DNA of 64,000 bases from Prorocentrum cordatum (lineage: Eukaryota), in assembly GCA_963575745.1 (NCBI GenBank), contig CAUYUJ010000281.1, positions 496,001 to 560,000 of the forward strand, in the 5' to 3' direction. The notes under the pieces were generated by a model, which saw nothing but the letters and a program-made list of their open reading frames with translations, did not search any database and was not told the origin of the DNA. Shown here piece by piece: positions 1 through 64,000 of the stretch. Positions within the stretch are counted from its first letter, which is position 1. Each line of letters begins with the position of its first letter. The position numbers and the translations under genes are program-made.

Positions 1-3000
1 GGAGCACCCATGAGCAGGGCTTTGCGATCTGACCTTATCCGCGGGTGGGGGGCACGTGGGAAGAGCCGCGCACATCCCAGCAGAGACACCCTCGCAATAT
101 ACTCTAAGAACCTGAGGCGGCGGGTTCGAGGAGCACCCGCCGTCAGGACTTCGCGTTCTGAACTCAGCAGGAAGACGAGACCCCTCCTCGAAACATACTC
201 GATGAGCCTGAACAGTCGGGTTCGAGGAGCACCCGCTGACAGGACTTTGCGTTCTGACCTCGACGGGCGTCGGTCCCTCCCAGTCGCAATCGTACATGTC
301 ATGCGAGCGGCCAGCGTGCTGAGGGGCGGCCACGGCAGGCGATGGGGTCCCAGGCGTCGCGAGAGGAGTACACGGGGAGAAGTCGAATGACACCAGATCG
401 TCCGCGTCCGTGTCAGAGTCCCGCATCTCGGTGATCAACGTCGGCGTCAGGTCAGGGCCGCTGGAAGCGTCTGTGTCAACCACGTCGGCACAGGACGGCG
501 AGGATGAAGACGAGGAAGAAGACGAAGAGGAGGAGGACGGGCGCCGAGTACGTCTCGTCATAAAGCGGACGCTCCATTGTAGTGGTGAGTCGTCAGGCAG
601 GGCACCAGTCGAGGCCATCCGCATGCTCCTCACCCCAGCCAGTGCAGCACTCTGCGCTTCCTGCTCCGAGATCGGCCAGTCGGGGATCAGACGGATCGTG
701 TTGTACATGCTCACCGCGGCGGCCATGAAGCCGAAGGCGGCAGCGGAGGGCGCCACGAGGCCCCACCTCTCAGCGAGCTCCAGCGGGAAGCCATGCCCGA
801 GGGCACGGCGCAGCGCAGCATGCATCCGCACGCACCTTGAGTAGTGAAGAAGCGAACCGACACAGTTGTGACACCCCAGGGCGCAGCCGCGCCTTCCTGC
901 AGGGTGGGGGATGCGAGATGAGGTAAGCCAGCCATCGCACCAGGTCCTCAGAGCGGCCCACACCCATGAGCAGGGGCACAGGTTGAGCGTGGCTGAGACT
1001 CGCTGCCAATCGATTAGGTCGAGGAGAGCACCGTGACGAGGAAAGAAGAACTTCTGAAGTCGTGCGCGGAGGAAGTCGTGCAGCGGCGTGGCAGAGGCCG
1101 CCAAGTCACGAAGGGCACGATGAACAGCAGGCTGGGGGCGGGGGCGGACACCAGGAGGGGCCTCGGCAGCACTGGCAAGCGCTTCACGAGCACGAGGGAG
1201 AAGCGATGTCCACGGCCCAGCGGGGGCGGGCCCATCCAAGGCCAGAGCCAGGTTCTCCACAATGGCAGGGCTCCGCCAGAAACCAGGGCACGGCGCGCCA
1301 GATCCGACCATGCATAGCGTCCTGGAGTCCGCGAGCTCACACGCGTGGGACCGCATGTCGTCCAGCAGCCTCTGGTGCTCGGGGAAGGTGTGGGCGGCCG
1401 CTCGCAGCAGGGACGCCGCGTTGAGGTGAGCCCAGCTCAGAGCGCGCGGGCCGCGCCAGCGGTCCATCTGCACCCAGGCACTCAGCGGGAAGGTGCCCAG
1501 CGCAACACGAAAGACCTGTGCAAGTACACCCAGCTCGCATGCGAGGACGGCTCGTGGCATCCAAAAGAACTGGCTGACATAAGAGAGTGTGCTGACAATA
1601 CGAGTATTGTAGATGATGGAAGAGAGGCTAGCAGGGGTGGCGCCTCGTCCGACTGCTCGAGCCCGCAGCCGCGCCTTAGCAAGCGGGTCAATCCAGGGCT
1701 TCATAGAGTCCACAGAGGGTCCCAACCATATCCCAAGGTACAGGAGCTCCGAAACGATCTTCATGGCGGACCAGTGGGGCACCGTACGAGAGAGCCTCCC
1801 AAGAGCTTCCGACGCGAGAGCGGGACTGAATGAGGCTGACAGGGGCACAATATGGCACTTCTGAATCTTCAGAACAAGGTTCGCCACCAACTCCGCCTCC
1901 CTCATCACGAGGGCGACCCAGGCCAAGTCCTCTATGCTCACCATCGTGCCACCGATGTCGCCGGCGCACGCGCGCGCGAGCCCGCGGCCCGTCTCTTCGA
2001 TCACGCGCACGAGGTGGTACAAGAACGTGGACGAAGCAACCGCGTAAAGAGAGCCTGAGAGGGCGCACCCCTGGACGATCCCGCTGCGGACCCAGTGCAG
2101 GTGAACGCGGAGCCCCATGGAGACCGCAACGCCCTCGATGGCCTCATAGAGGAACCCCACGAACTTCAAGATGGCCTCAGGAAGACGCAGCGCCCCAAGA
2201 ATAAACAGCACGAACTCCTGGTTCAGAGAGGGGAAGGCCTGGCCGTAGTCCAGGCTATAAAGGATGGGCAAGTCCCGAGAGCCATGCGGCGTGCACGAGA
2301 GCTGACGACTCGATACGTCCAATTCCAGAACGTTCAGGCCAAAGTTCCTCCCAGGGACGAAGCCTCTCTGACAGGGCGGGGCAACGCGTGCGAGGGCGGG
2401 GCGAAGGGCGGCGTTCATGGTGGCCGAGAGGACCTTAACGTCACAATTGCGGAGACCGAGCACTCTCACTTTGTCTGCCCCCCTTGCGACTTGGCCAGCT
2501 TGGGCCTCATCCTCGGTCACGTTCTTGGGCAAAAAGACCTGGAGGGTCGTGCTTGCAGGGTCAAACAACGCTTGACCGCTCATCACCCACTCGAGGCAGT
2601 CCCAGAGGATGGTCGCACCAAAGGGTATGGAGCGCCACGCCGTGTAGGAGAGCCCGTCACAACCAGTGGCGGAGTCAGCAGCACGTGCAAGAACAGCCCG
2701 AAGGAGGCGTGGTGTGGGAGGGGGGAGAATAACATCGTCAACAGTCGGCAGGTACTTGGCAGCATGCTCGACGGCTCTGTCGCGGCCCCAGGGCTTCCTG
2801 GAGAAGACGGGGCCCCAGTAGCTCTTCAGCAGGTCCACGCGCTCGGCAGGGTCACATGCGGAGCGCCCACTATCGTCGGTAACTGCCGTCAGGCATACAC
2901 GTCGATTTAACGGGGGCCAGAGGCGGGATCGTCTCTCTAAGGACTTCAACTGAAGACGGGCGGATCGCATATCATGAGAAGAGTCGTTCTTCCTCTGCAA

Positions 3001-4209
3001 CTCGGCACGGGCACATTCGGCTGCTTCCCGCTGGAGACGGTCGGACCAGGCATGGAACGATTCAGGATGCAACAACTCGACCACAGGCCCCTGGACACGG
3101 ATGAAGTCAGAGGCGACGGGGTGGGATTCTAGTAATCTCCAAGCAAGTTTCACATCTTGCCGCCATACAACTCTGGCCATTGAACGAGCAAGCTGTAGCA
3201 GGGTGGATGGATGATGAGGGCGCCGCCGAAAGTCATTATCACGGGCTTCGCGCGCAGCTTCTTTCATGAGATATTTAAAATGTTCCAGCCGATACGGAGG
3301 CGACATACTGCCCCAATCAGCACAGTCAACCATAGCACGGAGACGGCCCAGGTAGCACTGGTCATGGAAGAGATGTTTAGCAAGAGGGCGCTCGGCAGGG
3401 GGACGAGCAGCACGGGGGGTGATGGTGACCGCGACCGCAGCATGATCCGAGACGATGGCATCAGAGACAGCAGCTGCAGAACCAACAGTAGCGGCATGCA
3501 AATGATGTTGACAGACCATCCACCCAGGGAGAGAGAGGAAGAGGCGGCCGATAGCGGCCTCAGAGTTGGACTTTTTCTCATAGTGCGACCCCAAATCGCA
3601 CTCCACTTCGACGAGCTGCGAGAGAGCCCGTCGCCAGACTCGAGCCTGCCCATGATGTTGACGTGCAGCGCGCCGAACAGCGGCCTGTGGTAAATGAAGA
3701 ACCACAGCATCCTCGGCGGCAAAGTTGAAGTCGCCCACAACCAGCACGAGTTGCTGGGAAGGCGCCCTGAGCGCAGCAGCACGAGCCTCGAGGATGATCT
3801 CGACTATCTCCTTGACTTGCTTCTGCTTCAGGTCGTGGTTGTGAATGTTGAAGATCTCCATGCAGATCGGGCCACGCACGACGGTGACCCGCAAAACGCG
3901 ACCAGGCACGAGAGCCACCGCATGACTTCGCACACGTTCTCCAGCTGCCTGACAAAACTGGGGAAGAAGAACGGCCACACCCCCGCGGACACGGTCCGCA
4001 CCAGAGTCACCACAGAACGACGAGTGCACTGTCAGCGACTCGCCCAACGGGCCGAGGAACTCACGAAGTTGAAGAGCATCTTGCCTGACCTCCTGCAGGC
4101 GCACAATGGAGCGTGCGGGTTGGAGGCGAAGTAGGTAGTTGAATTTGCGGGCGCCATTCTTGCCAGCGTGCTGGAGCAATGCCCGCGCATTCCACGTGAC
4201 AACCCTCAT
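1..4209 (-). CDS. LINE ORF2: apurinic-like endonuclease + reverse transcriptase + Cys/His knuckle (>=1403 aa, runs off the window edge; absent from the ORF track)
   Basis: Manual translation from ATG at 4209 finds no stop down to base 1. APE motifs: MRVVTWNARAL, LQEV, GGVAVLL, VVGDFNF, SDHAAVAV. RT motifs: SATGCDGLSY, LRNCDVKVLS, QRGFVPGR, LDYGQAFPSL, GIVQGCALSG, CAGDIG (1957..1968; normally [Y/C]ADD), YLGIWLG. Knuckle: CALGC...HYSRC. Confidence 0.92.
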   Translation of the reverse strand, partial: MRVVTWNARALLQHAGKNGARKFNYLLRLQPARSIVRLQEVRQDALQLREFLGPLGESLTVHSSFCGDSGADRVRGGVAVLLPQFCQAAGERVRSHAVALVPGRVLRVTVVRGPICMEIFNIHNHDLKQKQVKEIVEIILEARAAALRAPSQQLVLVVGDFNFAAEDAVVLHLPQAAVRRAARQHHGQARVWRRALSQLVEVECDLGSHYEKKSNSEAAIGRLFLSLPGWMVCQHHLHAATVGSAAAVSDAIVSDHAAVAVTITPRAARPPAERPLAKHLFHDQCYLGRLRAMVDCADWGSMSPPYRLEHFKYLMKEAAREARDNDFRRRPHHPSTLLQLARSMARVVWRQDVKLAWRLLESHPVASDFIRVQGPVVELLHPESFHAWSDRLQREAAECARAELQRKNDSSHDMRSARLQLKSLERRSRLWPPLNRRVCLTAVTDDSGRSACDPAERVDLLKSYWGPVFSRKPWGRDRAVEHAAKYLPTVDDVILPPPTPRLLRAVLARAADSATGCDGLSYTAWRSIPFGATILWDCLEWVMSGQALFDPASTTLQVFLPKNVTEDEAQAGQVARGADKVRVLGLRNCDVKVLSATMNAALRPALARVAPPCQRGFVPGRNFGLNVLELDVSSRQLSCTPHGSRDLPILYSLDYGQAFPSLNQEFVLFILGALRLPEAILKFVGFLYEAIEGVAVSMGLRVHLHWVRSGIVQGCALSGSLYAVASSTFLYHLVRVIEETGRGLARACAGDIGGTMVSIEDLAWVALVMREAELVANLVLKIQKCHIVPLSASFSPALASEALGRLSRTVPHWSAMKIVSELLYLGIWLGPSVDSMKPWIDPLAKARLRARAVGRGATPASLSSIIYNTRIVSTLSYVSQFFWMPRAVLACELGVLAQVFRVALGTFPLSAWVQMDRWRGPRALSWAHLNAASLLRAAAHTFPEHQRLLDDMRSHACELADSRTLCMVGSGAPCPGFWRSPAIVENLALALDGPAPAGPWTSLLPRAREALASAAEAPPGVRPRPQPAVHRALRDLAASATPLHDFLRARLQKFFFPRHGALLDLIDWQRVSATLNLCPCSWVWAALRTWCDGWLTSSRIPHPAGRRGCALGCHNCVGSLLHYSRCVRMHAALRRALGHGFPLELAERWGLVAPSAAAFGFMAAAVSMYNTIRLIPDWPISEQEAQSAALAGVRSMRMASTGALPDDSPLQWSVRFMTRRTRRPSSSSSSSSSSSSSPSCADVVDTDASSGPDLTPTLITEMRDSDTDADDLVSFDFSPCTPLATPGTPSPAVAAPQHAGRSHDMYDCDWEGPTPVEVRTQSPVSGCSSNPTVQAHRVCFEEGSRLPAEFRTRSPDGGCSSNPPPQVLRVYCEGVSAGMCAALPTCPPPADKVRSQSPAHGCS

Positions 4210-4264
4210 GGCAGACACCGGCGAGGCGGGGGAGGGTGATGTACAAGCGAACAATTTCCATACG

Positions 4265-5491
4265 TCAAAGGCACCACTGTGGTTCCGCCTCGGGTTCGAC
4301 GAGCGGGGCGAGCAGCGACACGAGCTCGGCTTTGACGAGGTCGTGCTTGGCGAGCTGCTGGTTGTCCCAGTAGAACTCGGCGGGCTTGTTGCCAGGATGG
4401 GCTTCCACGCGCATGATACGATCCCATCCAACGGATAGTGTGGCACGCTCTCTGTCGGTGAACAGACGGAGGTTCGGGTGACGTTCAGCAATGATAGTAC
4501 GTGCTCTCCGCAACAGGATCTCGCAGCGAATCTGGCGTGGCGACTTGTCGGGGCCCAAGTGGATGCGGCAGCGAGGGCTGCCCGGGACCTCGACTGTGAA
4601 CTCCTTCCAGGTGCCATCGACGCGCAAGGCACCAAGCACCTTGGCCGCCATCCTGGAGGCGACGGCGATGAGGCCCTTGAAGCGGATGTGAAACTTCTTG
4701 GTCGGCACAGGGCCGACGGGGACGAGGTCGTAGAGGTCGTCGGCGAGGCCGAGGGAGGCGATCCAGGGGCGGAGCTCGGCTTCGACACAGGCCGTCGTAG
4801 TAGGGCGCTGGGCCATGGCCACAACCAGCGAAGCATCCACTTCCCTGTCGAAGCCCTTCGGCTGGGTGAGCGGGGCGCGGGGGCGCTGCTCGGCAATGTG
4901 GAGCTCCTTCCTGAGCGCCTCCATCTGGGTGAGGACGTCCTGCATCTGGGCCTCGGCCTTGGACACGCGGCTGTCAGTCTCGTTGATCTGCGTCTGCTGG
5001 GCGTCGAGCTGTGCTTGGAGACGGCGCGTGGTGGAGTCGAGCTGAGGGCGGACAATCGAGAGGATCTTCTGGTCGAGGTCAGCTGGAGGCTGCGCCAGCT
5101 GGGCGCGAAGCTGGTCCAGCAGGTCGATGGTTGGTTTGTTCTGCACTTCGATGTTCTGCTTGATGGTGTCCGTGAGAGACTTGCTGATGTCGATGGCGAG
5201 CTCTTCACGCATTCTGGCCAACATGTCGGCGCAGCACTGCTTGATGTAGTCCTCCGAGGCGTCGTCGTCGTCGTCGAGGCGCGGCGGCATGTCGTCGTCC
5301 ACGATAGTGGCAGCAGGAGAACCATGAGGAGGAAGAGCACGACGTTTGTGCGCAGCACAGCTGGCGGTGCGCGGGGGAGCGGAGCCCTTGCCCTTGCCCG
5401 CCTTGCTCTCCTGGGACGGGAAGGTCGGCATGGACTCGAGCATCTCAGCCTGGGAGACGGAAAACTCGCACTCGGCGGCGCCATCAGCCAT
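4265..5491 (-). CDS. LINE ORF1 protein (coiled coil + putative RRM/CTD-like region), 408 aa
   Basis: Heptad-rich coiled coil (LQAQLDAQQTQINETDSRVSKAEAQMQDVLTQMEALRKEL) and an ORF1-like C-terminal motif (IHLGPDKSPRQIRCEILLRR). It lies directly upstream of ORF2. Confidence 0.85.
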   Translation of the reverse strand: MADGAAECEFSVSQAEMLESMPTFPSQESKAGKGKGSAPPRTASCAAHKRRALPPHGSPAATIVDDDMPPRLDDDDDASEDYIKQCCADMLARMREELAIDISKSLTDTIKQNIEVQNKPTIDLLDQLRAQLAQPPADLDQKILSIVRPQLDSTTRRLQAQLDAQQTQINETDSRVSKAEAQMQDVLTQMEALRKELHIAEQRPRAPLTQPKGFDREVDASLVVAMAQRPTTTACVEAELRPWIASLGLADDLYDLVPVGPVPTKKFHIRFKGLIAVASRMAAKVLGALRVDGTWKEFTVEVPGSPRCRIHLGPDKSPRQIRCEILLRRARTIIAERHPNLRLFTDRERATLSVGWDRIMRVEAHPGNKPAEFYWDNQQLAKHDLVKAELVSLLAPLVEPEAEPQWCL

Positions 5492-5670
5492 CGGTGGTGG
5501 TCTGGTCGGGACAGGGATGGGAAGGAGGCGGGGGCCCAGGTCCCGCAGTAAAGGCCGACAAAGAGTGCCAGAGACAGGCGGGCAGTGGATGCACGTGGCC
5601 TCAAAGCGGAACCTCCCTCGCGCTCTGAGGACGCCCCGAAAGACTCACGGTCGTCGGGACGGTTCATAGC

Positions 5671-5692
5671 CTTGAGCCAGAATGGCTACGGA
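5671..5692 (-). other. Dinoflagellate spliced leader (DinoSL) copy at the LINE 5' terminus
   Basis: Minus strand reads TCCGTAGCCATTCTGGCTCAAG, a 21/22 match to DCCGTAGCCATTTTGGCTCAAG. It is followed by GCTATG rather than a GT donor. Confidence 0.92.
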
Positions 5693-6150
5693 AGAGGAGG
5701 AGGAGGAGGAGGAGGAGGGGGGAGGAGGAGGAGGAGGGAGGAGGAGGAGGAGGAGGAGGAGGAGGAAGCGGCGCAAGGGGGAGGGAGGACGACGGGGAGG
5801 GCGGCGCGGGCGGCGCCGGGCGCCAGCCCCCCCGCTGAGCCGCGCAAGGGCGCGCTCGCACGGCCTCCGCCGTCGTCGTCGTCGGCGTCCGCGTCGTCGT
5901 CGTCGTCGTCGTCGACATCGTCGTCGTCGTCGCCGCCGTCGTCGCCATCGCGTCGTCAGACTCGCCGTCGTCTACATTGCCGCCGTCGTCTTCGTCGTCG
6001 CCGTCGTTGTCCGTCGTCGCCGTCGTCGAAGTCGCATTCGTCGTCAGCGTCGTCATTGTCGACGGGGTCGGCCTCGTCGTCGTCCTCCTCTCCTCCTCCT
6101 CCTCCTCATCGTCTTTGTCGCCGCCGTCGGGCCAGCTGTCGTCGTCCCAC
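5693..6150. repeat. (GAG)n and (GTC)n microsatellites
   Basis: Direct reading of trinucleotide runs. Confidence 0.9.
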
Positions 6151-6709
6151 GGCAGGGCCCCAAGGCCAGCTCACCTCGTGCTTCCTCCGCAGCGGACCTC
6201 GACAACCGGATGCACGCATGGACAGCGCTCGTGCACCCATGCACGCAGGAAACAACTTGCGGGGAACACCGCTCCCGCTTCGCGTGGCGACTCGCACACC
6301 AGGGAGGCAACAATCAGGCGGCTTCCCTGTCATCCACGGCGAGATCCCGCGCGCGCGGACCGTCATGTTCACGTCGCACGGAGCATCACGTATCGGAGCA
6401 GACTCAGGACTCAGGGATGCGGCGGGGAGGGCTCGCGTTCCTGCTCGATCGTGCACATCGGACGTCGCGATCACCTCGTGCAGCTCATGAGACGCTTTGG
6501 AAATGGTGCGTACGCTCTCGTGGGAACGACTATGCGAAGCAAGCCCGGGCGAAACACCGCATGGGAATTCGCACATCTCTTTCCCCAACCATCCTGTGGT
6601 GTTGGATCCTCGTTTTGAAGAGACAACGCCCCGCGTTCTCCTCCCGCCTCCTTCCTCCCGCCTCCTCCCTCCTCCCATCCCTGCCTCTGCCCCCCGCGCA
6701 ACGCATGTC

Positions 6710-6764
6710 CTTATCGTCATCGTCATCATCATCGTCATCATCGTCATCATCGTACTCATCGTAC

Positions 6765-6854
<90 letters not shown>

Positions 6855-6857
6855 CCG

Positions 6858-6900
<43 letters not shown>

Positions 6901-7200
6901 CATCCTCATCCTCATCCTCGTCCTCCTCGTCCTCCTCCTCCTCCTCATCATCATCATCATTGTCATCATCACCATCGGCATCAGCATCACCACAAGCATC
7001 GCCGTGCATCGCCGTCATCATGGCCTCATCTCCTCCTCTCCCCCTCTCTGCCTCCTCCCCCTTCTTCTTCATCCAGCATTATTATGATCATCATCAGCAC
7101 GATCATCATTACCATCACCATCACCATCACCATCACCATCACCATCCTCAGCAGCATCATAATCAGCATCATCATCGTCAGCATCATCATCTCATCAGCT
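6710..7200. repeat. (CAT)n / (CAC-CAT)n microsatellite
   Basis: Direct reading. Confidence 0.95.
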
Positions 7201-7239
7201 TTATCCATGTCTACCCCCATCCAATTCGACACACCCCTA

Positions 7240-9120
7240 GCACGCTTCGTGACCCCACAGGGAGCCCCAACGAAGATCCCAGTGGCAGAACTCGCATGCT
7301 TTTCCCCTACCCAATACATCGCTTCGTGGCACCATGCGGAGCTCCACCTAAGATACCAATTTGGGACCTCGCCTGCGGTTCCCCCACCAGTACAGCTGTT
7401 CGTGGCCCCATAAGATGCTCAACCGAAGGTCCCAGTGGCGGATCTCGCACGCGGTTCCCCCGCCCAATACAGCGATTCGTGGCCCCATCAGGGACTCCAC
7501 CGAAAGCACCATTGGCAGTACTCGCATGCGGTTCCCCCAGCCAGTACAGCGCTCCTTGGCCTAGTAGGCGGCTTCACCGAAGGTCCCTGGCGGACTTCGT
7601 ATGCAGATCCCCCACCAGGTATAACGTTTCGTGGCCCCATTGGGGGGGTCCACCGAAGGTCCCAGTGGCGGCATTTGCATAAGGTTCCCCCACCCAACAC
7701 ATCGCTTCGTGGCCCCATAAGGCACTCCACCGAAGGTCCCAGCGGCGGAACTCGCATGCGGTCCCTCCACCCAGTACAGCGATTCGGGGCCCCAAAGGAG
7801 GCTCCACCGAACGTCCCAGCGGTGGAACTCGCTTGCGGTTCCCCCGCCCAGTACACGAAGCGCTGCATGGGCTGGAGGAAATACATGCGGACACCGCCAC
7901 TAGGGCCTTCGGTGAAGCTCCCATATGGGACCACGAAACGTTGTGATGGGTGGTGGGGGCGCAGGCGGACACCGCCACGGGGGCCTTCGGTGCAGCTCCC
8001 TATGCGGCCACGAAGCTCGGTATTCGGTGGGTGAGTCACATGCGAACACCGCCACTGGGGCCTTCGGTGGAGCTCCCTGTGTGGCCACGGAGCGCTATAC
8101 TTTGTGCGTGTGGGACAAACAACCGTACACAAGCACTGGGGCCTTCTGTAGAGATGCCGATGGGGCCACGAAGCGCTGCACTGACTGGGGGAAACGTATG
8201 CGGACGCAGCCACTGGGGCCTTGGGTGGAGCTCCCTATGGGGCCACGAAACGTTGTCATGGGAGGTGGAAGCGCATGCGGACAAGGCCACTGGGGCCTTC
8301 GATTGGCCTCCCTGTAGGGCCACGAAACGCTGTAATGGGTGGGCGAAACGCATGCGGACACCGCCACTGGGGCCTTCGGTGGAGCTCCCCATGGGGCCAC
8401 GAAGCGTTGTACCCGGTGGGGGAAACGCATGCGGTCACTGCCACTGAGGCCTTCGGTGTGGCTCCCTATGGGGCCACGAAGAGCTGTCCTGGTTTGGGGA
8501 GACGCATGCGGACAGCGCCTCAGGGGCGAACGCAGCCACTGAGGCCTCCGGAAGAGCTCCCTATGAAACCACGAAGCGTGCGAGAGGTGTGCCAAAGTGG
8601 AGGGGGGGCTGCATGCGAACACAGCCACTGGGGCTTTGAGTGGAACTCCCTGCGGGGCCACGAAACGTGTGAGGAGCTTGCCAAAGTAAAGGGGGGCCGG
8701 CATGTGATAGAGCCTCTGGGACCTTGGGTGGAGCTCCCTATGGGGCCACGAAACGTGTGAGTGGTGGGCCAAGTGGAGGGGGGGCGACATGTAAACGCTG
8801 ACGCTGGGGCCTCAGGTGGAGCTCCCTACGGGGCCACGAAACGTGTGTGTGGTGGGCCAAAGTGGAGGAGGGGCCGGCATGTGAACGCAGCCGCTGGGCC
8901 TCGTGTGGAGCTCCCTATAGGGCCACGAAACGTGCGGGGCCAACGTGGAGGGGGGGCAGCATGTGAACGGAGCCACTGGGGCCTTGGGTGGAGCTCCCTA
9001 TGGGGCCACGAAGCGTGTGAGGGGTATGCCAAAGTGGAGGGGGGGGGCAGCATGTGAACGCAGCCACTGGGGCCTTGGGTGGAGCTCCCTATGGGGCCAC
9101 GAAACGTGTGAGGGGTGAGC
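7240..9120. repeat. ~77-bp (later ~89-bp) satellite array with an orientation switch at ~7855
   Basis: The core cgtggccccat...ctccaccgaagg recurs at about 7248, 7325, 7401, 7478, 7630 and 7708. Its reverse complement ccttcggtggagctccctatggggccacgaa recurs from ~7905 to 9100. Confidence 0.9.
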
Positions 9121-9439
9121 CAAAATGGAGGGGGTGACGGGAGGAGGGAAGAGGGGGAGGAGAAGGAGAGGAAAGGAGGAGGAGGAGGAGGAGGATGAGG
9201 AGGAGGACGCGGGGCACCGTCTTTACAAAAGGAGGGCCCGACACCACAGCATGGTCGCGAACTAAGGGAAAGATCAGAGGCCAAGGCGCCCTTCCCCACC
9301 CCAACCCACCCCACCAAAGAATCGGGAAGTCCCGAACCCCCCCCCCAGTAAGATTATTCGGAGCGGTCCAGAATCCCATCCCCCTGGGGAATGATTCAAA
9401 AGGTATGGATATCCCCCTCCCGCTCCCCCACCCCTTGGG

Positions 9440-9495
9440 CAACGACGACGACGACGAAGACGTGGCCGTCGCCGCCGCCGTCAAACGACGTGGGG

Positions 9496-9560
<65 letters not shown>

Positions 9561-11110
9561 CGACGAAGACGACGCCGCCGACGCACGACGATCACGACGA
9601 CGCCGACGCCGACGCCGACGCGGACGACAAGGGTCGATAACTTCCACTGGGGATGAATCTAACTCAAAACACAATGTTATTTAGGTTCGACCAAGCTCTC
9701 ATTGTATCCGGCAGACATTTCGGTCCAGCTCCAATCAAAAAGTATAAGGGCTGGATGTAGTTCCGACGGCATCCTACGAAGGGCTCGGTCCAACCCTAGT
9801 GGAATCCCTGCCAGGTTAAATCCAGCTCGAACAACGTCTAGAGGTCTATCCGTCTCGAGCACAATCCTAGTAGGGCGCTGTTTCCTGCTCTAGTAGAACC
9901 ATGGCAGGATCCAGCTCTACTGGATTTCTATGAAATCCCAATGCAGCACCAAAGCCATCGAATTAGGACTGGATCCAGACTTACCAGAATTCGATTCAGT
10001 CTCGATCCAGTTATGCTTCAATCCTATTAGGGGCTCTAATGGGATCCTACCATGGTCCTATTCAGCTCTGGGAGTCCTACTACGGCTCGACCGGGTTCAA
10101 CTAGAATGCTTCCAAAGTTGTATCAAGTTCTACTGTAAACAAACAAGGGTCCTGTCCAGCTCTGAAAACATCCCGCTACGGCACCATCCAGCCCTACCAG
10201 CATCCTTCTAGGGGCCGAGCTCGTTCTCACAGGATTCAACCAGAGCTCGATCCAGTTCTGCTAGAATCCGACTAGGGTTCAGTCCACCTCCAATAGAATA
10301 TTGCTACCATTGCTGGATCCAGCACGAACGGAATCCTAGAATCGGGCTCTATCCAGCTCTCATAGAAACCTACCGCGGTTGGGCCCAGGTCGTACCAAAG
10401 TTGGGTCCAGGTCGGCTAGACTCCTACTGAAGCTCGATGCAGGGGCTGCTGGATCCAACGCTGACAGCATCCTACTAAGGCTTGATCCAGTTTCACGAGA
10501 ATCCTACCAGGGCTGGGTCCAGCTCTAATCGGCGCCTATTCGGGCTCGCTCCAGTTTGAGGGGTATATGTGCTACCAGGGCGCGAGTCAGCTTTATCGCA
10601 TCCCACTAGGGCTCCAAGGTCGTCGTCGTCGGCATCGTCGTTTGCCAGCAATGACGCTCTCGTCCTCGTCGTCGTCTTCGTCGTTTTCATCGTCGCCGCC
10701 ATCAGTAAAGACGTCGTCGTTGTTGTCGTTGTCGTTGTCGTCGGCGTCGTCGTCGTCGTGGTCGCCGTCTGTCCTCATCGTCGCCGTCTTCGTCGTCGTC
10801 GTCGTCGCCGCCTTTGTTGTCCGTCGTCGGCGTCTTCGCATTCATCGTCAGCGTCTTCATTATCGACAGGGTCGGCGTCTTCGTCGTCAGCCTCCTCCTC
10901 CTCATCGTCTGTGTCGCCGTCGTCGTGCCAGCTGTCGTCATTGCACGGCAGGGGCCAAACGCCAGCTCACCTCGTACTTTCTTCGCCGCCGCCGTCGTCA
11001 TCGTCGTCTGCGTCGTCGTCAACGTCGTCGTCGTCCTCGTCGTCGTTGTCGTCGTCCGCGTCTTTTACAGGCGGCGACGACGAAATTGTTGCCGTCGTCA
11101 TCGTCGTCGC
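9440..11110. repeat. Diverged ~31-bp satellite (ctcgatccagctcta.tagaatcctactaggg-like) bracketed by (GAC)n and (GTC)n
   Basis: Recurrent atccagctc / gaatcctac / agggct words over 9640..10610. Complementary microsatellites flank the array. Confidence 0.7.
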
Positions 11111-11549
11111 TGTGGGGGGGGTTCTGGACCCCTCGCAAAGTTTTCCCAGCGGGGGGTGCTGGGGAACCCTCAGAAGAATGTCCCCGGGCGGGTGGGGGGG
11201 GGTTCGCCCCCTCCCCCCCCCTTCCCCCTGGTTTGGGGTGAGGGGGCTGCGAACAGCACGGCAGAAAGCGCTCTTGCAAGGCTGCCCAAAGGGAACCGAT
11301 GCCGCCAAGAATGCTCGATATGCCTCCAGAGGCAACTAATCGCCCCCAAAGAAGGCCCGAACAGGCATCAACGGGGCCCGAATAGGCGGGCATGACACCA
11401 GAGGAAAAACAAGAGGCCCTCCAGGAAATCCAGCATCGCTCAGTTACAACGAGGGGTTCCCTGAACAACTTCTCTGTGAGGGTCCCACATTGTGGTTCTA
11501 AGGGCGGGTGTGAGCCCGAGCGGATCCGGAATCGGTGGCTCAGGGTCGG

Positions 11550-11900
11550 CTATGTGGTCTCCCCGTATGGCCTGCCGGCCTGCCGTGTGGTCTCTCGTCT
11601 GGTCTCTGGTATGTTTTCCCGTGTGGTCTCTTCCGCGTTGTCATCAGCACGGTCTCCAAAGAATGGCCTGCCGCATGGCCTCCCGTAGGATCTCCGGCAT
11701 GGCCTCCCGTGTCGTCTTCGGCATGGCTTCCTGCATGGTCCCCCGCATGGTCTACGATATCTTCTCCCGCGTGGTCTCCCGCATGCTCTTGTCTCCCGTC
11801 TGGCCTCCCGGTCTCCCGTGAACTCTCCCGTCTGCTCCCCCACCCGGCGCGTTGCTTCCCGCATGGCTTTCCCGCACGGTCTCCCCAAGCGTCTCCCAAC
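11550..11900. repeat. Degenerate 12-bp minisatellite (ggtctcccgcat)
   Basis: Repeated tggtctcccg / tggcctcccg words. Confidence 0.75.
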
Positions 11901-12299
11901 TGGACTCCAGCATGGTGTCTCTTCGGTTCTACTGTTTGGGGTCTTCTGCCGCCAGGGTGTAGCGTTCGGGCCGCTGATGAGTTTACGCTTCCTTGGCCTC
12001 CCGGTTCAAGACGGTTCCATGGGACCTCGGAGGAGGCAGAAAGAGGCCCCAACAGCCCTCCAGAAGCCCCTCAGACGGCAAAGGACAGCCCAGGGAGGGC
12101 CGCATGACAGTCCGAGAGGGCCACGGGACGGCCCAAGAAAGCCCTAAGTTGCCCTTCTGACAAAGCCCAAAGACTTCCCAGACAGACGAGAGAGGCCCAA
12201 GACGGCTACAAGAGAGTTTCACAGGAGAACGCTACCATACACATACACGCGTACACACATGCAAATACAGATGTGTATGAGTGTAAATACATGCTTACG

Positions 12300-12353
<54 letters not shown>

Positions 12354-15300
12354 ATATATTTATTTATACACACGGGCACACATGGAAATACACACATACA
12401 CAGACATGCGCACTTACAACCAAGACTAGATCATTCGCTTAGGGTGTAAGGCGAAACTTAAGCAACAGAGTGAGTAGCCCGAATGCAAACTGCGCCGGAA
12501 GCTACTGAGGCATACGCTTACGTGGCCGATTACTCAAACCAAAAAAAAGCGAAGTCGCTCTCCGTCAACAGAGGTCAAGCTGAAGCAATAGCGATGATAA
12601 CGCAAGAATGTGAGCCTAAACCAGCATCTGCGAAGTGAGCCCCAGAAAACGCAGCAACAACCACCGTTGCAATCACTCCGCGGGTCGGTGGCGGAATTGC
12701 CAACCTCCAACAATGTGATTTGCTTCAATGTGGGATCCCCAGAGCTCTCGCCCCGTGAGGCGGAACAACACTGCCATCGCGAGTGGTTCTCTGATGGCCC
12801 AGGGGCCCGAAACAGGCCCTCAACCGCAGAGTGCCGTTGAAGTGCTCGGATTGGTTCACATGAAGGGGCCCTGGGACACACAAATAAATACGCACAACTA
12901 ACCGGATTCCCGATACTTTTCCATATTGTCTGGGCTTTGGTTTCCCCCCCACCTCCCATATTTTCCCATATTTTCGTGAGGGGCATCGACGATTAATCGT
13001 GTCTGTGTTTTCTCCCTCCTGACAGAAGTCTGGGATCACCACCGCAGCGCAGCAGCTCCAGCCCACGTGCCAATAGGCGGGCAGGCTGCCGCAGGAGCTG
13101 CCCGAGCATCCCCCCCTCCTTCTGGTGCTTTGCTCTGACAACCAGGACGTGGTCCACGTTCAGAACGTCTGCGTGGATCCACACCTCGCCACTTATCGAG
13201 GTCCCGCGATCAAACTTGCAGTGGCTCTGTCTCCCTCTCCCTGTCCCTGTGTCTGACCTCCTCTGCTTCTTCCTCTCTTCCTGCCTCTCTCTCTCTCTAT
13301 CCTCTTCTCGCGCTCTTCTGAGTCCATCCTCTCGCCCTCTTTCTATCCCGCACCTGCTGCGCAACTCTCACCCACTGCGCGTGAACCAAAACATGCACAC
13401 ACATACATTCGGGGCGTTGACCTAAGGAACAATCAATAAGGAAGGAGGCCATAATTTCCCCAACTGAGGCCATGAGGTCTGAAGGAACGACAGGGGGGCT
13501 CGCCACCCACAAAGGAACGGAACGCATGCGCATGCAAACCTAAGGAACGACCGAGCTCTTTTTTTTTCTTATAAAAAAGGGGACCTTATTCAACGCGCCG
13601 ACTGTGCACATGCACGCGCACGCTTCACAGACGCCGGGGCCGCAGAAGCACCGGCGCACGGAGCAGGCATCCGTGCTCGATGCGCACTCTTCCACACACA
13701 CACACACACCGGCCGCACACGCCAGCGCACGTGTACCTGCCCGCGCACGCGCACGGACTTGCCCCTGGGATGGGGAACGAGGAGGAGGAGGAGGAGGAGG
13801 GGGAGGAGGAGGAGGAGGGCACTGCACTCTTGTCGAAACAACATGTGCACGGCAGCATGTGCACTTATTCGTGCGCACGGGTGCGCATACCTATCTGCTG
13901 TGCTGACATGTGCGCACTACTTGTCGCGCGGACACGGGGGCGATTCACAGAGCTCGAACCACCCCTCCGTAAAAAAAAAGCGCGCCCTGGCAGGAGAAGA
14001 GGGAGGAATGGGGGAGAGGGGGCGGGGTGGAGGGAGGAAGAGAAGCATTGGGACCCCCCCTCCTCCCTTATCGCCTTCCTCTTCCTGACCCTCACCCTCG
14101 CCCGAACCTGCTGCGCCCCTACCCCCCCTCCGACCTTGACGATCCTGATCGTTCTGACCACCTCCCCGTTGTTGACCTCGAGGCACCTCAACAGATCCAT
14201 GATCCAGAGGAATTGTCGCAGACGGCGGCTAGGGCAGTGGAGACACCTCTTGCGACGAGGACATATCCTCCTCCTCCTCCTCCTCCTCCTCCTCCTCCTC
14301 CTCCTCCTCCTCCTCGACCACCTCCTCCTCTCTCCTCCTCCTCCTCCTCCTCCCTCCTCCTCCCCCTCCTCCTCCTTCTCCTTCTCCTCCTCCTCGTCCT
14401 CCTCCTCTCCTCCTCGTCCTCTCTCCGTCCTCCCCTCCCTCCTCCTCCTCCTCCTCCTCCTCCTCCTCCTGCCCCGTTCCCAAACAATCTGGCGGCCAGA
14501 TTTGCTTGAGAAACGTCTCCTCTGGATCCCTCGACCCCTTCCCAAGGGCCTGCCATAGATCCCGATCAGTTGTGTGAGGTTCATGGGGCCCAGAACCTGC
14601 ACCCGGAGGTCCCAAACTACGAGCCCACTGGCCGCCTTGCTTTTTGCGAGCCTCGAGATGTCTCGACTCCTCCTCTCCCCCCTCCTCCCCCATCCCTCTC
14701 GTCGCCCTCCTCCTCCCCCTCATTCTCCGACGCTGGACCCAAGGGGTGAGAGTGCGCCCCCATCCCGCCACCGCCGAGTGCGTCGCAACTCGTTTTGCTC
14801 TTCCTCCTCCTCCTCCTCGCCCCTTCTCCCCCGACTTCTCCTCCGTCCTCCCTCGTCCTCCCCCCTGCGCCCTCCTCTCCCCCATCCGCCTCCCGTTTGT
14901 TCTGCTGCTTCTCCTGCTGCCTGCAGCTGTTCCTTCTCCCCTTGCCCCGGCTCGTCAACATCACCCACCGTATGCGATTGCACCTGGTCGTTCCTTTGCC
15001 TCCTCCTCCCCCTCCTCCTCTTCCTCCTCCTCTTCCTCCCCAGCGACTGTTGAACCCGAAGAGAATGACGAAAATAGGATCAAGCTGGAACGATATGAAC
15101 ATGGTCAGCTTGCGCAGGAAGCCTGCTCGAGTCTCCGAAACATGCCAGCAGGGGGAAGCAGGCGAACGATATGAACATGTTCGAGTCGCGGGAGGGAGAA
15201 GGGATCGATCATACATCATGAACGTACTAGCGCTCCGTGCACGGCATGCGAGCCGTTGCAAGGTAGTGCACACTGCACACCTTCGGCCAGGCAAGCAGGA

Positions 15301-17099
15301 AGGCGGGAGGGAAAGCCAGCCTTGGAATCCCAAACCAGAACCAAACGCTTGAGCACAGACAAAACATAGGAGAAGCGCGAACTCGAGGGATGAGGATGGG
15401 GTCGGGGAGGAGATGAACGCCCGAACGGCGAGTAGCACTCCCGTCGGCCCAAGGGGCTAGAGCAGCATGAACAACGAAACGCGGAGATAGCTCACCTCGG
15501 AGAATACGCGTACCCATTACCATGCCGGACCTGTCTCTGAGCCACGTCATGGCCCACATAAGGCCAACCTGGATACACTACCACTGCTTGAGAGGATCTC
15601 TCGTCGAGAGCACACGTGCCGGAAGGCGCCCAAACCCTTTTCCGAGACCGCGAAGACAACAGAGCAGCATCGGGGGCGCGCAACCATTGACATGGAGTAG
15701 CAATCCATGGACTTTGCGCGCGGTCGCCACATCCATGCATCGGGGGAGATGCCCTCCCCAAGATGCGGCCGGTGCCGCATCGATCGGCGGCGGGAATCCA
15801 CGATGTCCCATGGAAACGGGACCCGTCGCTAATGCACGTCCCCTTGATCCATGCTTGCGATCGCCTGGCAGAAGTGGTAACGTCCACTTGCGAAGGAGCC
15901 CCTCCCTCTCCTCCCCTTACCCCTGGCCCCCAACGTGGAGGCAGACGCACCGCCGTGCGTGCCCGCGCCGACGCCGAGAGAAGCCCCTCCCCGCCCAACC
16001 CGCCGCTTTCCCTGCCACGCCGCCACTGCGCCCCTTGACCGACAGCCCCCCCGCAGCGTCGACGTGCGCGCGGGCGGGGGCCCCGCACCAACGAGGCGGG
16101 GGCCACCCGATGTCCCCTGCCCGCCACACCCGCCTGGCGCACGGCACCACCAGACGAGGGCGCCCCGGGCGTGCTCGCGTGCCGCAGCAGCGCGGGAGAC
16201 GCCTCCCCCGTGAAGACGAAGCGTGGACGAGGACAACATCGGACAGGGAGAGGTCGGGAATCTCTGAGACTCGGCACTTCTGGAGGATGTCTCGGGCGCC
16301 ACGGCCTTCACAGAGCGTTCCGGGACGCTCTGAGAGCGTTCCAGAACGCTCTGGAAGGAATTTCTCCTCGTCCCCGTCCGACCCCCCTCCCACTCTTCGA
16401 TTCTTCAGCACGTGGCCCTGGAACTCTCGACGCACTGCTCCGTATTATGCCGCGGGGGGCGGGCGAGTTGAGAGAACGGCAGCTCAGAGCCGGTCCCCAG
16501 AGCCCTCCCAGGGTCCCAGCGCAAGCTTCCCGAGCCGAGTCCGGCCGCGGCTACCATGCCACCCCCGCCCCCCCCACCCTGGGGAAACCCTCTGCCGGAG
16601 TGCGCTCTGACCAAGAACTTAAGGCCTCCCAGGCCACAAAACAAAGAAAACGAGGCAAGGGCAGCAAAATTTGCACCTTCCAGGACATGCGACATCCAGA
16701 TATTTCCTCAAGATGAATGATGGAGGGAGCGCCGCTGGATCTCCCAAAGGGGGGGGGAGGGAGGGGAACCATTCCCCCCCCCCCTTTCCTCGTCCGTCGT
16801 CGTGCCCCCCCCCCCCTCCCCCCTCCCGATCCAGTCCGTCGGGACCCCCCCCCTCCCCCCCCTTTCCTGGTCCGTCGTCGGGAAGCCCCCCCCCCTCTCC
16901 CCCCTTTCGAAAGGGGGGGGGGTGTCCGGAACCCCCCCCCCCCCCTTCCCCCACTTTGGCCGCACCCCCCCCCCCTTCCCCCCTTTCGCCACGCCGCCCC
17001 CTGACTCAGGAACCCGACCCCCCGCCACCCCTCTCCTAGTTATCACCCTAGCCCAAGCCCCTAATCCTAACCCCAACCACTAATCCCAGCCCCAAAGAG

Positions 17100-18425
17100 C
17101 ACTCACTACTCATTACTCACTACCGACTACTGACTACTCGCTACTCGCTACGCACTTTTCACTACCCCTACTCACTACTCGCGACTCACTACTCACTATC
17201 CACTACTCACTACCCACCACCCACTATTCGCTACTCACTATTCCCTGCTCACTACTCCCTCCACCCTACTCACTACTCACTACTCACTCCTCAGTACCCA
17301 CTCCTCAATACTCACTTCTAACAAATAACTACTCACTACTCCCTACCCACTACTCACTAACCAGTGCTCATTACCCACTAACCACTATCCACTACTCACT
17401 ACTCACTACTCATTGCCCGCAAATTACTACTCACTACCCACTACACGCTACTCGCTACTCCCTACACAATACTGACTACACAGTACTCAGTACTCACTAC
17501 CCGCTACCCCCATACTCGCTACTCAATACTCACTACTCACTCTCCGCTACTCACTACTCCCTACTCCCTACTCACTAGTCACTACATAGTTTCTAGTCGC
17601 TAGTCACTAGTCACTAGTCACTACCCACTACCCACTACTCACTACTCACTAATCGCTACTCACTACCCACTACTCGCTGACCACTTCTTACTACTCACTG
17701 CTCACTACTCCCTACTCCCTACTGGCTACTCACTACTCACTACTCGCTACTCCCTACTCGTCACGCACTACTCACTACCCACTACTCACTAATGACTACT
17801 CCCTACTCACTACTCACTACGCCATGCCCGCACCTCACTACTCACTACTCGCTACCCCCTACTCGCTACTCAGCTACTCCCTACTCGCTACTCACTACTC
17901 ACTACCCACTGCCCACTACACACTACTCTCTATTCATCAGTACTCACTACTCACTACTCACTACGCAGTACCCACTACTCACTACTCATTACTCACTACT
18001 CACTACTCACTACTCGCTAATCTCTACTCACTACTCACTAGTCACTACTCACTACTCACCACTCACTACTCACTACTTACCCACTACGCACTACGCGCTA
18101 CCCACTACTCACTACTCACTGGTCACTACTCGCCGCCCACTACTCACTACCCACTACTCACTACCCACTACTCATTACTCCCTAGTCCCTACTCAGTACT
18201 CACTACTCGCTACTCGCTACTCACTACTCAGTACCCGTTACTCACTACTCACTTATCGGTAAACACTACTCACTATTCACTATTCACTACTCCCCACTCC
18301 CTACTCCCTACTCCCTACTCGCCACTGACTACCCACTACTCACTGCCCAATACTCACTACTCACTACGCACTAACTCACTACTCACTAATCACTACTCCC
18401 TACTCCCAACTCTGTACTCCCTACA
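17100..18425. repeat. (ACTACTC)n 7-bp satellite
   Basis: About 1.3 kb of tactcac repeats. Confidence 0.95.
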
Positions 18426-18924
18426 CACTTTTTCCGGCGCAGAAAGGGGAAGCGAGAGAGGCCCCCCCTCCCCGGCTCCCTTTCGGGCGCAAAGGGGGGG
18501 AGGGGGGGTGTTCGACCCCCCCCCCTTTCCAGCGCCAAAGAGGGAGAGGGGGGGGGGTCGAAAATCTCACCCGCCATGGGGGGGGGGGGGTTCTGCGAGC
18601 AGCCCCCCCCTTCTCAATGACAGGGTGATCCAGTGGCGCGCTTGCCTTATGTTGACCCAACCTGCTTTAGCCTTGCTCACAAGAAAGAATGCATCAACAA
18701 CATCAAATTATCAAAAAAACACAGACATACATCAACAATACGATACACTAACAATCAATATCAAAAATCAATCACATATCATCAGAATCAGGAAAGTACC
18801 GAAACTGCAGAGTCTTCACGTGTCGGGCCCTGGGAGGCGATACTCGCTGGACACTGTCTGGACACTGTTCTGGGTGCTGGACACTACTTCTGGGATGTGA
18901 CCCTCAAGTGCGATGCCGACATGG

Positions 18925-19163
18925 AGGCCTCCTAGATGGTGTCGGAGTAGATGGGGTCGGAGGATTGCACCGCATCACCGATACATTGGCGAGACATCGC
19001 CGATACATCGCCGATGCATCGCCGATGCATCCGCGCCATCGGCGATGCATCGGCGACTCCAGCGTGGAGAAAATCGGGCTCCACATCGAGCCGCATCGCC
19101 AATACATCGACGATACGGCGCGATCCTCCGACCCCACCTACTCGGACCCCATCTAAGAGGCCT
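18925..19163. mobile_element. ~240-bp palindromic MITE-like element
   Basis: The left arm aggcctcctagatggtgtcggagtagatggggtcggaggat... is the reverse complement of the right arm ...atcctccgaccccacctactcggaccccatctaagaggcct. The centre holds catcgccgat repeats. Confidence 0.75.
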
Positions 19164-19597
19164 AGACGACAGCATAACTCAAGACGCGGTCTCCGGAGAA
19201 GTCCTGCCCGATTGCCCCGGGGACCGCCGCGTCACCACGAATCACTGCCTAACGACCCCTGGGCCCGCGGCGGGCCCCCGGAGGCCGAGAACGGCCCCAA
19301 AACAAAAAAAAACCTGCCGCCCGGACTGCTCGAGGCCTCCCCCTCCCCTGGCTCCTCCTCCTCGGTCCTCGGCCCTCCTCCTCAGTCCTCGCTCCTCCTC
19401 CTCGATCCTCTGGCCCTCCCCCTCGCTGCGCCGAGCCTCGCTCCTCGTCCCTCGAAGCCCCCACCTACGGGGAGAGGCCGAGCGGCCCGCGACTGCTGCT
19501 TCTCGTAGACCTCCTGGCGGGCGGGCGGGCTCCCCCCGCCCCCCCCGCCCCGTGCGCGCGATCGCGTGGGGAGGAAGGAGGAGGAGGAGGAGGAGGA

Positions 19598-19697
19598 NNN
19601 NNNNNNNNNNNNNNNNNNNNNNNNNNNNNNNNNNNNNNNNNNNNNNNNNNNNNNNNNNNNNNNNNNNNNNNNNNNNNNNNNNNNNNNNNNNNNNNNN
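19598..19697. other. Assembly gap (100 N)
   Basis: Run of n. It hides the 5' end (LTR/PBS/start codon) of the Gypsy-like element. Confidence 0.99.
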
Positions 19698-19698
19698 C

Positions 19699-22600
19699 TA
19701 CCTGGCGCTCATCCCTCCCGCGCACCGGGCAGAGGTGCTCAAGGATCGCCGAGTGTATCAGCGCTCTGGCGCCCAGCCCGAGGTCCGCGGCGTCGAGACC
19801 TGGAGGGAGGCCCATCGCGTGCTGCTGAAGCTGGAGGAGGCCGAGAGCTCGGCCAAGGCGCTCGTCGCGGCGGTGGGCTCGGACTTCGCGCCCAGCCCGG
19901 GCGGCGGCGGTGGCCGGCGTCGGCGCGGTGGCGGTGGCGGCGATCAGGAGCCGCCCGAGGTCGGCGCTGTTGGCAGCTCCGGCGGCGCCGGCGCTGAGGG
20001 TGCTGCGAAGGTCTGCTTCCAGATGAGGGACAGCGGCACGTGTGCGCGTGGCGACGCCTGCAGGTTCTCGCACGACCGGGCGGCTATCGCCGAGTCGCGG
20101 AGGACCAAGAAGGACGCGACCGGGCCGAAGGGCAAGGGCGCGGACGGCAAGAAGGGCAAGGGCTCGGACGACGGCGGCAAGGGCGGCCTCAAGTCGCAGC
20201 TCTGCCTGCAGTTCCTCCGGGGTGCGTGCAGCAAGAGCGAGAAGGACTGCAAGTTCAGCCACTCGGGTAAGGCAGCTCAGAAGGTCATTGCAGCGGTCTA
20301 CGCTGGCGCGGCCGCAGCTAAGGCGCCGCCGCCAAGCCTCGGCAGCGCGGGCTCCCCCGGCAGCGGCCAGGGAGCAGCGCCTGCGGCCGAGGAGGCGGCG
20401 CGGCCCGCAGCCTCTGGCGCGGCGCCGAAGGTGCAAGCTGCGGCGGGGGGCAAGCTCGAATGGGTGCGACCCTGTGGCGGCGTCTTCGGCCCGAGCTACG
20501 ACCTCCCGCAGGTGAGCGTCGTCAGGGGCTCGCCTTCGCCCGAAGGAGCTCTGAAGGACCTGGACCAGATCCCCGCCAGCGCCTGGACGCAGGTGCAGGA
20601 GCCCGACGACGGGTACCACTACTTGTGCCACACGCATGTCTACGGCCTCAGCATCAGGACGCTCCTCGATGGCGGGGCTGTGTTCTCCCTGACGTGGGAG
20701 GCGACGATCGTCAGCATCATCAACAGCGCGATCGCGGAGGGCAAGTCTCCAGAGGACCCCGACTGGCCGATCGCGGGCCTGATGCACTGGGGCCGGGACT
20801 CGAAGGCCTCGTCGGTGGCGGACAAGGGCGACCTGAAGATTCGTGGCATGGTGGACCTGCGCCTGGCCTTCGAGGGGCTGGATGGTACGCGAGTGGTGCG
20901 TGTGTTTCGCCTTCGGCTTCTGCGCGGGGGTTGGGACAGGCCGTTTCTTATCATTCTTGGGGCCCCAGCGCTCGATGCACCCCCTCTGGGGATCGGGCAC
21001 CGGCCTACGCTACAGGGCCACTACCTACCGGGGCTGGGCATCACGGTCAAGCGTGCGGAGGCCGACGCGGTGCAAGCGAAGCTGTTGACCATCTCGGCGG
21101 TGTTCTCAGAGTGCGATGCCGATAGGCGTCGAGGTGAGGATCGTCGGGCTGCCAGTGCTGTAGGATCCCTGGTGTGGTCCGGCGCGGCCTGCCCGAGCTA
21201 CCCCATCTGCATGGTCGGCGGCCAGTGCCCCGCGGAGTTCGGCGGCGGCGACGCAGGCGTGATCGTGCTCGACGACTCGGAGTCCGCCGTCCCCATCTAC
21301 CTGAGCGGCGAGGAGGGCGTGCGGCTGGAGCTCGGCGACTGCGCTCTGGTGCCAGCCCGCGCTAGCGGCTTCGCAGCGGGTATCGTCGGCGACGTGGTGG
21401 CGAATGGCGCGGCGGCCGTCTGGGCCGCCCCGGGCCCTTGGCTCGGCCGGGAGCAGCTCGTCCTGGTCGGCAACTGGGACCAGCCCGGCGTCAGCATCGA
21501 GGTCGGCGACATCGTGGGCGCCGTGATTCAGACCGACGGCGAGCCGGCCGGCGACGACCCGTCAGTGGCGCACGTGTGGCAGGATTGGGACGAGCTGCGG
21601 GACATCGTTGAGCTGGAGGTGCCGACGGACGAGTACTACGCCGAGCGTCTGGTCTACTGGCAGCGGAAGTACCCGAAGGCGGCCACCACCCTCCTCGAGC
21701 ATCTCTTGGCGGTCGAGGGCCTGCTGGACGTGTGCATCGCGGCCGGGTACTCCATGGGTGCCGAGAAGTCCCTCGAGCTGGCTCAGCGAGGCGCTCGGCG
21801 AGATCGTCCTGCGAGCGGCATCGTTATCAAGAACTGGTCGGTGCTCGAGGACGTCAGCGCTGCGGCGGTTCCTCGGCACGTTCAAGGAGGTGCTGGATCC
21901 GCGGCCACTTCCCCAAGGAGCGTGCAGAAGCCGCTGGGGATCCTCACGCAGCAGCAGCTCAAGAAGGACGCCGAGTGGCCGATGACCTCCGAGAAGGTTG
22001 CGGCCCAGCGCGCCATCCAGCAGCTCGCGTGCGAGGCCATCCGCCTCGCGGTGATCGACATGGTCGGGGCGATCTCGAAGGACCGCCCGCTCGAGCAGGT
22101 CGCGGATTTTTGCCCCTACGGTTGGGGTGGCAGCGTGTATCAGCTGGCCGCCGACCGCCGCACGCTCAACGTGCTGGCGATGTACGGCGGCTGCCTCAGC
22201 TTGGCGCAGAGCAATTGGCACCCCCGCCGGGGTGAGCTGTATGCGCAGCGCGAGACCCGGCGGGAGGCACGTAAGGATTTCGGTCGGCTGCCCGCCCTGT
22301 GCTGGACGGACCACGCGGCAGCGGTGAAGGACGCTACGGGCGAGGCCGAGACGGACTCCACCGTCATCCGCTGGGTTGGCGAGATCGAGAGCGACGGCAG
22401 CAGGCTGATGAATCTCTCGGGGCGGAGCGCGGCCCTTGGTGATGGCCCCTCCCGAGAGAACGAGGCCCACGGCAAGTTCCTGCGCGAGCAGGCTCACTCC
22501 CTGGCGAACATCACGATCGAGGACATCATCGGCGATGACTACCGCCCGGGGGAGGGGGCCCCGTGGGGCCTTGACGAGACCCCCGACGCGGCCGCCTTGC

Positions 22601-25600
22601 AGCTGGTGGCCGTGGCCGGGGCGGAGCGCGAGAAGGGCGACTCCATCGCGCTGCACCTGCCGGACTACGGATGCGAGAGGCGGCGGAGCGCAGAGCAGGC
22701 GCGGGCAGCTCGACAGCTGCAGCTGGCGGCGCCAGGCCTGCGGCTTCGCATGATCCCGCACGACCCCCCGCTGGCAGACGGTGCCGGCGGCCTGTGCTAC
22801 ATCGCGCCTCCTCGCTTCCCAGGTGATGCGAGTGGTAAGGCGCGGAAGCAGCTTCGCAATGACGTGCTGACCGCAGTGGCCGCCGTCTTGCGAGAGTGTG
22901 CCGCGCGGTGGCCCGAGGTCGTGATCGGGACGGGCCACGGCGGGCTGGCGGCGGCTGCAGCGGCCCACCCCAGAGTGGTGGAGGCCGCTCTCGCGCTGCG
23001 GTACGCGAGAGAGGCGGAGGGCATGCAGGTCGCGGAGGCGTGGGTGAACGTCAGGGCGTTCGTGGCGATCGGGCCGCGCGCCCACAGCCCGAGCAGGATC
23101 GGCTTTGTGCGAGAGGCGTTTCCGGAGTTCGGAGCGGCTGCCCACGGCGACGAGCGCCCGGCCCCCCTCTATTTGGTGGAGGGCGCCGGGGCGCACCGCC
23201 GTTTCGGGCAGGACCTCGGCGAGGCGCTGGGCGTGAAGGTGTCGGCCACGCTGGGCGAGGTCCTCATGCAGGAGGTGGTCTCTGCCCCCCCGCGGCTGCT
23301 GGAGTTCAGCGGCGGCCGCTGCGCGTGCGGGCGGAGTTCGCTGGTGCTGGCGCGGTGCGGCCAGTGCATCAGGGCCGACCGCGAGCTCGAGGAGGAGGCG
23401 CGGCTGGCTGAGGCGCCGGAGGAGGCGTTCGGGGAGCCCGACGCGGTCGACGTGGCGGCCTCGGCGGCGCGCATGCGCGCGGTCCGCCCGCAGCCGGCAG
23501 TCGCCGTCGGGCCTGGCCCCTGCGTCGCCGTGTCGGCGGAGCTCGTGCGGGACCTCCTGGAGTTTGGCGGCGGCCGAGCGGATTTCACGTGCAACTGCAT
23601 CCGGGTCCGCCGAGCGCCGGCCGCGGGCGTCGTGGCCTTGGAGGCCGCGCGGGGTTTCTCCTATCGGTTGTCGTGCTTTGTCGTGCCACAGGGGCCCGAG
23701 CCGGGCGTGGAGGTGGCGCTGGCGCAGCCGTGCGTGGAGTTCGGGCTGGAGCTCGTCACGGAGATCGACGTGGAGCTGCTGCAGGCGGGCTTGCCGAAGG
23801 GCGCCGAGCTGGTCCAGCTCTTCGCCTGCGCCTGGCTGCTGTGGGAGGGCGGCGCGCGCCTCCCCGCGCTGGGCGCTACTCACGTGCATCGGCACTGCAG
23901 GGGGTCGGCCGTCAGCAACGGTGCGATCATCAAGGTGTCCTCCTACTCCTCCGCCTACTCCGAGGTCTTCGCGGGCGCCCTGGGGCTATCATGGTACCGG
24001 GCCCTCCGCGATCGCTTCGGCGGGCGGGCATCAGGAGCCTTCGTCGAGTTCGCGGACTCCGACTTCGCGCGCGGCGAGCGGGAGGCCTTCGAGGTGCCGG
24101 ACGTCCTCGGGGCGATCACCAGCATGCGGGCGCCGGCGTCTGAGCAGGCATGCTCCGTCGGGCGCGTGGCATGCGCCCCGGAGCGCGGCACTGCAGCCTT
24201 CGACGCGGAGGTGGCGTACGGGCGCAAGCTGGAGGACGCCGACATCGCCATCAGGGAGGAGTACGCCGCGAAGGTGCGGGGCTGTGAGCCTGAGGCGGGG
24301 AGCGAGCCGTTCGAGCTGTCCAAGTCGCTTCGTGCCCACATCATCGGGGACCAGTGGAAGGACGAGGAGCTCGGGGCCGTCTGCATGCAGCTCCGCGCCG
24401 AGTCTGGCGCCGGCGACACCCCCGAGGCGCAGCGTCTCGGGGAAGACTTCGCGCTCGAGCAGTTCGTGTCGGTGGGCCCAGGGGAGCAGCGCTGGCTGCT
24501 AGTCCTCCCTGCGTCTGGCGGCCCGGGCTCGGGTATATCGTGGAGGCGCTTCATCTTCCTCCACGTTCACGCCGGTCCGTCTGGGGGTCACAAGACGGTG
24601 GTCGCCACTCGTGAGGGCGCCCGGCGGCTGGTGGTTTGGCCGGGGCTCGCGGCGGACATCGAGAAGTGGTGCGCTAGCTGCTGGGCCTGCCTCCGATTCA
24701 GGAAGCAGACTACGAAGGTGCAGGCCAGCTTCATCGTGGCACGGCACCGGCTTCCTTTTCATCATGTGGTCATCGACGTGGAGGGCCGCATCACTCCCCC
24801 CGACGTCGACGGGCACGCGTACGTGCTGACCTACATCTGCGTGACGACGGGGGCCCCCCTGCTCGAGCCGCTCAAGCACCTGCAGCACTCCGAGGTCCGG
24901 CGCGCCTTCTTTCGATGCGCGACTCGGGCCAAGACCTGGCCGATGCTGGTTAGTTCGGATCGTGGCAAGGAGTTCTGCGACGCTCTCATGGAGGAGCTCT
25001 GGGCACTCCTCAACTTCGCAGGCCGCTTCGGCACGTCGTGGAGGCCCTGCGAGCAGGCGGACGCGGAGCGGTCCCACATCGAGTGTGCGAGGGGGATCGG
25101 CATCTTCCTGCACGACGTTTTCAAGTGTGCCCCCGGCCAGTGGGCCGAGCTCCTGCCGATCGTCGAGTTCGCGTTGTGGAACTCGCCCGGCAAGTCGGCG
25201 CTGTCGCCGAGGGATCTCTGCATGGGTTGGTCGTTGGCTTCGCCGCTGGAGAGGGAGCTGCTGCCGCTGGAGCCCGCCGTTCGTGAGGCAGTCTCCGACG
25301 TCGCGGCAGCGCAGTTCGAGCAGTTCAGGCGTTTGCGGGAGGTTTATCTTCAGCATCGGGCTCGAGCCGGCCGACGCAGAGCGGAGCTGGCTAATCGCAC
25401 GAGATCGTCGAGGCGCCCGGAGGTCGGGGACATGGTATTGTTCAAGGACCCGAAGCTCTCCAAGGCCGTGGCCGGGCACGCTCCAGGCCGCCGGCCCCTA
25501 CGCGGCCCCTTCGAGGTCCTCTCCACGAAGGGCAACGTGGCCACGTTGCGGGACCCCGAGACCCAGCAGGTGCTCAAGGACATCCACGGGGATTTCTTGG

Positions 25601-26176
25601 TCGGCGTCCCGGGCTTGGTGGACGACACGGAGCGCATCGTGAAGTTGGAGGAGGACGACGGCCGTGGCAGGGCCTCTGCCGGACAGCTTCTGGCAGCGCG
25701 GCTGGCCCCTGGAGGCGGCGAGGCCGCCGAGGCGCTGGCGCCGCGCGTGAAGGCGCGGATGCGAGAGGTGAAGGTCGGGCGGCTCGTCGCCTACCAGGGC
25801 GAGGAGGCGAAGCGCTGCCGGGTGGGCAAGGTGCTGAGCCTGGCCGAGGACCTGAGCAGCGTGACGGTGCACGTGTACCAGGCGGCGGTCGACGGACGGC
25901 TGCAGGTGGTCTGGACAGCGGCGTACGACCGCCAGGAGGGCGCGGACTTCCAGCGGCAGAGAGTCGAGACGCTGGAGGCGAAGCGGGTGCTGGGTGTCGT
26001 GGAGTTCAACAAGGGCGTGCTGAACCACTCGGCGGCGAGCAGGCTGGCGCGGGCCGGCTGGCGGCTGGACGAGGGGACCGTACGGCACGGTGCCTTGGCG
26101 GCGGCGGCAGTGGCGCCGGCCGCGCCACGGCTCTCCGACCTCCCCTCGAGCCGCGTCATCGCGCTCGTCGCAGCTT
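19699..26176 (+). CDS. Polyprotein, 5' part: 2x CCCH Zn finger, aspartic protease, RT C-terminal/thumb half, RNase H, hydrolase-like/Zn region, integrase
   Basis: CCCH fingers: CFQMRDSGTCARGDACRFSH (~20014) and CLQFLRGACSKSEKDCKFSH (~20203). Protease: TLLDGGAVFS (20668). RT C-half: LLEHLLAVEGLLD..GYSMGAEK (21691). RNase H: ADFCPYGWGGSVYQL...AQSNW..GELYA...WTDHA. Integrase: HxH..GH...WPGL...CWAC, VVIDVEG, SSDRGKEF, AERSH, LRGPFEV. Confidence 0.88.
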
Positions 26177-26195
26177 CCCAGAGGAGCCTTTTCTC
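26177..26195 (+). repeat. Left TIR of DNA transposon
   Basis: cccagaggagccttttctc, preceded by TT. Confidence 0.9.
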
Positions 26196-27125
26196 GCAAA
26201 AGGCGAGAAAGCGCAAAAAGTGAGAAATTTCTTGTTTCAGCAACAAAAAATAAGAATTCTTGGTTTTTCTAGATTTGGCACAACCTAGCACAATTTTATA
26301 CATGTGATATTATATTTCGGAACACCAACACGAACAACATCAACACTTTATAAGGGGGATACACTCACAACGGAGAGCACTCATACGCATTTAGCCCGTC
26401 GGGCTGGCGGTATTTCGCGTTGTTGGAGGTATTTCGTATTTGGGCGCGTTCGATTTCTTCTCCTCCTCCTCCTCCTCCTCCTCCTCCTCCTCTCCTCCTC
26501 CTTTTTCTCCTCCTCCTCCTCCTCCTCTTCACTTCTCTTCTCTTCTCTTCTCCTCCTCCTCCTCCTCCTCCTCCTGCTCCGCCCGCCGCGGAGCCTCGTG
26601 TGGAGCGAGCTACGCCGTAGCGGCGCGGCCTCCCCGAGCGGGCCACCCGTGGCCCCGATTCGCGGCGCTGCGCAATGACGAGCCAGGCGCGCGTCCTCGT
26701 CGTTGTCGTCGTCCTCGTGTTCCTTTCCTCCACCCCTCCTCCTCCTCCTACTCCTCCTCCTCCTCCTCCCCCTCCTCCTCCTCCTCCGCCTGTTACCCGC
26801 AGGCATCGGCGGCGGCGCCCCCGCTGGGCACTGACGGCGAGCAGACCAGGATTGACACTCAGGACCGCAGGGGTCTACCATACCACCTCGCACTTGTTTG
26901 AGAGATAGGGTGGAGAGGTATCGTCGCCTCGCCGCCATCTCTCAGACGAGTGCGAGGTGGTATGGTGGACCTCTGACTCGAAGGAGTTCCTAGGCACGAC
27001 GCAGTTCGACTGGGACGAGGTGCAGGGCGTGATCCCCATCGACTCGTCGTCGGACTCGGCGGAGGAGGAGGGGGGGGACGACGACGAGGAGGACGAGGAG
27101 GAGGAGGGGGAGGAGAGGGGAGGAG

Positions 27126-27160
<35 letters not shown>

Positions 27161-27865
27161 GGAGGAGGAGGAGGGAGGAAGAGAAGGGAGGAGGGCGGAG
27201 GGAGGACGAGGAGGAACGACAAAAAAAAGCCGAGGACAGCCCTGGCGGCCGAACCGTACCTGGTAATCCAGAGGCAGCTGGGGCAGCAGAGGCAGGAGCT
27301 GAGGCAGCTGGGGGAGCAGCTGAGGAAGCTGGTCCAGCTGCTGAACCAGCGAAGGACAGCGGCTTCTGCTCTCTAGTTGCTGCTTCTGGTCCTCACCCGA
27401 TCCCTCAAACGCATCCTCATCACCCCATTCCTTTTCATATCCTCTTGATCCTCTCGATCCTCCACTTAACGCCTCCCTCTCATCCCCGATCGTCTTTATT
27501 CTTACTCCTCCCCCTTTCATCCCTCCCGCTCCTCCCCCTTCCAACTCCGCATTCCTCTCACGTCCCACTCCCTCGTTCCTTTTTTCGTCCTCCCTCCCCT
27601 CGTCCTACGGGGGGGGGCATGCAAAGAAACGCGTTGTTTCCTTTCGGGGTACCTTGGGTTTCTTGGGTTGCGATTGCTTCTCCGACGGAACCCTCGCATG
27701 CCACAAATTAGTGAACCTCTTGGGGTCTCATTGCTTTTCTTGTGGAAGGTTTCTTGTGGCCAAGCTCTTGCCAACCCACGACCCTCCTCATCCAATTCCT
27801 CCGTCCACGTCCGTGGCCATCCGTAGCCATGCTGGCTTGCAGCGCGAGTCTTGGTCGCACCCGAG

Positions 27866-29638
27866 ATGGCGCCGACGGAGCCGCTCAAGAAGGCGCTGAT
27901 CCCATATGCCACGAAAGTTTCGTTCTGCAGATACAACCACGACGGTGGCATCCAGCGGAGAAAGATCGAGAGCCAGGCGACGATGCTCATCAGCATCTCC
28001 AAGGCTCTCCCCTATTAGTCTACAGTAGAGAACTATATACGCCACGCCACCTACCCGCCACCTACCCGCCACCTACCCGCCATCTACCCGTCACCTACCC
28101 GCCACCTACCCGCCACATACCAGACACCTCCTCCTCCCCGTCCTCCCCCTCCTCCCCCTTCTCCTCCTCCTCCTACTCCTACTCCCCCTCCTCCCCCTCC
28201 TCCTCCCCCTCCTCCTCCTCCTCCCCCTCCGCTCCCGAGCAACCGGTTCCAATTCTCCTCCTCCTTCTCCGGGAGGAAGAGAGGAAAAGGGAGAAGAGGA
28301 GGAGGAGGAGGAGGAGGGTAATCGCTAGTTCCTTGCGTACAGGCTGTCCCCTCGCTGAGCATCAGCAAGAAGACGTGGGAGACCACCTTGACGCGTCTCG
28401 CGGAGTCGGCGGTTTTTTTCGACTCCCAAGTGGAACAGGACGACTGGGTCAATGAGATGACCAAGCGCTTCCGCAAGATCGTTCGCCACGTGAAGATCTA
28501 TCGGACGAAGCAGGCGGTCCAGAAGGCGCCTGCGTGGTTCACCGAGCTTGGCTTCGACCCGCCTCCGCCTGCAGTGCAAAAACGCCCTGCGGCAGCAAAG
28601 GGCGACGAGGAGGAGGAGGACTACGACGACGAGGAAGAAGAAGAAGAGTCGGACGCTGACGACGAGGAGGAAGTAGATGAGGCTGCCGATTCCCAGGCTT
28701 CGAAGGCTTCGTCGCTGCCTCCGCTGCAGTCGCCGCCGAAGGCCCCCCAAAAGATGCCCGACATTGAGCCCGACGATCATAACTACGTGTGCGGCTTCGA
28801 CCCGCAGCTTGGCGCAGCTTTTCGCTATCAAGCAGATAAAAAGCCGTCGACCCACGCTGAGTGGTGCATTGCCATGGAAGTGCCAGAGAACGCATCAGAC
28901 ACCGACCCGATGAACGCCCGCTTCCAAGATGGCTCTGCGAAAGCGATCTTCTCGATCACGGTTGGTATCTACAAGACCATGCACCCGACAGGACCCAAAG
29001 CGAAAGCAAAAGCAGGAGCTAAGGCCAGCGGCCCGCCCAAGGCGAAGCCGTCGGCTGGGCCGCCTCCCGCACCGCCGCCTGCTGGGCCGCCTCCCGCACC
29101 GCCCGAGCATGAGGCATCGACTAGCACCGAGCCTTTCGAAGGCAAGAGAGATAACATCAGGGTTTGGGTCATCGCCAGGACCGACCAGCAGCCGCAGAAG
29201 GAGGCAGACCGATTGATTTGCATAAAGTGGAGTCAGAAGCCCCCGCAGCTGATTCAGGTCAACATCAAGATCTTCGACAGCAAAGGGGGTTCAGCCGAGG
29301 CCAACGAGTCCCTCGCAATCAAGTGGTGCAACGGGGTTGCGGACCGCTTCTGCAAGGGCGAGCTTTCGAAGGACGACATCACGACGGAGAAGGCCAAGCT
29401 CCTGGCCGAATACGGCTTCACGGGCAAGAAGTTCGGCGCTCTGAAGCGGCCTGCTTCAGCGATTGCTCCGTCGCCACCAGCTCCGCCGAAGGCTTCTGAG
29501 GGCGCCGAGGCGCCGCCACCACCTCCGCCGAAAGCTACAGGGACCGAGGCGCCGAGCACGCCCCCCAGGCCCAAGACTAAGGCAAAGGCCACTCCTCACG
29601 CTCCAATTCCGCCACCGCCAAGCAGCGACGACGACTAG
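27866..29638 (+). CDS. Transposon accessory gene A, unknown function, join(27866..28003,28343..29638), ~477 aa, acidic and Pro/Lys-rich
   Basis: Exon 1 (MAPTEPLKKALIPYATKVSFCRYNHDGG...ISISK) splices in phase 0 through a GC..AG intron onto AVPSLSISKKTWETT, in frame with ORF 28388..29638. Codon usage is GC3-rich. Confidence 0.7.
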
Positions 29639-30110
29639 GCTTCGAGATCAGTGCCTGCGGAGAAAACATGTGTCGCCAATCCACCATCGCATGTGAAACA
29701 CTGGAGGCTGATTTTGAGGAGGGATAGGAGGAGGAGGAGCAGGAGGAGGAGCACGCACTTCCATTTAGCGGGGCACGCATTTTCTTGTTTATCATCATCC
29801 TGGCGTCTCCTGGTCAGCCTGGACTTGACATTGATATGAACATTCGAGTGTCCAGGCCCTCCCCCGCACGCGCACACAGATGCACACACGCGCGCACACA
29901 CACACGCACGCTCACACACACATACACACACACGCATGCGCGCACGCACACGCTCGAACACGCACGCGCACACGCACACGCAATCGCACGCGCACACACA
30001 CACACACACGCACACGCGCGCATGGACTCACCCACACACATACACAGATGCGGATGTGTGTATATAGATATGTGTATACAGATACACACACATATATATA
30101 ACTAAATTTC

Positions 30111-30333
30111 ACAACGTGATGCGTTGATTCCACACGATCTTACACTGAAAGCTCCAGAAACGAAAATCGACCATTTTGGACTGAAAATGGTCGGTTTCTC
30201 TGGCGACCGAAAACCGACCCAATTGGACTGAAATGGTTCGGTTTCTCTGGCGGCCCGTTCAGGGAACATGAAAGTCGAGGCGAGGCTGGATGAGACAACT
30301 GCCATTGCGAAAACCATCTAGCAAGCTCTGACT
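30111..30333. repeat. ~225-bp dispersed repeat, copy 1 (copy 2 at 33737..33965)
   Basis: Near-identical gttgattccac.cgatcttacact...gaaaaccatctagcaag.tctgact in both copies. Each copy is embedded in microsatellite. Confidence 0.9.
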
Positions 30334-30941
30334 GCACATATCACAGTGTATATATATATATATATATATGCAGATGTGCATGTGTATGCACAAATATAAT
30401 GATACATACACACGCGCGCGTGCAAACACGTTTACACACGCACGCGCACGCGCGCACGCGCGCACATATTATACGCTGGTGGGAGGGCGTGTGCGTGAGA
30501 GAGAGAGATTGTGTGTGTGCGTGCGTGCCCTGTTCCGCCGCTACTGGTCTCGCTTGCCCCGCCGTGCCAGGACGACTTCGCTAAAGCTCTCGAGGCGGAG
30601 CTCGACCAGCAGCAGAGCGTGACCTCCGAGACACGGAACAACATCGCGGACGCGCCTTTCCGTTTTGTTTCCGTCGTTCGGGGGGGGGGGGTGATCACGG
30701 CACCTCCCGCTCCTCCACCCCTACTGGCCCTCCTCCTCCTCCCCCTCCTCCTCCCTTTCCTCCTCCCCCTCCCCCTCCTCCGTGCTGGCCACGCCCCTCC
30801 TTATTGGTCTGATCCCTGGCCCCTGCCATCGTCCTCATTCCACTCACGTGCACCTCCTCCTTTTTTGATCAGAACGGGCAGCTTCGCAGCGATTGGGGGA
30901 TCGAGGAAGGCTGGACTTGTCGAGGAGGATCGGGCCCATAG

Positions 30942-32358
30942 GGCGAGGCACTGGAGAAAATATGCGGCCATCAGTGCATCAAGGCCACGGAGCCCGACTG
31001 GGAGGCTTCGTTGATGCAGTACTTCGTCGACTCCAGGGGCGCCGAGACGCCGCTCGAGGGTGACCCCCAGCTGGGCGAGGAGTTCGCGGCCGAGATGGCC
31101 AAGTTGGCTGACCCTGCTCTGGGCGAGGCGGCGAGGACCAACTTCACCAACGTGACCATGCAGAACCCCCTCGGCAAGCGCTTCTACCTCTGGTTGCTGA
31201 ATTGTGCCGACCGCAAGGCGAGGTACGACTCCATGCATGCGGACGACAAGAAGAAGTGGCGGACGGAGTGGCTCACCGAGAAGTACCAGCAGCTGGAGGA
31301 GCGCGCGTGACCTAATCACTGCCCCATTCTGCCTCCTCATTATCCTCCTCCTCCCTCTCCCCCTCCTCCTTCCCACTCCTCCTCCTCCTCTTCCTCCTCC
31401 CTCCTCCTCCCTCCTCCTCTTCCTGTTCCTCCTCCTCCTCCGATCCTCCTCCACCATTTTTTACCATCTGCAGGAGAGCAGGTCGAAACTTCGAGAGCAT
31501 ATCTACGATGATTCGACGTGCGGAGAGTGGATGAACTTCGACATGTTGGTCGCCGCGGAGGGCGGCATGAGCCTCAACCCGAGGGCTGTGATTGCAGGCG
31601 CGATGAACATCGCAAAAACGTGCATCTCAGCGGGTCCGAACCGCTGCCGCATCAACAAGGACTCGAAGCGCATCGAGTTCCGCCGCTTCAGGGGCGTGGA
31701 CTGCAAGGGCAAGCGGACGACCTACGGGCGCCTGACGGAGGAGAACAACAAGAACAGCTCCAGCAGCGCGGCGGGTGCCGCTGAAGAGCCCGAGACGCCC
31801 GCGAAAGAGCCCGCTGTCGCAGCTGGTGCACAGCGTGCAGCTGCATCGCCTGCAGCTGCAGTTCAGAAGAATGGTGGTGCTGCTCCCAGCGGCAGGTCTA
31901 CGCCGACCAAGGCCGTTCCCAAGGGCAAGGCGAAGGGCAAGGCGAAGGGCAAGGCGAAGGGCAAGGTAACCAGAAACGGCAAGGCGACCGTCGTGACGGA
32001 GCAGGCCGTCTTGAAGAGGTCTCGGGAGATTTCATCGTTGCACGCCCAGGCCATGAACAAGTCGAAGTCCATGTTGAAGAGGATCACGGATGAGGAGCCT
32101 GAACTCAAGTGGGCAAAGAGCGACCGCTTCTCGGGCAAGCTCGAGCGCGCGATGAGCCGCTTGACGGAGTACGTGGCTAGCGACGAGGCGCTGCGCTCCA
32201 TGCTCGTCGACGGAGAGGACTTCGACATCGACAACCAGGACTTGAACTCCAGCATCTCTAAGTTCAACGAGGTCGAGACGAAGGTCGAGGCGGTCAAGTC
32301 GATCGTGGATCGCATCAAGACGCTCAGCGAGGAGGACGGGCCGTCGCAGAGCCAGTGA
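30942..32358 (+). CDS. Transposon accessory gene B, unknown function, join(<30942..31298,31474..32358); 5' exon(s) uncertain (possible exon ~30571..30650)
   Basis: ORF 31011..31310 (…KKKWRTEWLTEKYQQLE) joins in phase 0 through a GA..AG intron to ESRSKLREHIYDDSTCGEWMNFDMLVAAEGG… in ORF 31204..32358. The protein has KGKA repeats and a C-terminal coiled coil. Confidence 0.65.
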
Positions 32359-33736
32359 TCCGAGGCAGCTGGTGGAGAACCTGGTGCACGAGATGCTCCT
32401 CGTGCTGATCCTGGCGCGCTGTTGCGAGCGCCCACTTTTTCTTGAGAAGCGCTCCCGAGGGAGCGCGAGGGACAGTGCAAGCATCGCTTGCGCGTCGGCT
32501 GCGTGTCTGGGGGCGGCTAGCGCAAAAACTCGGAAACGTATCCGATCCTCACTCCTCCTTGCTTAGCCCACCTGTCCCTGCCACCTCTGCCGCCTCGCCC
32601 CCACCTCCTATACCCGCCACCTACCCGCCACTTACCCGCTACATACCCGCCACCTACCCGCTCGACCCTGTCCATTATCAGTGTTTGAATGAATTTTCTT
32701 GCAACTGATCACGAATCGAACGCGAATGGACGGCAGGGAGGTGGCGGGCATGTGGCGGGTAGGTGGCGGGTAGGTCGCGGGTAGGTCACGGGTAGGTCAC
32801 GGGTAGGTCGCGGGTAGGTCGCGGGTAGGTCGCGGGTAGGTCGCGGGTAGGTCGCGGGTAGGCGGGGCTCCGGTTCGATACATCCTCACAACCTGGGGGG
32901 CCCAGGAGCCGGGTAGGTGCCGGGAAGGTGCCGGGTAGGTTCCGGGGAGGTGCCGGGTAGGTTCCGGGGAGGCGCAGAGGGCGGCTCGAAAGTGCTCAGG
33001 CGCGCTCTCCATGAGCCTCGCGCTGTGCCCTTTCCTACAATTTACTCTTCCCCTCCTTCTCATCATCTCCCTCCGCCCTTTCCTTCATCCAGTCCTGCTC
33101 CTCTTTCTCCACTCTCTCACCGCCCCCGTGCAATTCTCGTGGGGGCAGGGCCAACTCATTGCTCGAAATCTCGCTGGCCGAGGGCTGGCTGCCCACGGGG
33201 TGGGCGACAGATCAGGGGTTTGCTAATCCTTATCCCTCCCTTCCCTCCCCCTCCCACTCTCTCTCCCCCTCTTGCTCGGAAGTGGCGGGGAGACAGCTGG
33301 TGTGCGTGTGTGCTCGCGCGCGCGCGTGTGCAGCGGAGGACTCGCCACCTCTCCCGACCCTCCGACCCTCCCCTCCCGCCGCCGCCGCTGGCCCGCCGCC
33401 TCCTGATCGCCCCGTCGCCGACGCCCGTCGACGCATCCAAGTACCAGGACTCGCGAGCTTGCCCCGCCGCGCCTCTCCTCCTGCTCATCATCCTTATTAT
33501 TTTCCTGGACAGGGTACACCCCGCCGCTTCGGACCTTGGGAGGCTGTAGCAACAGCGCCAGCAGCAGCAGCAGCGGGCGCAGCAGCAGCACCAGCATCAG
33601 CAACAGCAGCAGCAGCACCAGCAGGAGCAGCAGCAAAATGTAGAAGCAGCAGGAGGAGGAGTATGAGTAGAAGTAGAAGCATGTCTACTATTACTACACG
33701 AGCATCGTTGCTACGAGCACGGGCACCAAAATGATT

Positions 33737-33965
33737 ACAACGTACACCTGAACGGGATGTGTTGATTCCACGCGATCTTACACTAAAAGCTCCGAAAACC
33801 GACCATTTTGGACTGGAAATGGTCGGTTTCTCTGGCGGCCGAAAACCGACCCAATTGGACTGAAATGGGTCGGTTTCTCTGGCGGCCCGTTCAGGGAACA
33901 TGAAAGTCGAGACGAGGCTGGATGAGACAACTGCCATTGCGAAAACCATCTAGCAAGATCTGACT
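33737..33965. repeat. ~225-bp dispersed repeat, copy 2
   Basis: Matches 30111..30333 in the same orientation. Confidence 0.9.
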
Positions 33966-35157
33966 ATAACTACAACATCCTCTATCACTACTACCACCAC
34001 TCATGCTGAACATAAAAAACTAATGATCATAACAGTATGTCTGCTGCTACTACTACTACTACTTGTCTCAACCCCCTCTGTCTTGGCTGAATCGCACGGT
34101 ATGGCAACCTCCCTTGGCTTGACTGAATCCCAAGATGTGGCAGCCCCACATTTCTTGACGGAATCGCAAGGTGTGGCAGACCCACTTGTCCTGGCTGAAT
34201 CGCAAGGTGTGGCAACCTCCCTTACAACAACAACACCACCACCACCAACAACTACTACTACTACTGCTACCACTGCCACTACCACTAATACTGCTGTCGC
34301 TGCTACTATTACTTCTACGACAATAAATACGTCTGCTACCCTACTACTAACAATAATATTACAACTGCTGCTACGTCTACTTCTACGACAGCTACTACTG
34401 CCTACCGAGTTCCTATTACCTATTCCTACTATCTCGATTATCTAGTAACCACTACATACTCCGTACTACATACTGCCTACTACATCGGACCTACTCATAT
34501 GCATCAGCACAATCTATACGTACCACCACCTACCTACTTCATACTACGCATTGTCATATACTTTGTTCGGTTATCTACTATGTACTACTTCTTCTAGTAA
34601 TATTACTACGGTGCCACTACCACTACCACTACTACTACTACTGGTACTGCTTCTGCTATTGCTACTGCTACTGCTACTGCTACCAGCAACGCAAGAAGGA
34701 GGAGCAGGCAGCGGACCAACAGGTTTGAACAAGATCGAAGGTGGCATAAGCCCATTCCTTCCTCCTATATACTGGGGGCGGCAACGATATATGTTGAGGA
34801 TGATGAGGACGATGAGGTGTATAACCACACGTCAATAAAACAAAAAAACGGTAGTGGAGCACGAGGTAGAGGAGGAGGAAGAAAAGGGTAAGAGGAGCGG
34901 CGAAGTTCCCGCTGCAGCGCTGGCCTCATTTACAAGTACTCACGATGAATACTACTCTCCTCTGTGGCATCAGTTTAAAAACCTGGGTGCCCCCATCCAG
35001 TGCAATTGCGTGATGTTCATTGCAAACAGATTCCATGTGCAAAGGGTGTTTGCGTGCCCTCATATCCTCTCACCCCTTCCCTTTCCATCATCCTGCTCAT
35101 TCCCCCCATCTCCTCATGCCCGCAGCCATTTTCGCTCGAGTGTCATTCGGCGTCTGT

Positions 35158-37519
35158 ATGGCGCCAAAGCATAAGCGGCGTCGTCGGTACGTATCCAGGT
35201 CACCCGTCAGACGGCACTCGTGGGAATCATTTGCCGACCAGGATGATGTGGATGCACGGAGACAGGCTGGTCTTAAACTGGAGGGCGTGTTGCTCACGCT
35301 GTATGCTTGTGGGAAACTTGACGCAAAAACGTTGTGTACGTTGTGTTACTGGTGTAAGGAAGCTGGATGTCGATCCGATAACATTAAGAAGTATGCAGTC
35401 GAGCCAAACCGTTCGTCTACTGGCGCGTACAAAAAGCATCTTGACACAGTGCTTCCAAAGCCAGAGAACGCCCCCGCCCTTCACGTACTGTCCGTGCCAA
35501 TGTGGATTCGGAACAGAAGGTGCACAAAACATGTATTGATTGCGCCTCCTCACGAGCTGCTCGAGGCGGAAATTGAAAACGGTGGCGTTGCACAATTTGA
35601 TGCGGGACTTCATGAATGGACCCTTGAATACCAACATCATCCACATCGTCATCGAGACAACGACGACAGGATTGTGTACCCAACCGCGTTGTATCTTGAC
35701 GGAATCAAATTCAATAGGCCTGTTGGGCCACGAGCAGAGAGCCTCATCGCGATCACCATCTACAACCTCCAGACAGGCAAGCGCCACCTGGTCGTTACTC
35801 TAGCTAAGAAGGAGCTTTGCAGATGTGGCTGCGGTAACTGGTGTTCCTTGGCGGTGATCTACGAGTACATCAGTTGGAGCCTGACCTTAGCAGCATCTGG
35901 CGAGCGTTCGCCGACTCGCTGGGACCAGAAGGCCTTTCCAGACGATTCGGTGTATGGACAACTTGCTCGGGACAAACCTCGTTTGGCGTCCAGGTTCATT
36001 CTGTGTCGGGTCAAAGGCGATTGGGAAGCCTATTGTAACCTACTGGGCTTCCCAACGTGGTCCGCGTATCACGTGCCGTGCTTGTGGTGCCCGACGAGCA
36101 AGGCCGATATGCACAGGCTCCCATGTTCAAAACACGGGTATTAATGCAGATCAATAATCATAATTCGGCAAACCCTCCTCCAATTAGGCAAAGGGTAGTG
36201 GGGATGTTAACATCCCCACTACCCTTTGCCTACAAAAATAACACAATATCAGCCGTCCTCACTCGTCTACTCCTCCTCTCGCCCTCCCCGTCCTCTCGGT
36301 TCTCCGGGTGAGAAACATTATCTTTCACCCCCGCACCATTCCTCCTCATCCCTCTCGTCCTCCTCCTCATTCCCCTCATCGTCCTCTTCCTCGTCCTCCT
36401 CCTCTTTTTCTTTGTGAGCAAACCTGCAGGTTCGGTGGCATAACTTTGTGTGGGCATTGCTGGGGGAGCCACGAGTTATCGTACGACGACGCCTGCAAAC
36501 GGTGCGAACGCACTGTGGTGATAGAGGACGAGGCAATGCGGCAGAAGATTCTGACGCAGGGCTTGTTGCATTTTGACAAAAGCAAAAAATCTAAGGGATG
36601 CCTTCTTGGGGGAGATGTGCCAAATGTGGACCCCCCCCTCAAACGGTTCGACAGACTCGAGCCCTCGAAGGACCTCGTGGACATAGCAGAGTTTTGGAGC
36701 AAGCAACTGCCCTTCACGTGCGTCTTCTGGAGGCGCAACGTTGACAATCGCAGGAGACTTCTTGACAGGGTGCATCACAGAAATCCGTTGTTTTCCGTTG
36801 GTGTCGGCGTTTCCGAAGACATCCTTCATTGCGATACATTGCACTGCCTCTACTTGGGGGTTTGTCAATTTTTCGTGCACGCTGTCATTTGGGCCTCAAT
36901 CAATTCAAACATATGGCAAATAGAAGGTGGCATGGGGGATCGCATCGAGTGGTCAGTGCGCAGGTTGTTCAATGATTACAAATGTTGGTGCAGCGATAAC
37001 GACATTCCTTTGAGCTATCAGCTTTCAGACTTGACTCCTGGCATGATATCGACTCCAGATAGGCCGACTATGAAAACCAAGGGGGCCGAAACAGGCGTCA
37101 TGGTGCGGTGGGCGACGCATTTTGCAGGCATGTTCGCCGACCAGTTTGACAACGCCCGCGAGCTGCACGCAGCTGGCGACGCCCTCGTTCAGTATCTGCA
37201 GATAATACGAGACACGCCGAGGGAAGTGCCATTCGCCACTCGGCATTATTTGCTCGACCTTTGCCTTCGGCACCTCGTGATAATGAATGACCTTGGGCTC
37301 TCTTTGCAGCCGAAATCTCACCAGTTTGTCCACTTGACCCTCGCCATCGGGGTCAAGGGCAACCCAAAATATTATTCAACGTTTCACGACGAGAGTTTGA
37401 ATTTGATTCTGGCTGGAATCGCGTCATCTTCTCACCGAGCAACCTGGGAAAAAACGATTTTTCAGCGGGTGCATCTTTTGCCCTTGGTCCAGAAGAATTC
37501 TAGCTTTGCGGCGATGTAG
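35158..37519 (+). CDS. CACTA/CMC-type DDE transposase, join(35158..36116,36430..37519), ~682 aa
   Basis: Motifs: LYLDGIKF (D), CRCGCGNWCS, VKGDW (D), CLWC, CDTLHCLYLGV, KTKGAET, PKSHQFVH, TFHDESLN (E). A phase-2 GC..AG intron at 36117..36429 joins the two ORFs (MHR|FGG). There are no internal stops. Confidence 0.85.
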
Positions 37520-38360
37520 CTGCGGCAGCTCCTGCTTCCTCCAACCCTCCTCCACGGTAATCAGACCACCCAGGCCCTCCAGCCCCTGCTCCGCATCCTC
37601 CTCCCTTTTCTCCTCTCTCCCCTCATCCCATCCTTCTTCTCCCCCTCTCACCCTCGCGCAATCGCCCCACTCCCCTCAGTTAACGCTCCCAACCCAAATC
37701 GGCGCCTGGGAGGCGCAATGGCGTCTGCACAATTGCATGACAGCGATTGCACTTGCGGTGATCTGAGCGGAAAAAAAAAACAACAAAAACATGTTGTCAC
37801 ATATGTTCTAGAATTGCCGTTGATGCTGCTTCGAGGCGCCGACCCCTCCCCCATCTGCCCGACGCCTACAGCCTACAGCTTACCCGCCACCGCCACCCAA
37901 GTCCCACGGCGATGGGCATCGTATGCTTGCCTCCGCTTTCGGATCTGGGGAGCTGCTGGATTTATAAACCCGTGCGTGTGTGGTGAGATCGGAGGAGCAA
38001 CTATTGTTACGTGATCCCGCTCATTCGTCCCGCCCGTGTCTCTATAGGCCCTTTTTGGCGCACCCCTCACGCGGTGCATATGCGGAGCTCTGCCGAAGGC
38101 CCCAGCGGCAGGAATTGGCATACCCCTCAAACGGATCGTGAGAGCCTCACCAAGCGTGTTTCGTTTGGCGCACACCTCACACGGTTCTGGCCCGACGATC
38201 GTTTGGCACACCCCTCGCACGTCAAACCCTCTCTCTCACTACTCATAGCACTGCCAGTCGCAACTGTAGCCGAGATGCCCGAGTCGAAGCGGCCACGCAT
38301 ATTGACCGAGTCATCCTTTCGCAACTACACGGATGCGGACCCTTGTGATGTGACTTCCGC

Positions 38361-38984
38361 ATGCGAGGCCAAGGCAGGCGAGGAGGAGCAGGACGAGGAG
38401 GGAGACCAAAAACTATCATCGCAGCAGAGCCTGGATTCCCTAGACAAGCTTTCTTTGAAGACGGGGGGAGCGAGGAACTGAACGAAAAGGAGGAAAGGGA
38501 ATTGGAGGAGGAACGGACGACAAAGGCGGCCGCTGCTTGGACGCCCGAGCGGGCGATGTACTGCATCGAACTTCGGAGGTTAGAGGACCCAGTTCCAAAC
38601 GGATGGGGGAGGGGGCATTCAAGGGAGGGTGGTGCCCTCCCCTTTCACCCCCCTTCCCCTTAAAAAAGGGGGTCCCCTCCCCAAGGGGAAGGGGGGGGGG
38701 AACGGGACGGGAGGGCATCGCCCTCCCTTGAATGCCCCCCCTCCCCCTTACAGGAGAAACAAAAGAAAGCAAAGCAGGATGCTGCACGAGCGCAAGAAAA
38801 AGAGCGCGTGAGGCGATCTAACGAGTTGGACAAAGTGCGAGCTTTGACTAATGTTATTATTTCTGGTGAGCCATTTCCGCCCAGAGCCCGCGCCAGACCA
38901 GTAGCTAAGGCCCGCCCTCCTAGGAGCCGATTTCCTGTGGTGAGGGGCCCACTTTTCGCTTTGAAGCGAGACGCGCCTGCTTGA
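38361..38984 (+). CDS. Possible small accessory gene C (charged coiled coil), join(<..38585,38754..38984)
   Basis: …AMYCIELRRLE splices in phase 0 through a GA..AG hairpin intron to EKQKKAKQDAARAQEKERVRRSNELDKVR…*. The start codon is unclear. Confidence 0.35.
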
Positions 38985-39566
38985 GGCGCTCGGGAAAATT
39001 GCGGCACGTCTTAGCTGTTACAGCGCTTCGCGCCTGCACGCCTGACAGACAGGCCGACGCCTATACCCGCCACCCCCCTCGACAGTTTCGCAGGTCGCAG
39101 CCGCCCCAGGACGGCGGGGCCTCAACCAGGCCCTCCCAGGAGCCCAGAAAGTGGCGACAGTTACGGCAGACACTTGCAGAATGGTGCCCCACTGGGATTA
39201 GAGCTCGCTCTCCCTGGTCCTCCTCCCCCTCCTCTCTCCTCTCCCCTTCCTCCTCCTCGGCCCCTCCTCAAGCCAACGCGATGGCTCAAGGCGCGCCTGT
39301 GGCCAGCTGCCAGCTTGGCTCTCGGATTGCGGCCGCCGTACAAATGTGGCGCCGTACAATTCAATGACACAACGTTGTGTCATTGAATTGTCGGTCTTCT
39401 CGCATGGAGCAACCGCTCGCATCGCGCAAACGGGCCGCGCGCCGCGCCCCCGACGCGGAAAACGCCGTGTGATTGATACCGCGGCAAAAGCGAGAAAACG
39501 GAAAACGATAAATTTCTTGTTTTCAACACAGAAAATGAGAATTCTTGCTTTCTCGAAAACAAACAT

Positions 39567-39585
39567 GAGAAAAAGCTCCTCTGGG
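39567..39585 (-). repeat. Right TIR of DNA transposon
   Basis: gagaaaaagctcctctggg, followed by TT. Confidence 0.9.
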
Positions 39586-39587
39586 TT

Positions 39588-42500
39588 GCCGTTCGCTCGA
39601 GGAGCTCGACCTGAAGATCGGCGAGGTCCAGGCGTGGGCGCACGGCGTTCCCCTCTTCGTGGAGATCTTCGATGGGGTCGGGAGGCTCTCGCAGGCGGTC
39701 CAGAGCTTAGGCGCCGCCAACGCGGTGTGCAGCGTGGTGGCCGGCATCGACCTCAAGCGCAGGACGTGCGGGCAGTACTGGGACCTCAGCAGGGCTAAGG
39801 ACCGTGCCCGGCTTCGCTACCTGCTCTTCGAGGTGCTGAGGCCGGCAGGAGCCCACTGGGCGCTCCCCTGTGCGAAGTGGAGCAGCCTCGGTGGCCACCA
39901 GCCCGACGCCAACGCGCACGCGCTGGCCTCCTTCACCATGGACGGCCTCGAGCACCTCGACGGCGCGGGCTGCCTGGCCTCCTTCGAAGGCCCTCGAGCG
40001 CACGCGCTGGTGGCAAGCGTGGAGTGGCAGCAGCGGTTCGGGTCAGCCGAAGCGCCGCGCGGGCGCTGGCGATACGTGCTCCCCGACGGCTGCATGTTCC
40101 ACTGCAGGAGCCCGGACGAGGAGCCCCTGGCCATGCAGAAGCCGTACGTCATCGTGGGCAACTTCCCGCTGGACTTGCTGGACGTCCAGTGCCGCCGTGG
40201 AGCGCTGCGGCCGCTAGGGCGCGGCCTCGAAGGCGTCGAGGTCGCCTCCGCGGAGCTGGGCGGCGACGCCGGGAGCTCCATGATCGGAGCCGCGCGGGCA
40301 CTGGAGGGGCCTCGCATGCCCTGCGAGCCGGGACGCGCGGCCGCTCCGGCTGCTGGGGCGACGAGGTCGGTGGACAAGCTGAGCGACGCTGAGATGGCGG
40401 AGAAGAAGGCACGGCGGGAGCCGGCGGCGGCGGCGGCGAAGAAGAAGTGGGCCGAGCTGGCCAAGAAGGGTGACTGGGACCAGGTGCGGATGCCCGGCAA
40501 GTGCTTCAGGTTTGCCGAGGTGAAGGTTTCGCCGAGGCGCTCTGCAGAGTACAAGGCCAAGGTTCTGGAGGCGGTCGGGCTCGTCGGCGAGTGCGCGGGC
40601 TACAAGCACCTGGGCAGCCAGGAGCTGGAGGCGCTGAAGGAGATGATCAGCCTGAAGGCCGAGGCGTTCTGGGTGAAGGGCACCGCGCGGACGGTCATGC
40701 GCGGCTTCAAGCACGACGTGGTGACGACCGGCTTGCCTGCGCGTGGGCCGCCGATCCGCCTTAAGGGCCCGGAGGCTTCCATCGTCCGCGAGGAGCTCGA
40801 GGCGGGCGTGGAGCAAGGGCTGTACTCCAGGGGGACCTCGCCCTGGGGCAGCTGGGCCTTTCCGACCAAGGAGCACGCGAGCGGCCGGAGGCGTCGGACC
40901 GTCGTGGACTACCGCATGGTCAACCGCAGGATGGTGATGTTCGTGTACTACATCCGCCGGTGCCGAGACGTCAAGGGCGAGCTGGTGGGCTGCGCCTTCA
41001 TCTCTGGCATGGGCGGCGCTCGCGGCTTTCACCTCCTGGTCAACACTGAGCACGCGAAGGAGGTCCTGGCTGTGCTGGCGGACTGCGGCTGCTACCTCCC
41101 CGAGGTGCTGCAGCTGGGGCCGGCGACGGGGCCCTTCGACTTCCAGTTCTGCACCGACGAGCTGTTCACTGGCACCGGCCGCGGACGCTACGGATCGGTC
41201 TGGAAGAACTACATCGACGACTTCTGGGTCAGGACGGGGCAGTGGCTGAACGGTCGCGCCTACACCGACCGAGAGTACGAGGAGATGCTGGCGGCGGCAT
41301 CCCCCCCCCCGGCTGCCTCTCGCCCACTGGGCGACTCGCTGGCAGCAGCCGGGTTCGCGGGGACCCGCAAGGCCAGCCAGAGCTACGACCACGCCAAGGG
41401 CGTGCTCGTGGGGCTGTGCGTGGCGCAGTCGGCCACGGGGGCGGCGGCTATGGAGGGCGTCGGCGTTGCCTTGGCTAACGGCCTCCGCATGCTGGCGGTG
41501 GCTGCCGCGGTGCGCACAGCGTCCTTGGTGGATGAAGGGCTGCGCGCGGGCGTGCAGCTGACGCAGGACATCTTCGAGGCGGCCGGCGACCTGGTCCAGA
41601 GCGTCTCCTGGAACCTCAGCGGGCTCATCCACGAGGTGTGCGAGGGGGCGGTCCTGGTGGTGCGCGTCCTGGTCGTCGCGCAGTGCTGCTACGCTCTCTA
41701 CTGCCTGCGCTCGTGGGTGGCTTGCCGTTCGCAGCGGGCGGCGCTGGAGCGCGCTGCCACCGCCGGCGAGGCGGCTCAGCGCGGACTCACGTCCAGCGCG
41801 CGAGCCTGCGAGGCCGGCGACGGGCCCGCCTTCGGCCGCGAGCCGATGGCCAGGGCGGCAGCCGCTGGGAGGAGCCCGAGCGGGGCCCTCTCATCAGCAG
41901 ATGGCGCCGCCAGCCCTGTGGCGGCGCTGTGGCGCGAGGCGGAGTTCGAGACGCCCCTGCTCGGAGCGGCGGCACGCCCCCGAGCGGAGGTCCCCCAGAT
42001 CCAGCGGAGCGCAGCTGTGGCGCTGCGGGACCTGGAGCACTCGGACCGCCAGCGCGCCGCGCGCGCGCGCGACCTGGCCGCTTGCGGTGCGGTGGTGTCC
42101 GCAAGGCTGGTGGAGGCTGCGCGCAGCTCAGCGGTGAAGGACGCGGGCGACCTGTGCGAGTTCGAGGTTGAGGTGGCCGGCAGCCGCGGCGTGCGGTATG
42201 ATGTGCGGCTTCGCGCTGGACGCTTGGCTGCAGCGTTGCTCCCCGCATCGTGCACTTGCGCGGACTTCGTCGGCGGCGTTGGCAGCCCCTGCAAGCGCAT
42301 CGGGGCGGCCTGGTGCTGCGCGGTGGACGGCAACTTCAGCGAGCTGGTGGAGCTGGCGCTCGCGGCTGGCCGCAAGGAGGGAGCTGCCGCTGGACCTCAG
42401 CGACGCGCAGCCCTGGCGCCGAGCGACTCCCTTGGCCTCGCGGGGGCCGTGCGGGAGCTCCGCGACTCGGAGGCCGAGGTCGTGCGCCTGCGCGAGGAGG

Positions 42501-43027
42501 TCCAGCAGCTGAAGGCGCAGCTGGGGGCGACCTCCAGGCGCGGAGCCGTGACCGAGTTCCTCTCGGCGTCGGAGACGCTGGCGGCTTGGGCGCGGGCTTG
42601 CGGTGAGGCCGAGAGCTATGTGTACGTGGCGTGCTTCGCCTTCGACCAGCCGGGCGTGGTGAACTACCTGGAGGCGGCTCGAGCTCGAGGCCTCACAGTC
42701 CGTTTGGTGTTCAGCGGCCGTGACAAGGCCTTGACCAACAACCAGGGGCCGCGCCTGCAGCGGCTCCGAGCCTGTGGGTGCGAGGTGCGCGCTCACAAGG
42801 GCTCGCGGCTGCGCGCCAAGGTGATGATGACAGAGCGCGAGATTGTGCTGGGCAGCTGCAACTTCACGACTGCCAGCTTGGGCAACGTGGAGCGCGGGGC
42901 CAGCCTGCAGGAGCTGTCCGAGGAGACGGTGCTCGAGCAGAAGGAGTGGTTCGAGCAGCTGTTCGAGGCGGCGGCGCCCTTCAAGGACGGGATCGGCGAG
43001 GTGGTGCCTCCGTCGCCGGCCCGGTGA
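39588..43027 (+). CDS. Polyprotein, 3' part: cytosine-MTase-like domain, RT N-terminal half through YIDD, hydrophobic helices, SWIM finger, coiled coil, PLD/Nuc-like nuclease
   Basis: MTase: VEIFDGVGRLS, WDL, ALPCAKWS, FEGP, DGCMF, QKPY. RT N-half: TSPWGSWAFP, VVDYRMVN, GMGGARGF, LQLGP, NYIDDF (41210..41221). SWIM: SCTCADF..PCKRI. PLD: LRAKVMMTERE..GSCNFT..SLGNVE. Confidence 0.85.
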
Positions 43028-43036
43028 GGGCGCCGC

Positions 43037-43393
43037 GAGGCGCTGGAGGCCGGCTGGGCGCGAGGCCTAGCGGCCGTGGCGCTGAGGCGCGAGGCGCTGG
43101 AGGCCGGCTGGGCGCGAGGCCTAGCGGCCGTGGCGCCGAGGCGCGAGGCGCTGAAGGCCGGCTGGGCGCAAGGCCTAGCGGCCGTGGCGCCGAGGTGCGA
43201 GGCGCTGGAGGCCCGCCGGGCGAGAGGCCTAGCGGCCGCGGCGCGAGGCGCTGGAGGCCACCTGGGCGAGAGGCCTAGCGGCCGTGGCGCCGAGGCGTGA
43301 TGCGCTGGAGGCCCGCCGGGCGAGAGGCCTAGCGGCCGCGGCGCGAGGTGCTGGAGGCCATCTGGGCGAGAGGCCCAGCGGCCGTGGCGCCGA
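43037..43393. repeat. Seven tandem copies of a 46-54-bp GC-rich unit in the 3' UTR of the polyprotein
   Basis: gaggcgctggaggcc...gaggcctagcggccg starts at 43037, 43091, 43145, 43199, 43245, 43299 and 43345. Confidence 0.9.
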
Positions 43394-43838
43394 GATGGCA
43401 GGAGCGCGGCATTTTGCTGCGCCGTCGACGCCCGGCAGCGCCGGGAGCTATGAGCGACTGCATGGCGCCGAGTTCGGCGACTTCAAGGAATTCATCGACT
43501 TCAATTTTGTGGAGCGGCACGTCGCGGAGGACGTGCCGGGGCGCCTGTGCCGCGGAGTGGTGCCCTGCTCGAGGAGAGGGGCACGTGAGGAGCGGCATGG
43601 GCGCACAGGCGGCGGAGTGCGGGCCGGCGACGACGGCCCCGGTGGCGACGGCTGCTTGCCCCGCGCTGCCGCGTGGCTCAAGAGGAGAAAGGCCCCCCTC
43701 CTCCCTCTCCTCAGAGGCGCGGGGGAGGCGCGGGGGCCCGCCCGGGGTCCGAGGGCCAGCGAGGGCCCATAGGGCCCGAGGGCGGCACCAGGAGGCCGCT
43801 CTCGAGGCCCTGAGGGGCCGAGGCTCCAGGTGAGCCTC

Positions 43839-44470
<632 letters not shown>

Positions 44471-47049
44471 TACGACGCTGGCTGGCGGACGCCGCCCTCC
44501 GAGGTCAAGCCACGGGCGCCAGGCGTGCCCAGGCGAAGGGGCAGCCCGAGCAACCGCCCGAGGTGCCAAGAACGACGGTGGCCCCCACCCGAGAGACAGG
44601 ATCCTGGAGCCCCGCAGTCACCAAAAAGAGAGGACAGGGATGGAAAGGAGAATGAAGGTCCGCGGGGAGCGCACCAGCAAGGGTGCTCCACTCTCGCGAA
44701 CCTAATCCCCGTCCTCGAATCGATATTGAGAAGATAGGCCCGCTAGGAGCCTGACCCAAAACGATTCTGGGTCGGCAACATGAAGTGGACGAGGAGCAGG
44801 GATCCTACGAGAATCCTGTCTGCCTTCGTCCGCAGGGCGAAACCCCGCAAAGAATTGCTTTCGGTTTCGAAGGGCCCGTCCCGAGAGTGTATATGTAGGG
44901 TCAGTAGACGGGCATCCTACCAACAAGTGTCCTGCCGTGCCAATGGTGAACAAATCCATAGGAAGCGCAGAAACACACGTGCCCCGAAGAAACCAAAGAC
45001 GATACCCCGTGGCCGCGGACGTAGGAACTGGGCCCGTTTCAGGCATGGCACGGTCAGGCACTACGGTGGCAGCCGAAGAAGGTATGTCCCTTCGATGGCT
45101 GCCAACCCTTCTACGCCTATCAGGGGGAAGCGCGGGGCCTTCACGGTCTGGGATCACAAGATCTCTGATCGCGAGGTCTCTGTCCTTTGAAGCGTCATGG
45201 CAGGCTGGGGCTGTTGGGCCCCTTGCAGGCGATCAGTGGGCGATTGGGGGTCGATGCGTCCCCTCCTATACCCATGCCCCTTCGATCGCTGCCCCTGATG
45301 CAAGCAGGAACGACCCTGGGCACAGGCAACCCCTATAGTAAGGTCGCACGAGAAGGATGCAAGAGCCTTGGACGGCCACGCCGACATGCTGCGAGCGGGG
45401 GGCGGCCAGAAGGCGGCCAAGGATGGGCTGAAGGGGCACGATACAGATGAAGCTTTGGAAAATCGTTCATCCTTACTTCATAATAACCTCTGGTACGCGG
45501 TTTTGTTGGGGGGGCCCGGGGGCAGGGTGCCAAACACAGGCGCTCAGGACGCTACTGTCGCATCGCGTTCGGCGATCAGGGGACCCCAGTGGGCCCGCAC
45601 CAAAGGTCACTCCGGCGAAGGGTCACTCTTACGTGTAGTCGAATTCCCCCGAAGACGAAACCCGGACCCAGGGCAAAAAAAACCATAGACACATCGGGAA
45701 TGTCTGAGAACCGGCGGCTGTGGAGGTGGTATCGGGCGCCGCGGCCGTCCCTGGGGACACCCAGAGGTGCCGACGCCGCTGCTCCCCAAACCTCTCTCCT
45801 TGGGTGCGTGCTGACCCGAATTTCGAGGCGAACCCAGCAGGGGCGAGGGCGAGGGCCTCCCAGGAGGCCCCAAAGAGGCGAGAAAGAGGATCTGTGGCGG
45901 CATCGGTGCCTTTTCCTCCTCCGGCTTCCAGGGCGCGCTGGTCGGGCGCCCAGGCCATTGCAGAGCGCTCGAGATCACTCTGGATCGAACACATCTACAA
46001 CGACACACAGCAAAACTGCACCTTGTTGCGGGGGCCAGGGGTGGCAATCATAATTTAGATTTGGCGCGTCGGTCGGTTTGGGTGGACGGACGCCGCCTCG
46101 CGACCTACACCCTGCGAAATGCTTTAGAAATCATGGGTTAAGAAATTCATAGTCTCAGAATTTGAAATCAAACCCAGAATGTCTACTCAAATGTTAGGAT
46201 TTACGTTGGAACATTACGAATACTCGAGACTCTGGCCGAAAACTTGGGTTTCGCCTGGAGTGTACGATGGAAGGCGATGGTCGTGCCGACGACGCTGCGT
46301 GCCCAGCGTGGAAACGATCACCGCGTTTCACGGCCAGGCCTGGCGGCAGCCGCAGAGGGCGCAGCGGAGCGGTTCAGGGCCTCCGAGCCTCTGCGAGGTG
46401 GGAGGGCGAGCTGCCCTGGATCGTACCGCAGGGGCTCGAGGGCCCAAGACACCCTCCACAACGAGCCCAACCCTGAGACCCTAGGACGCCCATTGATTTT
46501 TGGTGTGGGAATTTGAGGGATGAAAAAACGACCCTACCCTGGGTTACAGTTGCGTGGTCTGTAAACCTCCTGGGGACCCCCAAAGCCTAGAGCCGCCAGG
46601 ACGCGGCACATCACGCAGGGTTTACCCTGTCAGCCCACAGGAGTTTCAGCGCACAGCGCCCCGTAAACCAGGGTCGGGTTTTTTTGTATGCCCTTGAGGA
46701 GTGTCACGCTTCCCATAGCACAACTATCGAAACCCAAGAAACCCAGTGCACCCTGGAGCCAAGCAGAGTGTTCCTTTATTTGTCGTTGTTGGGGGGGGCG
46801 GCCAGCGGTCGTCGCCGAAGGTCTCGCGATGGGGGCATCAGGTGGTCGGGCTCTGCCGGGCTCCGGCCGCACTGCGGCCACCCTGCTGGCGGCCGCCTCG
46901 GCACTATTATGCGGCCGCTGCAAAAAGGGTTACCCGCGGCAGCAGGACGCTCGACGGGAGGAAGGATGAAACAGGGAGTTTCTTGGCATGGGTTTCCACC
47001 ACTCTAGGCTTATGATGCCCCCATCGCACATTTAAGGACCACATCCCAA

Positions 47050-48960
47050 AAATCCGCCGACCCCTTGGGGTCACAGCGTGTGAGATGCTTCCCCCCCCCT
47101 AAACCCCTCCCCCGGGGGCCCGGTCCGGCCGGTTTGGAGGGGGGAGGATGGGGTGAGGGGCAAAGGTACCGGCCGCACACTTGGAGCCTCAGGAGGCCCC
47201 AAAACCGGCCAAAAAGGTTCAAAAGGGTCCCGGAACGGTCCAAGAGAGCTACGAGTCGACGAGCGATCGATCCAAAACGCCGAAGATTGCCTCCAGACGG
47301 CCCCATCAGTCCCCAAGACCCAAGACTATTGAAACAGTACTACGAGGCGCCCCACGACGGCCCTTCCACAAGCAAAAATTGTCCAATTCCACTGGGGAAC
47401 GTACGTTTTCAGCACACTCGCGTTTTAGGCTTCCACGCGGCCCACGACGGCCCAAGAAGCCTCCAAGATCGACCCTCCGCAGCCCAAGAGGCTCCCAAAA
47501 AGGCTCTCCACGACGGCTTCCAGGCGATCCACGAAGGCTCCAGACGCCACAGCAACGGCCCGGGAGAGCCGCAGGACGGTCCCAAGAGGGCTCCAAAACG
47601 GGTCAACCAGGGTCCCTAAAGTCTCCTCAGACGGCCCACGCGGGGGACGATCCGGTCCAAAACGCCCAAGATTGCCTCCAGCTGGCCCCATAGGCCCCCA
47701 AGACGTTTGAAAACGCGCCCACGAGGCGCTCCGAGAGGGCCTCCAAAAGCAAAAATCGTCCCATTCCCGATGGAGAACATTCATGTTCAGTACATTCGCA
47801 TCTTGGGCTCCCACGAGGCCTACAACGGCCCAGGAAACCTCCAAGTTCGACCCTCGACACCCCAACAGGCTGATAAAAATGCTCCACGACAGCTTCTGGG
47901 CGCACCACGAAGGCCTCAGAAACCACAGCAACGGCCCAGGACAGTCGCAGGACGGTCCCACGAGAGCCCCACAACGGGCCAAGAGGGTCCCCCAAAGGCC
48001 TGTTGGACGGCCCACGAGGGGGACGATTCGGTCCCATTCGCCCTAGCTTGCCTGCAGACGATTCCCTGTAGGCCCCCGAGACGTTTGACAAAAACTACTA
48101 CGAGGCGCTCCACGAAGGCCTCCACAAGCAAAAATCTTTCCACTCCCGAGGGAAAACATACATTTTCAGCACATTCGCCTCTTGGGCTTCCACGACGCCT
48201 ACAACGGCCCAAGAATTATCCAACATCGACCCCCTACAGCCCCAGTGGCTTTCAAGAGGGTTCCAGAACGGCCTCCGGGCGCCCCAGGAAGGCCCCAGAA
48301 AGCATAGCAACGGCCCTGGAGAGCCGCAGGACGGTCCCAAGAGGTCCCCAAGACGGGCGAGGGTTTTCAAAAGGCCTCCTGGTCGGGCCAAGTCGTTCAA
48401 CAGTGCACCGAGTCGTCCAACATGGCCTCCCGACAGCCCTACAGCCCCCCCGAGACGCCTCAAGACGCTACCCAAAGGCGCCCAAAGAAGCCTTCCAGAA
48501 GCAACGACCGTCCCATTCTCGACGGACAGCGCATATTTCCAACACGTTCGCCTCTTGGCCTGTCACGCGGCCCCTGAGACCCCTTGCACCCCCCACCAGG
48601 CCACCAGGAGGCGGCCCAATAGCCCTCTAGAAGCAAACATCGGCCCGTTCCCTAAGGGAAACGCCCAAGTTTAGCACATTCGCTTCTTGACATTTCGCAA
48701 GGTTTACAGCAACCCAAGCAGTCCCCAAATCAATTCAAGGAAACGCCATATGCCTCCAAGAGGGCTCGCAGACGGCCCCAAAGGTCCCCAAGAGGGCCCC
48801 CGCAGCCACCGCGGAGGGCCCCAGGACGGCCCCAAAGGGCTCCCCCGACGGCCCCAAAGGGCGACGACTCATGAAAAGATCGCTCCAAGAGGCCCGACAT
48901 TACCTCCAGACGGCCCCGGAGGCCCCCTGCACGCCTATGCACAGCCCATCCCCTGAGATA
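47050..48960. repeat. Composite repeat family copy 1: hairpin head + ~370-bp higher-order ggcccaaga array
   Basis: Head atccgccgaccccttggggtcacagcgtgtgagatgcttcccc. The anchor ttcagcaca.tcgc.tcttgggcttccacg recurs at about 47405, 47785, 48160 and 48535. Confidence 0.8.
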
Positions 48961-48964
48961 TAAG

Positions 48965-49087
48965 CATAACCCCTCCTCCTTCCATCCTCCTCCTCCTCCT
49001 CCTCATCCTCCTCCTCCTCCTCCTGCTCCTCCTACCCCTCCTCCTCCTCCTCCTCCTCCTCCTCCCTCCTCCTCCTCCCTCCTCCTC

Positions 49088-49118
<31 letters not shown>

Positions 49119-49119
49119 G

Positions 49120-49166
<47 letters not shown>

Positions 49167-49185
49167 GACTACTACGACTACTACG

Positions 49186-49275
<90 letters not shown>

Positions 49276-49280
49276 ACTAC

Positions 49281-49337
<57 letters not shown>

Positions 49338-49347
49338 GACTACTACG

Positions 49348-49423
<76 letters not shown>

Positions 49424-49545
49424 ACCCTCTTCCTCCTCCTCTCCTCCTCCTCCTCCTCCTCCTCCTCCTCCTCCTCCTCCTCCTCCTCCCCCTCTTCCTC
49501 CTCCTCTTCCTCCTCCTCCTGCTCCTCCTCTTCCTCCTCCTCCTC
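48965..49545. repeat. (CCT)n-(ACT)n-(CCT)n microsatellite
   Basis: Direct reading. Confidence 0.95.
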
Positions 49546-49667
49546 GCAACCTCGAAGCTGCGGACACATTTGCGTCCATGTCCTCGTCCTCTTACATCTC
49601 CTCCCCTGAGTGCCAAGCGTTACAATGTTGTTCACACCAGGCGGTTGCGCTTGGACTCGGGCCCCGA

Positions 49668-51200
49668 GGTCCGCTGACCCCCTGGGGCCACGGCGTGTGA
49701 GATGCTTCCCCCTCCCCAAACGCCTCCCCCAGGAGCCCGGTCGGCCAGTTTGGAGGGAGAGCGGGAGGGGCAAAGGCGCCGGCCGCACACTTGCAGCCGT
49801 CAGGTGCCCCACAACGAGCCAAAAAGTCCAAAAGGCTCCCGGCACGGACCAAGAGAGCTACGAGTCGACGAGGGATCTTTCCACAACGCCGAGGATTACA
49901 TGCAGACGGCCCCAGAAGCCCCCCAAAACGCCCCAAGAAGCCACCCAAACGCCCTCCAGAAACAAGAAAAACGTTCCATTCCCTATGGACAAAACATATA
50001 TTTTCAACACACTCGCCTCTTGGCCTTTCACGAGGTCCACAACGGCCCAAGAAGCCTCCGAGAGCGACCCCAGCTAATCCAAGAGGCCCCCAAGAAGGCT
50101 CCAAGACGCGGCCAGCGAGGGCCCCGCGAAGGCCCCAGAAACAACCGCAACGGCCCAGGAGAGACGCAGGACGGCCTCAAGAGGGCTCCAAAATGGGCCA
50201 AGAGGGCCCCCATCCCCCAAGGCCTCCTGGACGGCCCACGAAGGCTACGAGTCGTCGCTTCAAGACGCTCCAGATTGCCTCCCAGCGGTGCTACAGGCCC
50301 CCAAGGCGCCCCAAGAAACCACCCGGAGACGTCCCATTTCATTTCCTATGGGCAGCATACATTTCCAGCACGTTCGCCCCTTCGGCTTTCACGAGCCCGC
50401 AGCAGCCCGAGAAGCCTTCCAGATCGACCCAATGCGACCCAAAACGGCCCCCAAAAAGACCCCGAGAGAGCCCAAGTGGGCGCTTAGAGGCCCCAGAAGC
50501 CACCAAACCGACTCAGGACGGCCCCCAACGAGTCCCAAAAAGGGGCCCGCAAGGCCGCCCCGACGTCCCCAAGGGGGCGCGACGATGTGTACTGGCGTGG
50601 ACGTGCATTTCGCAGGGACGATCGATAGTTTTGCAGTCCAGTCGGCTGGGGACCGACGGCGTAGGAGGTCTTTTTGCCCGTCTGGTGTCCAACTGCGTGC
50701 GCGATTGGCAAGATTCGCGAGCTCGCGCCCCTCTTGAATGGTGTCAAGATTTTTTTTTTGTATCGACGTCTCCAGAGCGCGAATTACGACTCGTGAGGAG
50801 ACCGACGCCCGCCACTGCCTCCAGCTGACCCCCGAAGCCCCCTAGGCGCCCCACCGGGCCACCCGGACGCGTCCCAAGAGGCCCGGCAGAACCAAACCTC
50901 GGCCCCCTTCCCGAAGGGAAACGTCGAAGTTTAACACGTCCGCTCCTTGATCTTTCACGGGCCCCAAAGCAGCCCCAAAAAGCCACCAAAATCAGCCCGC
51001 AAGCCCCCGCATGCCCCCAGACGGCACAAACAGGCCCCAACAGGGCCCCCGAAGCCACCAGGGAGAGCCCCAGGACGGCCCCAAGAGGAGGGTAAGAAGG
51101 GACACCCGAATGGAGAATTCGAGCACTTCGCCCCGAAAAAACATGAAAGGGCGTCTAAATGCACGGAGGCGGCCCTTCGACGACAAAAACAACTAAAAAC
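49668..51200. repeat. Composite repeat family copy 2
   Basis: Same head (gtccgctgacccctggggccacggcgtgtgagatgcttcccc) and same array anchors at ~50000 and ~50360. Confidence 0.75.
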
Positions 51201-54129
51201 TGAAAAGACGAAGATTCTGCAGCAAAATTAATCTCAATTTCCCCCGCAGAAATCGTTCACCATGGGCCCCTCGGAACCCAGTCGCAATCGTTTTCCCAAA
51301 TGCATCCAGCCGCGGCGACAGGGGAGGGGCCTGGACCCCCCCCCAACACACAACTAACCTACCGAGTCCGACGAGCTTCTTCGCACAAATTCGTTCCCCG
51401 AACCTCTCCCCCGGAGCGCTAATGCAATCTCTCGCCCCAAGTCCGTCCGGTCTTGAAAATCCCGGGGCCCAGCAACGGCCACCGGAGACCGACACCCATC
51501 AACAACAAAATTGGTTCAAACCAAAATCTCTGGAAAGGCGGCCAGAACCACCGCAGGCATATACTGCGATCGATGAGAAGAAGAAGAGAAGGACGAGGAG
51601 GAAGAGGAGGACAAGGAACAAAAAAAAGGAAAACATCGTTGCCACCGCCGATGTCTCACAGATTTTCGTGGCCTTTCGAACACCCAAAGCATCTCCTCGA
51701 AGTCAGCCTCCAGGAACCGTTTTCGGTGCCCAGGGCCACCGCCGAGGGTCCAGGATGAGGATCGACCTCCCTGGCCGGCGCCACCCCTTCGCAAAGGAAG
51801 GGGCACGGGGTGGATCGAGGCTCGAGGCATGAGACTCGCTCTTCGGCGCTCTCCGCCCTCTCTGGGCCTTCTGGAAGCTCCTCGTCGACACAGCTGGGTC
51901 CACTTTCGGGCTTCTGGCCAGACGCATCCCCAGCCGGGCCTCAACGATCCCCGAGCCTATTCAAGGGGTGGAAAAGGAGGCCTGGGACAGGTCCAGGTAA
52001 AGCTCCAAGGAACCCACATAAGACCACGAACAATTTCAAAACAATCCCCTACAAAGCCCCCCCTTGAACCCCACAAGCTACGTAAAACAGGCCGAAAGCC
52101 CAAGATTGCCCAGCGATAGCGCGTTCTGCGAACTCCGTCTTTCACTCTTGGTGCCGCCCCAAAGGGTTTGCGGTGCAGCGTAAGCCAATCAATAATTTCG
52201 CGCATGTATCCAAACAATGTCGAACGAGTATCGCCTCCCAGAGCCCAACACGTGAAAATCCTCCAGCTTCGGTACTTTCTTGGTGCTCGAACTTCTTTCT
52301 GGTGGTCGAGGCTAAATGTAGGTTGGGGCATCATAGCTGTAGGCGTCTTTTGAGGTCCTCGAAGGTGCTGCAGCCAAGCGCGGGGAGGCGAAGATATTTC
52401 CGCGCCCGATGCCGCCGCTGCTCGCTGCTGCCCCTTCGGTCCCCGTGCCCCCGGTTCTGGAGGATGTCTCGGGCGCCGCGGCCTTCTCAGAGCGTTCCGG
52501 AGCGCTCTGAGAGCGTTCCGGAACACTCTGGAACGGATTGATCCTCGTCCTAGCCCCGTCTGGAATGTGTATTTAGATGCACCGCTTGTCATAGCAGTGG
52601 TTCCAAACTCGCCCTGCACGAATGGCTTGATGTATCCTGCCTTCCGGCAGGCCACGTTGATGCAAACATCTCTCGGGGTGCTCCAGCGCGAAAGCTGCAT
52701 TTGGCTGGTGGGTTGGCTGAAGAATCCCATGCAAAGTGATAGAGCCACGCACTTGGGGTCTGGATCTGTAGGAATTGCGGGCTTGCGGGCTTTCCATCAC
52801 GGCTAACCTAAAGCCGGGGCTCAGGCATGAGCGTCTAGGTGCTCAGCCCCTCAGTGCCAGGAGGAGGTCATGCCTGAATCGGTTCAATCGGGGGGGGAGC
52901 CCTCAGACTGTAAGTGTGGCCGAGCCGTCAGCACGCCCACAAGCAACAAATCAGTTCACTTCCGGTGGCAACATCATGCACTTCTTGCTATTAATGTTAC
53001 TCCTCTTCCAGCATCCCTCCTCATCCTCCTGTTCATCATCCCGCCTGTTTCCCTCCGAGGATCACCACGTCCCCCCTGGGATCTTATGAGACCTCCTTGG
53101 TCCTTGTACCCGTTCCCCATCCTTTTTCCATATCGATAGCTCGTTCCTGTCACACCTCCTGACGTCGGCAGGGTGGGCGGGTCGGGCGTAGCGCCTGAGG
53201 CGCCATCACTGCTTGCGATGCTGAAGCTTGAACTTCGCAGCGGTTAGAAGGATGGAGCACAGGTCGGTTTCGAAATGAAGCTCCTGCCTTGGTGCCACAC
53301 GCATTCGTCTTGACAACTTGCAGCTGCAGGAGGGATGGGGTGACATCTGTTTGAAAACGATGCTCTCGCCTCAGCGCCGCGCAGATCCGTTCTAGATATT
53401 TGAAACCAACTACCAGAATTGAGGGCGGTTCCTTTCGACACGGTGCTCTCGCTCCAACGCCGCCGACATTCGGCGTACAAGCCAGTGACAAATGCAAGAG
53501 TTCGTGTCGGCCCACTGGAACTCTCGCCTCAGTGCCGCGCACAATCGTACAATTGCAGGGGTGGGTGACGTGTTGCTCTGCGTTTCTTGAAATTGGGCCG
53601 CGGCTGAAAGCTTCGTACAATTCGCAGATGCGTGGACGGAAGGCAGTTCCTTTTTTTCCACGACGGGACTCACGCTTGACATGTCACCGAACTCCATGGC
53701 CACGGTCCTAAACTTGTGCAGCAATCGCAGGGACGGCGGGGCCTTTTGTTTGAGAACGGGAATATCGCTGAGCACCTCGTTGAGCTGTGTAAGCGTACCT
53801 GTTCGCATTCCTGCTGTTCCTCCATTAAGATGCAACGCAATTCACTTCCCAAACGGTGTTCCCGCCTGAACGGCAGGTCTGTGCGGCGCTTGTCCTTGAA
53901 TGGGGTGCACCTTGTAGTGAAGAAGCAGACCTTTTGGGAACTCACGCGAAGAGGACTTGAGACCAGAGTGTGAGTTGCAGCACTGCTGACGCATCCTGGG
54001 TTCCTGGGCTCACTCTGCTCCCCCCCCTACGACGACAACGGCGACGACGTCGCCCACGACGCCCACGGCGACGAATCGGTCGGCGGTGACGGCGACGCCT
54101 GCGACGACTGTCCCACGACGACGGCGCTC

Positions 54130-54222
54130 CTCGTAGAGCTCTGTGAAGGCCTGCCAGGTGAACTCAGAGGGGTCGATGCCGTTGCTCTGAAGCAGCGTGA
54201 TGAGCTCGTCCTCTCGATCGTC
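54130..54222 (-). CDS. Probable isolated exon of a host gene (31 codons)
   Basis: Reads AG|DDREDELITLLQSNGIDPSEFTWQAFTELYE|GA, with GC3-rich codons and dinoflagellate-type splice junctions. Partner exons were not identified. Confidence 0.45.
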
Positions 54223-56373
54223 CTCGGCAGCACTGCGGAAGGGATGGCGGGGAAGGCGTGAGGGGTCCCAGAAAAGGACGAGGTCAGAAGGCCACCGAAG
54301 AGCCCGCCAGCAATGCCCTTCGGGAACGGCCGATGAAGACGATCCACGGGAAGGATGAGGACACCGACGACGGGCGGCCAGGATGAGGACAACGACGGCA
54401 AGGACGATGAACAAGACCACGAGATACAGTTGTAGCAGAACGGTGAATCTGATTTTTTTTAAGGAGGATCAGGTCTACTTCGATTCGCTCTGCAAGGCGC
54501 TCGCAGATGGACCCCAGGGTCTGGCCTTTCAATGGCTCAAAACAAGCCATCGAGCACGCCCGAAGCCCCCGCGAGGCGCCTCGCGCCCACCCAGCGCGTC
54601 CGGCCGGAAAGAGGCGCAAGGCCGAGGGCGGTGCCACCGCGGGCGGCGGCGCTGCCGACGACAAGGCAGGAGGGGGAGGTACTGCAGCTATACAGTTTGG
54701 GGCCGGACCACAACAAAAAAATCCGCAAGAAACCCAACCCTGAGACCCCAGGACGCCCATTGATGTTTGATGTGGGCACGTCGCGCCCCTAGCAAAACCA
54801 TCGAAACCCACCAAAACCACGAGACAAGCGGGGTGTTTCCTGGCATGGCCCCCCACTGTACACCATGCGACGGACCTCCTGCCTCACCATCCACTGAGCG
54901 GCCTGCTGGCAAGGCCTCTGTGGGTCCTCAGCCCAAGGATGTCAAATTCCGGATTTGATGAGCTTGTGGCAGGCACGCTCCCGCCGTGCCCTTTTGTCGA
55001 GGGTGGCAGTGATGCTTCAGGAACGCCCCTCCCTGGGAGTCTTGACCAATGAATTGGCCCAGGGGCCCAATGACGCTTTGGCCTGCAAACCGCTCGCGGG
55101 TAGGAACTCCCTCCAATGACTCGTCATTTCGGCTTGTGGAGACTCGCCGTCTTAAGTCGCTTCTTGAAGACAGCTTCCAGGCGCCCGAAGCCCCCTCGCA
55201 CTGTCGAATGCCACAATGACCCCTGGCAAGGCCCGCGCTCTTCCGATCCGCAAGTCCCATCTCCCTGGTGCTCCCATTGCGGGCGTTGGGTCCAGTTTTG
55301 AAGTTTGCAAGGACCAAGTTGCCCATCACCTCGACCAAGTGCAATCCTATGGGCTCTATCTTGAGGCCTCGGAGGCGTCGGTGGCCTTGGTCAAGACACC
55401 GACGGTGGGATCAAGCCGACATAAACCGAGCTTCTGCCTCATGTTGCACGTCTGGCTGGAAGAATGTCTGGCGCCCTGGCCCTGGCCCTGGCGCTGAGAG
55501 TCTTGTGAAGGACGCGTTCGGCGTCTAACCTGCTCCTCAGACTGTGCTTTTCGCAGGCAAGGTGGTAGCCACGTGGTCCGTTCCGTGCTCCTGGTCGCGA
55601 TGCCTTCTGCCTCGCGCCCCTCTACCCCATCCACGCTGAAGGTCCTCCGGAAAGGGAAATGCAAATTCTTAGGGGTGCGGGGGAGTTCCTTTTGACATTG
55701 CAATGCGACTGCGTCGTGGGTGGGGATTGAAGGCTCACTCCCTCGGTTCAGCCGGGCGCGAGTGGTGACGCGGATCTCTCGTGCCAAATGGTGTCTCCTG
55801 GTGGGGGCGCGTGTTTTCCGTCTCGTGGGCCCCCCTCGGTTTCTGATTCCTTCGCCGTCGCCCCTGGTCTCGCCCAGGGGGGAAGGCTCTCGCCTTCCGC
55901 CGACCCCCTCCTCTTTCCGTCGTTCCCCCCGTGGGGCCTCGGCCCATGCCTCGCGACTGGGGTGCTGCGATGCGCGTGGCCCGGAAGGGCTTCGAGGGTG
56001 CCGCGTCCAGTTTGGACTCTCGGCGCAGGCTGTGGGCCAACGCCGCTGAGGCGGAGGTTGCCTCGGTTGTGCGGGGTGATCTTCTAGCTCTGGGGCTCTG
56101 GGTGCTCGTGGCAAGCGGCCGCAGATGCGCTGGCGGTCTCTTCTCAAGCCTACCGGAGGAGCTCGGGACAGCAACCAGCGCCCTTTTTGCTGGCTGCACA
56201 CTTATATACTTGTACTCTGTCTCTCCTGTTACGTGAATGATTGGGCGGCTTCTTGACATCAGGTCAGTCACATTCTACTCGCCCTCGAGAGCCCCGACTC
56301 CTCCATCCAGCCCGCTGCCGGGGATTACCTGGAGCCCAGCTTCAGTTGTGCCGCTAGCTTAGCCTGGCGCGAG

Positions 56374-58750
56374 ATGGAATTCGTCCAAGATCGCCGCGAA
56401 ATGTTCTTCACTGAGCTTGGAGAACTGATCGACGAGGCTCGCGATTTGAGTACTGAACCTCGTGCTGGAGCTACCAACGCCTCGCGAGCGGCCTGGACCG
56501 ATTGGCTGAGAGGCGGTCTGGGCAACGGGGGCCGCAGAGCCCGCACCGCGTTAAAGGGTCCTGAAGGGCGGCCCCCTAACCTCTGCCTTAGCGTCTTGAT
56601 GGGGTTATTCTTGCCGACCCCGAGTCGTTACTCACAGCTGAGGGGGGGCAAATTCAATAGGATCTGTGCGGAGAAGGTAGCGGTCGGCGGTCGGGGGGTT
56701 AGTGATACAAAATCATTTCAGCCCGCGCATCTCCTGTCTGCCGAAGACCTAAAACATTTCTCCAATAAATGGAAGATGTCCAGCGCCGTGTCCCCGGACG
56801 GCTTTCGTTACCGCCATGTGTCTGTCTTTGATGACGTTGGTCTGCTTGTTCGAGTCGAGGGTCGACTACTTATCCCAAAATTGAATTTCTCGTCGGATGT
56901 GCGAAATACGCGTATAATGTTTGTGTATATACACGGACATTCTTCGAATCTTGATCGAACTTCGACGAACAAGTCAGTTTCGGGGTATACCAATTCTGTT
57001 GTCGATCTCTTCCTCGACTTGTGGTAAGGAAAAATATTGTTGTCGTGTACGCAACTGGCCGAATGCCGTCGCAGCGTCCATGGGTTTTCGCCCCATTGGA
57101 GCCTTTCCTGCGCAGGACGGAGTCGAAGTAGGGGAACGACTACAGAATCGGTTTACCCTGTTTTACCCCACGGACGGCTTTCTCGTCGAACCTACGAAGA
57201 ATACGCGGGATGCTCGAAGATCTACGAGCATCATTCTACGAATATGTCCTACATTCGACGCGAAAATCAATTTCGGGGGAAACCAATTCTGTAGTCGATC
57301 CCCTACCCGAAGAGCGTGGGGCAGGGCCCGCGGGGTGGAGGCCGCCCGCCAGGAGATGGCCCCTCGCAGCCAGCACGAGGCTGCCGGCGCGAAGGGGGAT
57401 CCGGAGGCAGAGCTTCCGCGCCGAAGTCGGCGCTCGGGAGGCTGAGATTTTTGCGTCCGTCCTCTGGGAATTTCGCACGGCGGGCTGAGCTTTCTGCTTG
57501 CATCTTCGGGGTTGGTCGCACGTGCTAGGACAACAGTGGTCTTCATCGATTTTGTTGTAAGGCGCCAGATTCACAGCTTCCACCCTCCCCAGCGCAGGGC
57601 TCGACATCCGAGCGTACTCGAATGCTCGGTGTTTAGCTTTGGGTGCTCGTGTGGAATGCCCCTGCTTCGTGCAAAGGGGCCTAGTCGCGGGCTGCAGCTT
57701 CGCTGCGTAGCTCGTTCGCGGTTTCGCAACGTCAGCGTTCGATCGTTCGCCTCGGTCGCCCTCGCCAGAGTTCGACGCGCATATCGATGGCGCTTGACTC
57801 AGCAGGACTGGTAAGTCTAATGGCGTTCGTCAGCGCGTGGTCACAGGAGCCCGCGCCCTTCGCCAGGTCACCACCTGCGCGCTGCAGCGCGAGTTGGCCA
57901 TGGACGAAGTCGGGCCAATCTCAAGCCGCTCGTCCCTCAGCGATGAACTCGAGGCGGAGCTTGGGCCCTTATCCAACGCTGGCAAGGCCAGCGCAGTCAA
58001 CCTAGGGATCGAACTCGTCTCGTGCTGCTGGCCCTGGGGTCCATCTCAAAGCTCGGCTGGCTGCCGCGGCCAAGAGCCTGTCGGTCGTCTCGCTTCGGCT
58101 CAGCGGTGGGCGGGACAGCTGCCAACATGTTTTCGCGGCTGGCCCGATGGCTGGCGTTTTTTTTTCTGGGGACCGAGGTTCATGGCGTTTCCGATCGGGA
58201 GTTGCTGTCCCGCAGAGGGGTAGGGGCGAGCACCACTAAACCCAGGGCCCAGGGCCAATCTCGTGCTCTGCTTTCTCTCCTTGACGGGGACCTTCCTTGG
58301 AGGGCCGCCTGTGCACCCATCATCCGATGGGCGACAGAGGTCTGGCTTGGGCAGGTGGAGGCTCTTGAACGAAGCTGTTCGTTTCGAGAGCTTCGCGACG
58401 ACTGCCAGGATATGTTTGCTCGTGACGACCTCTCCTGGATAGACATTTCTGGGCCCATCGCTGCCTTCAAGATGCCCTTGTACCGTGTGGGCTGGTCCAT
58501 GCCGAACTTCTGCACTCTTCGGGATGGCTTCGGCCGGAATATTTTGGTTTGCTCGGCGGAAGGCCCCCCGAATGGTTAAGCTGTTGCTTCGGGTTTCGAG
58601 GAGTGAATCCCCAACTTGGGTGGCAATTTGGTGGGGGGTCTCGAAGGGGATGGGGATGTGGATGGGGATTGGTTGAACGATACTGATTGTGGTTGAGAGC
58701 CTGGCAGGATCATCGGCCAAGCTCTCCAAGCAAGACGAGGGACCCACGAG
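56374..58750 (+). pseudogene. Decayed LINE ORF2 (RT and C-terminal region), frameshifted and interrupted
   Basis: Remnants WTDWLRGGLGNGGRRA, KMSSAVSPDGFRYRH..DDVGL (RT domain 0-like), AVNLGIE, GTEVHGVSDRELL, DGDLPW..PIIRWATEVW and GPIAA..LYRVGW occur in different frames. The RT core is replaced by unrelated sequence at ~56850..57800. Confidence 0.6.
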
Positions 58751-59434
58751 AGCTCAAGCCCCGCAGTAGCTGACGTACGGGCACGGACGCCGTTTTGCTG
58801 CAGGGTGCCCGTCCGTCTCGCCTCCCTGCGCTCCTGGTGGGCAGCGTGACACGCTTGATGGGCCTCTTTTCCACCACCATCACCATAGGTTGGCGGGGGG
58901 GAAGGAGGAGGAGGAGGACGAAGAGGAGGAAGAGGAGGAGGAGGAGGAGGAGGAGGAGGAGGACCCCCCCTACAACTTATGGCGGTGGTGGTGGTGGGAA
59001 ACACGCCCATCAACGCTGCATCCCCGTCTTTGGGCTTGCCCACACGGTCAGCACCCTCGGGGTGGGATCGATCCCGCAGTGGATACGTCGGCGGCGACGG
59101 ACTGCGGCAATGGTTCCGGAGCGGGTCGCTCGTGATACGTCGGCGACGGACTGCGGCATGAACCCCGACTTTTGCATGGCGCCCTCCGGCGCCTGGGAGA
59201 CCCTGTCCCGGGAGCGTGGGACGGCAGCGCGGAAATCAGGAGGCATGAGGATATCAGCTTCCTTCCCCTTCCCCTGCTTCTACTCCTGCTCTGTGCGAGG
59301 ACAACATATGGGGTCATGTGTGAGTTTTGTTTTGTTTCGTTTGTAGTTGCCTGTTTTTGTTTCGGAAAAGGAAAGCACATTACCCCAATGCGAACCTACC
59401 TAGAAGTTGGAACCCCTAGGAAAGCAGCATTAGT

Positions 59435-59610
59435 TGCTATGCTATGCTATGCTATGCTATGCCATGCTATGCTGCGCTATGCTATGTTATGCTATGATAT
59501 GCTCTGAGATGCTATGCTATGCTGTGCTGAGCCGTGCTATGCTGTGCCGTGCTGTGCTGCGCTACGTTATGCTATGCTATGCTATGCTGCGCTATGTGGG
59601 CTATGCTATG
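59435..59610. repeat. (ATGCT)n pentanucleotide satellite
   Basis: Direct reading. Confidence 0.92.
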
Positions 59611-61910
59611 ACAAGCTGTGCTGCTCGTAGTTCCTGGGGCCTGGGCAACAGGCTCTTCGCCTGGCGAGGCCGCGGGGCCCGCGCGTGCCCCGTGCCCGGG
59701 GACGCCTCAGCGGGCGGAGTGCGGAGCTCTTGCCCGGAGTGGGCGTTCTGCTTCGTCCTCCATGCCGACCTGCACGCTGACGGTTCGGGTGTCGCTGTTC
59801 GGGGTGCGTTGCGCATGGCAGGAGCGCTCTCGGGCGAGAAGCGGTACTCTGGAGGGGGCAATCTTCGCCCCCCCCCTTGGATCCGACGGGGGGGTGGGCA
59901 CGTGCTGTCGGCACGGGTGGAGGGAGTTGGAGGAAGAGGAGGGGGAGGAGGAGGAGGAGGAGGAGGAGGAGGAGGAGGAGGAGGAGGAGGAGGTGGAGGG
60001 GGGGGATGGGCGAGCTCCGTCGGAAGGTTATTCGCCCACCCCTCGTTGAATATCCCACCCAGAGTATGCTGGCAAGGGTCTCCAGGCCTACCATCTTGTC
60101 GGGAGGGTCTCCAGGCCCGCCCGCCATCTTGTCGAGCCGCGCCTCTGCTCGTGCCGGGGGCTGAGGGCTCGCCGGGTACCCGGTGAGCTGGACATCTCGG
60201 CTACGGCTCGCTCTGGTGCGTCAGGAGTGGGGGGGGGTCAGATGCGGCGGCTATAAGAGTGCACTGCCGCGCCGCCCCACAGCTGGCCACACCCTGCGAG
60301 ACAGTGCCGACGGGAACGTCACGACTGCCCGCCAGGACTTGAAGCGTCGGGCCGCCAGCCTGCTCGGATGGCCACGTTTGGCATTCAAGGCGTACTGAAC
60401 GTGCTCTCCAGCCGCCCCCGATGCCTGTCCTTGTGCTGGCCCACGCGCGGAAGCGGACGAGCGGCTACTGGCTTTGCGAGATGTGTGTGTGTGTGTGTGT
60501 GAAGGGCTTCACTGCTGTGGAGGACCAGTCTCCAACGGACAGCGCGTGTCCTGGCCCCTCCAAGCTCGATTGAGGAATTCTTGAGAGATTAGGTCACCGA
60601 GAACTTGCATGTCCATGCTCGGACGGCTCGTTTCTCCTTATCTGTCACAGCCGTAAAGTATACTTCCACGGATCGCAAGTGGTCGCTCTCAGCAGAGCCT
60701 GCAAGCAACCCAGGAATTTTAGGAGATTGAAGAATGGTAGTCACCCCAATCGCAGTGCTGTTTCGGCCAGTATCGACGCATCCGTCTCCCTTCTGTAAAC
60801 TTGTCGAGACAATCCCAGAAACCCTGATCTGCGTGTCGATTTACTATCTAGCCATCCATCTGGCCACATCGGTCTCGGGCTTGAGGCAGGCGTGCTTGTG
60901 GCGGGGAGGGTTCGCGTTCGTGTCTGTCGTTGCCGCCTATTGCTTTATCGATCGGCCTCTCTGTTGTATCCTTTTGCCCGTATCTGGGTGGCGGGCTTGG
61001 TGTCTCCTCTCATGCCTCGTGGCTTCGGCCACGGCAGCTGTCGCAGCTGCCCCGTGTGGTGGGCTGGACGTGGTTGGGGGGCCGCCTGGCAGTGGTCGTC
61101 CCATTCCTGCCGCGGGTGTGGGGTCCCGATCGCTGGTGGGGAGCTCCTGCTGGCAGGTAACGTCTACGTCTCACTGCTGCCTGGCAGTGGTGATCCGAGA
61201 CAAGGGAGTCGTTCCCAAAAAATAAGAGGGGCGGGCCGAGATGTCAGAGACGCACGGGGGGAACCGAGAAAAAAAACAAGGAGGAGGCAAAGGAGGAGTT
61301 GGACCGTGGACCCGCTGTGCCCCCCCCTCCCCCGGTGTTGTGGATGTGCCGCTGCCGACGCGTTGCGGACAAACTGAGTGAGAGCGCCGCAAGCACAGAC
61401 CAATCTCGATGTATGCACCATTTCGCATTTCGAACCAATCGCGAAAGTCGAGAGCACAACCAAGCATCCGCGTGAGCTTCGTGGACAAGCTAATTGGAGC
61501 ACGCAAAAAAAAAACTATAGCATAATCTCCATGGAACGTTGATTCTAGGAACACGATGCAAACACAACTAGCCATGTTTGCACACAGAGCCACTCGTTTT
61601 CCTAAGCGGCACAGGCCGATCGCAGAACGCATTCAAAGGAACGCACTGGCCGTCACTGTCAGAAGTCATCCTGGCAATGTACTGGTGTAGACGACGCTCT
61701 CGATGGTCCGAAATTCCTGCCAAGCGTTTTCGGCCCCAGGAAACACTTGGCCGCCTTCAGGCGCAGATTAGCAAACGAAGGGACACTTTACAATACTGAC
61801 TGCGGGTGCGTGAGCACATGGTCAGTGCGATTATCGCAAAAGGCTGACCCCATGTCATCTGCTCGTGCGCGCACTCTGTCTCGGAACCTCCCACAACGCT
61901 CCAAAAAAGG

Positions 61911-63370
61911 AATCCGCCGACCCTTTGGGGTTCATCGGCGTGTGAAATCTTCCCCCTCCCCAAACCCCTCCCCCGGGAGCCCGGTCCGGTCGATTCGGAG
62001 GGGGGGGGGTCCGGGCAAATCCCCCGATTCCCCCGATTCCCCCGGGGGGGTCATCCGTTCCCGAAAATCCTGCAAGGACTCCTCCGGTGGCCTCGAAATG
62101 GCCCCGGGACGCCAAACGAGCGCTCCAAGACGCCCAAGGTGGCCCAAAGACGGGCTACGAGGCCTCCTAGACGGCACAAGAGGTCCCCACGAGGCCCCAA
62201 GAGGCATCCAAGATGCGTCCCAAGAGGGTCCCTAGACGCAACAATTTGCCCATTCCCTCCGTTAAACATACATTTTTCACAAATTCGCCTTCTGGGTTTT
62301 CCGATGCTCCCAGACGGCCCAAGAGGCCCCCAAGACCGCCCCAAGACGGCCCAAAAAGCCTCCATCAAAGAGGGTCCCAAAATAGCCCAAGAGGGCCCCA
62401 AGACGGGCCAACAGGCGTCCAAGACGGCCCAAGAAGTCTCCGAAAACGGCCCCAAGAGCGCTCCAGGAGCGCTCCGAGTGGCCTCCAAGAAAGCTCAATA
62501 TGGTCCCAGACGGTCCACGAGCGATCAAAGACACCGAAGACGGCCTCCAGACGGCCCAAGATGCCCCCAAGACCCAAGAGGCATCCGAGATGCGCCCCAA
62601 GAGGGCCTCTGGACGCAAAAAGTTGGCCCGTTCCCTTCGTAAAACGTGTATGTTTCACACATTCGCCTTTTGGGCTTTCCGACGCTCCCGGACGGCTTAA
62701 GAGGCCCCCAAGACCGCACCAAGACGGTCCAAGAAGCCTCCAAAGAGGGCCCCAAGACAGCCCAAGAGGGCGCCAAGACGGCTCAAGAGGCGCCGAAAAC
62801 GGCCCAAGAGAGCCCCGAAAACGGCCCCAAGAGCGCTCCAGGAGCGCTCCAAGTGGCTTCCCAGAGAGCGCAACATGGTCCCACACGGTCCAAGAGCGAT
62901 CGAAGACACCCGAGATGGCCTCCAGCTGGCCCAAGACGCCCCCAAGGGGCCTCCAAGATGCGTCCCACGAGGGTCCCTAGACGCAAAAAATGGCTCCTTT
63001 CCTTCGTAAAACGTGCAGTTTTCGCAAATTCGCCTCGTGGGTTTTCCGACGCTCCAAGGCGGCCCAAGGCCCCGAAGACCGCCCCAAGACGGCCCAAGAG
63101 GCCCCCAAAACGGCCCCACGACGGCCCAAGATGGCCCCAAGACGGCCCAAGAGGCCCCCAAGACGGCCCAAGAAGGCCCCAAGACGGCGCCAAGAGGGGC
63201 CCAAGAGGGCAACCAACAATTCAAAGATCTAGCTTTCCGCCCCCACGAGCCCCAGGGGGCCCCAAGAGTGCCCCAAGAAGCCGCCAGAGGCCCCCAAGCG
63301 GCCGCCAAGACGCCCCAAGGAGCCCCCAAGAGGCCCCCAAGAGACCTCCAAAAGACCCCCAGACGCTTCC
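61911..63370. repeat. Composite repeat family copy 3
   Basis: Head aatccgccgaccctttggggttcatcggcgtgtgaaatcttcccc. Anchors at about 62270, 62650 and 63015. Confidence 0.8.
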
Positions 63371-64000
63371 GCATTGCGAGCCGTCAAGCCACCTGCAATG
63401 CACTCCGCGCATGCAGCCTTGCTGTTCCTCGCGACGTGCTCACAATCTTGCTCGGCGCTAATGTGCTGCTGCTACGCGAACTGTTTCGTGCGCGCTGCGA
63501 ACGTCAACAGCCTCTTCACCCGTTTCGACTCATCTGCCACATCTTTCGCGGTGATGCTTCGCTGATCGCAGTTTCTGCACGCTACTCTTGCTCCTTTCGT
63601 CTTCCGGTGCTCCTCCACTTGGTTGAGGGTCGAAAGGCCGACCTCCCAAAAGGACACCCCGCACCCGGGTGCACAGCACGCAAGGCGCTCGCAAACCACG
63701 CCCCAGACCACCGGCATCACGCAAACATTTGGACCCCCTACGTATCTGCCACCACCCGCGCGCGACACCGCACCCTCACACAAGACGCCGCTGACCAGAA
63801 ACTCCTGGCCTCGCAACAGTCACAGAAGAGGTCGGCGGATGTGTCGGAAGTCTGTAGAATCATCCACTGGAGGCCCGACAGGGAGGACAACGATCGAGCC
63901 TGCCAATGAACATCCTTACAGTAGGCCTGAACGCATCCAGCATATTAGACGCACGCGCATCTCCGCATCATGAAAGCACGGGCTCAGACGGTAAACCACG

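Follow-up and report, generated by a model that had tools for sequence, protein, structure and literature searches.

To our knowledge, the reverse transcriptases (RTs) of retroviruses, LTR elements, LINEs, group II introns and telomerase are all single contiguous domains built of fingers, palm and thumb. In Ty3/gypsy elements (Metaviridae-type; structures 4OL8 and 7Q5B), the protease is followed by a contiguous RT, the RNase H and the integrase, and the RT of the pararetrovirus CaMV (8R0S), which has no integrase, is also one contiguous domain. Gmr1-like gypsy elements have the integrase ahead of the RT, as copia elements do, and this is the sole difference reported for them (PMC8220671). Birnavirus-type RNA polymerases, which belong to the same right-hand superfamily, have a permuted palm motif C (PMC3121795). 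Here we analyse a family of very large retrotransposons of dinoflagellates and other marine plankton, in which the RT is encoded in two distant pieces of swapped order. This architecture is real and conserved, apparently undescribed in the literature searched, and a variant of the Ty3/gypsy-type elements.

The window, that is, the whole stretch of 64,000 nucleotides of Prorocentrum cordatum DNA analysed here, contains one copy of this element on the forward strand. Its polyprotein is encoded in two parts, 19699..26176 and 39588..43027 (stop codon at 43025..43027), which are separated by a nested insertion of 13.4 kb (26177..39585, no strand assigned). The insertion has 19-nt terminal inverted repeats matching at 18 of 19 positions, is bordered by a TT duplication (26175-76 and 39586-87) and differs in GC content from the element (0.57 versus 0.70-0.71). 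No Pfam family reached its curated cut-off in the eight open reading frames of the insertion, the best match being a weak one to MRP-S25 (E 0.0059; 16.7 bits versus a cut-off of 25). According to the first-pass annotation, removal of the transposon and one TT would yield a single frame of at least 3305 amino acids. Indeed, the two joined parts make up 9,918 nt, corresponding to 3,305 codons plus a stop codon, with no internal stop. Moreover, tblastn showed that the join is spanned exactly by the uninterrupted P. cordatum proteins P0003, P0211 and P0213, and P0212 is likewise continuous over it.

The 5' end of the polyprotein is missing from the window copy, as it falls inside a run of Ns that represents an assembly gap (19598..19697); tblastn with P0003 and P0211 places the start of the first part at residue 503/509 of intact copies. 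No long direct repeats of the kind that paired LTRs would form were found flanking the element in the window, where its 5' end lies in this gap. The window copy is damaged in several ways. A glycine codon (41012..41014, + strand) occupies the motif A position, at which 115 of the 117 family rows have the catalytic aspartate, and the histidine of the PLD motif is replaced by arginine (RLRAKV versus RLHAKV in P0003). In addition, a three-frame view revealed that four or more frame changes and a deletion are clustered at 21775..21925 (+) in this copy only, where they garble the thumb motifs; the thumb fragment in frame 2 had no RT match in Pfam. The motifs ALGEIV, IKNW, LRRFLGTF and WIRGHFP, which had been listed (the last as WIR) as part of the window's RT, lie here in three reading frames, so that the earlier reading must have crossed frameshifts; the thumb sequence that holds them is contiguous in P0003, P0004, P0211 and P0213. 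The window element is dead and truncated at its 5' end; it represents a Ty3/gypsy-related retrotransposon that is present in multiple copies in a Prorocentrum-type dinoflagellate.

The family shares with Ty3/gypsy elements a Gag-side zinc finger, an RNase H that directly follows the thumb, and an integrase in which an H2C2 finger is combined with a DDE core; a region with protease-like motifs is also present. The zinc fingers are of the CCCH type, however, and not of the CCHC type found in Ty3/gypsy elements; the window copy has two of them (20011..20265, +), assigned to Gag-side nucleic-acid binding and detected by Pfam zf-CCCH in the protein that begins at 19801 (residues 71-95 and 130-155). 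The protease-like region (20662..20976, +) was recognized by the motifs LLDGGA and LIILGAPALD read from the sequence. In relatives the first motif is DTGA or DGGS. The signatures D[TG]G[AS] and LG..LD are present; the region had no Pfam match, and its profile reached a retroviral-like aspartic protease in the PDB only at E 0.92.

Behind the protease-like region, where Ty3/gypsy elements have their complete RT, we found the C-terminal piece of the domain (C-piece). The family profile of this half (positions 1-326) maps onto 21565..22515 on the + strand. Its first section (21565..22095) contains the helix that follows motif C, motif D (G..G..K at 21745..21768), a primer-grip-like LG and the thumb, with LLEHLL at 21691. 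The second section (22096..22515) is the RNase H, identified by Pfam RT_RNaseH and by alignment with the RNase H of Ty3; its four acidic residues are the D in VADF, the E in RRGELYAQ, the D in WTDH and the D in LGDGPSR, and the Pfam match, weak in the window, reaches 6.7e-9 in P0006. When compared with the PDB, the C-half profile matched Ty3 RT (4ol8_A 230-476, 1.2e-14; 7q5b_A 765-1011, 3e-15) and CaMV RT (316-428, 6.7e-11). The predicted structure of the C-half agrees with these matches: Foldseek retrieved CaMV RT (2.6e-8), and VIA-align gave Z-scores of 10.5-12.2 against RTs over thumb and RNase H. The family profile, the PDB profile, Foldseek and VIA-align therefore all corroborate the original claim that the sequence from 21691 enters the RT directly behind YxDD and continues into RNase H. 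It had further been claimed that no fingers or palm precede this piece; in agreement with this, the N-half profile had no match ahead of the C-piece in any of the six family proteins that extend 250 aa or more in that direction (0/6), and a profile of that upstream region found no RT in the PDB. For the stretch that separates the protease-like region from the C-piece, a dUTPase-like barrel was also considered and rejected, since the PDB profile returned a dUTPase at E 0.09 along with zinc ribbons, none of them significant.

The C-piece is followed by the integrase (24544..25053, +), with an H2C2 zinc-binding domain (PF17921, 8.9e-11) and a DDE core whose match to rve (PF00665), at 1e-4 in the window, is under the curated cut-off and amounts to 34.7-38.7 bits in the relatives L005 and P0152. 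Beyond the nested insertion lies a putative methyltransferase-like region (39659..39883, +) with the motifs EIFDGVG and LPCAKWS. These were read from the sequence and are conserved in P0005; the region had no Pfam match, and phmmer against the PDB returned nothing.

The remaining piece of the RT (N-piece) comes only after these domains, at 40379..41428 on the + strand (N-half profile 1-350). It comprises a lead-in, the fingers, the palm motifs through YIDD, and a tail. Its core spans 40712..41224, from HDVVTTG at 40712 to NYIDDF at 41207..41224; motifs A, B and C follow one another in canonical order, and the break comes after motif C. The best PDB match of the N-half profile was CaMV RT (8r0s_A 149-311, 6.4e-15), and its match to Ty3 RT (4ol8_A 114-221, 4.4e-11) ends at YLDDILIFS. 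These profile matches confirm that the N-terminal half claimed to lie at 40706..41221 consists of fingers and palm ending at motif C. The distance between the halves, put at about 1,900 aa, amounts to 1,870 codons from LLEHLL to the N-piece in the joined frame. Pfam RVT_1 (PF00078) did not match the window N-piece at E values up to 10, and in relatives it scored 19.5-29.6 bits, against a gathering score of 29.6, over model positions 3-160 of 205 only. The partial RVT_1 matches that the first-pass annotation expected were thus obtained, at half length, in relatives and not in the window, where RT_RNaseH is weak and rve below its cut-off. The N-piece had also been proposed to lack a thumb and RNase H behind it; of the 15 family proteins that continue for 150 aa or more past YxDD, none has a thumb there (0/15). 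What comes next varies among subfamilies: some have Tpt1, others a hydrophobic stretch along with SWIM and PLD, which argues against a conserved replacement thumb adjoining the N-piece. The window has a SWIM-type zinc finger at approximately 42200..42310 (+; mapped from P0003 3337-3374) and a PLD-like nuclease/phosphodiesterase domain at 42602..42961 (+; Pfam PLDc_2, 1.3e-10). SWIM was recognized in relatives, falling just short of the 19.6-bit cut-off in P0003 (E 0.0011, 18.9 bits) and reaching 4.7e-5 and 23.2 bits in P0030.

Several observations bear on where the RT is divided. Firstly, the two pieces do not overlap when mapped on solved RTs, and their matches on CaMV RT abut within five residues. 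Secondly, on the conventional contiguous gypsy-type protein P0095, the N and C profiles, built without P0095, land side by side (1243-1407 and 1412-1528). Together, these alignments support the view that this Ty3/gypsy-related polyprotein has its RT divided just past motif C (YxDD). The first-pass annotation took the helix behind YxDD to be present in both halves and to mark the breakpoint; this duplication is not supported by hhalign, which gave the N-tail and the C-head a probability of 0.4% over seven columns. Both pieces belong to the Ty3/gypsy-caulimovirus lineage, their profiles matching Ty3 and CaMV RTs with E values of 1e-11 to 1e-15. Ty3 is the best or second-best match of the two pieces and of the RNase H; CaMV RT ranks first among the PDB matches of the N-piece and also matches the C-piece strongly. 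Modelled alone by AlphaFold, the pieces gave weak structures: the C-half had a mean pLDDT of 67.5, with values <40 in the motif D/E stretch, and the N-half a mean of 50.9, its top Foldseek row being Ty3 RT at a non-significant E of 0.18. Shallow alignments could explain these weak models as well as the incompleteness of each piece could.

The damage to the window copy, which carries an insertion, an assembly gap and local frameshifts, raises the possibility that the swapped order is an artefact due to misassembly, a private rearrangement, or two unrelated nested elements. Other copies were therefore compared. In all five long database proteins (P0003, P0005, P0211, P0213 and P0215) the C-half comes first and the N-half second. 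Likewise, in eight of the nine metagenome loci holding both pieces, the C-half lies 4.2-8.8 kb upstream on the same strand; this includes every locus with 6.3 kb or more of upstream sequence (6/6). Fingers and palm are found behind the integrase in the window and in 13 other instances (five independent proteins, eight metagenome loci), which come from different assemblies and show 33-99% identity. The spacing of the two pieces is 1,394-2,922 residues, and both are encoded in one open frame in L008 (6,302 codons), L011 (6,984), L012 (5,984), L016 (7,003 or more) and L027 (4,414). A contiguous RT in other copies had been named as the finding that would speak for a rearrangement. None of the family members examined has one (0/15 and 0/6 in the two tests above), and no second RVT_1 was present in the four giant frames scanned. 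Since single open frames cover both pieces in independent copies, the artefact reading is refuted and we regard its likelihood as negligible. The comparison supports the split, swapped RT as a conserved trait of the family, and not a rearrangement or misassembly of the window copy. L005, in which an N-piece stands ahead of a C-piece, was considered as a counter-example and rejected, because the frame with the N-piece ends in a stop there and a new Gag-to-IN frame begins 728 bp further on; its junction is an element boundary, a tandem arrangement, or the product of assembling through a terminal repeat that both sides share.

It could also be that the polymerase is defunct throughout the family, with other retrotransposons mobilising the elements in trans and another role preserving the pieces. 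Against this, the catalytic residues are near-invariant: in alignment rows drawn from both proteins and loci, among them fragments and possibly redundant entries, the motif A aspartate (see above) is accompanied by the two YxDD aspartates in 90/91 and 89/91 rows, the motif D lysine in 25/25, the primer-grip glycine in 29/29, and the RNase H residues D, E, D and D in 44/45, 44/45, 45/45 and 40/40, respectively. Furthermore, both RT pieces are maintained by selection, with a dN/dS of about 0.1 or lower: the L023-L027 pair gave 0.08 for the C-piece and 0.12 for the N-piece, and the L011-L012 pair had dN values of 0.07 and 0.09 with dS saturated. Pairwise identities of the two pieces co-vary (r 0.97, from 21 non-independent pairs). 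Considering also the intact frames of up to 7,003 codons, a family-wide loss of polymerase function seems very unlikely to us.

The sequences show an RT that is encoded in two non-adjacent, swapped pieces, both of them conserved and under selection, and no other RT in the giant frames scanned. We consider it fairly probable that these pieces come together non-covalently to form the active polymerase. The element would be translated as one giant polyprotein, as suggested by the 1,400-2,900 codons that remain open between the pieces in five loci. In this polyprotein, the remaining part of the palm, which includes the motif D lysine and the primer-grip-like LG, occupies the canonical place after the protease-like region together with the thumb and the RNase H. 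The fingers follow 1,400 to 2,900 residues further on, with the palm motifs through YxDD, past the integrase and the methyltransferase-like region. The non-covalent association may take place within a single uncleaved polyprotein, between two such molecules, or following cleavage, for which the first-pass annotation proposed the protease; the C-piece would contribute the thumb and the final palm strands to the active site borne by the N-piece.

Alternatively, the two pieces might divide the labour, with the fingers/palm polymerising alone or together with an unrecognised partner region, and the upstream piece serving as RNase H and, through its thumb, as a nucleic-acid clamp. The tail of the N-piece past YxDD (YTDREYEE, LAAAGF) is conserved, with L/F in 65/70 rows and G in 66/69, which suggests that this piece is perhaps more self-sufficient than the term half a palm implies. 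On the other hand, the motif D lysine and the primer-grip LG are parts of the polymerase active site, not of the RNase H, and the C-piece retains them without exception; moreover, the N-piece has no conserved substitute thumb adjoining it, its downstream sequence differing among subfamilies. We therefore consider such a division of labour unlikely.

Yet another possibility is that the split exists in the DNA only and that a contiguous RT is restored later, either in read-through or tandem transcripts, through splicing or back-splicing, or in the protein, through ligation. RNA processing in dinoflagellates is unusual, which would fit this idea, and so would L003 and L005, where the assembled DNA runs from N-piece to C-piece over element boundaries: the frame with the N-piece ends in a stop, and the next Gag frame begins after about 610-730 bp. 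However, the five loci with a frame open through the 1,400-2,900 codons between the pieces have them in C-then-N order, and the N-tail and C-head do not have the significant similarity that alternative exons might have. Restoration of this kind thus appears highly improbable, and we retain non-covalent assembly as the preferred reading.

Compared with the described systems, the family differs from Ty3/gypsy elements in having the fingers/palm behind the integrase and the remainder before it. In addition, its polyprotein, 3,600 to over 7,000 residues long, includes extra methyltransferase-like, SWIM, PLD-like and, in relatives, Tpt1 domains; no LTR retrotransposon polyprotein with a PLD-like domain was found in the literature searched. 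It resembles the Gmr1-like elements in that the integrase precedes the catalytic core of the RT; in Gmr1, however, the whole RT lies behind the integrase, while here only the fingers/palm do so and the thumb and RNase H stay ahead (PMC8220671). Similarly, birnavirus-type polymerases are natural right-hand polymerases with palm motifs in a non-canonical order, but theirs is a local permutation within one compact domain, with motif C before A, whereas more than 1,000 residues separate the pieces of the split RT (PMC3121795). Very long frames and acquired enzymes are also features of other dinoflagellate retroelements; these belong to the DIRS, LINE or Copia type, and the portion of the report covered describes them with RVT_1/RT domains and mentions no split (PMC5890265). 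The literature searched, mostly titles and abstracts, contained no account of a retroelement whose RT is split or permuted; the split reverse transcriptase described there is an engineered MMLV RT. We lean slightly towards the view that the family would provide the first natural RT that consists of two order-swapped pieces and is assembled non-covalently, and that this may be an ancestral, selected state in a widespread family of giant retrotransposons of dinoflagellates and other marine protists.

If so, the RT fold would tolerate a natural split at a defined point, with the palm cut past motif C, and the family may offer a natural template for two-piece RTs like those engineered for genome editing. 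Whether polymerase activity can be reconstituted from the two pieces also becomes a simple question that biochemistry can address directly. For annotation, the results imply that domain-based searches may miss or misclassify such elements, as Pfam RVT_1 fails or matches at half length only. Finally, they would add a further family to the giant, cargo-laden retroelements for which dinoflagellate genomes serve as a reservoir.

The reverse transcriptase (RT) of this element, a giant polyprotein retrotransposon related to Ty3/gypsy, is present as two complementary pieces in swapped order within one polyprotein frame, and the intact frames contain no other RT. The C-piece (the rest of the palm, the thumb and RNase H) is located upstream at 21565..22515, and the N-piece (fingers and palm through YxDD) downstream at 40379..41428. 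In the window, the element is spread over two open frames, 18901..26223 and 39569..43027; due to a 100-N assembly gap at 19598..19697, it begins only at 19699 within the first of them. The frames are separated by an insertion (26177..39585) that has 19-nt terminal inverted repeats, matching at 18/19 positions, with TT on each side. As the first-pass annotation had proposed, removal of this insertion and one TT generates a single frame, of 3,305 codons with zero internal stops. This joined frame is no coincidence, because the P. cordatum database proteins P0003 (3,612 aa), P0211 (3,963 aa; a cluster of 10 sequences), P0212 and P0213 (3,845 aa), which are 88-99% identical to the window translation, all cross the join uninterrupted. 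The GC content is 0.70 and 0.71 in the two flanking stretches versus 0.57 in the 13.4-kb middle stretch.

The insertion shows a 2-bp TT duplication and ~75-nt subterminal direct repeats. Inside it lie a 221-bp sequence repeated directly at 30113..30333 and 33751..33965 (92.8%) and another sequence present in inverted copies at 28045..28164 and 32737..32856. In a Pfam analysis of eight of its ORFs no family reached the curated cut-off, the single match, to MRP-S25, being weak and sub-threshold (E 0.0059). At the other end of the element, a tandem repeat with 54/100-bp units (43030..43394 and beyond) begins three bases past the stop codon. The alignments of P0211 and P0212 pass this stop and continue into the repeat as far as 43345, or 43664 in a different frame, and some copies therefore have a longer C-terminus. 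The window also contains long AGT and GAG microsatellites (43840..44470 and 48972..49545), with an inverted copy ~5 kb apart (93% over 456 nt), and other large tandem arrays with a 7-bp unit (17101..18429) or ~377-bp units (47264..48358 and 62161..63196).

The identity of the two pieces was established with family profiles. With a limit of E 1e-3, the second frame matched 948 entries of the representative library, the top 150 of which were examined; the thumb region gave 54 matches. The N-piece profile A1 (20 sequences, the first row being the window piece) matched PDB entries of CaMV RT (8r0s_A, residues 149-311, 6.4e-15) and Ty3 RT (4ol8_A, residues 114-221, 4.4e-11), and both alignments end five residues past YxDD. 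The C-piece profile A2 (16 sequences) matched Ty3 RT (230-476, 1.2e-14), Ty3 Gag-Pol (7q5b_A, 765-1011, 3e-15) and CaMV RT (316-428, 6.7e-11), from the helix after YxDD through the thumb and RNase H. These results bear out the original assignment of the upstream region to the post-YxDD part of RT plus RNase H, and of the downstream region to the N-terminal part ending at YxDD. The internal control was P0095, a conventional gypsy-type protein from among the weaker matches, whose RTs are contiguous. The profiles, built without it, were placed on it at 1243-1407 (N) and 1412-1528 (C), and hence abut within four residues. The partial RVT_1 matches that had been predicted were obtained with N-pieces of relatives, in which only model positions 3-160 of 205 were matched (9/16 scanned proteins, 19.7-29.6 bits), but not with the window, where Pfam gave no RVT_1 match anywhere, nor any when the segment was searched in isolation at E 10.

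An AlphaFold model of the C-piece (mean pLDDT 67.5) gave Foldseek matches to the RTs of CaMV (2.6e-8), MMLV, XMRV, foamy virus and Ty3. VIA-align placed its residues ~76-297 on the thumb and RNase H/connection part of the chains with Z 10.5-12.2, the rmsd being high because two domains are spanned. The N-piece modeled alone was poor (pLDDT 50.9) and gave no significant fold match. The first-pass annotation had also assigned a copy of the helix following YxDD to each piece. This part of the proposal was not supported: when the N-tail (65 sequences) and the C-head (21 sequences) were compared profile to profile, the probability was 0.4% over 7 columns. The motifs concerned, TDREYEE in the N-piece and PTDEYY in the C-piece, are each conserved within their own alignment.

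The split RT is a property of the family. A C-piece followed YxDD in none of the 15 family proteins having at least 150 residues there, and an N-piece preceded the C-piece in none of the six having at least 250 residues there, whereas the two are adjacent in 3/3 repeats of the control. Both pieces occur together in five long proteins, in each case with C before N: P0003, P0005 (36-42% identity, source label Phycisphaerae MAG), P0211, P0213 and P0215 (35% identity). When metagenome contigs were scanned with A1, 42 loci were obtained, nine of which have a C-piece; in eight of these (L008, L011, L012, L016, L017, L021, L023 and L027) it is on the same strand as the N-piece and 4.2-8.8 kb upstream of it. 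All six loci whose upstream sequence reaches 6.3 kb or more belong to these eight. No C-piece was found at L003, L007, L009 and L014, but their 3.9-4.9 kb of upstream sequence is too short to decide. The permuted order extends beyond this copy, and a contiguous RT was seen in none of the family members examined. L005 is the sole locus with N before C: its frame ends with a stop, followed after 728 bp by a new frame that opens with Gag-side zinc fingers. L003 has the same layout, the copies being 83-90% identical, and we read this layout as an element boundary: two elements in tandem, or an assembly that passed through a terminal repeat they share.

Uninterrupted frames with both pieces span 6,302 (L008), 6,984 (L011), 5,984 (L012), 7,003 (L016) and 4,414 codons (L027); several of these frames run off the available sequence. 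Pfam ordered the domains of L008, L011, L016 and L027 as CCCH, RT_RNaseH, Integrase_H2C2, rve, a half-length RVT_1 or none, and Tpt1 and/or PLDc_2, and found no second RT in these frames. The start-to-start spacing of the two pieces varies from 1,394 to 2,922 residues. L016:2-21010, L011:2-20953 and L008:2-18907 each form one uninterrupted reading frame, the shortest with 6,302 and the longest with at least 7,003 codons (GC 0.54); as two of the three continue past both ends of the available sequence, these metagenome elements have more than 21 kb of continuous coding sequence. P0005, P0157 and P0185 carry bacterial MAG labels (Phycisphaerae, Rhodothermales and "bacterium") on contigs of ~3.0-7.4 kb, and are most likely mis-binned eukaryotic DNA.

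Residue conservation and substitution rates indicate purifying selection on both RT pieces, with active-site residues intact. Counting all rows that cover a column (proteins and six-frame locus hits, including fragments and possible duplicates, control excluded), the motif A aspartate is present in 115/117 rows, the YxDD aspartates in 90/91 and 89/91, the C-piece motif D lysine in 25/25, the glycine of the LG turn in 29/29, and the RNase H acidic residues in 44/45, 44/45, 45/45 and 40/40. The latter align with the Ty3 residues named in passages of PMC5371799. Between L023 and L027, dN/dS is 0.08 for the C-piece and 0.12 for the N-piece; for L011 against L012, whose synonymous sites are saturated, dN is 0.07 and 0.09. 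All remaining pairs are saturated. Amino-acid identities of the N- and C-pieces correlate with r 0.97 over 21 non-independent pairs, as expected under joint evolution in one element.

The window copy itself is dead, because it has lost its 5' end (~500 Gag-side residues, absent at the gap), carries the 13.4-kb insertion, and has frame changes in the thumb and replaced motif residues. The thumb motifs that had been noted after LLEHLL are contiguous in P0003, P0004, P0211 and P0213, but in the window (21775..21925) they fall in three reading frames with a deletion. The motif A position (41012..41014) is a glycine, found in 1/117 rows, versus the aspartate of the close relatives L001, P0211, P0212 and P0213, and the PLD-like motif has an arginine versus the histidine of P0003.

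Besides the RT pieces, Pfam identified two CCCH zinc fingers, a weak RT_RNaseH match, Integrase_H2C2 (8.9e-11), rve and, at the extreme end of the polyprotein (42602..42961), a PLD-like domain (PLDc_2, 1.3e-10). A SWIM finger (42200..42310) was mapped from P0003, Pfam matching it in relatives only (P0003, E 0.0011, slightly below the curated cut-off; P0030, 4.7e-5). The PLD-like domain and SWIM finger close the polyprotein in the window and in L008, L027 and P0030, and integrase and PLD-type nuclease coexist in the same retrotransposon. A putative protease is suggested only by motifs, which in the window are LLDGGA and LIILGAPALD and in the relatives L023 and L027 include DTGA; searches by Pfam and by family profile against PDB gave no confirmation. 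Between it and the C-piece, RT similarity was not detectable; this region looks like a beta-rich module, followed in metagenome relatives by a zinc ribbon. The ~670 residues between RNase H and integrase (22520..24540), which include a Cys-rich CxCG...CGQC stretch, have no family assignment and are conserved in P0005. Between integrase and N-piece, a methyltransferase-like stretch (39659..39883) has FxGxG-like and PC-like motifs that are kept in P0005 (~40% identity); the region had no match among Pfam and PDB sequences. In one subfamily (L008, L011 and L016; P0015, P0016, P0021, P0025 and P0040), a Tpt1/KptA RNA 2'-phosphotransferase domain (PF01885, down to 7.5e-27) follows the N-piece.

How might an RT divided in this way work? 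Given the roles of these motifs in RTs, the motif D lysine and the LG turn are meaningful only beside the YxDD site. Their conservation in the C-piece suggests that the two pieces associate and would thereby rebuild a working polymerase, whether inside a single chain, across two chains or once the polyprotein has been cleaved. The sequence after the N-piece differs between subfamilies and is not conserved, and hence no substitute thumb is in view. According to passages of PMC5371799, Ty3 RT forms an asymmetric homodimer, with polymerisation by one subunit and RNase H from the other; the lineage therefore already divides both activities between molecules. The split may plausibly have arisen from a duplicated RT region whose copies lost complementary parts, or from relocation of fingers and palm to after the integrase, a Gmr1-like position (PMC8220671).

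The element resembles Ty3/gypsy elements in its RT, RNase H and integrase, but it lacks their defining contiguous PR-RT-RH-IN order. Gmr1-like elements differ from it in that, in the published description (passages of PMC8220671), an integrase upstream of RT is the sole difference reported. Unlike the element, birnavirus polymerases have a local permutation within one domain (PMC3121795). Full-text literature searches found no account of an RT that is split or has its parts in swapped order, and none occurs in passages of de Mendoza et al. 2018, the 2026 DAM-retrotransposon preprint and PMC6338049. On these grounds, we rate the element as a new form within the Ty3/gypsy-related kind, in which the function of the split RT is predicted.
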